Origin: Mustelus asterias
Taxonomy: Eukaryota
Direction of reading: 5' to 3'
Length of the DNA: 64,000 bases
NCBI RefSeq assembly: GCF_964213995.1
Contig: NW_027592019.1
Coordinates: 1-64,000 of the forward strand
Each line of letters opens with the position of its first letter. Position 1 is the first letter of the stretch. The notes beneath the pieces are model-generated. The model was given only the letters and a program-made list of their open reading frames with translations, was not told the origin of the DNA and searched no databases. The translations under genes and the position numbers were made by a program. This document shows positions 1 through 64,000 of this stretch, piece by piece.

Positions 1-978
1 TTCTGCCATTTATCGTATAGCTCCCCCCTACGTTAGTTCTACCAAAATGCATCACTTCGCATTTATCTGGATTGAACTCCATCTGCCATTTCTTTGCCCA
101 AATTTCCAGCCTATCTATATCCTTCTGTAGCCTCTGACAATGTTCCTCACTATCTGCAAGTCCAGCCAGTTTCGTGTCGTCCGCAAACTTACTGATCACC
201 CCAGTTACACCTTCTTCCAGATCGTTTATATAAATCACGAACAGCAGAGGTCCCAATACAGAGCCCTGCGGAACACCACTAGTCACAGGCATCCAGCCGG
301 AAAAAGACCCTTCCACTACCACCCTCTGTCTTCTGTGACTAAGCCAGTTCTCCACCCATCTAGCCACCTCCCCCTTTATCCCATGAGAGCCAAACGTTTG
401 CACCAACCTACCATGAGGGACTTTGTCAAACGCTTTACTAAAGTCCATATCGACGACATCCACGGCCCTTCCCTCGTCAACCATTCTAGTCATTTCTTCA
501 AAAAAACTCCACCAGGTTAGTGAGGCATGACTTCCCTCTCACAAAACCATGCTGACTATCGTTAATGAGTTTATTCCTTTCTAAATGCGCATACATCCTA
601 TCTCTAAGAATGCTCTCCAACAACCTCCCTACCATGGACGTCAAGCTCACCGGCCTATAATTTCCCGGGTTATCCTTCCTACCCTTCTTAAATAACGGGA
701 CCACATTAGCTATCCTCCAATCCTCTGGGACCTCACCTGTGTCCAGTGACGAGACAAAGATTTGCGTCAGAGGCCCAGCGATTTCATTTCTCGTCTCCCT
801 GAGCAGCCTGGGATAGATTCCATCAGGCCCTGGTGGAATCTTTACTTGTTAAAATCTATACTAGTTAAAAAATCTATACTATTTAAAGAATCTATACCAG
901 TTAAAAACCTAACACTTCCTCCCTTGTAATGGAGATTTTCTCTAACGGGTCAACACTCCCCTCCGAGACACTCCCAGT
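1..978 (-). mobile_element. CR1/HER1-type LINE fragment (ORF2 reverse transcriptase region)
   Basis: Minus-strand ORF 498-704 reads VPLFKKGRKDNPGNYRPVSLTS...SQHGFVRGKSCLTNLVEFF, typical of CR1 ORF2. A short ~18-bp tandem repeat (aaaatctatactagtt-like, ~848-915) interrupts it. Confidence 0.9.
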
Positions 979-2257
979 TTTATTTCACTTCATTCTTCCA
1001 TGGGACGTGGGAGTCTCTGGAAAGACCAACATTTATTTCATGTGCCTAATCTCTTTTCAACTGAATGGTGTGTTAGGGCATCTCAGAAGGCGTTGCCCAG
1101 TTACTTATATAGCCGTCCATCTTGAGTTACATCCTAGTAAGAGCAAGTAGGGATGGCAGATTTCCTTCATTGGGGAATCAGGGAGGTTTATCTGGTCGCT
1201 GTCAGTAGGAACCAAGATCTATTGATTGAAATCAAATTCCACCAGCTACCATGGTCGGATTTAATCTCGCGTTCCCACATCGCTGACCTGGGGTTCTGGA
1301 TTACTGGTCCACTGGCATTAATATTGCGCCACCATCTACACACACCAAAAAACAATTGCTTGTGTTGATGCAGGGATGAACGATAGTTGGATGCCTGAAT
1401 GTTTTGATTGAGGAATCAGTGAATGGATTGGTGAATGCGACGATAGTTGGTCCTGAAATTTGCTATTCGATATTTGCATACTTGTGTTTTACTACTTCAA
1501 AAATCAAAGTTGGTCCTTTATTACAATTGTGTCAGTCTGTAACCTTTAGTCCTTCTAGATTTTCTGGGTGAATTCCATCCCCGAGATATCGGGAACAAAT
1601 GAACTGAAGCTCAGTGAGAGTAATCTGATATTTTCCCCCTGCTGATGGTGATATTTTCCCCCTGAAAATGGAATGGGGGAACATGATCAGGTTGATGAGG
1701 GCGGATTGTAATATTTGGAACATGTGGCCTTTCTAGAGCAACAAAATCACTCAACAGATCATCAACCAAATTAGTGAAGATAATCGGCTAAAAAATAAAT
1801 CATGTGGCAAGTAAAATATTGTGAAACTCACTGGACACCCAAAAGTTTTAAATTACTTTCCAAAACGATGTAATAATCAATCTAGATTTTAAGCTTCTAT
1901 AACTTCACATTAAATACAGATACTTTCAGTTATACTGTCATTCTAAAAATGGTCACACACTCCAGACATATCTCAAGAGTTTTTGTGTGATGATGAAGTG
2001 ATTACTGGTCAATAAAACGCAGAGGCTGCTGTGTAGCTGCTCCTTATCCTCGGTCTGATTTAATTCCATTTCCCGCTGAATTCTGGGACAGATTTGATTA
2101 TTTGGTGACGAAAGGCCAAAGTGAACGGAATAAATTTGAATCTCAATGAATTATATTTAATAAACTGCAATTAATTTTGTATCAAATAAAATGCTGAAAA
2201 TAATTTGTGAAATATTTATTTATTTTTGTGATTTGCAGATTATTAGTAATATTCGCA

Positions 2258-2985
2258 CCAGACAATGACCATCTCCAAAAAGAGAGAATCTACCCATTGC
2301 TCCTTGTCACTCAATGATATTACGATACTGAATCACCCACTATAAACATCGTCGGTGTTACCATTGGCTAATCGCTGAATTAACTAGGTATATAAATGCT
2401 CCGGCTCGAATATCAGGTCAGCTTGCTGTGGGTGACCCACCTCCTGACTCCCCAAACCTGTCCACCACCTACAAACCACAACTCAGGAGTATAATAGAGT
2501 TCTCTGCACTTGCTTGAATGACTGCAGCTAAAACAGCATTCAAGAAGTTTTAAAGCATTCAGGAAAACGCAGACGGCCTGACTGGCATAGCATTTGCAAA
2601 TGCTCTCTCCCTCCACCACCGACAAACAAGAGCAGCATTATGTGCCATCTACAAATTTCACTACAGGAACTCACCAAGAATCCTTTGGCTGTACCTTCCA
2701 ATCACACATCAGTTACCATCTGGAAGGACAGGGATAACAATTACCTGGGAGTATCACCTATAAATTCCCCTCCAAGCCATTCACAAATCTGATTTGGAAA
2801 AAAGCTCCCTTCTTTCATTGTCGCTGGATTGAAATCCTAGAACCTCCTCTGTAACAGCACTGTGTGAGTACCTACACCACAGGTTGCGCAGAAATTCAAG
2901 AAGGTAGCTCACCACCAGCTTACGAAGGACAATTAGGGATAGGCAAAAATGCTGACCTACCCAGCAAAGCCCACATCCCTTAAAT
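2258..2985 (+). mobile_element. Degenerate 3' part of a second non-LTR LINE family (CR1/L2 group)
   Basis: Shares diagnostic stretches with 6340-7870 and 32212-32640 (cacctcctgactccccaaacctgtcc, agctcaccaccag, aattagggataggcaa...cccacatccc). Confidence 0.7.
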
Positions 2986-3920
2986 TAGAATTTAAATTTA
3001 TTCATGTTTATGAATGGATGATAACTGGTGAACAAAATTATGCAACTTTGTGAATGGATGCCAATTGATGAAAATAAATAACAATTTTATGAACATTTAT
3101 GACCTTCTCTTTCTCTGCTGGAAGGTAGGATCTGTTCTGCAGGAGATGCGTAATTTAAAAACATCACACTATCTGAAAGCAAAGCCGACAGAGGACATTG
3201 CAACAACTACAGATATATATCCATCATAGCATCATGGAAAAGGCCTTGGCCTGTGTCACACTTTAAAGCATTCATCTGCTTGAAGACCGGGGTTACCCTG
3301 AAGCACAGTGCTGTGTTTGTATTGGACTATATTGGAACTCTAGAAAACATCTGCTCCATATGCCATATGTACGTATCTTGCCGTACTTTCGTGAATCTGT
3401 AACAGCACTGTGTGAGTAGACACACCACAAATTCTGCACCTCACTACCAGCTTACTAAGGGCAATTAGGGATAGGCAACAAATGCTGACCTAGCCAGCAA
3501 CGCCCACATCCCTTAACTTAAAACTTAAAACTATTAATGTTTATGAATGGATGATAACTGGTGAACAAAATTGTGCAACTTTGTGAATGGATGGCAATTG
3601 GTGAAAATAAATATCAACTTTATGAACATTTATGATCTGCTCTTTCTCTGCTGGAAGATAGGATGCGCTCCACAGGACATGCATGATTCAAAAGCAAAAC
3701 ACTATCTAAAAACAAAGCCGTCAGAGGACACTGCAACAACTACAGATATATATCCATTATTGCATCACGGGAAAGGCCATTGTCAGTGTCACACTTGAAA
3801 TCATTCATCTGCTTGAAGACCCGGATTACCCTGAAACACAGTGTTGTGTTTGTAATGGAAGATTGACTCTGAAAAATATCTGCTTCATATGCCCTATGTA
3901 CTTATCTTTACCTTCGTCAA
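2849..3920. repeat. Diverged tandem duplication of a ~550-bp unit (2849-3396 and 3397-~3920)
   Basis: Both copies start ctgtaacagcactgtgtgagta and share long blocks such as tgtttatgaatggatgataactggtgaacaaaa and gcaacaactacagatatatatccat. Confidence 0.9.
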
Positions 3921-4544
3921 TCTCATCAAGACATTCAACACCTGTAGCAGAGCAGGGACTACAATATTTGGGAAAAATTCGCTCTCCATCAAAACTCCTC
4001 AGTCTCATTCATGACACAGAAAACGACAACATACAACCACAATTGGTGGCTTCATGGGAAGCACTTCCAACAGAATCTACGTCTCAAAAAATGTCCTCCT
4101 CAGTCATCAACAAAGGTGACATATGAAAAAGAACCCATTCCGAATTTGATGTTTTTACTGTGTTCCTAATTTTTATTTTAAATGGAAGGATATCAGTTAT
4201 CATTGTGAAATTGATTTATAAACAATATGACGTTTTTCAGACAACGCGACACACACACGCACACACCCATACATTTTTCCTTCAATTTAAAACTCCATCT
4301 TGGCTTCCTGGGAGGCTTAAGAAACAATTACCCCCAACTATCTTTCAGATGAAATGATGAACAAATAAACTTTCCCCAACGCCACGTTAGCTGAGCTGGA
4401 CGTTAAAAGTCCCATGGTCTCGAATAGCGCCCTGGTCAGCATTGATCCTTCGAACCAAAATGAACAAAAATGCATGACCATGGATTGAGCCATTTTGCTC
4501 TGATGCTGACCTGGCAACATAGGAACATAGGAACAGAAGTTCTC

Positions 4545-4765
4545 CTCCAAGCCAGTCACCATCCTGACTTGGAAATATATCGCCTTTCCTTCACAAGCGC
4601 TGAGTCACAATCCTTGAATTTCCTCCGTAATGGCATTGTGGGTCTACCCACAGAACATGGACTGTAGCGATTCAAGAAGGCAACTCACCACCACCTTATC
4701 ATGGGCAACAAGGGATGGGAAAATGCTGACCAGCCAGCGACGCCCATGTCCCAAAAATGAATAAA
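4545..4765 (+). mobile_element. 3' end of the second LINE family
   Basis: Encodes LQASHHPDLEIYRLSFT..., matching the C-terminal coding and tail region of the other copies. Confidence 0.7.
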
Positions 4766-4769
4766 AAAG

Positions 4770-5610
4770 CAGAAGAAGGCCATTCAGCTTCTCGAACGCG
4801 CCCCACCATTCAGTAAGATCATAGCTGATCTGTGGCCAAATCCATGTACCTGCCCTTGGCCCATATCCCTCGATACCCCTGTTCAATACAAAAGTCAATC
4901 TCAGACATAAATCTAACAATTGAACCAGCACCCACTGGCCTTTGAGGAAGAAGGTTCCAAACCTCCTCCACTCTGCGTGTCGAAATGCTTTTGATCAACT
5001 CTCCTGAACGGCTTGGTCCGTTTTTTAAAAGAAATTGGCCCTTTATTCCAGGGCCTTCAACTGGTGGGAAATTCTTATCCTTATCCGCCCTGTCCTACCA
5101 CGTAAATATTTTGTAGATTTCTTTCAGAGCACCCCTCAACATTCTGAATTCGAGAGAAAAAGTTCCAATTTGTCTAATTTCTCCTCGCAACTTAACCCCT
5201 GAAGACCACGTATAATTCTTGTGAACCTGCGTTGAACTCCCTCCAGGGCCAACATCTTTCCAAAGGTGCGATGCCCATACCTGCGCACAGTACTCTAGGT
5301 GGGCTCTAACCAGCATTTTGCACAATTGCAGCATAACATCTGAATCCCTATCCTCCAGTCCTTTAGATACGCAGGCCAGAATTCCGTTGGCGTGCTTGAC
5401 TACTTTCTGTATCAGTTCGTGGCATTTTAAGAAGCTATGCACCCGAACACCCAAATCTCTCTGAGCATCCACTAAATTTAACTTGTGCCTCCTAAAAAAA
5501 GCTTAATCTATCATTTGGATATTTGACTTTTTGTGCCATTATTTTAGCCGTTATGAATATTGTAAATAATTGAGGCCCCAAGACAGATTCCTGCGGCACA
5601 CCGCTTAACC
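4770..5610 (-). mobile_element. Old degenerate CR1 LINE 3' fragment
   Basis: ORF 5095-5472 reads QRDLGVRVH...LVRAHLEYCAQVW, the CR1 ORF2 C-terminal motif. Confidence 0.85.
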
Positions 5611-6339
5611 TGCATTATTCAGCAACGTACATCTATAGTTCATTGCACCTTAAGTTTGGGCAACTTCCGCAGAAGGGGATGTGGTATTATATTTATGGGT
5701 GTGAATTCTTTATGCATTAATATCATAGATCATACCTGACAGCGATATTTTTACAGTAACTGTAAAAGATGGAATTGAAATCTTGATGGTTTATATTACA
5801 TGAAGCAGGCACTGCCTCAATAAATGTTACACTGGACCCTATGCCAATATATATATATATATATACGTAATGGACCCTGTCTATGATTATAATATATTAT
5901 ATTATATGGCACCCTGTTTAAACTCAGATTGCACCAGTGCATGTCAATGTATACATCATGCAATCACTCTGATCCGTATTGTTACAGGTAGGGACTAACT
6001 TTGCAGTTCTGCCACATGCAGTCCTGAATGGTGGTTGACATTTGAAAAAATAACCGCAGCAGGAGCCTCAAATAAAACCCCAATTCTTAATGATGGGGGG
6101 TCCCAGCAAAAGGGAAAAGAAACAAGACTGAAACAATTGCTACCATCTTCAGCCAGAAGGGCCGAGAGGATGTATCGTCTCGGTCTCCTCCTGATGCCGC
6201 GAGCATCACAGATGCCAGTCTCCCAGGAGGTCAAATCATTCAACATGATATCATGGAGCATAAGAATAGGAGTAGACCATTCGGCCCCTGGAGCCCATTC
6301 CACCATGCAATCTGAACATGATTGATCTGTGGCCTAACC

Positions 6340-7870
6340 CTGTGCTGAAGGCGTTGGACACTGCAAAGTTTATGGGTCCTGACAATATTTCAGGTATAAT
6401 AATAATGATTTGTGCTCTGGAGCTTGCTGCGCCCCAGCCAATCTATTCAAGTATATACATCACGATCACATACATAACATTGTGGAAATTTGGCAGACAT
6501 GACCTGTTCCAAAAGGCAGGACAAATCCAACCCGACCAATTACCGCCCAATGCATCCTCACGCGATCAACGTAATGGGAAGTATGAAGGATCATCCAAAT
6601 AGTAATAATAATATAATAATAACAATACAGCTACAACTGCTACGAAAAATAATTTGCTCAATGATGCTCTGTTTGGATCCCACTGGGAGTACTCAGTTCT
6701 AGAATTGATTTAATCTTAGTCCAAATATCGTGGAAATAGCTGATTTACTGATGTGAGGTGAGAATGCCTGCCCTCGACATCAACGCAGCACTTGACCAAT
6801 CGTGGCATCAAGAAGCCAGAGCAAAGCCGCAGCCAATGGAGATCTGTGGAAAAACATTCCACTGGCTTCAGTCACACCCAATTCAGAGTAAGTTAGCTGT
6901 GGTTGTTGAAAACCAATCATCTCAGTCACAGGGCATTGCTGAAGGAACTCCTCAGGATAGAGTTCTCGGCCTAATCTTCACCCTTCAAGGCAAGCTCAGA
7001 AGTGGGACGTTCACTGATGATTGCACAATGTTCAGCACATTTACAACTCCTCAGATACTGAAGCAGTCCGTGCCCATAAGCAGCAAGAATTAGACAACAT
7101 TCAGGCTTTGGTTGTGAAGTGGCAAATGACATTCACGCCGCCCAAGTGGTAGGCAATGAATGACCTTTTTAAGTAAGAGAGATTCCAAACATCTCTGCTT
7201 GTCATTAAATGGAATGACTACAGCTGAATCCCCCACTATCATCATTCTGGGAATTACCATTGATGACAAAGTGAACTGGGACAACCATGTAAATAATATT
7301 GTTACAAGAGCAGGTCAGAGACTGGGAATTCTGCGTTGAGTAACTCACCTCCTGACTTCCCAAACCCTGTCCATAACATACAGGGCAACAGTCAGTATTG
7401 TGAATTAATATTCTCCACTTTCCTGACGTAAAGCCCTGAAGCAACACACAAAAAAGCAGCCGGCTCAATGAACGCCCACCCACCACTTTAAACATTCACT
7501 CTCTGCATCACAGATGGACAACTCTGGCAGTGTGAAAGATATACAACTGGTATAGCAGCAACATACTCTTTCAATTGCACCTTCGAAACACATTAACTCT
7601 GATACTTAAAAGGACAAGGGCATCAGATGCACGAGAACATAATTACCCTGCAAGTCCCCATAAAACCCACACTTGACTGGGAACTATGTCACTATATTTC
7701 AATGTCCATGGATGAAAATCTTGTAACTCCCTTCTTAACTGCACTGTGAGTATATTTACTTCATATGGAATGCAATGGTTCAAGAATAGAGCTCACCGCA
7801 ACATTCTCAAACGTAAAAAAAGAAGTGGCAACAAATGCTACTTTACCAGTGACACCAAGATTTATTTAAA
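6340..7870 (+). mobile_element. Degenerate RT-containing fragment of the second LINE family
   Basis: Motifs occur across frames with stops and frameshifts: GPDNIS, KQDKSNPTNYRP, ALDINAALDQSWH, GTPQDRVLG, FTDDCTMFST. Confidence 0.85.
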
Positions 7871-8081
7871 TAATTTTGAACATGTCATATCTCTGCTTAT
7901 ATTCTACTAGCCCCAACCTCCGTTTATTGCAGTAGGCCATGTCTCAATCACATTACAGCATGTTCTGTCTCTGTTATTTCTCTAGTCGGCTCATTAACAG
8001 TTGTTCATAAAAGTGCCAAGGCCCTGTTTACACGAAACTTGCTGAGTTATGACTATTGCTGAACTCAGTCTCAGTTAATAT

Positions 8082-8345
8082 GGGTGGCACTGTGGCACAA
8101 TGGTTAGCACTGCTGCCTCACAGCGCCAGGGACGTGGGTTCAATTCCCAGCTTGGCTGAGTGACTGTGTGGAGTCTGCACCTTCTCCCTGCGTGGACTTC
8201 CTCCCACAGTCCGAAAGACATGCTGGTTAGCTGCACGTTGGCCATGTTAAATTCTTCCTCAGTGTACCTGAGCAGGCACTGGAGGGTGGCGACCAGGAGA
8301 TTTTCACAGTAACTTTATTGCAGTGTTAATGTGACACCAATAAAT
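8082..8345 (+). mobile_element. tRNA-derived V-SINE (HE1-like)
   Basis: A-box tggcacaatggttagcactgctgcctcacagc, B-box ggttcaattccc and V-SINE central domain. Confidence 0.85.
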
Positions 8346-8346
8346 T

Positions 8347-8700
8347 AGAACCATAGAACCCCTACAGTACAGAAGGAGGCCATTCGGCCCATCGAGTCTG
8401 TACCGACAACAATCCCATCCAGGCCCTATCCACATATCCCCACATATTTACCTGCTAATCCACCCACTAATCCATCTAATCTACGCATCCTGTGACACTA
8501 AGGGGCAATTTAGCTTGGCCAATCAACCTAACCCGCACATCTTTGGACTGTGGGAGGAAACCAGAGCACCTGGAGGAAACCCACGCAGACACGGGGAGAA
8601 TGTGCAAACTCCGCACAAAAAGTGACCCGAGCGGGGAATCGAACCCAGGTCCCAGGAGCTGTGAAGCAGCAGTGCTAACCACTGTACTACCGTGCCGCCC
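8347..8700 (-). mobile_element. Full-length HE1-like V-SINE with CR1-like tail
   Basis: Minus strand reads gggcggcacggtagtacagtggttagcactgctgcttcacagc...gggttcgattccc...ttctccccgtgtctgcgtgggtttcctcc, with a (ttctatgg)-type tail. Confidence 0.92.
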
Positions 8701-8899
8701 GAAAAGCTTTAAAGTTTTATATCTGGCAAGAGGTTGTGTCTCAATTCTGACTGCATTTTCGGTGGAAACTAAGCTGGAACAACACCCTTCTTGCGTTACG
8801 TGAGTTTCAGTCATAGTCATTGCTCTAATGGTTCATTAGATCAAATAAACTCGATCCTGTTTAGTTAATGCTGCACCAATCCATGTATTTATTTATTTA

Positions 8900-9640
8900 A
8901 CACTCTGACCTGTCTCTGTTATTATTGCATCATGTGATCCCTCTAATTTGTGTACTGTCCATATTTCAGTGTGTACCAGTCTAGTTCTCATATTAGTAAT
9001 TACTACCAATGCACTTGACTCTGTCTCAATTTATATCAGTCTACATTTCGTATCTAATTGCTAATAACACATTAAATTCTGTCTCAGTTGATATCAGTCC
9101 AGGTCCTGCATCAGTAATTACTACAAATGCATTTGGCGCTGTCTCAGTTAATATCAGTCCATCCTGTATCAGTAATTGCTTCTAATGCACTATGCTCTGT
9201 CTCAGTTAATATCGGTCCAGGTCATTACCAATAATTGACACGAAGACATTAGGCTGTGTCTCAGTTTATATTGCACAAGTTACTGCATCCAGTTAAAATT
9301 GCACTCGTCACTGTCTCAGTTTTTCTTGTACTATTCGACGTCATTCATATTTTTTAATGTTTCTTTCATGTGATATGGGTGTCTCAGGTAAGGCAAGTAT
9401 TTCGCCTTTAAGTTCCCACAGGCACTCAGCACTACCTCGTTTCTGTTTTACTGGATCAGGCCTCTGCTTATATTAAAATGGATCCTGTCTCTGTTAATAC
9501 TCCGCTTGACCAGAACTTAGTTAATATTGCACTGCACCCAATCCCTGTTTATATGATATTTGTTCCTGAATCTGTCTATATTTCACGAGACCAGGCCACT
9601 GTTATTAATGCACTGGATTATGCCCCTGTTTGAATTATGG
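8900..9640 (+). repeat. Degenerate ~29-30 bp minisatellite (tgcactggaccctgtctcagttaat-like), locally a ~59-bp dimer
   Basis: (c/g)tgtctca recurs at ~9021, 9079, 9139, 9197 and 9257. Related arrays lie at ~5800-5990, 7880-8080, 12230-13520 (+) and 9930-10210, 17400-17890, 19040-19460 (-). Confidence 0.75.
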
Positions 9641-10214
9641 CCGCATTACTCTACGGTTCTGTGAGATGGAGAGGTAATATCATACATAACAATGCTGGGC
9701 TAAAAACATCTGTATTTAGCAGGATCCTGAAACGGAAAGTATTGGATCGACAGACTATGCTGCGCAGGGTTTGATATCCATTTTCAATGCAGTTAACAGA
9801 ATTATATTTCAGATATCACTTCGTCTTTTCCAATGCCCAAGACTAGTCTCCATTCTACAGAGATGTATCTGTAGGAGGATGCAGAGAATTGTGTTCCCCC
9901 AGCCAATTTTCACATGATTGGGCATTGTCGAGTGCAGTAATAACAGTCCGTGCCAAATATAAAATGACCATGGACAGAGTCAATTGCAGAACTGATACTG
10001 CATCTGGTTTAGTACAGAGGCCGGTCATCACCAATAAAAGCAGAGTTACTGTCGAACTAACATAAGCAGAGACATGGTGACGTGCAGCATAAACGCAGAG
10101 CACGTCCAGTGTAATATGAACAGAGACAGAATTTTCTTTAATATAAACCGACACCGAGATTAGTTAATTTAACCTAAGCAGAGACAGGGTCACAGACGAG
10201 TGCAATATAGGAAG

Positions 10215-10525
10215 AGGGCCTAGCATCCCAGCAAACATTCCAAGGGCAGGTGTATCATGGGGTTAGGTACCGAATGAAAAACTCCCTCCACATTGCAACA
10301 TTAAACACTCCCAAGGCAGGTGTAGCTCGGAGTAAATACAAAGTGGAACTCCATCGACGCGGTCCCAATCAATCATTCCCAGAAACTGTAGACTGTTTAG
10401 AATCAGCAAAACTTTCTCTACACTGTCCATTCAAACAATTGGTTAGCAGGGACAGGACGGGTTAGATACAGGGAATAGTCAAGATACATTTTGGAGTAAA
10501 GCTCCCTCTATATATTCCAATTAAT
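10215..10525 (+). repeat. Degenerate ~60-bp tandem repeat (ctctacactgtcc...aaacactcccaaggcagg...ggttagataca)
   Basis: About five diverged copies of the same motif string. Confidence 0.6.
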
Positions 10526-11365
10526 TGAATTAGATCCGTTTTGTTAGAAGCCTATGAACAGGGCTGAGAGAATACATAGTTGGAGTGTGACATGATGTTG
10601 TTGAGTAAAGACAATGATCCATCGTGGACAAGACACGACACAGAATCAGACAGGAGAATGACACAGAGAGACAAAGCACAGGAAATCGCCACATATATAT
10701 TTGCCGTGTCATTGTATTTCGAGATTAGAGGGAATCTTTTCTAATTTTGAACATAGATATGATGTTGGCTCTTTTTGCGCATATAACTGATGAAGAAAAA
10801 ATTGCCCAAAAACAATCACGACTGGAATCGATTAATTTATTTGCACGTTTGCCTCTATTTCTGTGTTGTGTTGGTGGAGAAATACTTGTTGATTTTTGTC
10901 AATCAATAAATCTAATCTGGGATTTCTATCTATGTGTTTATTTGTATAAACACCTTACTGCTTGCAATGAAGTGTTCATGGCAGAAAAAAACAGATAAAC
11001 AGTCACTTATTGATTAGTTTGAACTCAAAATAGCAGTTTATTTTAAGTATATTGACAGTTGGTTCAAAATGAATAGAAGCTTCGTGAATACCCATTGGAC
11101 CAAATGCTATTTCATTCAAGTAAAAAAAACCTTCTAATCAATAATTTATTCTGAAAGTTCTGATGACACAATAAATAAAATATATTTGAACAGGCTGGTA
11201 TTCCACTGAATGTCAATGTGATTGAGGTTTAATCTACTCAAATTTGACAAGTTAAAACATCAGGCAGAAGAGTGACTGTAATCACACATTAGTCTCAGAG
11301 CTTTCAACATGTCAAATTTTGCATTTTATAATGTTAACATTTGGAAAGAACTTGCGTTTTGCTCG

Positions 11366-11590
11366 TAGAAACCCTACAGTGCAGAAGGAGGCCATTCGGC
11401 CCATCGAGCGTGCATCGACAACAATCCCACCCAGGCCCAATCCCCGCAACCCCACATAATTAACCTACACATGCTGGGGCACTAAGGGGCAATTTAGCTT
11501 GGCGAATCAACCTAACTCGCACACCATTGGACCGTGGGAGGAAACCGGAGCACCAGAACCCACGCAGACATATGGAGAATTTGAACTCCT
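11366..11590 (-). mobile_element. HE1-like SINE, partial
   Basis: Near-identical to the 3' half of 8347-8700. Confidence 0.85.
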
Positions 11591-13799
11591 GTCCCCGGAG
11601 CATTACTTCAAGCTTCTGGAAAACTAGCTTGATAATGATGTTGCTATACTGCTCCTTAGGCTGAAATATCATCATATCTAATAATGGAATAACTAAACAT
11701 TCAACACTTGGTCACAGGTTGGATCGTCAGCTCAAGCATCTGTTGTGGGAATTGAAGACATTACCATTTGACTCGAAACTGATATTGATTCCACTGAGAA
11801 AAACTGTTAACTGATCACAGTTTGAGTTTTGCCATTATGACATTTAGCAGAGTGCGTCTAAATTCTGAGATCTGTGTCCAACATTACACTGATGCATTTA
11901 ATTGTCAGAAGCAAGTCTTCACCTAGCCTTGAATCTTATTCTGACACGATGGCAATGCTTAATGGGAATCCGTGTAAAAGTTCCATCAATTCCTAAAATG
12001 ACATCGGGAAACATGCGAGGCAGAAGGTGGTGTGGAGCTTGACGTTCATCATGCATGAGCTGCACTATCAGAACAGCTGAACGCTGCGTTTGTTTCCCTT
12101 CGAACTGAACAATTTATGGGAGATTTAGGACAGAAGTTCAAAACTATGAACGGGAATGTTTTACTGATTAAGAAGAAATTGTTATCCACTGGCAAGCGGG
12201 CCAGTATACATAAGACACTGCTTTATTAGTTATCAATTAACTGAACCATACCTCTGATTACATTGCATCAGTCCATACTTCTATTTATGCTGTATCAGCC
12301 CCAATATTTAATTATACGACAGTAGGCCCTGTCTCTATACTGCATCCAGTCGTTTCTCTTGTTATGTTACACGAGCCATCTCTCTATTTATGCTACATTA
12401 AGTCCTCTCAATTAGTATTGGAGTAGACCACGGATCTGATTATATTACATCGGATCCCATCTCTTTTTATATTACACAGGATTTGTCTCTTTGCATCACA
12501 CCACAGCCTGTCTCTGTTAATCCAACATGCGACTATGAATATGTTGCCTGTCGAGATATTATCAATCACGATACATATGGGCGTGCATGTCCGATACCAG
12601 TCATTCTTGTTTGGAAGAGTAGGTTTATTTTGTGCTAATATCGCTAAGTAGCCATGAGAAACAAGATACTGCGGATGCATGGGATCTAAAAAAAGAAATG
12701 CCAGAAACACTCAGCAGATCAATCATCATAAGTGGAGTGGTATTAGTGTACTTGTCCAATTCTTTCTCTCTCTCTCCTTCCTCAACACCGCAGTCCCTCC
12801 TCTCGGATTCATAACATTATCATGTATCGTTACTATTGAATTAGGCTATGATTCCGTGGAAGCTATGGTTGACCATTTTTAAAATTTCTTTCCAGAGTAG
12901 GACCATGCATATGCGTATATTTCACTAAACATTGAGTTCAGATTTATCACGCTGTACTTCCTTCAGTTATCACTGCATTTAACCATGTAATACTTTTTCT
13001 TGCACAGGAGTTGTCTCAGTTCTGACTGTACTAGACCATGTCTCCTTTTATTTTACTTTCAGCACTGTATCTGTATATATAACGCAATCTGAAGCTTAAT
13101 TTATTAATGCAGTGGACCTTGCTTCTATAAGGGCTACAATTAACCCTGTCTCAGTTATTACTCTACTTGACAATGTTCACTGCAATAACACATTGGTGCA
13201 GTCTTGCACAGTAATGCACTAGGCCATGCCTCTTTATATTCTGCATTTGACTCATTTGAATCATTGTTGCAAGTTGTATCAGTTTACATTACATTATATG
13301 CCGCTTCATTTATTAATACCTGAAGACATGCCATGGTAAATGCTACAAATCAGCATTTCTGAGCTGTTGTTGCTTAGTCAAGAGTCCACTTACGTTACAT
13401 TTGGTTCCATCTCAAATATTATTGTGCTCGGCTCCATGTCATGCACTACTGAACGCATCCGTGCGTCACTTTGCATTCCATTGGGTTCTCATAATAATAA
13501 AGTAGACACTATTTCAGTAATTGCTTTTCTATAAAATGTGTCTGATAGATGGAATGAAAGAAAGAAAGATGGAAAGAAAGAAAGAGAAGAATAGATGGAT
13601 ATTAACTTAAAAATGCAATATAATTGTGTGGATGAAAGGGGTTCGTCTTGTTAATAACGATTAGGTGTTGCGTATAATATCTAATTGCTCTCGTACTGTG
13701 TGCAATATTTTGTTGAAAACTTGGGTCGAGTCTTATAACATCCTCTTGTTCAAAGGAGATTCAGGAACAGAATAAACATATGCCATGTTGCAATACAAA

Positions 13800-13995
13800 T
13801 GGACACTAAGGGACAATTCAGCATGGCCACTCCAACTAACCTTTACATCTTTGAACTGTAGGAGGAAAGCGGTAAACCTGGAGGAAACCCACGTACACAT
13901 GGGGTGAATGTGCAAACTGCACACAAACAGTTACCCAAGGCCGAAATGGAACCTGTGTCCGAAACTCTGTGAGGTACCAGTGCTAACCGTTGTGT
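13800..13995 (-). mobile_element. HE1-like SINE, degenerate
   Basis: cactaagggacaattcagcatggcc...aaacccac...gtgcaaact...gtgctaacc pattern. Confidence 0.75.
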
Positions 13996-16900
13996 AAATA
14001 ATTGCAATTGCGTTTAAGCATGTTATGGTAATTTATTAAGTATTTACTTGCACATTCTATGCCTCAGTCAATATCTAAAGTTAATGAACTGCCCTGGACG
14101 CTTTTTAATGTGATGCACAGCTGGCCATTCCGCTGCTAAGGCAATGCATCTTTCAAATGACTCACTGAACTTCTCTCCTATCCTTCTCTGTCTCAGATTG
14201 TACCTAAATCAGATAATTCCTCTTCACTCTGTCAGTCTCCATTAATTCACTTACACAGGTACCTAGGAGCCGCACCTGGCTACTAGTTGAAAAAAAATGT
14301 TCATTTCTTTTGCTTAAGGCACCTTGTGACTGAAAGGATAAAGCATAACAAACTCATCAGAGGAAAATTCAGTGCCGGAAACAGACCAGTTCACTCACTT
14401 AATCTCTCTCCTCGATTTCCCTCACACAACACCTAAAACACTTAAAGTTTCTATTTTAGAGCACCTCTGGGGGAAACAATGTTGCTTTAATTTTCCCTCT
14501 TTTCACTCAGTGATAATCTTCGGTCCATCTTCACTTCAATTAATCTATTTAAACCCCAAATATGATCATTTTCTTGATTCACTAAAATGGGAATGGAGGT
14601 AAATGCAATGTTCAGACCGGCAGCAATCTGTGTGGTTGTTCTTGATGCTTTCTGAGTGAGTTCACCCTCACAGACAGGAAGACTGTTCACGGTGATAACA
14701 TCAAACTGGCCCTGGTTGTTTCATTCTCAGGTAACACAACTTCCTGTTTCTTGCTGCCGGTTCCAAACCGCACATCTCACTTCTGAGCAGAAAATAAATC
14801 CAGGGACCACAATCTAGTGAGAACATCTGTCAGTGCGGCCTATATCTGTCCATAGAATCAGGCAGAGTCAGACAGATCACATTGTGGGGAAATGTACAAA
14901 TGAGTCTGTTGTGATCTGTTCAGAGTTTCCATTCGGGGACATAACTGGATGGTCAATGGATCAGTCACTGAGCTCTCCCGGGTTCCGTGAAGGAAGGAAA
15001 TGATAGTTGTTATCTTTCATTGTTTGATCATTTTCTCTCCATCTGCTATTTATTTTTTGTTCCTCAGCTTTTATCTGTCAGCACCCCGTTTTCCTTTCTC
15101 CTAATTCTCCCGGCGTCTCTCTCTCTATCTCCTTGCCAGTCTTTTGAACACTTTCATTAATGTTCATAATCATGAAGTTGTGAGTGGGTTAATTAAAGAG
15201 AGAATCTTTCAACTGGGAGGACGGTCAGCAACCAATGGGCACAAATTTATTTTATTGAGCAGGGAGACAGAAATATAATTGTTTACTTTTACACAAGAGT
15301 TGTTATGAACTGGAATGAACAGCTTGAAAGGGTGATCGAATCAGATTTCACAGTAACTTTGGAAAATAAATTAGATATATCCTTCATGGGGTTAAAATTT
15401 GAAGGATTTTCGAGAATGGGACCATTTTAATGGTTCATTTTAATCATTGTCCAAGTATGCTTTTTGTGTCTCTCCCTGTCCTTCATTGAGACTGAATAAA
15501 ATGCAATGTTTTTACAGCTGTCATCTTGTGCTAATCTTATCTTTTGACAGCACTTGTGTGTGTGTGTGTGTGTGAATAATTGCCTGGAACCATTCCGAAA
15601 TGCAATTCTATCTACAAGCCATCACTTTGAACAAATTAGCATTGGATCGAACTTGTTTATGAAAAACACATTTGCCATTACCATTTATTGCACTGTTCTT
15701 TTTCCTCCGATGAGGTTTTCATATTTCGTATTTTCAGTCATCACATGTCCTAATTCTGTCCATAAATGTGGAACAGTTTGTAAGAATGAGAAGGAACAGA
15801 TTATTTTCTGTTCCTCTGACAGATTCACCATTGTTACCTCAGATAACAGAAATTCATGGAGTCCGCCATGATTATCCCCTCTTGGGAATACCAGCTCTTA
15901 GTCAGATGGAGTCAGTCACTCCCGAGGTTGTCATTGTGTTTCCAATCCATGCTTACCACACAAATCCCTGCATCACTCGTCATCAAAAAGAAACCTGCGC
16001 TTAGGCCCTAGAAATGATTGCTTCCTTATATCAGGTCCCAACCTGACTCCGGGCCCAGCTGTCTCTGTTAGTGATACACTAACCGGCCATTCAAATTATA
16101 ATGTTCTAATTCTCTATCGTTATTTTTTTGAAACCGTTACCCAATCAGTTGTGAATTAGAACCTGAATCTGGTTTTGTTTTATTTGATGCCTACCGGTTA
16201 TTATTGGACAATTTACTTTTTCCAAAATGATCACACGCACAAAAAATGTTTATTTAAATCTTATATCATGTCCTGTCTCTCTTATTCTATATACCGCATA
16301 CATTGGTTCACATGACTCTCCCAGCCAGTTTATGTTATCATTGCACTAGCATATCTGTCTACATTAGATTAGATTATGTGTCTGTTGTTAGTGTATAATT
16401 TTTAATCATTGATGGGATGTGGGCATCACTGGTATCTGTTGCCCTTCTCTAATTGCCCTTGACAAAGTGGTGATGATCTTCCACCTTGAACCGCTGCGGT
16501 CCATGTTCACCAGATCGTATTTCTGTTTATATCACACAAGGTCTGGTCACTCTCATGATACACCTGAACATAATTCACCTTATTACCTAGATTGTACAAC
16601 CTACAGACAGTCGAAAATATTTAGGATGGTTACCATCGAACTGGTGAAGTTATCGGTTGAACAGAAATATTGAAACTTCTCTGGACAGCAGCAGATGTTT
16701 TAGTCCTTTGCATCGATAGGAATAAGAAGTCTGAGAATTACAGGTGTAATCATTTCCTGTCGGCTATATGTCCAGGGTCATTTTCACCATCATTTTCACA
16801 AATCAGCGCACAATTGAGTCTTATATCAGGAATTTCAGTGAGATGCTAAGAAGACCAATTTCCAGTAATCTCGTCATTCGAGATGTGATTTATCCATTTT

Positions 16901-17897
16901 CCAACAGATCTCTAAAGGCAGAAAAGTCAATGCTGGGAACAAAATAGTCAGACTGAAGTCATTTTGTATACGAGAACACACAACAGAATGGTTGTCAATA
17001 AATAGTTACATATTAAATGTTCTTCAGTTGAAATACAAGAACTGTTTGGTGTTCTCATACACTATGGAAGGCAGAGATGGAGTGAAGGTTATCACTGGGA
17101 AATCTGAAGGGAAATTGCTAAAAGGAATCATTTCTCCAAAGGCGGTTATTAAAAAATACAATATTTAAAATAAATAAGCACTCAAATGTCTAAGCAAGGA
17201 CCTAAGATGATATTCCTTAGACATAGATCAACAGAATACCTACAGTTCAGAAAAAGGCCATCTGGCCCACCGATTCTGCATCTTACCCAGGCCCTTCCCT
17301 CTGCCCTATCCCCGTTCGCCCCGCACATTTACCATGGCTAATCCGCATACCCTACGAAAAATAACGGGCAATTTTGCATGGCCAATCCATCGAATACAAT
17401 CTGTTGTAATATAAACGAGGGACAGGTTTTGTGCAGTAATACAGAGACAGGGCTCGAGTGCACCAATTATTTATACAGCACCTGCACTAATATGAATACA
17501 GCAGGCGCCCAGTTCAGTCATTACTGAAAGCGGGTACAGCGTATTACTAACCAGCGTGGTGTTTTCTCATGTAAACAGAGACATGCAATCCGCAGTTTTA
17601 ACAAAGACAAGGTCTATTCTAATATAAGCAGAGACAATGTGCACTGTAATTTAAACTGAGACAGATTCTAGCGTAATGCAAACTCACATCGGCACTATCA
17701 GAATATAAGGACACGATCTCGTGTGGCCGAGTGGAATAAAAAGTGAGGCAATGCAGAGTAAAGCAATAATTGAGAAAGGATAACATGTAAAATGAACAGC
17801 GGTATTGTTTGGCACAGTAATATAGGAGAGAGCATCTAGTGCAATAAAACTGTCACCGGGCCTAGTGCAATTTTGACGAATTCTGGGCATTGTATAA

Positions 17898-19036
17898 CAT
17901 AGGGCACACGGAGTTGGGGGTAGTGTGTTAAAGTGGATTGGGGACTGGCTATCCGACAGGAAGCAAAGAGTCGGAATAAATGGGTGTTTTTCCGGTTGGA
18001 GGAAGGTAACTAGTGGCGTGCCGCAGGGATCGGTACTCGGGCCGCAGCTGTTTACCATTTATATAGATGATCTGGAGGAGGGGACGGAGTGTAGGGTAAC
18101 GAAGTTTGCAGACGACACAAAGATAAGTGGAAAAGTGAATCGTGTGGAGGACGGAGAAGATCTGCAGAGAGATTTGGACAGGCTGAGTGAGTGGGCGAGG
18201 ATATGGCAAATGGAGTATAACGTTGAGAAATGCGAGGTTATACACTTTGGAGGAAATAATAACAAATGGGATTACTATCTCAATGGAAACAAATTAAAAC
18301 ATGCTACCGTGCAAAGGGACCTGGGGGTCCTTGTGCATGAGACGCAAAAGCCCAGTCTGCAGGTACAACAGGTGATCAAGAAGGCAAATGGGATGTTGGC
18401 CTATATTGCGAGGGGGATAGAATATAAAAGCAGGGATGTCTTGATGCACCTGTACAGGGCATTGGTGAGGCCGCAGCTGGAATACTGTGTGCAGTATTGG
18501 TCCCCTTATATGAGGAAGGATATATTGGCATTGGAGGGAGTGCAGAGAAGGTTCACCAGGTTGATACCGGAGATGAGGGGTTTGGATTATGAGGAGAGGC
18601 TGAGGAGATTGGGTTTGTACTCGTTGGAGTTTAGAAGGATGAGGGGGGATCTTATGGAGACTTATAAGATAATGCGGGGGCTGGATAGGGTGGAGGCGGA
18701 GAGATTCTTTCCACTTAGTAAGGAAGTTAAAACTAGAGGACACAGCCTGAAAATAAAGGGGGGTCGGTTTAAGACAGAGTTGAGGAGGAACTTCTTCTCC
18801 CAGAGGGTGGTGAATCTCTGGAATTCTCTGCCCACTGAGGTGGTGGAGGCTACCTCGCTGAATATGTTTAAAGCGCGGATGGATGGATTCCTGATCGGTA
18901 AGGGAATTAAGGGTTATGGGGATCAGGCGGGTAAGTGGTACTGATCCACGTCAGATCAGCCATGATCTTATTGAATGGCGGGGCAGGCTCGAGGGGCTAG
19001 ATGGCCTACTCCTGCTCCTATTTCTTATGTTCTTAT
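17898..19036 (+). mobile_element. Young 5'-truncated CR1 LINE with uninterrupted RT/C-terminal ORF (17925-18944)
   Basis: 339-aa open frame contains GVPQGSVLGP, KFADDTK and LVRPQLEYCVQYW, followed by a 3' UTR and (ttcttatg)n tail. Possible short TSD tataa. Confidence 0.95.
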
Positions 19037-19499
19037 AAACTGAGACAAAGCCGATGCAGTAATATCAAACCAAGGCTTGATAAGCTTTGAGAGGGGCAAT
19101 TGCAGCAATAAACGAATCATGAAATAGAACAATGATGAGAGACAGGATATTATTCGGTATAAACAGGGCGGTGTACTGGTGCAGCGGTGATTGAGGTGTT
19201 GTCGATGTTTCTTTATAGGTGGCAGATTCCAGCAATGTATTAACTGATACAGAGCCTCGTGTAATGCAAACAGTAACATGTTCTGGAGCAGTATCAGGAG
19301 AGAGAGGGACTAGTGAAGTAACAACAGAGATATGGAGTATCATGACATGAGCCGAGAATTAATTCTATGCTGCCATAACTGCCAGAATGTGCGCTGTAGT
19401 ATCAAATGAGGCTTGGCGAATATAGAAACAACTGGGATTTTGCTGAGTACAGAATCAACTGAGAATCATTGTCATATAATCAGAAATATGATTTTGTGT

Positions 19500-21100
19500 C
19501 ATATCAATGCGAAGTGATGCATTTTAGTAGAACTCACGTAGGGGGGAGCTATGCGATAAATGGCAGAACCATAAAGGGTGTAGATACGCAGAGGGACCTA
19601 GCTGTGCAAGTCCACAGATCCTTGAAGGTGACGGCACAGGTGGAGAAGGTAGTGAAGAAGGCATATGGCATGCTTGCCTTTATAAGACGGGGCATAGAGT
19701 ATAAAAGTTGGGGTCTGATGATGCGGTTGTACAGAACGTTGGTTCGGCCGCATTTGGAATACTGCACCCAGTTCTGGTCGCCACACTACCAGAAGGACGT
19801 GGAGGCTTTGGAGAGAGTGCAGAGGAGGTTTACCAGGATGCTGCCTGGTATGGAGGGGCTTAGTTATGAGGAGAGATTTGGTAAACTGGGGTTGTTCTAC
19901 AAACAAAGAACAAAGAACAGTACAGCACAGGAAACAGGCCCTTCGGCCCTCCAAGCCTGTGCCGCTCCTTGGTCCAACTAGACCAATCGTTTGTATCCCT
20001 CCATTCCCAGCCTGCTCATGTGACTATCCAGGTAAGTCTTAAACGATGTCAGCGTGCCTGCCTCCACCACCCTACTTGGCAGCGCATTCCAGGCCCCCAC
20101 CACCCTCTGTGTAAAAAACGTCCCTCTGATATCTGAGTTATACTTCGCCCCTCTCAGCTTGAGCCCGTGACCCCTCGTGATCGTCACCTCCGACCTGGGA
20201 AAAAGCTTCCCACTGTTCACCCTATCTATACCCTTCATAATCTTGTATACCTCTATTAGATCTCCCTTCATTCTCCGTCTTTCCAAGGAGAACAACCCCA
20301 GTCTACCCAATCTCTCCTCATAGCTAAGACCCTCCATACCAGGCAACATCCTGGTAAACCTTCTCTGCACTCTCTCCAATGCCTCTACATCCTTCTGGTA
20401 GTGCGGCGACCAGAACTGGACGCAGTACTCCAAATGCGGCCTAACCAGCGTTCTATACAGCTGCATCATCAGACTCCAGCTTTTATACTCTATACCCCGT
20501 CCTATAAAGGCAAGCATACCATATGCCTTCTTCACCACCTTCTCCACCTGTGTTGCCACCTTCAAGGATTCGTGGACTTGCACACCTAGGTCCCTCTGTG
20601 TTTCTATACTCCTGATGACTCTGCCGTTTATTGCATAACTCCTCCCTACATTATTTCTTCCAAAATGCATCACTTCGCATTTATCCGGATTAAATTCCAT
20701 CTGCCACCTCTCACTGGAAAGACGGAGGATGAGGGGTGACCTAATAGAGGTGTATAAAATTATGAAAGGCATAGATAGGGTGAATGGTAGGAAGCTTTTT
20801 CCCAGGTCTGTGGTGACGTTCACGAGGGGTCATAGGTTCAAGGTGGGGGGAGGGGGTGTTTAACACGGACATCAGGAGGACGTATTTTACACAGAGGGTG
20901 GTGGGGGCCTGGAATGCGCTGCCGGGCAAGGTGGCGGAGGCGGACACACTGGGAACGTTTTAGACTTATCTAGATAGCCACATGAACGGAGTGGGAATGG
21001 AGGGATACAAAAGAATGGTCTAGTTTGGACCAGGGAGCGGCGTGGGCTTGGAGGGCCGAAGGGCCTGTTCCTGTGCTGTATTGTTCTTTGTTCTTTGTTT
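19500..21100 (+). mobile_element. 5'-truncated CR1 LINE (outer element), split at ~19898/20710 by a nested copy
   Basis: The coding frame ...ggggttgttct | ...ctcactggaaagacggagg resumes after the insert, and the element ends in a (ttctttg)n tail at ~21085-21098. Confidence 0.9.
19899..20709 (-). mobile_element. Young 5'-truncated CR1 LINE nested antisense inside the previous element
   Basis: (caaagaa)n tail at ~19900-19920; uninterrupted frame WQMEFNPDKCEVMHFG...GMEGYKRLV*. Confidence 0.93.
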
Positions 21101-21639
21101 ATAAACTGGGTTTAATTTAGGATGGAAAAAAACTGAGTTTATTGCAGCAATAACTGAGGCGATCTCTGCTTCCCGTTGTGCCAAAACTCACGGTTTCACT
21201 GCGATCTGCTGGACCACCTTTGCCGTTTCTTATTCTTTCATGTGTTGTATACCCAGCTGGCAAGGTCAGCATATGCTGGCAATCGCTAATACTCTGCATT
21301 TATTGGTTTGCTAGACCGTCACAGAAGATAGGTAAGCGCCAAATACGTGTGGGCCTGGAGTCACCTGTCGTCCAACCTGGGAAATCATGGATGGTTTCCT
21401 TTTCTGCAGGACATTAGAGAATCTGATATATTTCTTTTCATGGCCACAATTACGGAAACTAGCTTTAAATTCAAAATTGTAATTGCATTTTCAAACCCCA
21501 CTTTCTGCTGTAATTGGATTTGAATATATACCTTGAGAAAATTGCCTCCCCTCAGAATTACTCTCCCAGTGACGTTACCGCAATGTCACTGTACCCGCCC
21601 CCCCCCCCCCCCCCCCCCTTCCATATTGATGGAGTACTT

Positions 21640-23225
21640 ACAGCAGAGAAGAAGGCCATTTTGAAGCGTCATGTATGTATTGGTCCTCTAAACGAGCAAT
21701 TCATCCAATGGCACTCTCTACCCCACAGTCTCGAATTTTGTTCATTTTCAGACAATAATCCAATCTTGAATGATCTTGAAACCATTAATTGGCGCTGCCT
21801 GCACCACATTCTCAAGCAGCACATTCCAGATCTGAATCACTCACTGTCCGAAAATGTTTTTCTTTATGTCTCCATGCTTCTTTCGCCAATTAACTTCAAC
21901 CCGCGCCCTCTGATACAAGATCCTTCTAACATTGAACAGATCCTCTCTGTCTACTCTGTCAAAACCCCTCAGGATTTTGAAGGCCTCAATAGAATCACAC
22001 CAGCAACTTCCTGTCAAGGAAATCAGTCCAAACGTCACCAATATATTTTCGTAACTGAAGTTTCTGATCTCTGGAACTTATCTCGTATTTTTCCCCTGCA
22101 TCTAGCTTTACATTTCTCTTTACGTTTGTTGCCCAGAATTGGACGCATTTTTTCAGTTGACTATTTTCCAGTGCTTTCTACAAACTTAGCACAACTTCCT
22201 TGCTTTGGTATTCTTTTCCCCAAAGGACAAAGACTGTTAACTATTTTATTTTCCGGTGTCTCAACCTGTCTTCCACCAAGAATGATTTATACACATATTC
22301 ACGCAGGTCCCTCGGCGTTTTACCGCCAATTTCGTAGCGTTTTCATCATTTCCCCTTGTCTCTTCACATTCTGCTTAACAAAACTAATCATGAAATTTAC
22401 GTGCAATAAATTAAATCTCCCAATTGCACGACAATTCTACCAATTAGTTTTTTTTTCGTTCTGAAGTTCTGCTCGGTCTTCTGATGGTTGGCAATGTTTC
22501 CATGTTTTGCATTATACACAGATTTTGAAAGTCTGACCTCCATACCAAGCTCTCGGCCATTACTATGCCAGGAAGATCAACGGTCATATAACCTACTCCT
22601 GGCACCTTCACTACAAGCTTTGTTCCAGTCCGAAAAACAGCTACGAGTTGTTTCCTGGCACTCAGCCAATTTCCCATCCCTGTTGTTCCTGTTCATTTTA
22701 TTCTCTGAGCTCCATATTTATTCACAAAGCTGTGGTGCAGCACCGTATCACATGACCTTTGGACGCCCATTAAGAGAAATACTCTCAAAAACCATCTCTG
22801 TTACTCAGCATAAAACTCAAGCACGTTAATTCAGCACGATTTGACCTGAACAAATGCATTCTGGCTGAATTTGTCAAAAACAATTAAGTGGGATGAGTTC
22901 TGCACTGATGAAGGGAATGAAGACATGGATGCTAAATCTGCTGACGACACACATATAGATCGTAAAATTGGGCTTTGGCGAGGGCATTGGGCATATCTCT
23001 AATATTGTGTTCTTATCTTGAGAAAGATGTTAATACGGTGGAAAAGGTTCGGAGGAGTTTTACTAAACTATTACCAGCTGTGAGCGGGTTATCTTATGAT
23101 AAAAGTATGGTGATCGTAGGTCTGTGTCCGCGAGAGTTTCGAAGAGTAACCGGCAACTTGACTGAAACATTCAAAACCCTACGGGTATTAACAATGTGGA
23201 TGTGGAGCGAATGTTTCCTCTTGTC
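21640..23225. mobile_element. Highly degenerate CR1 fragments (- strand ~21640-22860, + strand ~22880-23225)
   Basis: Residual motifs IEAFKILRGFDRVDRE (-) and YLEKDVNTVEKVRRSFTKLLP (+). Confidence 0.7.
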
Positions 23226-23634
23226 CAGTGTTGTAAGTATACTGGATATATCTCGGGGTGTATATATCTGGGCTCTTGGTTCTGCGTCTGTTTCCAATGC
23301 TGTTGCATTGGCCACTGGAGGGCGCTCTCTGGTCACTTATAAAACTTTAACCTGGTGTTGTTAAACTTCTTACTGCACTTATAAAACATCATGGTACCGT
23401 TCTGCAGAAAGTGACTATTTGCCGATATGAAAATGGGCGAAGAAAATAAATCTCATCCAATCACATTACATCCTCCTGGTTCTTTTGATTCAGCATTTCT
23501 GATTTTACAGGAGGCTTTTGAGGCCGAGGTCAGAGCAAAAATAATATGACGGTAACATCGAGATTCGGATAATGTTCAGCAGCAAACTGAAATCATGCAG
23601 ACTTCCCTCACCTTACATGAGAAAGCTTAATGAA

Positions 23635-23707
23635 TGCTTACGCCCGCTTTCGGCCCAGGGACCTTTCGCGTGTTCGGCGAACGTGATAACCACTGCACTG
23701 CAGAAAC
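23635..23707 (-). pseudogene. tRNA-Val(AAC) pseudogene
   Basis: 73 nt gtttctgcagtgcagtggttatcacgttcgccgaacacgcgaaaggtccctgggccgaaagcgggcgtaagca aligns to vertebrate tRNA-Val. T-loop/B-box and U33 are mutated and there is no oligo-T terminator. Confidence 0.88.
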
Positions 23708-24203
23708 AAGTAATAGCATAGCGACGCCAATTGGCCTGACAACAATGTTCAACTCCACTGTGTTGCTGCAGGTTCTCATCGTTCGACTGAGTACCCATGT
23801 CACTTAAAAAAGAACACATCCATTACTCTCAACCCGATACCTCAACTTACCTTGTACTTCAAAAGTAAAAAGCGTTCGTCCGGAAAATGTCTGAGGTAGC
23901 AATGATTTCTGCTCAATCATTCATGCTTCATTTTTATCTTCCTTCGAATAACCTCAGGCAGGTATATCCAATATTTGCCATTATTCAACATTTAATATCA
24001 ATACATCTCTAAACCTATTATATTATGTTGTGGACAGAACGAGTTGCGAATATGTGTACAAACAATACAAAGATTTATTTCCTGCCATTATGTCCTAAAA
24101 TACAGCATTTTTGAATTTCCTAAAAACATTTGAGTTAATGTAACATCGAGATTCGCATAAGGTTGCGCAATTGACTTAAATCATGTAGACTTTGCACACC
24201 CTC

Positions 24204-24311
24204 AAGGGTCCACGATGTGGAGATGCCGGTGTTGGATTGGGTTAGGCATAGAAAGACGTCTCACAGCACCAGGTTAAAATCCAACTAGCTTATTTGGTAG
24301 CACAAGCTTTC
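24204..24311 (-). mobile_element. Fragment of Penelope-type terminal repeat (same family as 43830-44030)
   Basis: atgccggtgttggattgg...tctcacagcaccaggttaaaatccaac...tttggtagcacaagctttc; absent from the paralogous unit at ~26580. Confidence 0.7.
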
Positions 24312-24326
24312 AGAAAGATCCAACAG

Positions 24327-24399
24327 TGTTCCTGCCCAGTTTCGAACCGGGGACGTTTTGCACGTGAGGTGAACGTGATGACCACTACACCACAGAAAC
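24327..24399 (-). pseudogene. tRNA-Val(CAC), probable pseudogene (best-preserved copy)
   Basis: 73 nt gtttctgtggtgtagtggtcatcacgttcacctcacgtgcaaaacgtccccggttcgaaactgggcaggaaca. A and B boxes are intact but the anticodon stem is mismatched. Confidence 0.85.
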
Positions 24400-25553
24400 A
24401 GATGGCTGGCGACATGTTACAGCTAATCTGCCTGTCTGCAATGTTCAACTGCGCTATGTTGCTGTAGGTTCCAATGTTTAGACTGAGAGCCCACGTCACT
24501 TAATTCAAGAGGAAAACCGTTAATTTCGAACTGATTTCTCAACTTATCTTGATCTTCAAAATGTAAAAGCGGTCGTCTGTCAAATATCTAAGGGAGCAAT
24601 GATTTCTGCCCATTCATTAATGCATCATTCTCATCTTCCTTCGAATAATCTCAATCTATTGTACTCAGTATTTGTTTCGTTATTCAATATTTGATATCAA
24701 TAAGGTATTAGAAGGTAGAGATATGTTCCTAGAAGGTATGGATGCGTTCGGCAGAACTTGTGGGGCCGAAGGGCCTGTTTGTGCTGTAGTTTTTCTATGT
24801 TTCTTTCTAATAACACATAGTGAGGACATATTTAACACATATGTCCTCATTATGAATTGAATATCTCTGAAAATGAATATCACTGAATTGCAAACATAAC
24901 TGACCAACAAAAGGAATCGAGTCACCGGGTAATACAGATCCCATGGTGCTTATTTGACATCGACCATCGTCAGCATTTAAACAAAGTCAACTATTTTTAA
25001 ATGGAAGCGATTGAAGCGTTATCTGTTAGTTATACTTGAGCTTTTTTTTATTATGGGTGTGAAACAATCAGGCGCATAAATTCCGTCCATCTACCGGAAA
25101 GTCCAGTTGATCCACACTGAGCCTCGATTTTCTCCTCTGTTCGGGTTGTTTTTCCTATTGTTATAAAGAACGATTTTTAAAAAACATTCTCGTAGGAAAT
25201 GTGCGCAATTTCCTCTAGTTCAATTACAGTGTCACTTGTGTCTGTCTTTTTGAACACACACTGCAATTAGACAAGTTTCAGGGGGTGATTAACTATATTA
25301 ATCTGCATTTATAATCCCATTTAATTATGTTGTACACTAAACGAGATACCAATATGTGCACGTCGTCAAAATAGTATCTTTCTTTTTCAAGTCGGTGCGT
25401 CAAAAAATTCAGCATTTCTTATTTGACAGAAATCATTTGAGGTCGAGTTCAGTGCAGGGATGATTTGGCTGTAATGTCTTGGTTCGGATAATGTTTAGTA
25501 ACGAACTGAAATCATACAGATTTCCCCCATCTTTCATGAGAAAGTTTAATGAA

Positions 25554-25626
25554 CGTTTCTGCCCGATTCCGCACCGGGAAACTTTCACGTGTTAGACGAA
25601 AGCGATAACCACAATACAACAGAATC
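25554..25626 (-). pseudogene. tRNA-Val(AAC) pseudogene
   Basis: 73 nt paralog of 23635-23707 with shared flanks; B-box degraded (gtgcggaat). Confidence 0.8.
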
Positions 25627-26602
25627 AAGTAACCGCATAATACCGCCAATTGGCCTGACTACAATGTTCAACTCCACTGCGTCGCTGCAGGTTCTCATGG
25701 TTAGATTGAGAGTCCATGTCACTTAATACAAGAACACATCCGTTACTTTCAATTTGATATCTCAACTTATCTTGTACTTCATAATTAAAGACCGTTCGTC
25801 CGGCAAATGTCTAAGGGTGCAATGATTTCTGCTCAATCATTAATGCATCATTCTCATCTTCGGTAGAATAATTTCAAACAGTTGTATCCAGTATTTGTTG
25901 TTGTTCAACAGTTAATATGAATACAGATGTTCACTCTCAACTGAATATTTTTGAAATATACAACATTGAACTGCAAACATGACTGTGCAACAAAATAAAT
26001 CGAGTCACTGGGTAATGCACATCCCATGGTGCTTATATGATTTTGACCACAGTCATCTTTAAAACAAAATCAAATATTTTTCAAGGGAAGAGATTTATGA
26101 ATGATCTGTTTGTTATACTTGGTCTCTCTTTATTCTGTGTGTGAAACATTCTGGCGCGGAAATCTCGTTCATCAAGAGGAAGTCCAGCAGGTCCGCATTG
26201 ATTTTCGATTTCCTGATCTGTCTGAGTGGCTTTTCCTGTTTCTTTATCGTGTCGAACAATTCTGAAAAAATGCTTCTGGGAAATGTGCGCCATTTCCTCT
26301 AGTTCAGTTGCAGTTTCACTTGTGCCTGTCTTTATGAGCACGCAATTAGGTACATTTCAGATGGTGAAGAAATATATTTGTCTGCATCTATAAGCACATT
26401 AAATTCTGTTGTGGAATGAACTAGTTGCGAATATGTGTACAAACATTACAAACTTTTATTTAGTGTCATTGTGTCCTAAAATTCAGCGTTTCTGATTTTC
26501 CGAAAGCATTTGAGTTGATGTAACATCGAGATTCGTGTAATGTTGAGCAATTAACTTAAATCACACAGACTTCTCGCACCCTTAATGAGAAAGTTCCAAC
26601 AG

Positions 26603-26674
26603 CATTCCTGCCTGATTTTAAAACGGGAACTTTTCGTGTGTGAGGCTAACGTGATCATACTACACTGCAGACAT
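26603..26674 (-). pseudogene. tRNA-Val(CAC) pseudogene
   Basis: Paralog of 24327-24399 with shared flanks; agcctcacacacgaaa anticodon arm; degraded D and T loops. Confidence 0.75.
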
Positions 26675-26889
26675 AGCTGACAGCACACGGCAGCCAATCG
26701 GCCTGTCTGCAGTGTTCAACTGCGCTGTGTTACAATGGTGAGACTGAGAGCCCGTGTCACTGAATTCAAGAAGAAAACCGTTACTTTCAACCTGATTGCT
26801 CAACTTAACTTGAACTTCAAAATTGGAAAGCGTTCGTCTGGCAAATATCTAAGGAAGCAATGATTTCTGCTAAATCATTAATGCATCAT

Positions 26890-27103
26890 TCCCACGCTGT
26901 TTCCCCGCCCCCCGCTGTTTTCCCTCCCCCGCTCTTCCCCCCCCCCCCCACTGTTTCCACCCCCCCCCCCCCCGCGCTGTCCCCACCCCCCCTCGCTGTT
27001 TCCGCCCCCCCCCCCCCCCGCTGTCCCCCCCCTCGCTGTTTCCGCCCCCCCCGGCTATTTCCCCCTCCCCCCCGCTGTCCCCTCCCCCCCGCCCTCCCGC
27101 TGT
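26890..27103. repeat. C-rich low-complexity minisatellite (Cn-gctgt), G-quadruplex-prone on the - strand
   Basis: About ten runs of poly-C separated by gctgt/gctgtt. Confidence 0.9.
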
Positions 27104-28566
27104 TACGAAGTTTAATCTTGATGGCATCTGATGGCTGCAGATGGTACAACCTGCAGCACAAGTATTTGAAATATAACCCAAGATTATCAAAGTGTGCTGG
27201 AGTTTCAATGTTCATTTGTTGATCGTCCTCTTCTTACTCACAATGCTGACGCTATTATTTCATGTTTCCGATTAGTTAAGCTATTCATACACTCGCTGAA
27301 CAGGAGAATTTGATGGATTCGGAATCAGACTTTGTTGCAATGTTTCCTCTTTGATTCTGTTTAATTTGTCTGTAGTATTGCGAAATTTCTTCATGAAAAT
27401 TGTTTCATTTCCTCAGTGATATGATTTGGTGTTTTTTTCTGCTGAGCAGATTGTGCTTCTGGTGACTTTTAAGTAGGATTTGTGAGACGGTTTGGCGCTT
27501 CTGCATTGCTTCTGCATTGTTTAAACTCGGTGCCATTGAACAGGTCCACGTATTGTGCTTGAATTCAGTCTACCCGCTTAAAACTACTTGGGCATGATTG
27601 TCGGCAGAAGCCAGACAGTCTGCCAGTGCAGCTAAATATATATAAATATATGATAATTGCAGAATAAACTAATTCACGGTTTACGACGCTAGTTCAGACC
27701 ATAGTTCGCTCTTGCAGCCACAGTTTGGCGTTTCTGAAATGCTGAACCGCGATGGCCGCAGGTTTTACCATCTGCTGTTTTTTTTAAATATATTTGAAAT
27801 ACCTTTGAAATATAACCTAGTATGAATGAAATCCAGCGAAGGTTCAATATTAATTTCTTGGACACATTCCACCTACTCCCAATGTTATTGCCATTATTCG
27901 AGGCTCATATTTGCTTCAATAGTTCATACTCGGCTTGTGGGTTTTCTGGATTCGATATTAGAAATGTCCTGCAATGCTATATTTGAATCCGTTCGATGTA
28001 GAGTTGACCTGCTTCTCCATGAAACTGGATTCAGTCCTTCAGTGATGTGTTTTGGTGTTTTTTTTCTGCCGAGGAGATGGTGTGTCTGGGTGACTTTGAA
28101 GAAGTAGCATTTCTGAAAAAGTTGGTCATTTCTACATTGTTTTGACTCAGTGACACTGACAGCGTACACGTTTTCTGGTTGAATGGAAATAGTCTATGCA
28201 TTTGAGACACTTTGAAGCACGATTGAAGGTCGAAAACAGGCAGGTTTCGGAAATTAAGAAATAATAAAAATTTACGGGACGTTAAAAAAAGACATTCAAG
28301 TGATAATTAGAGATTAAACGAAATTATGATTTAATTCAGAACATAATTGGTTGCTGCAATCACAAACTAATTATTTATCAAGTTGCAAATTGGATAGTTA
28401 AAATTGATATAATTTTAATAATTATAACAGCAAATATCACTCGAAATTAGTCAAATATTATTTTATATTAATTTTATTAATCATCAATCGTTTTTCACAA
28501 TTATGGACTGTTGTGCACTTAACGTAACCGCAAAGTATCTGGAATGGAAATGCTTTCTGATTAATT

Positions 28567-28690
28567 GTGTTAGGTGGATTGGCCATGCTAAATTGCCCCT
28601 TAGTGTCAGGGGAACCAGCTGGGGTTGATGTCGGTGCAGTTTCGATGGGCCGAATGGCCTCCTTCTGCACTGTAGGATTCTATGATTCTT
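28567..28690 (+). mobile_element. HE1-like SINE 3' fragment
   Basis: ttaggtggattggccatgctaaattgcccctt...gatgggccgaatggcctccttctgcactgtagg, ttctatgattct tail. Confidence 0.8.
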
Positions 28691-29419
28691 TGAAACTATT
28701 TTAATAATAGCATGTTGGTTCTACAGTCGTGTTCAGTTTCGAAAGATATTTTGAATTAATTGACTTAAATATACGTTTTGCATTGCTGTTTGACAATTTG
28801 TGGATCCGGTTATTATATTATTTCTGCACAGCCACAACCATAGAATTCCTGCAATGCCATTTGTAGTTGGATAACAAGATAGTCATCATTTCTCTTATTT
28901 TAATCAGTTTTCTGAGAGGTGGAAGTCGCAGACTGTGAAGGAATTGTTCATATGAATTCATTTGAATTGTAGGAAGTTGCCAGCAGCACACGGTTTGTGG
29001 TTGACATGTAAATAATTGAAATTCAAATATTTTAATTAAAAATACCATTGTATTGCACTGAATAATAAAACCCTTCCCCCATAACTGCTGCACACGGGGC
29101 AGAATTATACGTGGAATAATAAAATAGAAGGCGTGATTATACCTGAGCCCCATGCTTAATTCTTATTAAATAAAATCTCGATTTATTTAGTTCATCATGT
29201 CACAGTGTTGCAGAGGAATTGAATATATTGTCCTCGTCCTAATTTGCACTGTTAAATTCGGATATTCTTTATTTAAGCGCAATGTTCGATAACTAAGTTA
29301 CAGGGATGGTCTTAATTATTAAATCGAGGAAGCAATGTTTTTGGTCTTAGGCCGCAGTGCCGTTACCAAATATAAATTCGAGAGTCTCGCTTTAGCACAT
29401 GATGTTACAAGGCATTGAC

Positions 29420-29740
29420 GGGTGGCACGGTGGCACAGTTGTTAGCACAGCTGCCTCACACTACCCAGGCTCGATCTTGGCGTCGGTTCAATGTTTGTGT
29501 GGAAGTTGCACATCTCCCCGTGTCTGTGTGTGTTTCCTCAAGGTGCTTCCGTTTCCTCCCACGGTGCAAAGATGTGCGGTTTAGGTTGATTGGCCATGCT
29601 AAATTGACCCTTCGTGTCAGAGGGAAAAGCAGGGTAAATGTGGTGTTACAGGAATAGGACCTGGGTAGGATTGTTGTCGATGCAGGCTCGATGGGTCGAC
29701 TGGCTTCCTTCTGCATTGGAGGGACCTTATGGTTCTATGA
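29420..29740 (+). mobile_element. HE1-like V-SINE
   Basis: gggtggcacggtggcacagttgttagcacagctgcctcaca head with V domain and tail. Confidence 0.88.
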
Positions 29741-30171
29741 CAGTTAATGCGATGTCAGTTCAGTTGAACATATTTAATATATTGTATTCCGAGAATGGAT
29801 GGAAGTTAAGTTTCATCAATGTTACGTTGAGATTAAAATAGGGAAGTTGAAGTAAAAGTAAAATTCAAATATTGAAATGTGAGTAAATTGAAGGAAAAGT
29901 ACCATGCATTTCTGGATATTCCCATCCAAAGTTCATTTTTAACATTCTTTAAAGTTTAATTAAGCCCCAATTAATTAACAAAGTTCCATGAAGAAATAAG
30001 TTTTAAGTTATTCAAAACTATTTGATTATAGTGCACAAATCAGTCAACAGGAGAACTAACAGATAATTAGCAATCACTTGCAATATAATATTTGTGGTAA
30101 CTAGTTCAACATAAATTACCTTCTGCAACAGAGCTGTACACTGGCGTGCAAAATGTTAAAGATTTTATACA

Positions 30172-31367
30172 ATGGATTTTCAAAAGGCATTTGACAAGGT
30201 GCCGCACCGAAGACTGCTGCATAAGATTAAGGTGCACGGTATTACGGGTAATGTAGTGGCATGGATAGAGGATTGGTTAACGAACAAAAGGCAAAGAGTG
30301 GGCGGAAATGGGTGTTTTTCTGGTTGGCGATCAGTGACTACTGCTGTGCCTCAGGGATCAGTATTGGGAACGCAATTGTTTATGATTTACTTAGATGATT
30401 TGGAGTTGGGGACCAAGTGTAGTGTGTCAAAATTCGGAGATGACACTAAGATGAGTGACAGATCAATGTGTGCAGAGGACGCTGAGAGTCTGCGAAGGGA
30501 TACCGATAATCTAAGTGAGCGGGCGAGGGTCGGCAGATGGAGTACAATGCTGGTAAATGTGAGGCCATCCATTTTGGTAGGAATAATAGCAAAATGGACT
30601 ATGATTTAAATGGTAAAAAATTGCAGCATGCGGCTATGCAAAGGGTGTCCTTGTGCATGAATCACAAAAAATTGGTTTGCAGGTGCAGCAGGTAATTAAG
30701 ACAGCAAATTGAATTTTGTCCTTCATTGCTCGAGGGGTGGAGTTTAAAAACAGCGAGGTAATGTTGCAGCTGTATCGGGTGCTGGTGAGCCCACACCTGG
30801 AGTACTGTGTACAGTTTTGGTCTCCTTACTTGAGAAAGGGTGTACTGGCACTGGAGGGGGTGCAGAGGAGATTCACGAGGTTGATTTCAGAGTTGGGAGG
30901 GTTGGCGTATGAGGAGAGATTGAGGAGACTGGGGCTATACTCATTGGAATTCAGAAGAATGAGGGGAGATCTTATAGAAACATATAAGCTTATGAAGGGA
31001 TTAGATAAGATAGAAGCAGAGAAGTTGTTTCCACTGGCGTGTGACACTAAAACTAGGGGGCATGGCCTCAAAATAAGGAGGAGCAGATTAAGGACTGAGT
31101 TGAGGAGGAACTTCTTCACAGAAAGAGTTGTGAATCTGTGGAATTCCCTGCCCAGTGAAGCAGTTGAGAATATCTCATTGAATGTTTTTTAAGGCAAGGA
31201 TAGATATATTTTTGAACAGTAAGGGAATTAAGGGTGATGGTGAGCGGGCGGTTAAGTGGAGCTGAGTCCACGAAAAGGTCAGCCATGATCTTATTTAATG
31301 GCGGAGCGGGCTCGAGGGGCCAGACGGCCTTCTCCTGCTCGTAGTTCTTATATTCTTACGTTCTTAC
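30172..31367 (+). mobile_element. 5'-truncated CR1 LINE with frameshifts
   Basis: DFQKAFDKVPH, AVPQGSVLG, KFGDDTK and LEYCVQFW motifs; (ttctta..)n tail. Confidence 0.93.
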
Positions 31368-32211
31368 TTGTATCTAAAATGAATTCAGAAAACAATGCAT
31401 TTCCTTACTGTGCTCAGCTCGATACGGTGTTATGCTCGGATTATTTTGTTGCCTGTATTTCACTAGGAAATTAGATCAATCAGGTCATTGGTTTTCAATG
31501 TCAATGATTCCTAATTTGTTTCTTTTTACCATGTGGCTGAATCTCTATTGCAGACAGTAAACTACACAGAATATGTTGTAATTCACCTGATCATATTCAG
31601 AGAAATTACACTTTTCCCCAGTTTTCGAGCTTTGAGACCGAAAGTAAGAGATGGTTCGAAGTCGAAGAGAGTTTTGAAACGCATTTCAGTCTAATTTAAA
31701 AGACGCGATTGATATTCTGTTGTAAGTTAAACATTGATCAATCAGAATCAAACAGTTTGAATGAAATTAACAGATTGAACTGATCTATTTGCTGGGAACT
31801 CGGTTGTTGCAGCCATGCCTTCTGTTTCTGTGCGTGTGGTCACTGTGCTGGGGCCGGGAATCTTCCTGACTGGTTGTAACTCTTTTGGGTCGCTCTCATG
31901 TATTTCAGGGAGTGAAATTTAACTGACGTTTTTGACGTATCTGTGAGGAACGTGAAAGTTTTGCTCATTTTCAGTTGGGCTCCTCAGCCAGATTATGACC
32001 ATCAGAAAGAACAATACACAACCGCCAAACTTGGTTACTTTTTAACCAGTCATTTCTCGGTTTTGAATGTTCGATGAAGCAATGCAATGAGAGGTTTACT
32101 CCAATCTAATCCTTGCTGTAGCATTCAATTGCCTCGTTAATTGTGTAGGGTACAGGGCGAAATTCGTTTGCATTATATTTTTTAATCTCGTCATGGAATT
32201 TACAGTCATTG

Positions 32212-32645
32212 GCTATGCCAATGTTTGTTTTCTGTGCTTAATTATTCCATGATGTACTGTTGATGTGAAAAGTCCTTGTATAGCTGCAAACCATGTGGTG
32301 TAGATATACTCACTGGCGCTATTAGGGAGGGAGTTCCCGGCTGTTGGCCCAGAGACAATGAAAAAAAGCCAATGTATGACCAAATACATTGGATGGTGAG
32401 TGGCTTGGAGGGGAGCTTGAAAGTGGTTGTGTTCCAAGGCATCTGCTGCCTTTTTCCTTCCAGGTGATGGAGGTTTCGGGATTGGAAGGTGCTGCCGAAG
32501 GAGTACTGCTGAATTGCTGCAGTGCATCTTGTATGTGGTACGCACTGCTGTGCGTCGGTGGTGGAGGAAGTAGATGTTTAAAGTGGTGGATGGGATGCCA
32601 ATATTGCGGTTTGCTTTGTCCTGAAAATTGCCGAATTTCTTGAGT
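32212..32645 (-). mobile_element. 3' fragment of the second LINE family
   Basis: Reads YKMHCSNSAVLLRQHLP...PLQATHHP. Confidence 0.8.
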
Positions 32646-33957
32646 TTTACTTATTGAGACTTGTAGACTTGTAGATGAAAAGACTTCGAGCGATCTGAGT
32701 TCAATTATTTGTCACAGAATTCCCAGACTCTGAATTGCTTATAGCTACTGCATGTATACCTAAACTGGACTGAATCCTCTCCTGGGAATATGTAATGGGA
32801 CAATGCAGAGGGAGATTTATTTTATATCGGAGCAGTACTGTTACTGACCTGGACTTTTTCAGTGCAGTGGAGAGATGGGTTACTGTTGAATTCCACCCCT
32901 GCATGTGGAGACAGAAGCTTTTCCGGTGAGGAATGTGAGTTTCATTGTACATCGTAACTTGTCCTTTGTCACACCTGAGAGACTTTGCCCCGCAAAGTCA
33001 ACTGAATCAGCAACGAATATATGAAAACGTATCGAGATATCAACGTATGAAAAAAAACTTCCATTAATCGGATCAAATGATGCAAGTTAATTTATTACAA
33101 GAATCTTTCTGAACAGCGCAGATATTAATTTGAATAAATTAATTATGTTGAAGCATTTTGTGCATCAGAAAACCATTGAATGTGAGTGACCTGAACTTGA
33201 GCACAATTCAGAACGAGGAGGCTTAAATTTATTTTGATAAATTAAATGAACAAATAAGTATTTAATTCTGTTAAAACGCTCCCTTACTCACAAACACAAT
33301 CACAAACACTCTCGCACACACTCACAATGTTGCTCACACACTGTCTCTGGCGCACAAATTATTTTTCTCACACACTTCACCTTTCACATATATACTCTCC
33401 CTCACACGCATACTTTCATACATGCTGTCACATGTTCTCTCTCTCTCACACACACAAACCCTCTGACATACACCATTCATACTTTTTTATACCGAAGGTG
33501 TTTTTGAAGCAAAGTCACTATTCTTTGTTTTGGGAAGTGAGGGGGAGTGACGTGGCGTGAGGAAGGGGCATCAGTCAGTTTGAACACAGACAATTTCCAA
33601 ACTTCCAATGATCTAAGTGAAGTGACAACTTCTTCATCACAAATGGCTGTTGGTTGAGAAATAAATAGTAGCGGAAATAATGGGGAAAATCTCTTCTCTT
33701 CAACTATAATCCAAAGCAATGTCAGTTGACATCAGAATGCAATTTTTGTAATGTTGTAGAGAAGGAGAAAAATGTGTGAATTTCAAAACAGGCGCTGGTT
33801 CGTAAATGATGGAATTTATAGAATATCAAATGTGGATGCAAGTTTTAACTGGAAAATATAAGGATAAATTTTATAACTGTATCCACATTATGAGTTGTGT
33901 GATATCTTGATCACAAATAACAGAGTCTAACTTGTTCAATCGGCCATTCTTTCCCAG

Positions 33958-34172
33958 CGGCACCGTCTCCGTCCACTCTCTACATATTGGTGTCCTCCTG
34001 TCGGCAACACAACGCCGACGGCTCCGTCACCTACGGCTGTTCGGCGATGGACTACTCCCCAGACGTCACCACACTGATCTGGAAGAAAGATGGGCAGCCG
34101 ATCACCACTGGATTTAAGACTTACCCGTCAGTGAGAAACACGAAGGGAACCTCCACCCTGAGCAGTTAACCA
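33958..34172 (+). pseudogene. IGHM: IgM CH1 exon, 5' part
   Basis: ttcccag acceptor; [69 protein letters not shown], then a frameshift/stop and the LINE insertion. Confidence 0.93.
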
Positions 34173-35121
34173 AAGAACAAAGAACAAAGAACAATACAGT
34201 ACAGGAACAGGCCCTTCGGCCCTCCAAGCCCGCGCCGCTCCCTGGTCCAAACTAGACCATTCTTTGGTATCCCTCCATTCCCACTCCGTTCATGTGGCTA
34301 TCTCGATACGTCTTAAACGTTCCCAGTGTGCCCGCCTCCACCACCGTGCCTGGCAGAGCATTCGAGGCCCCCACCACCCTCTGTGTAAAATATGTCCTTC
34401 TGATATCCGTGTTAAACCTCCCCCCCCACCCCCCTCACTTTGAACCTATGACCCCTCGTGAACGTCACCACCGACCTGGGAAAGAGCTTCCCACCGTTCA
34501 CCCTATCTATGCCTTTCATAATTTTATACACCTCTATTAGGTCTTCCCTCATCCTCCGTCTTTCCAGTGAGAACAACCCCAGTTTACCCAATCTCTCCTC
34601 ATAACTAAGCCCCTCCATACCAGGCAACATCCTGGTAAACCTCCTCTGTACTCTCTCCAAAGCCTCCACGTCCTTCTGGTAGTGTGGCGACCAGAACTGG
34701 GCGCAGTATTCCAAATGCGGCCGAACCAACGTTCTATACATATGCAACATCAGACCCCAACTTTTATACTCTATGCCCCGTCCTAGAAAGGCAAGCATGC
34801 CATATGCCTTCTTCACCACCTTCTCCACCTGTGACGTCACCTTCAAGGATCTGTGGACTTGCACACCCAGGTCCTTCTGCATGTCTAAACCCTTTATGGT
34901 TCTGTCATTTATCGTATAGCTCCCCCTACGTTAGCTCTACCAAAATGCATCACTTCGCATTCATCTGCCATTTCTTTGCCCAAATTTCCACCCTATCTAT
35001 ATCCATCTGTAGCCTCTGTCAATGTTCCTCACTATCTGCAAGTCCAGCCAATTTCGTGTCGTCTGCAAACTTACTGATCACCCCAGTTACACCTTCTTCC
35101 AGATCGTTTATATAAATCACA
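34173..35121 (-). mobile_element. 5'-truncated CR1 LINE inserted inside the CH1 exon
   Basis: (caaagaa)n tail at 34171-34193, ORF 34412-34882 with LVRPHLEYCAQFW, flanked by aacca at 34168-34172 and 35122-35126. Confidence 0.93.
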
Positions 35122-35207
35122 AACCATCACCGAGTCAGAGGGAGAATGCAGCAGAATCAACTGTGAGGTTCGACACTTCGGCTTAGTGAAGAGCATTGGA
35201 ATGCAAT
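35122..35207 (+). pseudogene. IGHM: IgM CH1 exon, 3' part
   Basis: TITESEGECSRINCEVRHFGLVKSIGMQ then t|gtaagt donor; supplies the second domain Cys (CEVRH). Confidence 0.9.
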
Positions 35208-35364
35208 GTAAGTATTGTGGAACCTGTGAGAAACAGAACAGCTAAACCTAAATTATAAGTTGTTTGATAGGGTCTTGGTTATAACAAATTTGTGGGACTC
35301 TGCAAAGTTATGTTCCTGCAAATTCGAGGTTATTGTCTACTGACATCAAAGTGCATTTGAACAG

Positions 35365-36400
35365 CAGAATCATCGACAATTTACAGTGTAGATAGAGGCC
35401 GTTCAGCCCATAGTGTTTTCACCAGCCAAAAAGTAAACTCTCCGTGCATTCCAATCCCATTTTCCAGCACCAGGTCATTGGCCTTGCCGGTTATAACACT
35501 TTACATATTGATACAAGAACCTTTTAATAATTTGCATATTTCAGCCTCATTCACCAACCTAGAAAGTGAATTCCAGATGTCCACTATCATCTGGGTGAAA
35601 ATGTGTTTCCTCATGTCCCCTCAAATCCTTCTACCAATCGTTGGAAATCTAACCCCCTACCCCACCCCCAGTAATTGAGCCCTCCACTCGAGGAATGAAT
35701 TATTTCCTGTTCACTCTGTGTAGGTCCCTCATAATTTTGTACACCTCAATTAGGTCATCCATCAGTATCCACTGTTAGAATGAAGATTACCCTCGCCTCT
35801 CCGAACTTTCATCAGATCTGCAATTTTCAAGCCCAAGTAACATTCTTGTAAATCTATCCTGAATTTCTCCATAATAATTATGACCTTCCTGCGATATGAT
35901 CCCCAGAACTGCGCACAAGCCAAAACTGTGGCTTAAACAGCATTTTAAACAGTTCTATCAAAATACCCGTGATTTTGTCATCAATAACTTGCCCAGTGAA
36001 TGAAAGCATTCAATATGATTCGTTTGACCATGTTGTCCTCCTGTGCTACATTGAAACATAGAAATAAAGAATTTTTGAGCAGGTGTAAGGTCCTTTGAGC
36101 CAGCTCTGCCATTCAATGCGATCATCACTGAACATCCAACTCAATAGCCTGATCCTCCCCGTTCCTCTCATGTCCTTTGACCAGTGGACATGCACGCAAA
36201 GTCTCACACTTGCTCAATCCCTCTCTATCTTTCTGTTTATTGAACACTCCTCTGCTTTGCTATCCCTCTCAAAAAATATCAACTCGGATTTTTCCAGATT
36301 AAATTCCATTTGTCACCTTTTTTTTGCACTCAAACAAACCATTGATATCATTCTGTTGTCCATAACTAGCCTGTTAAGGATACAAGAACTCGAACTGTTG
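35365..36400 (-). mobile_element. Old degenerate CR1 fragments in the CH1-CH2 intron
   Basis: Antisense CR1 signatures such as ccctcataattttgtacacctcaattaggtc, ccagaactgcgcaca and attaaattccatttg. Confidence 0.7.
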
Positions 36401-36447
36401 CTATTAATTTACTAATGAAAAGAACGCTGAACATGCATTTCTTGAAG

Positions 36448-36753
36448 GGAAAATCCCGCCAATCGTTATCCTCACTGTGAGTCCCAGTGAAGAAATCACA
36501 AGCAGGAAATTTGCAACCATCCTCAGTTCAATCATCGATTTCTAGCCAAAGTCAATGACGGTGAAGTGGCTGAAGAATGGACAGCCCATGGATTCAGGAA
36601 TTGTCATCTCTCCCGCCTGGGAAGTGAACAGGAACTTCTCAGCGAGCAGTCGGCTGACAGTCTCCGCTGGGGAATGGTTCAGCAACGCGGTCTATACCTG
36701 CCAGGTCACTCATCAAGGGCTCACCCACATTCAAATAATCATCGGATCTCTGG
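36448..36753 (+). pseudogene. IGHM: IgM CH2 exon
   Basis: [49 protein letters not shown]...[15 protein letters not shown]. First Cys is replaced by Ser; in-frame TAG at 36543-36545; g|gtatga donor. Confidence 0.92.
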
Positions 36754-37395
36754 GTATGAGACACAAACAATATATCATTTTGCACTCCGATGTTAATCAA
36801 AATCAGGCATTAATTAAAATTATTACCAAGCATAGAAAAATTTGGCTTAACTGCCATATAGTTTGTGTTTCATGTTGAAGTAAAAACCATATTTAGAGTT
36901 GGTCACCATTCAGGGTTTTAAAATAACAACAAGTGATATTTCCCTCTAGTTTGATATCAAAAAGTGGGACAGGTGGACTTGGTATCAGCTTTATCCTCAG
37001 ACAGTTGATAATATTTAGAGAGAGAGAGAGAGACAGTGGGCGTCTGACACTCTTGTACAGGTAATAACTTCAGGGTAAAATGTTGGAAAATGTCTTCATA
37101 TTATATATAAATCATCGGTCAGTACTGCCTTCTTGAGATCAGAAATGGTATATTTGCAATGCAGATTCATTAGAATGATACCGGTGCCGAACTACTTTAA
37201 CAATGAGAATAGTTTTCACAGACCAAGCAGGTTTTCCATTGTGTATCAAAGGTTGCGGTCGCCTTCAGTGGTGGTGGCAGTATCGTTGGTTAATATCTTA
37301 AAGTTGATTTATTTCTGTTTAGAAAGTGAAGGCTGAATACTGCTGTCCTGATGCTGAAGATGGAACTTGTGTTGATTTTCATTATTCATTCACAG

Positions 37396-37683
37396 ATCCT
37401 CCCCAGTGCCTTGAATCCACAGTGACGATACTGCCACCACCACTGAAGGCGACCGCAACCTTAGCCTGGGTCATTTCTAATGCTCCTTCTGGAGTCAACG
37501 TGTCCTGGATCCAAGAGAAGAAGCATTTGAAATCAGAGATTGCCGACCAGTCTGGAGAAGATTCTGAGGTCAGCAACTTAAACATCTCGACACAAGCCTG
37601 GCTGAGTGGGGCTGTGTTTGACTGCGTGGTGAGCCATCAGGATCTGCCGACTCCTTTCAGAAATACCATCCACAAGAAAACAG
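37396..37683 (+). pseudogene. IGHM: IgM CH3 exon
   Basis: cacag acceptor; [42 protein letters not shown]...[29 protein letters not shown]; first Cys replaced by Trp; g|gtgggt donor. Confidence 0.92.
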
Positions 37684-38162
37684 GTGGGTGGAGAGGTTGA
37701 AGTGATTAGTGAGTCATTGTTTCTATTTCGAGTGTAAATGCAAAGGTCAATATTTACTATTCAGTGTATTTCTGATTTATCCTGATTGGCATTTCCACTA
37801 ACCAAGCACTTTGTGCCTGGAGACTTTAAGGGGAGAATGAGAAATAGAAAAATGAAAAATGAATTGACGGCCATGGTGATGGTTTTAGATGGAATAAGGT
37901 GGGAGGAACCGAGTGTGAATCTTGAACACAAACACAGGCCAGCAGGACTGAATGGCCTGTATCGATATTGTTAACTTTATCAATATTTCGAGACCAACCC
38001 GCTAAGTGCTCAGGAAAAATATTTTTGTTCACCTCTGTTCTGAGCTGGGAAACTGGACAGGTCACAAAATGAAAAATGGAAACCTTTAAAATCCAACACA
38101 AAGCACATTTCTCTCATATCTGACCAGCGGTTTCATTGTATCCGGCATTTTCCAGTTTATTG

Positions 38163-38889
38163 TGTTACGATACTGTATCTTTATGAAATAGATTGCGCAG
38201 GATCTCTTGTAGCAGTTTGTTTTTCTATGATCGGAACTGCTCTGTCTGTACGCAGCAGCCTAATTGATCTTAATTGCTGCAATGTCTGTTTTGGTCTGAA
38301 CAAGTGCAGATTCTGTTCTTTTGTGTTTTCCCTTGGGATATTGCAAACTGGGGCTTGATTAGCTTGATGGATAGGTAAGGTCTTATGATTGAGTGAAGCT
38401 AGATTTCACAGAGAACTCAAGGCAGTTTGCTTTTGGGATCTTTAGGTCGAGGTTGCTTCCTCTGCAACTCTTGCTCTGTCTGAAGTGGAGACTGAAATCC
38501 GCCAAGAAATAAGCCTTTTTCTCCGGGATTCTTCTGTTTGGGAGTTGCTGCACGAGAATTAACAGACAGGTGTCTGTCTGGATCACTCTTCAGAAGTGTC
38601 AAAAGGCTGGAAATCTAGTGCCCATTTAAGCATCTGTTAACTAGCTGTTAAGAATTACATGATGCCGTATTTAAGTACTTTAATTGGTAAACTTATGCCA
38701 GTTCTTTTGGTTATTTTTGAACTGTGTTGTTAAATAATGTTTGTTTTGACAAAAGCTTCCTAGTGGGACACTTGAATCATACCTGGATTGAAACACCTTA
38801 TACTCACCCTAATGCCAAATCAGATGTCAAAGTTAGGGTCGAGGCTAACTTCATAAAATACCTTGGAATTTCATATCAGGTCCTTAACA
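38163..38889. mobile_element. Solo LTR (727 bp, probably Gypsy-type) in the CH3-CH4 intron
   Basis: Starts TGTTA and ends TAACA (terminal inverted repeat), flanked by a 4-bp direct repeat ATTG at 38159-38162 and 38890-38893. Confidence 0.8.
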
Positions 38890-38917
38890 ATTGACATTTA
38901 TTATACATTGTCTGCAG

Positions 38918-39303
38918 ATCCAAATCCGCGGGAACCATCCATCTTTATCCCCCTGCCCTCGGCAGAAGAAGCCTTCACTCAGAGATTCATTTACCTCAGC
39001 TGCTTAGTGAGAGGTTTCTCCCCCCCAGACATCTTCGTCAAGTGGACCGTCAATGGCAAGCTGGTGAATCCTGGGAACTACAAGAACACCGAGGTGGTGG
39101 CGGAGAACGGCAATAGCTCCTACTTCATGTCCAGCCTGTTATCCATTGCAGCAGAAGAGTGGGCCAGCGACATTTCTTACTCCTGTGTGGTGGGACAGGA
39201 AGCCTTCCCCTTGAAGACCATCATCAGAACGGCTAAGAAATCCAGCGGTAAACCCAGTTTTGTGAAGATTGCGCTGATGAACACCGTTCATTAATGTCAG
39301 TAA
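38918..39303 (+). pseudogene. IGHM: IgM CH4 exon plus secretory tailpiece
   Basis: tctgcag acceptor; [17 protein letters not shown]...[21 protein letters not shown]...[14 protein letters not shown]...[19 protein letters not shown]. Internal membrane-form donor g|gtaaa at 39247/39248. Confidence 0.94.
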
Positions 39304-39330
39304 AAATCTGTCGGTTGTGTTTCGAGACGC

Positions 39331-39345
39331 AATAAAAATAATAAA
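39331..39345 (+). terminator. Polyadenylation signals for secretory mu
   Basis: AATAAA at 39331-39336 and 39340-39345, about 30 bp after the tailpiece stop. Confidence 0.75.
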
Positions 39346-39774
39346 GTTTTTTTCCCCCTTCTACCTGTGAGATAAACATAAAACTTGCTCATTAATCTTG
39401 CTTCCAGTGTTAGCCACGAGAATAAAAACTGCTCCCCTGACGGAAGTTACTTGCCAGTCTCTTGCCTTAGGCTCAGAAAACCTGCGCTCCAAATTGCGTT
39501 GGAGCACCAAATAACGACAAATTGATGATAATTAATTCCATGATCCCGCTGAGTAACTTCAGCAACGTTCATCCAGTTACTGGTGATGTGCAGTCACTTT
39601 AAAATATAGACGATTCGTTTCTCGTGTTGTCAACTCCATCAAAGCTTTGATCACTTCTACGTTGCCGCATGGCGCCCAGTGGGAACTGAAGTCAAAGCAA
39701 CATAAGAAAAAGAAATGAAGCTATCCTCCCCCGCCGTCGCTGGGACACTGGTCTACTTAACCCACAGATACGCA

Positions 39775-40090
39775 CTTCCCAAACAGACAGGGGATAAAAG
39801 GAAATCATGAACTCACTGTCTTCCCACGTCTCCACTCACCCACCAGAGATTGTAAAGAAAATGGCCATTGTTAATCCATTATTCTCAATCTGTCATGACG
39901 AGAGACAGGAGAAAGGGCAATTGTTAACCCATTATACTGACTCTGGCACCAGAGAGAGAGGAGGAAGTGCTTTTGCTAGCCCATTATACTCACTCTGGCA
40001 CCAGAGACAGGGGTAAGGGCAATTGTAAACCAATTATACTCCGATCCGCCAAGCAGAGAAATTAGAAAGGAACCTATTATGTACACTCAG
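39775..40090 (+). repeat. Degenerate ~52-bp tandem repeat
   Basis: ccattatactcactctggcaccagaga...gggcaattgt recurs at ~39877, 39929, 39981 and 40031. Confidence 0.75.
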
Positions 40091-40349
40091 CTGCTATTGG
40101 TTCAAATCTGTTAAAAGTATGATGCATTAAATTCTAGCTACCCAAAACTTCACCAGTGAATGAAGCCCACCCGATTTTTCCTGTTCTAAATTTGAATTGT
40201 TCTTTCGTTCAGTTTGTTGTCACATTGCAGCTCACATTACACTACATGTCTTCAGAATGAGGCCACTATTCTGTTAATATACTCTGGCAGGGCCAGTTCC
40301 GGTTCATTGTACTCGGTGAAACTTGGAGCAGTAATGATCATTTTCAATT

Positions 40350-41000
40350 GCTGACACACAGAAAACAGATAAACACAGGCATGTATATCACCACAAACAC
40401 GCTCACAGACCGAGAAGCAAATACAAACGTAAACATCAATAAATCATTACCTCTCGCAAATTAAAAAAAAACCATTCGTTTAAGACGATCATACACATTG
40501 ACACACATACACTCGCAATAAAAAACTCAAACAGGCATTCACAAACACAGGCCAACAGATTCTCAGACCCAAGCATAGCCAAAATAGTGAGCATACTCTG
40601 ACTGTGAAAAACACCCATTAGCAGACCCATTGGCAGAAAGCGAGAGATACAAATGATTCAACACATATGTGCGCACATACACATGAGTGAAATCTATATC
40701 AAATGTACACACAAGGACAAAAACATTACAATATTCATAAACACACCGGCACACAAACTGAGTCATAAACATATGAACATATGAGCCCACAGTAACACAC
40801 TCAATAACACCTAAATATGGACTCCAGCACATAAACACTCACTGCCTAACATTAACAGTCAAATACACACACAAGCAGAAATATTAAAACATACATTGAT
40901 GCATAGGAATGGACAAACATAAAATATGCCCATTGACGCGGACTAATAAATACACATAATGCACATCATTTTCATATGAAAACATTAACAATCAAATATT
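40350..41000 (+). repeat. Degenerate CA-rich low-complexity tract (a similar tract lies at 33285-33470)
   Basis: Dense acac/cata motifs. Confidence 0.7.
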
Positions 41001-41027
41001 CATATGGTAGTACAGAAGTTGCGTATC

Positions 41028-41500
41028 GCTGAAAAGGAGACATGTTGAAGCTGTACATATTGCACTCACCAGGCTCTTCACAAGAATAATAAATATAAAA
41101 GAAACACCAATTTATAATTCTTCGGAAGAAAGTGGTGAGTGTTGTGCAACTAACTGTGTTAAAAGCTGCTTTTCAGACAGAAATAACTGTACAGACATTG
41201 TGTCTGTTCCATCTGAACAAAGTAGACGACAGAACACTCTGATTCATTCCTCAGAGCAATGTCTTCACCAATCAGGGTTAAAGTGCCTTGTCTGAATTTA
41301 AACAAAGCTTGGCAGTTAACTGTCAACCAACGATTCACAGGTACATTCGCCCTGGAACCCCTCTACCAATCACAGTTTACTTGCCAACCAATCTGGACTC
41401 TTTTGTCATGAAGTATAAATTATTGCTGCATTTACATTTGATCTTCGTACAATTGTCCTCTGACTGCAAGATGGGAAGCTTCGAAAAGTCTCTTTTTCAC
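41028..41500. mobile_element. Degenerate element with inverted termini, probably Penelope-derived
   Basis: Left arm gctgaaaaggagacatgttgaagct...ttgcactcaccagg is roughly the reverse complement of right arm gtcctctgactgcaagatgggaagcttcgaaaagtctctttttca. Confidence 0.55.
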
Positions 41501-41894
41501 ATATTTATATGGACATGCGCGCACGTAACACCTTCCCACACACAGGGACACACAATCAAAGAATAAAGCAGGTCAGCATTATCCTCCTACACACATATAC
41601 AAAGACTAAAACACAAACCAAAACGGAAGGCTATAGGGACAATTAATATTGAAGTCGGTTTCCTAAGAGACACATTTTGTAAAACGTGATTTCAATACAT
41701 ATTGGCCTGTCAAAGGCTGAAAACGTTCTCCTTTAGAAACTGACGTGAATAAATTATTTGCCAAACCTACACAAACAAAAAATGTAATTCTTCCGATCTA
41801 TTACCTGTTATCATTTACAATACCACAATAAATGGCTATCTGTACTTTTCTCTAAAATCTTCTTGGTAGATCAGGAGTAAATAGAAAATACTAT

Positions 41895-42245
41895 CAGTGA
41901 CACAGTTGTTAGCTCTGCTGCCTCACAGATGCAGGGACACCGGTTTAATTCGGGCCTTAGGTGGCTGTCTGTGTGGAGTTTACACATTCTTCCTGTGTGT
42001 CTGCATAGGTTTCCTCTGAGTACTCTGGTTTCTGCCCACAATCCAAAGATGAGCAGGTTAGCTGGATTGATGTTGCTAACTTGCACGTCGTGTCCCAAGA
42101 TATTTAGGTTACATGGATTAGCCATGGGGAATATGAGGAGTTACGGGGATATGGCGGCAGAGAGCTTGGGTAATGCACCTTTGCCAAGAGTTGGTGCAGA
42201 CTTGATGGCCGAATGGCCTCTTCTGGACAGTAGGGATTATATGAC
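41895..42245 (+). mobile_element. HE1-like SINE, degenerate
   Basis: cacagttgttagctctgctgcctcacag head; ctgtctgtgtggagtttacacattct V domain. Confidence 0.8.
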
Positions 42246-43286
42246 TAGACAAGAGGCCAAATGTGAGTTACTTTAATATTTAATACGATCATGCCTGATA
42301 TTGCGTCCTACTCCAATTTCCCACCCATTCCCCATGTCCTTTGCTTACCTGAAAAACCAAAAGTATGTCTACTTCAGCCCTAAACATATTCCACAGTGGG
42401 CAACAGTCCTCTAGGGCAAATAACGTCCGAGATTCATAATCCTAAGTAAGGGAGTGACTCCTTATCTCAGCCCTAAAATACAACCCACATATCCAAAGGC
42501 TATGCCCCATTATTGTGGATTCCAGAACCAGAGGAAACAATCTCTCAGTGTCTGTCATGTCAAACCCATTGGGATGATTTCGTTTCAATGCGATCTCCTC
42601 TAATTCATTTGAAGTAGAGAGAATACGCTCACAACGGCAGACACCGGCGATGCACAAATGGAACCAGAGGCAAAGGTCGAGCTGGTAGAGATGATCCAGT
42701 ATCCTCTGGGGAAGAGGCTCCAAAGATTCATAATCATAATAAAGGAATGCCTCGTCATCTCAGACCTAAGTTAACTCATAATTATCCAAGGGATATGCCC
42801 TTTGGAACCAGCGGAAACGACATTTCAGTGTCTAGCTTGTCAAATCCTTTCGGATTATTTTGTTTCCATGTGATCTCCTCTCATTGTTCTAAGCTGGGGA
42901 GAATGTAGACCCAAGTCACTCAGTCCATATTAGTTAACTTCACCTGTTTAGTCTTCAGAGTATTGTTTAGTGACAGTTGGCAGAAAATTACACCAGACTA
43001 AATGGACGCCTAAGATTGAGGAATAACATGTATTTGCGAAAACGGGCTGTATGAGGAAAATAAAAGAAGAACGGTTGTGGACATTGTAACACCTTATCTT
43101 GCTGAGAGAGGTTAACTTAATAATATATGTATTGAAAATTGCATTATGCGATTAAGTTAATAACAGATAGGATTGAAAATTATATCAGAAAACAACATAA
43201 TACCTTGAAGAAATAAAAGACGAGCAACCAAAATAATAACCTAGGTTAACAGAAGAACTAAAAGTGTCCCCTATATCATCCCGTAG

Positions 43287-43414
43287 ATTCCACAGAGTCC
43301 ATCAGGATTGCAGTCAAGGAGGATGATAACAGCAACATCTGGACAACCGCTTCTACATTCATAGTCCTGTTCTTCCTAAGCATGTCCTACAGCGCTGCAG
43401 TCACTCTGTTGAAG
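43287..43414 (+). pseudogene. IGHM: IgM transmembrane exon TM1 (open frame)
   Basis: cccgtag acceptor; (D)STESIRIAVKEDDNSNIWTTASTFIVLFFLSMSYSAAVTLLK|gtgaga carries the conserved antigen-receptor TM motif (WTTASTF..LF.LS..YS..VT). Missed by the ORF track. Confidence 0.93.
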
Positions 43415-43906
43415 GTGAGATGATTCAATCTACTCACATTTGAATCAGATAGGAGAAGATTGAAAAATGTCCAGAAGTCTCAATTAATAAGAGCTTTCAG
43501 TTAAATGTCTCAAAGACATAAAACGGCTGTTTAGTCATTTTATTTCTCTTTGGAGGTGGAGTAATTGATTGAGTTTCGGAAATCGTGTGGTATTTACCCA
43601 TCCGTTTATTCACAAAATGGTGCTGTGGAATTAAAGTACGTTATCATCGTGATCCTCAAAGTTATAGTGCCTCCAGTGAACAGATCCGAATCCAAAATCG
43701 AGGTTGCAATATAAGCTGGATTTCTGTTACTTTTTTTTAATTGAATGAGATAATCATGTCGATAGTATGATTGTATCTTTGAGTGTCGCCATTGTTTGAA
43801 TTGATTTGTAAACTAATGATGATGTTAAAATGCCGGCATTGGACTGGAGTGTGCACAGTAATAAGTCTCACAAAACCAGGTTAAAGTGCAACGGGTTTAT
43901 TTGATA

Positions 43907-43943
43907 TCACAAGCTTTCGGAGCGCTGCTCCTTCATCAAGTGA
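43907..43943 (-). ncRNA. Minimal type-I hammerhead ribozyme motif (degenerate)
   Basis: Minus strand reads UCAC-UUGAUGA-A-GGAGC-AGC-GCUCC-GAAA-GC-UU-GUGA. Stems I and II are perfect; one core change (CUGAUGA to UUGAUGA). Confidence 0.7.
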
Positions 43944-43944
43944 G

Positions 43945-43981
43945 TCACCTGATGAAGGAGCAGCTCTCCAAAAGCTCATGA
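43945..43981 (+). ncRNA. Minimal type-I hammerhead ribozyme motif (degenerate)
   Basis: UCAC-CUGAUGA-A-GGAGC-AGC-UCUCC-AAAA-GC-UC-AUGA. CUGAUGA is intact, GAAA is changed to AAAA. Confidence 0.65.
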
Positions 43982-44820
43982 TACCAAATAAACATTTTGG
44001 GCTTTAACCTGGTGTTGTGAGACTTCGTATTGTTAATTAGTCGTTATTTCTCATTAGCATTGTTCACTGCATTTTATGTCGAGGCCCCGTTTTTTTCTCT
44101 CCAGTTTGAGATAGTTTTAGACAATTGGCTGTTTAAACGATCAATATTCTGTTCTCATTGTGACGCTCAGTTTGTATATTCACCTGGGGTCAACTTTAAA
44201 TTATATGTTTCCATAAAGTGTTCTCTATGAAATTGTAAATAAATCTTGAATTACAAAGTACGTAATGTCGAGGTTGTTAACTGCCTAGCTGCACGACATA
44301 TCCTAATTGCGCTATTTTCAAAACCGAACGCCCCTTCTCTCATGCCGCCGCTTTTAACCCACACAGCTTTTTATTCAATCCTGTTTGGATTTTTATCGAA
44401 CCTACTACACTTCAGTGAAGGAGCCGCTGTGTCACCCAGTGTTCCATCTACACCTGCCTTTTGTTATAAAGTGGCGGAAGCTGATTGACGGCACAGTCAG
44501 CATTTCTGACTTTTTCACATAATAGCCTGTCACATTCACATATCGGTTTCCATGACAGAGCAGGGGCATGCTGACCTGACTGAATGCACTGTATTGAAGC
44601 ATGCGGTTAATTCTGCATTGTCCCATCAAATATCCCCAAGGCAGACATGGCACTACATTCGAACCGAACGCTGACACACCAGGAATCACAAGCCACGGGA
44701 ATGATTCTCAGAGCCCGGAGCAGAACTCATGCGAATAATTTAATATCCAATTCTCCCATAAAGATACACACTTAAGTTCTCCACTCTTCTCTGGGGCACA
44801 ACAAGGCTGAGGTGGGACCT

Positions 44821-45095
44821 GATTTGATTTGGTTTGATTTGATTTATTGTTGTCACATGTATTAACGTACAGTGAAAAGTATTGTTTCTTGCGCGCTATA
44901 CAGACAAAACATACCGTTCATAGAGAATGAAATGAGAGAGTGCAGAATGTAGTCTTACAGTCATAGCTAGGGTGTAGAGAAAGATCAATTTAATGCAAGT
45001 CAATTCCATTCAAAAGTCTGACAGCCGCAAGGAAGAAGCTGTTCTTGAGTCGGTGGGTACGTGACGTCAGACTTTTGTATCTTTTTCCCGAAGGA
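44821..45095 (-). mobile_element. 3' end of another LINE family (possibly Rex1/Babar-like)
   Basis: (gattt)n microsatellite tail followed by a well-preserved repeat-like body; it interrupts a CR1 fragment (ggctgaggtgggacctgat | gattgaggtgtatgagg). Confidence 0.5.
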
Positions 45096-45096
45096 C

Positions 45097-45385
45097 GATT
45101 GAGGTGTATGAGGTTACGAGGAGCATGGACAGGGTGGATAGGAAGCAGCTGCTACCCTGATTTGAAGGGTCAATAAAGAGGGGGCATAATGTTACGGTGA
45201 GGTGCCGAAAGTTTACTGGGGTTTTGAGGAAAATGTTTTCACCCAGAGGCTGGTGGGAGACCGAAATGCACTGCCTTGGTGGGTAGTAGATGAGGCATTC
45301 ATCACAACCTATTAAAATGTATGAACACCAGCAATACCATAACATTCAAAGCTCTGGGCCAAATGCTGGAAAGTGGGATTCGTGT
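45097..45385 (+). mobile_element. Degenerate CR1 3' fragment
   Basis: gattgaggtgtatgag...ggacagggtggatagg...ttttcacccagagg. Confidence 0.75.
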
Positions 45386-45388
45386 ACA

Positions 45389-45662
45389 TGGGTGGCACAG
45401 TGGTTAGCACTGCTGTCTCACAGCACCACGGACCTGGATTCGATTCCCGGCTTCAGTCACCGTCCGTGTGGAGTTTGCACGTTTTCCCCATGTCTGCGTG
45501 GGTTTCCTCCCGGTGCTCCGGTTTCCACCCACAATTTGAAAGACGTGCTGGTTAGGGTGCATTGACCCGAACAAGCGCCGGAATGTGGCGATTAAGGGGC
45601 TTTCTCAGTAACTTCATTTGAATGTTAATGTAAGCCTTACTTTTGACTAATAAATAAACTTT
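45389..45662 (+). mobile_element. V-SINE (same subfamily as 8082-8345)
   Basis: tggcacagtggttagcactgctgtctcacagc, gattcgattccc, ...gactaataaataaacttt tail. Confidence 0.88.
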
Positions 45663-47762
45663 ATTCTGCAACAATATCAATGTAATTGAAGGCAAACGTT
45701 GTTTTTGTGGTTTGCATGGTGACGTGGGTGAGTGGGTCTAATGCACTCGATGACGACTCTAGTCTTGATGGACGTATGTTTTTGACTCCCACTCCTGCCA
45801 AAGTTTATTTTGTTTAGATTTTAAATCTTTTCAGTCAAGCCATTGGAGTGGATAAGTAGCAGCATAATTTTAAGTGGATTGTACGATGTTTTAATTTGCC
45901 GTGGAGAACAAGGAGAGACAACACGAATTTGAACTGATGTGGAAAAGGGAGCGTGTGTAGAACCAGTTAAAGTGATCTTCCAGTGAACTGACATGGACAA
46001 GATGGGCGGAATAGCGAGCTGCTCTCCTGCAGCCAAGATGATATTATATGAAAAGCACGTGCATGACCATGTATTTGAGTATTTGAGGACTGGTGGTTTC
46101 GGCGATGAATTAGAAATCCTTCGGGGGTGAGGGTGTTCTGCCCACACATATTCCAATCCTGCCGATATTACTGAGGATCGGCCAAGGCTCGGGAGTTCAG
46201 ATGCCCTATATCTTCTCCTTTGCTTATGTACCATTGCAGTAAAAACAACAGCCAAGGCAAGTGTTAACTGTTCAATCAGCGGGGAAGAGTCATCTACGAT
46301 GCTGTAAATCATAGTTTGAAGAACAGCTGAACGATTGAAGAACAATTGAGCGAAGTTAGTGGCTTTCTTGTGTACTGGATGCATGTCTCTCCTCAGGCCT
46401 CGGTCACTTCCGGTGTACATGTTTTTGTGTGTTCCTCCAACTATGTCAATGCAGCTCAGTTCTCCATTTTTACCAATCTAAATATTTTTTTCACATTAGG
46501 TAAACAGCATCATATGAATGTGCTTTTCAGATAAAACAATAAATGCACATCGTTAAAGAGGAATTGATTTCGGTTTCATTTTGAGAGGAGATTCTTCAGT
46601 GTCTAAGTGAAAATGGAAAGTTTCAATGCTCCTTACTTTGTAGCAACATTTGAGCAATGTTGGTCAACAATGGGCAACATTTAAATGTTGGCACTGAATC
46701 ATTGTGGTGAATGCTTGACTCAATTCGTTTGTAAAGTCCTTGGATCTGCACCTTAACTGCTGTAATTTGCAGGGCAATAAGCCGTGTGCAGGAAAATAGG
46801 ATTAGAACCGGTGTCCTTGGATCAGCATGGAAAGAATCGGCCAAATGCCACTTCTGTTCTGTATCATTTCTATGGTTCTATCTTTCCATGGATACATCGA
46901 GAGGATGAATGTGTAAATAGCCCAAACAGAAATTCCTGTGGTATTGGGATTTTATAAAATGCGTTCAGGGGATGTGGGGATCGCTGGCCTATTCACAACT
47001 GCCCTCCATTTCGGAGGGTATTTCAGAATCAGCTGCATTGTTGTGGGTCTGAAGTCACATGTAGGCTAGACGAGGTAAGGACATTACCTTCCCTAAAGGA
47101 CATCAATGAACCAGACCGGGTTTTACGACAATCGTTTCATAGTCATCATTAGACCTTTAATTCCATATTTTTGAATTCAGTTGTCACCATCTGCCATCGT
47201 AGGATTCGAGCACGTGTCTCCAGACCATTACAGTGGGTTTCTGGATAATTAATCCAGTGACAATACCTCCAGGCCACCACCTCCACATTTTGATTGCGGC
47301 CATACCTCAACAACTACAGGAAAACAAAAGCTCAATCGCAAATGTTACAGGAACAGAAAGCCTATTATTACCGTGATAGCTTCGAATGTCCGAAGTTATT
47401 TTCTTCGATGGGCTGGTAGAAGGGAGGGAAGCAGCAGAGGCAACTGATCAGGTTGTCTCAATCTTAGTGACAAGAACGCTCCATGAGCTCCTCACTCTTG
47501 TTGTTGGAGGTGAGGATGGAGAAGACAAGGGAGATATTGAAAGAGCGAGTACACTATGTTTAACATTACTTTGAAATTTTATCAAAAATGTCAGCACCCA
47601 TGATTGGGCGGTGGTTGATTAACATCGTCAGAAACATACCTCCGAAAGCTGTCAGGAGCCAATTAAATACTTTCATGTTGCAATGTACGAAATGCAGCGG
47701 CAAATATGCACTTAGCATTATTTTTTTTAAAAATAGGAAAATGGAACAGATAAGTGTATCAA

Positions 47763-50143
47763 TATAAGACCATAAGACCATAAGACATAGGAGCGGAAGT
47801 AAGGCCATTCGGCCCATCGAGTCCACTCCACCATTCAATCATGGTTGATTTCAACTCCATTTACCCGCTCTCTCCCCATAGCCCTTAATTCCTCGAGAAA
47901 TCAAGAATTTATCAATTTCTGTCTTGAAGACGCTCAACGTCTCGGCCTCCACAGCCCTCTGTGGCAATGAATTCCACAGACCCACCACTCTCTGGCTGAA
48001 GAAATTTCTCCTCATCTCTGTTCTAAAGTGACTCCCTTTTATTCTAAGGCTGTGCCCCCGCGTCCTAGTCTCCCCTGTTAATGGAAACAACTTCCCTACG
48101 TCCATCCTATCTAAGCCGTTCATTATCTTGTAAGTTTCTATCAGATCTCCCCTCAACCTCCTAAACTCCAATGAATATAATCCCACGATCCTCAGACGTT
48201 CATCGTATGTCAGGCCTACCATTCCTGGGATCATCCGTGTGAATCTCCGCTGGACCCGCTCCAGTGCCAGTATGTCCTTCCTGAGGTGTGGGGCCCAAAA
48301 TTGCTCACAGTACTCCAAATGGGGCCTAACCAGTGCTTTATAAAGCCTCAGAAGTACATCCCTGCTTTTGTATTCCAAGCCTCTTGAGATAAATGACAAC
48401 ATTACATTTGCTTTCTTAATTACGGACTCAACCTGCAAGTTTACCTTTAGAGAATCCTGGACTAGGACTCCCAAGTCCCTTTGCACTTTAGCATTATGAA
48501 TTTTGTCACCGTTTAGAAAATAGTCCATGCCTCTATTCTTTTTTTCAAAGTGTACGACCTCGCACTTGCCCACGTTGAATTTCATCAGCCACTTCTTGGA
48601 CCACTCTCCTAAACTGTCTAAATCTTTCTGCAGCCTCCCCACCTCCTCAATACTACCTGCCCCTCCACCTATCTTTGTATCATCGGCAAACTTGGCCAGA
48701 ATGCTCCCAGTCCCATCATCTAGATCGTTAATATATAAAGAGAACAGCTGTGGCCCCAACACTGAACCCTGCGGGACACCACTTGTCACCGGTTGCCATT
48801 CTGAGAAAGAACCTTTTATCCCAACTCTCTGCCTTCTGTCTGACAGCCAATCGTCAATCCATGTTAGTACCTTGCCTCGAATACCATGGGCCCTTATTTT
48901 ACTCAGCAGTCTCCCGTGAGGCACCTTGTCAAAGGCCTTTTGGAAGTCAAGATAGATAACATCCATTGGCTCTCCTTGGTCTAACCTATTTGTTATCTCT
49001 TCAAAGAACTCTAACAGGTTTGTCAGGCACGACCTCCCCTTACTAAATCCATGCTGACTTGTCTTAATCCGACCCTGCACTTCCAAGAATTTAGAAATCT
49101 CATCCTTAACGATGGATTCTAGAATTTTGCCAACAACTGAGGTTAGGCTAATTGGCCTATAATTTTCCATCTTTTTTCTTGTTCCCTTCTTGAACAGTGG
49201 GGTTACAACAGCGATTTTCCAATCCTCTGGGACTTTCCCTGACTCCAGTGACTTTTGAAAGATCATAACTAACGCCTCCACTAGTTCTTCAGCTATCTCC
49301 TTTAGAACTCTAGGATGTAGCCCATCTGGGCCCGGAGATTTATCAATTTTCAGACCTTTTAGTTTCTCTAGCACTTTCTCCTTTGTGATGGCAACCATAT
49401 TCAACTCTGCCCCCTGACTTTCCTGAATTGTTGGGATATTACTCATGTCTTCTACTGTGAAGACTGACGCAAAGTACTTATTAAGTTCCTCAGCTATTTC
49501 CTTGTCTCCCATCACTAGATTACCAGCGTCATTTTGGAGCGGCCCAATGTCTACTTTTGCCTCCCGTTTGTTTTTAATGTATTTAAAGAAACTTTTACTA
49601 TCATTCCTAATGTTACTGGCTAGCCTACCTTCATATTTGATCCTCTCCTTCCTTATTTCTCTCTTTGTTATCCTCTGTTTGTTTTTATAGCCTTCCCAAT
49701 CTTCTGACTTCCCACTACTCTTTGCCACATTATAGGCTCTCTCTTTTGCCTTGATGCATTCCCTGACTTCCTTTGTCAGCCATGGCTGCCTAATCCCCCC
49801 TCTGATAACCTTTCTTTTGTTTGGGATGAACCTCTGCACTGTGTCCTCAATTACTCCCAGAAACTCCTGCCATTGCTGTTCTACTGTCTTTCCCATTAGG
49901 CTCTGCTTCCAGTCGATTTTTGTCAGTTCCTCCCTCATGCGCCTGTAATGACCTTTATTTAACTGTAGAACCTTCACATCTGATTCTGCCTTCCTTCTTT
50001 CAAATTGCAGACTGAATTCTACCATATTATGATCACTGCTTCCTAAGTGTTCCCTTACTTTAAGATCTTTTATCACGTCTGGCTCATTACATAACACTAA
50101 GTCCAGAATAGCCTGTTCCCTCGTGGGCTCCATCACAAGCTGT
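47763..50143 (-). mobile_element. Very young 5'-truncated CR1 LINE with an uninterrupted ORF2 from the endonuclease end through RT
   Basis: Open frame from QLVMEPTREQAILDLVL...SDHNMVEF through GVPQGSVLGP/KFADDTK to AGKWS*; (ataagacc)n tail at 47763-47790. The N-terminal ~80 aa of the listed 843-aa ORF is flank read-through. Confidence 0.96.
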
Positions 50144-50359
50144 TGTGAAATAAAGAATAATTGTATCCCCTGGAAGCTGGAGAGGCCACTTTCTGTTCTT
50201 TTTGCTAATTGCGACCGGGTAACCTTGTGTATTCCATCTGGGACGGCAGACACAGTGTTTTTTTGTAAGTATTTTAAGGGCAGGAAGGTAGCCAGAGAAA
50301 GAATGGGAGCATTTGGGGCCAAAGTGGCAATCTGTGTGTGAAACTGAAGCTGTAGGTAA

Positions 50360-52035
50360 GATATTAAATGGATATTTTGCATGTGTTCACCATGGAGAAG
50401 CGGGATATAGGTATATAAAGCAAGGAAAAGACTGATGAAATTGAACAGATTGATATTGAGAGGAAGGAGGTCTTAGCCGTTGTAACGGGTTTAAAAGTGG
50501 ATAAATCTCCAGGCCCAATCCTCGGCAGCTGTGTGAGGCAAGGGCGGAGATTACAGGGACCTGGCACTAATTTTTATAACTTCCCTGGCTAAAGCCGAGA
50601 TGCCAGAGGGGAAGAGGACAATTAATGCGGCACCATTATTCAATAAAGTGTGCAGGGGATAAAAACAGATCATTTCCGGCCTGTGAGTCTAATGTCAGGG
50701 GAAGAGAAACTATTGGACACATTTCTGAGGGACAGAATTAATCACCACTTGGTGAGGCAGGATTAACCGAGTGAAGTCATCATGGCTTTGTCAGGGGAGA
50801 TCGTGCCGGAGAAATATGACTGAAACTTTCGAAGAGGTGACTAGAATTGTAGATGAGAGAAGTGCAGTTAATGTGGACTAAATGGACTTCAGGCTTTTGA
50901 CAAGATCGCAAATGGGAGCGTGATCAAGCAGGTAAGAACGCATGATATTCAGAGCAATTTGGCAAATTGGATCCAAAATTGGCTGAGTGGCAGGAGGCAG
51001 AGGATGATGGTCGAAGGTTGTTCCTGTGACTGGAAGCCTGTGTCCAGTGGTGTACTGCAGGGATCGATGCTGGGCCCCTTGCTGTTTGTCGTGTACATTA
51101 GTGATCTAGAGTTGAATGTGAAGGGGAGCCAGCGGTGGATGATCAGTAAGATTGCAGGTGAAACAAAAATAGTGTTGTGGTAAACGGTAAGGAGGAAAGC
51201 CATAGATTACCAGATGATACGGATGGGCTGGTCAGATGGGCAGAAAAGAGGCAACTGGAATTGAACTCTCAAAAGCGTAACGTCATACATTTTGGGAGGG
51301 CTTACAAGTCATGGGAATGCACAATGAACGGTAGGACGTTTGGATGTACAAAAAAACCATAGAGTCCTTGTGGTCCATATCCAAAGATTCGTGAAGCCAG
51401 CAGGACAGATAGATGAAGTGGTTAAGAGTTCACATGGTGTACTTGCCTTTATTAGCAGAGGCATAGATGAAAAGAGCACAGAGTTTATGCTGGAGCTGAA
51501 TAAAACTCTCATTATGCCACGGCTAGAGTACCATGTGCATTTCGGTTCGCTGCACATACAGATGTGGTTGTAGTAGAAAGGATATTAAGGGGATTCAACA
51601 GGATGCTGCCTGGGCTGAAGTTTTCAGCGATGAAAAGAGGCTGGATAGGCTGGGATTATTTTCCTTAAAGTGGAGAAGACTGAGAGGAACCTCACTGATT
51701 TGTACCAAACTATGAGGGAAATAGATAATCCAGATGAGAATAACTATTCCCCTTAGTAGAGGTGTCAATAACCAGCGGCATCGACCTCAGGAAAGGAGCA
51801 TGATATTGAAAGGGGACCTGCAGAAAAACTTTTTAGCCAGAGGGTGGCGGGAATCGGGAACTCACTGCCTGAAAGTATGGCAGGGGAAAGAACCCTCACA
51901 TTTCAGAAGCATTTAGATGAACATTTGAAACGTCATAGCATGCAAGGAAGCGAACCAACTGTTGCAAAATGGGATTTGATTCTATAGGTGTTTTATAGCC
52001 GAAGGGCCTCTTTCCATGCTGGAAATCTCCATCAC
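50360..52035 (+). mobile_element. Old degenerate CR1 LINE (RT region to 3' end)
   Basis: WIQNWLSGRRQR, SGVLQGSMLGPLLF and PRLEYHVHFGS motifs with many stops. Confidence 0.88.
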
Positions 52036-52232
52036 TACATATCTCCTCCAGGAAGTTAGCAACTGTGATAACTCAGCATTCATTCAGAGCAACAACGGGG
52101 GCTGTGGGCACTGTATTATGAGCGTTAAATCTCTCAAGTCCTGTATCTGAAGCCCAATAGTGTCTGATTCCAGAGAGACGGAGTACACATTGATCTAAGT
52201 AGATGAAAGCCAAGCACGTGCTGATGTGTATT

Positions 52233-54416
52233 TTAGCCAGTGAGCGTGGTGAAGGGGCATAGCAGAACCTTCTTCAGGTCCTCTCGGAACTTGGTCTGGG
52301 CGACTGTGTAAATGAAGACGTTGTTGCAGGAACTGACTAGCTGGAGCATGTTTGCTGCTTCCTGAAGGATGTACCGTGGGTCTTTGAAATCCAGGCTGGT
52401 GCGGTAGCCCTCACCTGTAATCCGCACATAGAGGAAATGTACGACATAGGTGACCCAGAGGAGGAGGAAGCTGAGGGAGATGGCGAAGAGCAGGATGATG
52501 GACCTCTTGCGGTTGGCCATCTCTGGGTCCCCGTGACTCTCCGTGCCCCGGAGTCTCCTGCGGGCTCTGCTGGCCGCTAAGATGTGTTTAACGGTCAGCG
52601 CGTTAAGAAACAGGATGAGCAGGAACGGGAGAAACGGAGTTAAGATGTGGTCCAGCCAGTCATAGGCCTGCCAGGCGGGCACCGTGTAATAGCTGGACTT
52701 AACAGCACAGAACCAGGGCACCCCGTCCAGGGTGTACAAGGGCTGGTAAGTGAAGTAGAAAGGGACATTCCTGACACAGCTCAGGGCACAGACTATTCCT
52801 ATAACCAGCAATGCTGCTTTCTCGGTGCAGTATCTGGCCTTCAGGCCCTGGCAGCAGATGGCCACAAAACGGTCGATGGTGAAAGCCACTGTCAACCAGA
52901 CGGACATATCCCGGGCAAAATAGACCAGCAGAGCGCTGAGTGTGCATGCGGGGGTGGTAGACAGGACGCTGTTCTGAAAGTAGATGCGGCCAATCCGGTT
53001 GAGGATTATGGCGGTGATGATGACAAGGAAATCAGTCAATGCTATCGCGATCAGGTAGTAGGTGATGCACCGTGACAGTCCGCACCGTCCTCGGGATAAG
53101 ATTACGATCGTCACCAAGTTGGCTGTGAGATAGAAAGAGACAGAGAGATGTGTTACCGAGAGCGCTCGAAACACCAGCTGCTGCGCCATCCAATCAGTTA
53201 CTGAAAACATCCTCATCCTTCACTTTGCCAACTCCAGACTCCAGTGATTGCAAAGTCTTTGGCAATGGTCCGACATTCAAAACTGGATTCAAGTTATTTT
53301 AAATCAGGAGACATTGCAATCAGTCCAAATTGTAACTCTGCCCTCTGGTCACTGAGTTGATCCCCTCAGATAACTATCAAATTTCAGATTCTCAGAAAAT
53401 TTGCTGTCGTTGTTCTTATTCGTACCAATCCCATCCACCCATCAGCCCTATCGGCTGCCATTCAGGCTGCGTCTCTGTTTTTTATAATCTCGTCCTTCGA
53501 ATTATAAATCCCTCCATAATCTCGCCTTTCCAGATTTTGATAACATGCTACAACTATCTGAGATCACACCATACCTCCGAGTGTGGACTTCCATGACCCT
53601 GATTTGATCTTTTCAGTTTGCCTTTACGTGCCGAGACCCTAACCTCTGGAACTTCTTCTTTCAAAGACTAAACTTTCCCTTTGTGCTTCAAGGACGATCC
53701 TTAGAAAATAAATTCGTTGAACAATTCTAAGTCATTTTGTCGGTCAGTATAAAGTTGATTTGTTAAAGTCTTGTGAAGTATCCCCATTCTAGTTATCCGA
53801 GTGTCTGAAGAAACAAACGCTACATCGCCTTCTCAAATGAAAGCTAGATATGGACAAGTCATATTCGCCTTGCCATATCTGCATGCATACAGCTAGTGAT
53901 TAAAAATATAATTATCCGAAATTTACCAGACTTACTAACACAAGACAAAATGCATAATGCATAACCCCCACACCTTTTTCAAAAGTTTCAATAATTCAAT
54001 CTTAAAACCTCAGTAACGATGTGGGCAGCCCAGTGCCGCCTCACTACAAATCAACGATTACTAACTGCTGGAGGTCACAGCATAGGTTCATGTAAGCAGT
54101 GAATGAATGTTCTATGTCAATGCATCTAATTGAATTATTAGATTGCGATAGCTCATTTTCTGAGACTGTACATACCAGTGGATGAAATATAGGTCACTTT
54201 ATAGACTTTATCGTGCAAAACACTGAAAACACTAGATCGCATTTTACTACATTCGAATAAAACCGAATTTTCAACAATAAAAGGCTAATGTTTATGCAAC
54301 GCCATACATTTCAAGTCATGAGACTTATTTGGGATCTTTCACCTACCAGGAACACCAATGGCAGCGAGAATGGGATAAAAAATGGCGAAGAAGAGACCTT
54401 TTGCTGGTCCATGCAT
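52233..54416 (-). CDS. Intact two-exon class A GPCR, GPR139/GPR142-like (exon 1 54416-54347, exon 2 53122-52233; 319 aa)
   Basis: Exon 1 MHGPAKGLFFAIFYPILAAIGVP g|gtaggt; acceptor tctcacag|cc aac gives ...VPANLVTIVILSRG. Seven hydrophobic segments, LTD in TM2, FTIDRFVAIC, RYCT, FLP, NVFIY; no stops. Confidence 0.92.
53345..53800 (+). mobile_element. Degenerate L2-like LINE 3' fragment in the GPCR intron (another L2-like relic at ~47420-47540, -)
   Basis: cccatccacccatcagccct...aaatccctccataatctcgcc...ctctggaacttc pattern; heavily diverged. Confidence 0.45.
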
Positions 54417-54613
54417 CCTCTCCCAGAAAGTGAAATGAAGCTTAAACCTGAGCTCTGCGGTGGTTTCATAGCGTCTCACATTTATTCTGAGTGAGCGTCT
54501 CCAGAGGAATAATTAAGTTAGAGCCTGCACCTTAGTTACAGGCCGGTGAACAAACAGATTCGCTCACTGTTGGGTACCTCCACATTGCACCATTGGCAAG
54601 GGGGATGATTCCA

Positions 54614-54620
54614 TTATATA
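54614..54620 (-). promoter_or_regulatory. Candidate TATA box of the GPCR gene
   Basis: TATATAA on the - strand about 200 bp upstream of the exon-1 ATG. Confidence 0.45.
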
Positions 54621-55564
54621 CTGAGCCAAACTCTGCTTGCTCATTCCATGGTTACATCCACCTCCCACAAACCATGCCTTTGTGTCTACATCAAGAACAG
54701 CAGGTGAGGGGAGATATTGATCTGGGCTCTAATCTCAAATTCAAAGACCGTCTCTTCCGATTTCTGCCAGGTGCCCAATTACTTCTTGCTCACAGATATC
54801 AGATTAGTTCGGCACTTATTTCCTTCTGAGAGTTTTGGACACAGAAAATAGACGCATGAGTAAGCCATTCAGCATTTTGAGTCTACTTCGCCCTTCATTT
54901 TGATCATGAGTGATCATCAAAATACTTTCCTACTCCCTAATTCTTTTTACTAGATATACATCTGAAATATCTGAAGTCACTATGACCGTTTTGCTCTCAC
55001 ACTCACCGAACACAGGATGGATTTCACAGAAATGACAAATGATAACTGAGGTTAATATGCTATAACAAGTGATACAATGAACCCATTTTCCCATCTACAA
55101 ACAGCAAGCGAAACAATTTTCACGCACAGAATTCATCGTGGACTTTTAGTTTTATTGTTTTGGGTGAAATAATTGCCATCATGCATTGTATTTATTTGAT
55201 TTTCCCACAGAAAACTCGGTCATCTAAAGTTTTGTTATAGTGAAGATTTGTAAATCATATTTGGAGGAGTAAGCTTGATGAAAGTCAATTAAGCTAAATC
55301 ATTTTAACGGTAAGTGTTCTCTCTGGTCACAGCTTGCAGCAACTTTATGAATTGAATCTGTTTTTCATTATAACTTGAACATCAATTCCAGCATGCTTGA
55401 CTCTCGTTGTCACAATTGCTGTTGAAGCTAATATTGCCGCTATTGTTGCTGAAATCATTGTTGTCGGCGCCTCTCTGGCCACAACTCGCACAACAAATTC
55501 CAACAACAACAATCTATCTGATATTTTCAGTGATGCTGCTTGAGAGCTAATGACAGGCCCAGGA

Positions 55565-56340
55565 CAGATGGAAGGAATAAGTTGACAAGGAAATATTTAA
55601 TTAATGGCATGACACCAGGAAGTTCAGTGGAACAAAGGGACCTTGGCGTGGTTCTGCACAGATCTCTGAAGACGAAAGGGCATGTTAGTAGGGTGCTGAA
55701 AAAGGCAAATGGGACAATTGCCTTTATCAATCGGGGCATAGATTAAAAAAGGAGGGAGGTCATGTGAAAGTTGTGTAGAGTTGGTAAGGGCCCAAGCTAG
55801 AGTATTGTGTGCAGTTCTGGGTGACACATTATCGAAAGGATATGATTGCACTGGACGGGATGCAGAGGAGTTTCACCAGGATGCTGCCTGGGATGGAACA
55901 TTTAAGTTATGAAGAGTTTCCATAGGCTTGTGTTGTTCTCGTTGGAGCAGAAAAGACTGAGGGGCGACCTGATCGAGGTGTACAAGGTTATAAGGGCCAT
56001 GGACAGAGTGGATAGGGAGCAGCTGTTCCTCTTATTTGAAGGATCAGTCACGAGGGAACACAGATTCAAGGTGAGGGGGCTAAGGTTTAGGAGGGATGTG
56101 AGAATTTCTTTTTTAACTGGAGGGTGTTGACAGTCTGGAATGCTTTGCCTGAGAGGGTGGTGGAGGCGAGTTGCCTCACATCCTTTAAAAATTACCTGGA
56201 TGAACATTTGGCACATCATAACATTCAAGCCTATGGGCCAATTGCTGGTAAGTGGAACGTCAATGTTTCTAGCGTGTCAGTACAGACTCGATGGACCGAA
56301 GGGCATCTCCTGCACTGTATGGTCCTATGATTCTATGAAA
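55565..56340 (+). mobile_element. Degenerate CR1 3' fragment
   Basis: EQRDLGVVLHRSLK and RLRGDLIEVYKVI motifs; ctatgattctatga tail. Confidence 0.88.
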
Positions 56341-56623
56341 TCTGCAATGATTTTCTGAAAAAGAAGTCTGGGATATTTTACAGAAATGAAGTGTGTGTCC
56401 CTAAGATTAAGGTCTGATGCGAAATATGACAACCATTGCTGGCACGCCCTCGATGCTGCCACTCGGCAACAGCCTGGATTACAGGCTGAAGTCTCAGGAG
56501 TGAGCCTTGACCCTAAAACTTTGTAACTCAGAAGCAGGACTAACAGATTCTGAACAGGACAGTCACTTACAGAGCAACGAAGGTTCCTGTGATCTTGAGA
56601 GAACGCCTGTTCGTCGGCCCTGA

Positions 56624-56662
56624 GGTTTTTGTTCAGAGACAGATAAGTTTTAAACCACTGCG
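56624..56662 (-). promoter_or_regulatory. V(D)J recombination signal sequence, 23-bp spacer
   Basis: Minus strand CGCAGTG (heptamer with an A2G change) + gtttaaaacttatctgtctctga (23 nt) + ACAAAAACC (perfect nonamer), directly 3' of the V exon. Confidence 0.92.
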
Positions 56663-57080
56663 ATTTTCAACCCATCGAAATAGAAGGCAGTGTTCTGGAT
56701 TCCTGTTCGAATGATCTTTAAGGGAAATCTCTTTTCTGTCTTACTCTGACCAGCCTCGAATCATCCCTTGGTAAAAACTGTGATTGTTCTTCGACTGTTA
56801 TCCCGAAGTAAACTAAAACTCAGAAAGTAGTTTGTGTGCTGTCTGTGCCAATACAGATCAGGATTAAAGAGATTTGTTTTATAAGTACAATCTGTAATCA
56901 CACTGTCTCCTTCAGTCACGTAGAGTTCTGTCTTGGATTGTGATACCGAATCTGCGCGAATCCTCCCTGAAATAAAAATGAACGTTGGGTTGTGATGGAA
57001 GTATGACATAAGTACATACGGCCATACGTACCGAGTACAAACCACAATATAATGAGATGACGGGACGACATGGGATCCAT
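56663..57080 (-). pseudogene. T-cell receptor alpha/delta-type V segment pseudogene (leader 57080-57032, V exon 56966-56663)
   Basis: Leader MDPMSSRHLIILWFVL g|gtacgt, 65-nt intron, tttcag| acceptor. V reads RIRADSVSQSKTELYVTEGDSVITDCTYKTNLFNPDLYWHRQ...KG*FEAGQSKTEKRFPLKIIRTGIQNTAFYFDGLK. DSVSQ/EG.SV..CTY/LYW.RQ is TRAV/TRDV-like. In-frame TGA and loss of the second Cys. Confidence 0.88.
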
Positions 57081-57399
57081 TCTGACTCTCCCAACAAAAC
57101 CTCTGGAATAGCAGTTCTATTTACTGCTGTCATCTGTTGCAGTAAAGTGAGAAACGGGTTGACATCGAGATTACAGCAGGAGAAGAGCTCGTGCCTAGTG
57201 CAATTCCGCTGCTGTCATCATGTTCCGATTGAGGTAACTGGGTTTTCACAGGAGATTGTGTTTTCGGATGTATTTTCCATTTCCTCCTGCGCCACCTGGC
57301 CGCATCACGCAGAGCATCATTAAGTGAACGGAGGAGGAGAGACAGACTCTGTTAGAGCACTAGGATGGGCTGGGTTCTCCCTCCCTCCCTGTCTCAGCA

Positions 57400-60165
57400 C
57401 TCTTGGAACTGTGATGTGGTGGCCATTACAGAGACTTGGTTATCTCAGGGTCAGGACTGGGTACTTCAAGTGCCGGGTTTCAGATGTTTCAGGAGGGACA
57501 GAGAAGGAGGCAAAAGAGGTGGGGGAGTGGCACTGTTGATCAGGGATAGTGTCACAGCTGTAGAAAAGATGGATGCCACGGAAGGAATGTCTACGGAATC
57601 TCTGTGGGTGGAGGTTAGGAACAGGAAGGGGTCGGTAACTTTACTGGGTGTTTTCTATAGGCCGCCCAATAGTAGCAGAGATGTGCACGAGCAGATTGGG
57701 AAGCAGATTCTGGAGAGATGTGATAATAACAGAGTGGTCGTGATGGGAGATTTTAATTTCCCAAATATCGATTGGAATATCCCTAGGGTAAGGGGTTTAG
57801 ATGGAGAGGAGTTTGTTCAGTGTGCACAGGAGAGCTTCCTGACGCAATATGTGGATAAGCCTACAAGAGGAGAGGCTGTGCTTGATTTGATATTAGGGAA
57901 TGAACCTGGGCAGTTGTCAGATCTATCAGTGGGAGAGCATTTTGGTGATAGTGATCAAAACTCTATCTCCTTTACGCTACCATTGGAGAGCGATAGGATC
58001 AACGGAGCTAGGAAAGTGTTTATCTGGAGTAAGGACAACTATGATGCTATTAGGCGGGAAATTAGAGGCATAAATTGGAAGGAGGTTTTCTCAGGGAAAT
58101 GTACGTAAGAAATGTGGCAAATGTTCAAGGAAAATTTGTCTGGAGCTCTGCACAGCAATGTTCCGGTGCAACAGGGGAGTTATGGTAGGTTACAGGAACC
58201 GTGGTGCACGAAAGCTGTAACGGATTTAGTCAGGAAGAAAAGAAAAGCCGACAAAACGTTGAGGGAGCTGGGTAATGTTAGAAATCTAGAAGAGTATACG
58301 ACTAATAAGAAGGAACTAAAGAGGGAAATTAGAAGAGCCAGGAGGGGACATGAGAAGGCCTTGGCAGACAGGATAAAGGAAAACCCCAAGGCATTCTACA
58401 AGTATGTGAACAGCAAGAGGATAAGATGTGAAGGAGTAGGACCTATCTAATGTGACGGTGGGAAAGTCTGCATTGAACCGGTAGAAATAGCAGAGGTACT
58501 CAATGAATACTTTGCTTCAGTATTCACAGTGTAAAAGGATCTTGGTCGTTGCAGTGCAGACTTGCAGTGGACTGAGAAGATTGAGCATGTGGGCATTAGG
58601 AAAGAGGATGTGTTGGAGCTGTTGAAAAGCATCACGTTAGATAAATCGCCGGGACCGGATGGGATGTATCCCAGGTTACTGTGGGAGGCGAGGGAAGAGA
58701 TTGCTGATCCTCTGGCGATAATCTTTGCGTTGTCAATGGAGACGGGAGAGGTTCCAGAGGATTGGAGGATGGCGGATGTAGTTCCCTTATTCAAGACAGG
58801 GAGAAGAATAGCCCAGGAAATTATAGACCAGTGAGTCTAACCTCAGTGGTAGGTAAGTTGATGGAGAAGATCCTGAGAGGCAGGATTTGTGAACATTTGG
58901 AAAGGAATAGTATGATCAGAAGTAGCCAGCACGGCTTTGTCCGAGGCAGATCATGCCTTACGAGCCTGATTGAGTTTTTTGAAGGTGTGACTAGACACGT
59001 AGACGAGGGGAGAGCGGTAGATGTGGTTTATATGGATTTCAGTAAGGTGTTTGATAAGGTGCCCCATGCAAGGCTTATGGAGAAAGTGAAGGGGCATGGG
59101 ATACAAGGGGACGTTGCTTTGTGGATTCAGAACTGGCTTGCCCACAGAAGGCAAAGAGTGGTTGTAGATGGGTCTTTTTCAGAGTGGAGGTCGGTCACCA
59201 GTGGGAGCCTTGCTCTTTGTGATTTTTATAAATGACCGGGATGAGGAAGTGGAAGGATGGGTTGGCAAGTTTGCTGATGACACAAAGGTTGGACGTGTTG
59301 TGGATAGTGTAGAGGGATGTCAGCAGTTGCAATGAGACATTGATAAGATGCATGACTGGGCGGAGAAGTGGCAGATGGACGTCAACACAGATAAGTGTGT
59401 GGTGGTTCATTTTGGCAGGTCGACTAGGATGGAAGAATAGGATATTAAGGGTAAGACGCTTGGCAGTGTGGAAGAACAGAGGGATCTTGGGGTCCGGGTT
59501 CATAGGACGCTCAAAGCGGCGTAGCAGGTAAAGGCTGTGGTTAAGAAGGTATGACATACTGGCATTCATCAATAGAGGAATTGAGTTTAGAAATCGGGAG
59601 ATAATGCTGCAGCGGTATAGGACCCTGGTCAGACCTCACCTGGAGTACTGTGCCCAGTTCTGGTCGCCTCATTACAGAAAGGATGTGGAAGCCATAGAAC
59701 GGGAGCAGAGGAGAATTACGAGGATGTTGCCAGGATGAAGTGGTATGCCTTATCAGGATAGGTTGAGAGAGCTAGGTCTATTCTCCTTGGAGAGGTGAAG
59801 GATGAGAGGTGACCTGTTAGACGTGTATAAGATGTTGAGACGTATTGATAGAGTGGATTCTCAGAGGCTTTTACCCAGGGCTGAAATGGTTGTCACGAGA
59901 GGCCACAGGTTTAGGCTGCTGGGGAGTAGGTATAGAGGAGATGTTAGGGGTAACTTTTTCACTCAGAGGGTGGTGGGTGCGTAGAATCGGCTGCTGGTAG
60001 TGGTGGTGGAAGCGGATTGGATAGAGTCTTTTAAGAGACTTTTGCATAGGTTCATGGAGGTTGGTAAGATAGAGGGTTATAGATGCGCCGAGAAGGGAAG
60101 GAAATTGTTCGGCGCAACTTGTCGACCGAAGGACCTGTTTGTGCTGTAGGTTTTCTATGTTCTAT
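57400..60165 (+). mobile_element. CR1 LINE, near-complete but disrupted ORF2 (APE endonuclease + RT) and 3' tail
   Basis: DVVAITETWL, GGGVALLI, GDFNFPNIDW, DKSPGPDG and YMDFSKVFDKVPH motifs with several stops and frameshifts. Confidence 0.95.
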
Positions 60166-61145
60166 AGTGACACAATCTGCAAGGTAAGCACTAATTAGTG
60201 ACACAATCCACAAGAGTCACTCCAAATAGTTACACAATACCCAAGGATCATTGTAAATAGCGCCACACTCCCCAAGGATCACTGTAAATAGTGTCACAAT
60301 CCCAAAGGATCACTCCGAATACTGACACAATCCCGAAGGATCACTCTAAATAGTGACACAGTCCCCAAGGATCACTATAACTGGTGACAGAATCCCCAAG
60401 GATCAATCTAAATAGTGACACAATCCTCAAGGATCACTCTAGATAGTGACACAATCCCCAAGGATCACTCTAAATAGTAATACAATCCTCAAGAATCACT
60501 CTAAATAGTGACACAATCCCAAAAGATCACTCTAAATAGTGACACAATCCCAAAAGATCACTCTAAATAGTGACACAATCCACAAGGATCACTCTAAATA
60601 GAGACACAATCCCCAAGGATCACTCTAAATAAAGACACAATGCCCAAGGATCATTGCACATAGTTACACGAACCCCAAAGAACACTCTAAATAGTGACAC
60701 ATTCCCCAACGATCACGCTGAAAAGCGACACAATCCTCAAGGATTACTTTTAATAGTGACACAATCCACAAGGATCACCCTGTAGCGTGATACAATCCCC
60801 ATAGATTATTGTTATTAATGACTCAATTCCCATGGATCATTGTAAATACTGACAGAACCCCAAGGAGCTTTCTAAATAATGACACAATCCTCAAGGATCA
60901 CTCTAATCAGTGACACAATCCCCAAGTATCACTCTAAATAGTGAAACAATCCCCAAGGTTCACACGAAATAGTCACATAATCCCCAGGATCACTCTCAAT
61001 AGTGACACCATCCCCAAGTGTCACTCTGAATAACATCGCAATCACCAAGGAACACTCTCAATAATGACACAATGCCCACAGATCACTGTAAAAAGACACA
61101 ATCCCAATGATCACTCTAAATAATGATTAATCCCCAAGCATCACG
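60165..61145 (+). repeat. 31-bp minisatellite, about 31 copies (aatagtgacacaatccccaaggatcactcta)
   Basis: atagt at 60412, 60443, 60474 and 60505 gives a period of 31; the centre is homogeneous and the edges are diverged. Confidence 0.93.
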
Positions 61146-64000
61146 CGACCTGGTACTGGCAAGGTATCTAGAGGGGATGGGTGTGCAGGCAGTGCTATGT
61201 TCCTCTTGCACTATGTTTGAGGTGAGGGACGACGTCAGTGTCCCTGATGATTACACCTGTGGGAAGTGCACTCATCTGCAGCTCCTCCAAAACCGTGTTA
61301 GGGAACTGGAGCTGGAGTTGGATGAACTTAGGATCATTAGGGATGCGGAGGTGGCCATAGACAGAAGCTTTAGGGATACAGTTACTCCGAGGAATGAAAA
61401 TAGATGGGTGACGGTGAGAGGGGCTGGGAGGAAGCAGTCAGTGCAGGGATCCCCTGTGGTCGTTCCCCTTAGCAACAAGTATTCCGCTTTGGGTATGGTT
61501 GAGGGGGACGACGGACCAGTGGTGAGCCGCAGTGAGAGGATCTCCAGCACTGTGTCCGTCTCTGTGGCTCGGGAGGGTAAGGGGGAGAGCGGAAGGGCAA
61601 TAGTTATTGGGGACTCGTTAGTTAGAGGGATTGATAGGAGGTTCTGTGGCAGGAAAAGAGACTCGAGGATGGTATGTTGCCTGCCGGATGCCAGGGTCCG
61701 TGACGTCTCGGACCGTGTCTTCCGGATTCTTAAGGGGGAGTGGAAACAGTCACAAGTCGTGGAACACATTGGTGGCAACGACATAGGTTAGAGAAGAGAC
61801 GGGGATTTAAAACAGGAATTTCGGGAGCTGGGCTGGAAGCTGAGAGCCAAGACAGAACATGTGGTCATCTCTGGTATGTTACCGGTGCCACGTGATAGCG
61901 AGTTGAGGAACAGGGAGAGAGTGCAGTTAAACATGTGGTTGCAGGGATGGTGTAGGAGGGAGGGTTTCAGATACATGGATAATTGGAACACATTCTGGGG
62001 AAGGTGGGACCTGTACAAACAGGATGGGGTGCACCTGAACCAGAGGAGCACCAATATCCTGGGAGGGAAATTTGCTACGACTCTTCAGGGGAGTTTAAAC
62101 TAATTTGTCAGGGGAGTGGGAAAAGGAGTTGTAGTCCAGAAGTCAGTGTTGAGGGTGGTGGGGTACTGGGGAAGGTATCAAGGTCAAGGGTGGGTACTGG
62201 TAGACAGGAAGGTGGGTTGAAATGTGCCTACTTCAATGCAAGGAGCATCTGGAACAAAGTAGATGAACTTGGGGCGTGGATTGGTACTTGGGACTACGAT
62301 GTTGTGGCCATTACGGAGACGTGGGTAGAACAAGGACAGGAATGGTTGTTGGACGTTCCGGGATATAGATGTTTCAGTAAGAGTAGGGAAGCTGGGAAAA
62401 GAGGTGGAGCAGTGGCATTGTTAATCAAGGATAGTCTAACGGCTGCGGAAAGGCACTTCGAGGGGGATCTGCACACGGAGGTAATATGGGCTGAAATTAG
62501 AAATAGGAAAGAGGCGGTCACGTTGTTAGGAGTTTAGTATAGGTCACCAAATAGTAATGGAGATGTGGAGGAAGAAATTGCTAAGCAGATTATGGATATG
62601 TGTGGGGGTCACAGGGTAGTTGCCATGGGGGACTTTAACTTTCCAAATATTGATTGGAAACTTTATAGGTCAAATAGTTCGGATGGGGCAGTTTTTGTGC
62701 AGTGTGTGCAGGAGGGTTTCCTGACACAATGTGTGGATAGGCCGACAAGAGGTGAGGCCACATTGGATTTGGTACTGGGAAATGAACCGGGCCAAGTGTT
62801 AGATTTGGTTGTGTGAGAGCACTGTGGAGATAGTAACCACAATTCGGTGTCTTTTGTTATTGCAATGGAGAGGGATAGGGTCATACGGCAGGGCAAGGTT
62901 TACAATTGGGGGAGAGGTAATTATGATGCGATTAGGCAAGAATTAGGGGGCATAAGATGGGAACAGAAACTGTCAGGGAAAGGCACTAATGAAAAGTGGA
63001 ACTTTTTCAAGGAACAAATACTGGGTGTCCTTGATAGGCATGTCCCTGTCAGGCAGGGAGGAAATGGCCGAGTGAGGGAACCATGGTTCACAAAAGAGGT
63101 GGAATGTCTTGTGAAAAGGAAGAGGGAAGCTTATGTAGGGATGAGGAAACAAGGTTCAGATGGCTCGATTGAGGGTTACAAGATAGCAAGGAATGAGTTG
63201 AAAAAGGGGCTTAGGAGAGCTAGGAGGGGACATGAGAAGTCCTTGGCGGGTCGGATCAAGGAAAACCCCAAGGCTTTTTACTCTTATGTGAGGAATAACA
63301 GAATGACCAGGGTGAGGTTCGGGCCGGTCAAGGACAGTCGTGGGAACTTGTGTATGGAGTCAGTAGAGATAGGCGAGGTGATGAATGAATACTTTTCTTC
63401 AGTGTTCACCAAGGAGAGGGGCCATGTTTTTGAGGAAGAGAAGATGTTACAGGCTAATAGGCTGGAGGAAATAGTTGTTCGGAGGGAGGATGTCCTGGCA
63501 GTTTGGAATAAACTGAAGGTCGATAAGTCCCCTGGGCCTGATGAAAGGTATCCTAGGATTCTTTGGGAGGCAAGGGATGAGATTGCAGAGCCTTTGGCTT
63601 TGATCTTTGGGTCCTCACTGTCCACGGGGATGGTGCCAGAGGACTGGAAAGTGGCGGATGTTGTTCCTCTGTTTAAGAAAGGGAATAGAAATGACCATGG
63701 TAATTATAGACCGGTTAGTCTTACTTCAGTGGTTGGTAAATTGATGGAAAAGGTCCTTAGGGATGGGATTTACGACCATTTAGAAAGATGCGGATTAATC
63801 CGGGATAGTCAGCACGGATTCGTGAAGGGCAAGTCGTGCCTCACAAATTTGATTGAATTTTTTGAGGAGGTAACTAAGTGTGTTGATGAAGGTCGGGCAG
63901 TTGATGTCATATACATGGATTTTAGTAAGGTGTTTGATATGGTCCCCCATGGTCGGCTTATGATGAAAGTAAGGAGGTGTGGGATAGAGGGAAAGTTGGC
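61146..64000 (+). mobile_element. Long CR1 LINE with ORF1 (61177-62103) and disrupted ORF2, running off the window
   Basis: ORF1 has a CSSC...CGKC zinc finger, a coiled coil and SGNH esterase blocks (VIGDSLVR, HIGGNDI, QDGVHLN), with one in-frame TAG at 61789-61791. ORF2 starts with YFNARSI and DVVAITETW (APE), then RT motifs. Confidence 0.95.

Follow-up and report, generated by a model that had tools for sequence, protein, structure and literature searches.

The window, a stretch of 64,000 nucleotides that contains no N bases, carries an IgM constant-region gene (C-mu) on the forward strand (33958-43414) and a T-cell receptor (TCR) V unit of alpha/delta type on the reverse strand (57080-56624). 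Both genes are pseudogenes, and they face each other across 13,209 bp, in agreement with the facing arrangement and separation of about 13 kb claimed in an earlier note on this DNA. LINE matches or within-window repeats cover 26,337 of the 64,000 bases.

The C-mu gene has the organization of a shark IgM constant region, in which four C1-set exons in the order CH1-CH4, all scoring above the Pfam C1-set cut-off, are followed by a secretory tail and a TM exon, and AG/GT splice sites can be read directly from the sequence at every exon. CH1 is interrupted by a 5'-truncated, reverse-strand LINE (34173-35121; E 6e-77 when the LINE ORF of the window served as tblastn query). This element is 86-93% identical to other LINE copies within the window, and AACCA occurs on either side of it (34168-72 and 35122-26) as what appears to be a 5-bp duplication. 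The 5' part of this exon (33958-34172), preceded by an acceptor AG, is 55/68 identical to Triakis IgM (C1-set 2.6e-06), and the 3' part (35122-35207), which ends at the donor GTAAGT, is 23/29 identical to residues 207-235 of the same protein. Just ahead of the LINE lies a TAA (34167-34169), which a loss of 4 nt would explain, as suggested by the absence of residues 205-206 relative to the reference. CH2 (36448-36753; 72/98 identical to Triakis IgM; C1-set 4.4e-16) contains a TAG stop at 36543-36545 and has Ser in place of the first Cys, while CH3 (37396-37683; 70 of 95 aligned residues identical to Triakis IgM; C1-set 9.8e-06) has lost 5 and 2 aa in frame and has Trp at the first Cys position. 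The exon of CH4 and the secretory tail (38918-39303; 89/119 identical to Triakis IgM; C1-set 5.3e-19) has an open CH4 frame and an internal donor after 39247, and comparison of tails places its stop, at 39292-39294, short of the Cys-Gln end. The TM exon (43287-43414; 32/42 identical to Scyliorhinus IgM model P0003) is open as well and would read KVR-stop when unspliced; a strict pattern found no second TM exon across 43.4-56.6 kb. The C-mu exons that the earlier note had placed on the forward strand, ending at 43414, are therefore confirmed, from CH1-CH4 through the tail to the TM exon with its splice sites. Its description of a full C-mu holds for the exon set, TM exon included, but not for a working gene, given the stop, the LINE, the frameshift and the lack of VDJ.

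No VH was detected in the window by an HMM built from seven IgM V regions (best score 3.3 bits over six frames), and the same 64 kb yielded no JH primer match at ≤3 mismatches, no 12-RSS at ≤2 mismatches and no IgM D segment. The locus is thus not a functional IgM minicluster, as the VH, two D and JH with RSS that such a cluster has within about 10 kb ahead of CH1 are missing and the C exons, taken together, are neither open nor provided with both cysteines. TCR constant exons are likewise absent from the window, where the C1 HMM matched the C-mu exons alone, and neither a second TCR V nor a TCR D or J was found in it.

On the reverse strand, the V unit begins with a leader exon (57032-57080; ATG at 57080, donor GT) that matches the leader of horn shark model P0037, and a 65-bp intron separates it from the V exon (56663-56966). 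The V exon is followed by a 23-spacer RSS (56624-56662), consisting of the heptamer CGCAGTG (56662-56656), a 23-bp spacer and a perfect nonamer ending at 56624. Two 23-spacer RSS matches occur in the window at ≤2 mismatches, against 0.09 expected by chance, and the other one is inside a LINE remnant. With a leader set apart by an intron and a 23-spacer RSS behind the V exon, the unit has the organization of a TCR alpha/delta V, and the splice sites, spacer and nonamer support the leader-V-23RSS unit originally proposed for 56624-57080. The unit is not functional: the V exon contains an in-frame TGA at 56763-56761 and has lost its second Cys (YFDG for YFCG), and the heptamer has CGC in place of CAC. 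The CAC of the heptamer is required for RAG cutting.

By sequence, the V is a TCR alpha/delta-type segment and belongs to the lineage of human TRDV3. Human TRDV3 is its top solved-structure match (4.3e-13), and the best 60 of 382 such matches are all TCR chains (alpha, delta and alpha-containing single chains, with two named TCR only). A HMMER search with the V gave 220 matches at E ≤0.001, 150 of them listed, whereas a search for homologues by shared words, also with the broken V as query, yielded no candidate. Among the matches listed, the closest V models are P0037 (57% identical) and P0038 (52%) of horn shark. A tree whose rows included six IgM VH, but no labelled shark TRAV, NAR-V, TCR beta/gamma or IgL, places the V with V models of horn shark (support 98/81 and 97/88) and away from the IgM VH, to which it is at most 29% identical in short local alignments. 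It falls within a 19-row clade (99/95), and human TRDV3 is the best TCR match of both members checked, P0035 and P0101. The TRAV/TRDV-type assignment made earlier is borne out by the structure matches and by this separation from IgM VH. The TRDV3 V lineage has shark members, at least two of them in horn shark; literature searches on TRDV3 and sharks listed no paper reporting this, although the NCBI label TRDV3-like exists for a white shark model.

Two other identities were considered for the V. A TAILV or IgH-like V was rejected, since it scores 2.6 bits (E 5.4) with the VH HMM versus 76 bits with the TCR-V HMM. The supporting V-delta of a NAR-TCR pair is leaderless and lies downstream of a NAR-type V; such a pair was rejected, as the window holds a single V domain with a leader of its own and 6.9 kb upstream of it. 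Protein atlas labels are limited to a generic V-set.

Between the two receptor genes, LINE or repeat sequence accounts for 5,543 of the 13,209 bases, including a reverse-strand LINE copy (47765-50472) with an open 873-aa frame and a reverse transcriptase domain (RVT_1 7.6e-33). The interval also contains a two-exon gene for a GPR139-like class A GPCR of 319 aa on the reverse strand (54416-54347 and 53122-52233; 7tm_1 7.5e-22). This gene is intact, with an open spliced frame, and its best solved-structure match is GPR139 (5e-10), followed by the neurotensin receptor (8e-09); judged by title, no paper on a shark GPR139 expansion was found. Words of 52000-57300 were present at 56-62% in four of 21 listed sequencing runs (three samples, one study), with no RNA holders listed, and these unaligned matches bear neither on linkage nor on expression. 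Elsewhere, viral envelope remnants suspected at 9.4-12.7 kb were dropped because the four ORF pieces tested had no Pfam match; a tandem repeat with a 58-bp unit, now decayed, makes up part of this region. Six single ORFs searched belonged to no Pfam family, a search that small unrelated exons could escape.

An antigen receptor complex (AgRC) in which clusters of IgH genes have V exons of TCR alpha/delta between them has been described by Flajnik et al. 2025 (PMC12227049). In the chromosome-level assemblies of four elasmobranchs, complete IgM C genes, some of them membrane-form or pseudo models, are interleaved with TCR alpha/delta V (PMC12227049). Table S1 of that study lists some white shark IgM C models, membrane-form included, as 'IgM pseudo?' or 'IgM (missing V)', and one white shark region contains a 'TCRadV pseudo, TRDV3-like'. 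Distances computed from this table, which covers annotated models only, place a TCR V within 65 kb of five of the nine IgM C models of white shark, with 28.4 kb as the shortest distance; none of the nine nearest pairs has a 3', facing V, and all are more than 13 kb apart. The TRDV3-like pseudogene has the same orientation as an IgM pseudo model and is located on its 5' side, 54 kb away. Hence the novelty once claimed for an Ig-TCR linkage that includes C-mu is not supported. The proposed region of mixed Ig and TCR genes, or its dispersed duplicate, remains the likeliest setting for an IgM constant gene and a TCR alpha/delta-type V, and the proposal is probably right, although the window offers no second TCR segment; it is not new, because the arrangement is in print. 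The accompanying premise that mammals keep their B- and T-cell receptor loci unlinked is loose, because IgH and TCR alpha/delta share human chromosome 14 (PMC12227049).

It is likely that the window preserves a broken IgM C gene and a broken TCR V from a shark complex of interleaved IgM miniclusters and TCR V, as leftovers of duplication. IgM cassettes lying among a TCR V array would have undergone repeated segmental duplication and loss, leaving a C-only block here, and this block and the V would then both have decayed. The facing orientation would have no present function, because the RSS of the V lacks CAC, the V encodes a stop, and C-mu has no D-J to receive it. Lesions in both genes, the absence of VH, JH and 12-RSS from the window, the published interleaving with its pseudo and V-less IgM models, and the grouping of the V with horn shark models support this origin. 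One TCR V in 64 kb with no TCR D, J or C counts against it, since by itself the window then gives no placement in the complex, and so do the white shark pairs, all wider apart and none of them facing in this way, and the shark Ig genes outside the complex. A less probable account, though one to be taken seriously, is a dispersed orphon, in which C-mu without VDJ, the GPCR gene and one TCR V were copied out of the complex as a block and now lie elsewhere, as a second-hand record of linkage. The single V, the missing VDJ and the share of LINE or repeat bases in the window are consistent with it, and not all shark Ig genes sit inside the complex (PMC12227049); however, the white shark complex itself contains single, sparsely placed V genes as well as IgM models lacking a V (PMC12227049), and the GPCR gene of the block is intact. 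That an assembly join through a LINE copy united two unlinked pieces is highly improbable, since, despite the repeats in the interval, among them a 2.7-kb LINE copy whose frame is open, N bases are absent from the window and a like neighbourhood is published from four chromosome-level assemblies (PMC12227049).

The V, which is of the TRDV3 lineage and lies inverted on the 3' side of a constant gene, also resembles mammalian TRDV3 behind C-delta. An inverted V-delta in that position is conserved in mammals (PMC2275272; PMC3457774), and the facing layout could be ancestral and once functional, with the inverted V joining the D of an upstream cassette by inversion to give a TCR-V/IgM-C chain. The shared geometry and the TRDV3 affinity of the V and of the two clade members checked favour this, but it is hardly to be expected: the family has at least two horn shark members, the white shark TRDV3-like pseudogene is 5' of its IgM model in the same orientation, none of the nine nearest white shark pairs faces likewise, chance alone gives facing in one of four layouts, and here a GPCR gene intervenes and D-J is absent. 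The broader idea that the layout predates mammals and extends beyond TCR-delta, so that shark IgM cassettes can have a 3' inverted V of the TRDV3 lineage which joins IgM D-J by inversion and yields reverse chimeras, antibody heavy chains with a TCR V, and the window is a decayed copy, is equally far-fetched; if intact IgM clusters did carry such a V and express TCR-V antibodies, the layout would matter much more. The resemblance is probably due to chance. As leftovers of an interleaved complex, the two pseudogenes would add one more shark case of the published Ig-TCR interleaving, closer spaced than the listed models, and make birth-and-death decay of both gene types visible side by side.

Compared with known systems, C-mu shares the CH1-CH4, tail and TM order of shark IgM miniclusters, with 73-81% identity per exon to Triakis IgM, and differs by its lesions in CH1, CH2, CH3 and the tail. 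In nurse shark (PMC2435157), VDDJ lies 6.3-6.8 kb ahead of Cmu1 in a V-D-D-J-C minicluster, whereas the window has no VH, D or J in the 33.9 kb upstream of C-mu. Mammalian inverted V-delta genes (human TRDV3, opossum TRDV6) share with the V its lineage, by best match and tree, its inversion and its place 3' of a constant gene. The conserved TRDV3 position, between C-delta and the J-alpha array, is nevertheless not the one found here, where the upstream constant gene is IgM, a J-alpha array is lacking downstream, the V has become a pseudogene and a GPCR gene lies between. With the AgRC, the window has in common that IgM C genes, which in the complex include pseudo, V-less and membrane-form models, are only tens of kb or less from a TCR alpha/delta V, and a TRDV3-like pseudo V is listed for white shark; the gap of the window is 13 kb rather than the 28 kb of the nearest listed pair, its V is 3' of C-mu and facing, and its placement in the complex is putative. 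Shark IgH-V/TCR-delta trans-rearrangements, TAILV and NAR-TCR are, like the window, attributed to Ig-TCR proximity. These known chimeras set an Ig-type V on TCR-delta D-J-C, whereas the window pairs a V that is not Ig-like with an Ig C, both of them dead.

The window is vertebrate DNA, rich in repeats and without N, and the best protein matches of its Ig exons come from sharks and rays. An IgM constant region (Cmu) on the forward strand and a TCR alpha/delta-type V unit on the reverse strand face each other, 13,209 bp apart. This observation is real and was correctly read in the earlier note, whose coordinates for both parts held when exons, splice sites and RSS were re-read; both parts are pseudogenes, and together they are an example of a known arrangement.

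Five Cmu exons lie in order on the forward strand, each with normal splice sites: CH1 (33958-35207), whose two halves share 55/68 and 23/29 identical positions with Triakis IgM, CH2 (36448-36753; 72/98), CH3 (37396-37683; 70/95), CH4 with the secretory tail (from 38918; 89/119), and the TM exon (43287-43414), identical to a Scyliorhinus model at 32/42 positions. The gene is dead. CH1 is interrupted by a ~950-bp LINE fragment that shares 86-93% identity with further copies within the window and is apparently flanked by a 5-bp target duplication; 4 nt appear to have been lost directly before this fragment. The first Cys is replaced by Ser in CH2, which also contains a TAG stop codon at 36543, and by Trp in CH3, which is further shortened by two in-frame deletions. 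A stop precedes the Cys-Gln end of the secretory tail, whereas the reading frames of CH4 and the TM exon are unbroken. A 38-bp part of CH3 (37425-37462) recurs inverted in the preceding intron (37249-37286), and, because this copy spans the junction of the 5-codon deletion, it likely formed later than the deletion. The CH4 query also had a 74% identical match in P0010, a protein of 232 aa whose 742-bp contig is assigned to Aeromonas veronii, likely because of host contamination.

In the window, full-length IgM queries found no IgM V at E up to 1, an HMM built from 7 IgM V regions gave at most 3.3 bits for VH, a JH primer was unmatched at 3 mismatches, no 12-RSS was found at 2 mismatches, and a C1 HMM (116 domains) detected only the Cmu exons. 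Several decayed direct repeats (0.2-1 kb, 72-82% alike) at 23488-26992, 7-10 kb upstream of CH1, sit roughly at the expected VDDJ position. Farther upstream, a decayed 58-bp tandem repeat (8991-9223) is followed by AT-rich DNA whose short open frames (9400-13500) have no Pfam match.

On the reverse strand, the V unit opens with a leader (57080-57032), which a 65-bp intron separates from the V exon (56966-56663); a 23-spacer RSS (56662-56624) follows. It is a dead TCR alpha/delta V: a TGA interrupts it at 56763, the YFC of its relatives is replaced by YFDG, and its heptamer starts with CGC; RAG requires CAC. Its typing in the earlier note is borne out, as TCR chains make up the best 60 of 382 matches among solved structures (human TRDV3 top, 4.3e-13) and a tree sets it far from VH. 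Among the matches listed from 1.84 billion representatives searched, its closest relatives are two horn shark gene models, P0037 (57%), which also shares the leader, and P0038 (52%). The tree (99 columns) held 52 rows picked by likeness to the query: besides the window V itself, these were the top 45 V domains by score among 150 listed hits, plus 6 IgM VH, with labelled shark TRAV, NAR-V and light chains outside its scope. The window V grouped with P0037 (98/81) and P0038 (97/88) in a 19-row clade (99/95), and TRDV3 was the best TCR match for both other members checked. The two horn shark genes look intact, belong to the human TRDV3 lineage and are named only 'uncharacterized protein'. A TCR-V HMM (151 domains) found no further TCR V in the window, and a tandem array of ~32 31-bp units (60164-61144, 77% matches) gives weak RSS-like matches.

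Between Cmu and V, LINE or within-window repeat accounts for 5,543 of the 13,209 bases, including a LINE copy (47765-50472, -) whose unbroken 873-aa frame contains reverse transcriptase; this copy is probably recent and would have enlarged the distance between the two. The gap also contains a GPCR gene (54416-52233, -), intact in both its exons, whose 319-aa product is nearest to GPR139 among solved structures (5e-10). The relics are therefore not neighbours in a tight cassette; a literature search found nothing on GPR139-like genes as a regular component of shark antigen receptor regions. The arrangement is most likely non-working, because V cannot yield protein, its RSS is damaged and Cmu is without D-J.

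Flajnik et al. (PMC12227049) describe TCR alpha/delta V exons situated between IgH clusters. Their table for white shark chromosome 27 lists nine models with an IgM C region; three carry the mark 'pseudo?', two carry 'missing V', and the names of several specify the membrane-bound form. It also contains a 'TCRadV pseudo' whose label reads TRDV3-like. When the models are set against the 29 TCR or NARTCR V rows of the table, five of the nine lie no farther than 65 kb from a V, the minimum being 28.4 kb. The earlier note had stressed the linkage of a Cmu with TM exon to a TCR V; since the table shows such models near TCR V, this linkage was already in print. Likeness to this map suggests that the window probably lies inside the antigen receptor complex, and by the same likeness a copy dispersed from the complex seems rather unlikely. 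In the simplest history, IgM cassettes would have been duplicated and lost among TCR V genes, with decay and LINE insertion following.

We consider it highly improbable that the pair is an old C-then-inverted-V unit able to yield TCR-V antibodies through inversion. Mammals retain an inverted V-delta behind C-delta (PMC2275272, PMC3457774), and the window V, of that same lineage, lies 3' of Cmu and faces it. However, horn shark carries at least two copies from this V family, in white shark the TRDV3-like copy lies on the 5' side of an IgM model and in the same orientation, the GPCR gene separates the two parts, and chance alone gives facing orientation in 1/4 layouts.

Compared with the white shark, the Cmu-V gap is shorter than in its nearest pair, and in 0/9 of its nearest pairs does V lie 3' of Cmu and facing, unlike here. 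In the nurse shark minicluster (PMC2435157), VDDJ lies 6.3-6.8 kb ahead of Cmu1, whereas the 33.9 kb upstream of Cmu here are without VDDJ. Known shark chimeras place IgM or IgW V on TCR D-J-C (PMC5931798); relative to these Ig V plus TCR combinations, the window holds the reverse pair.
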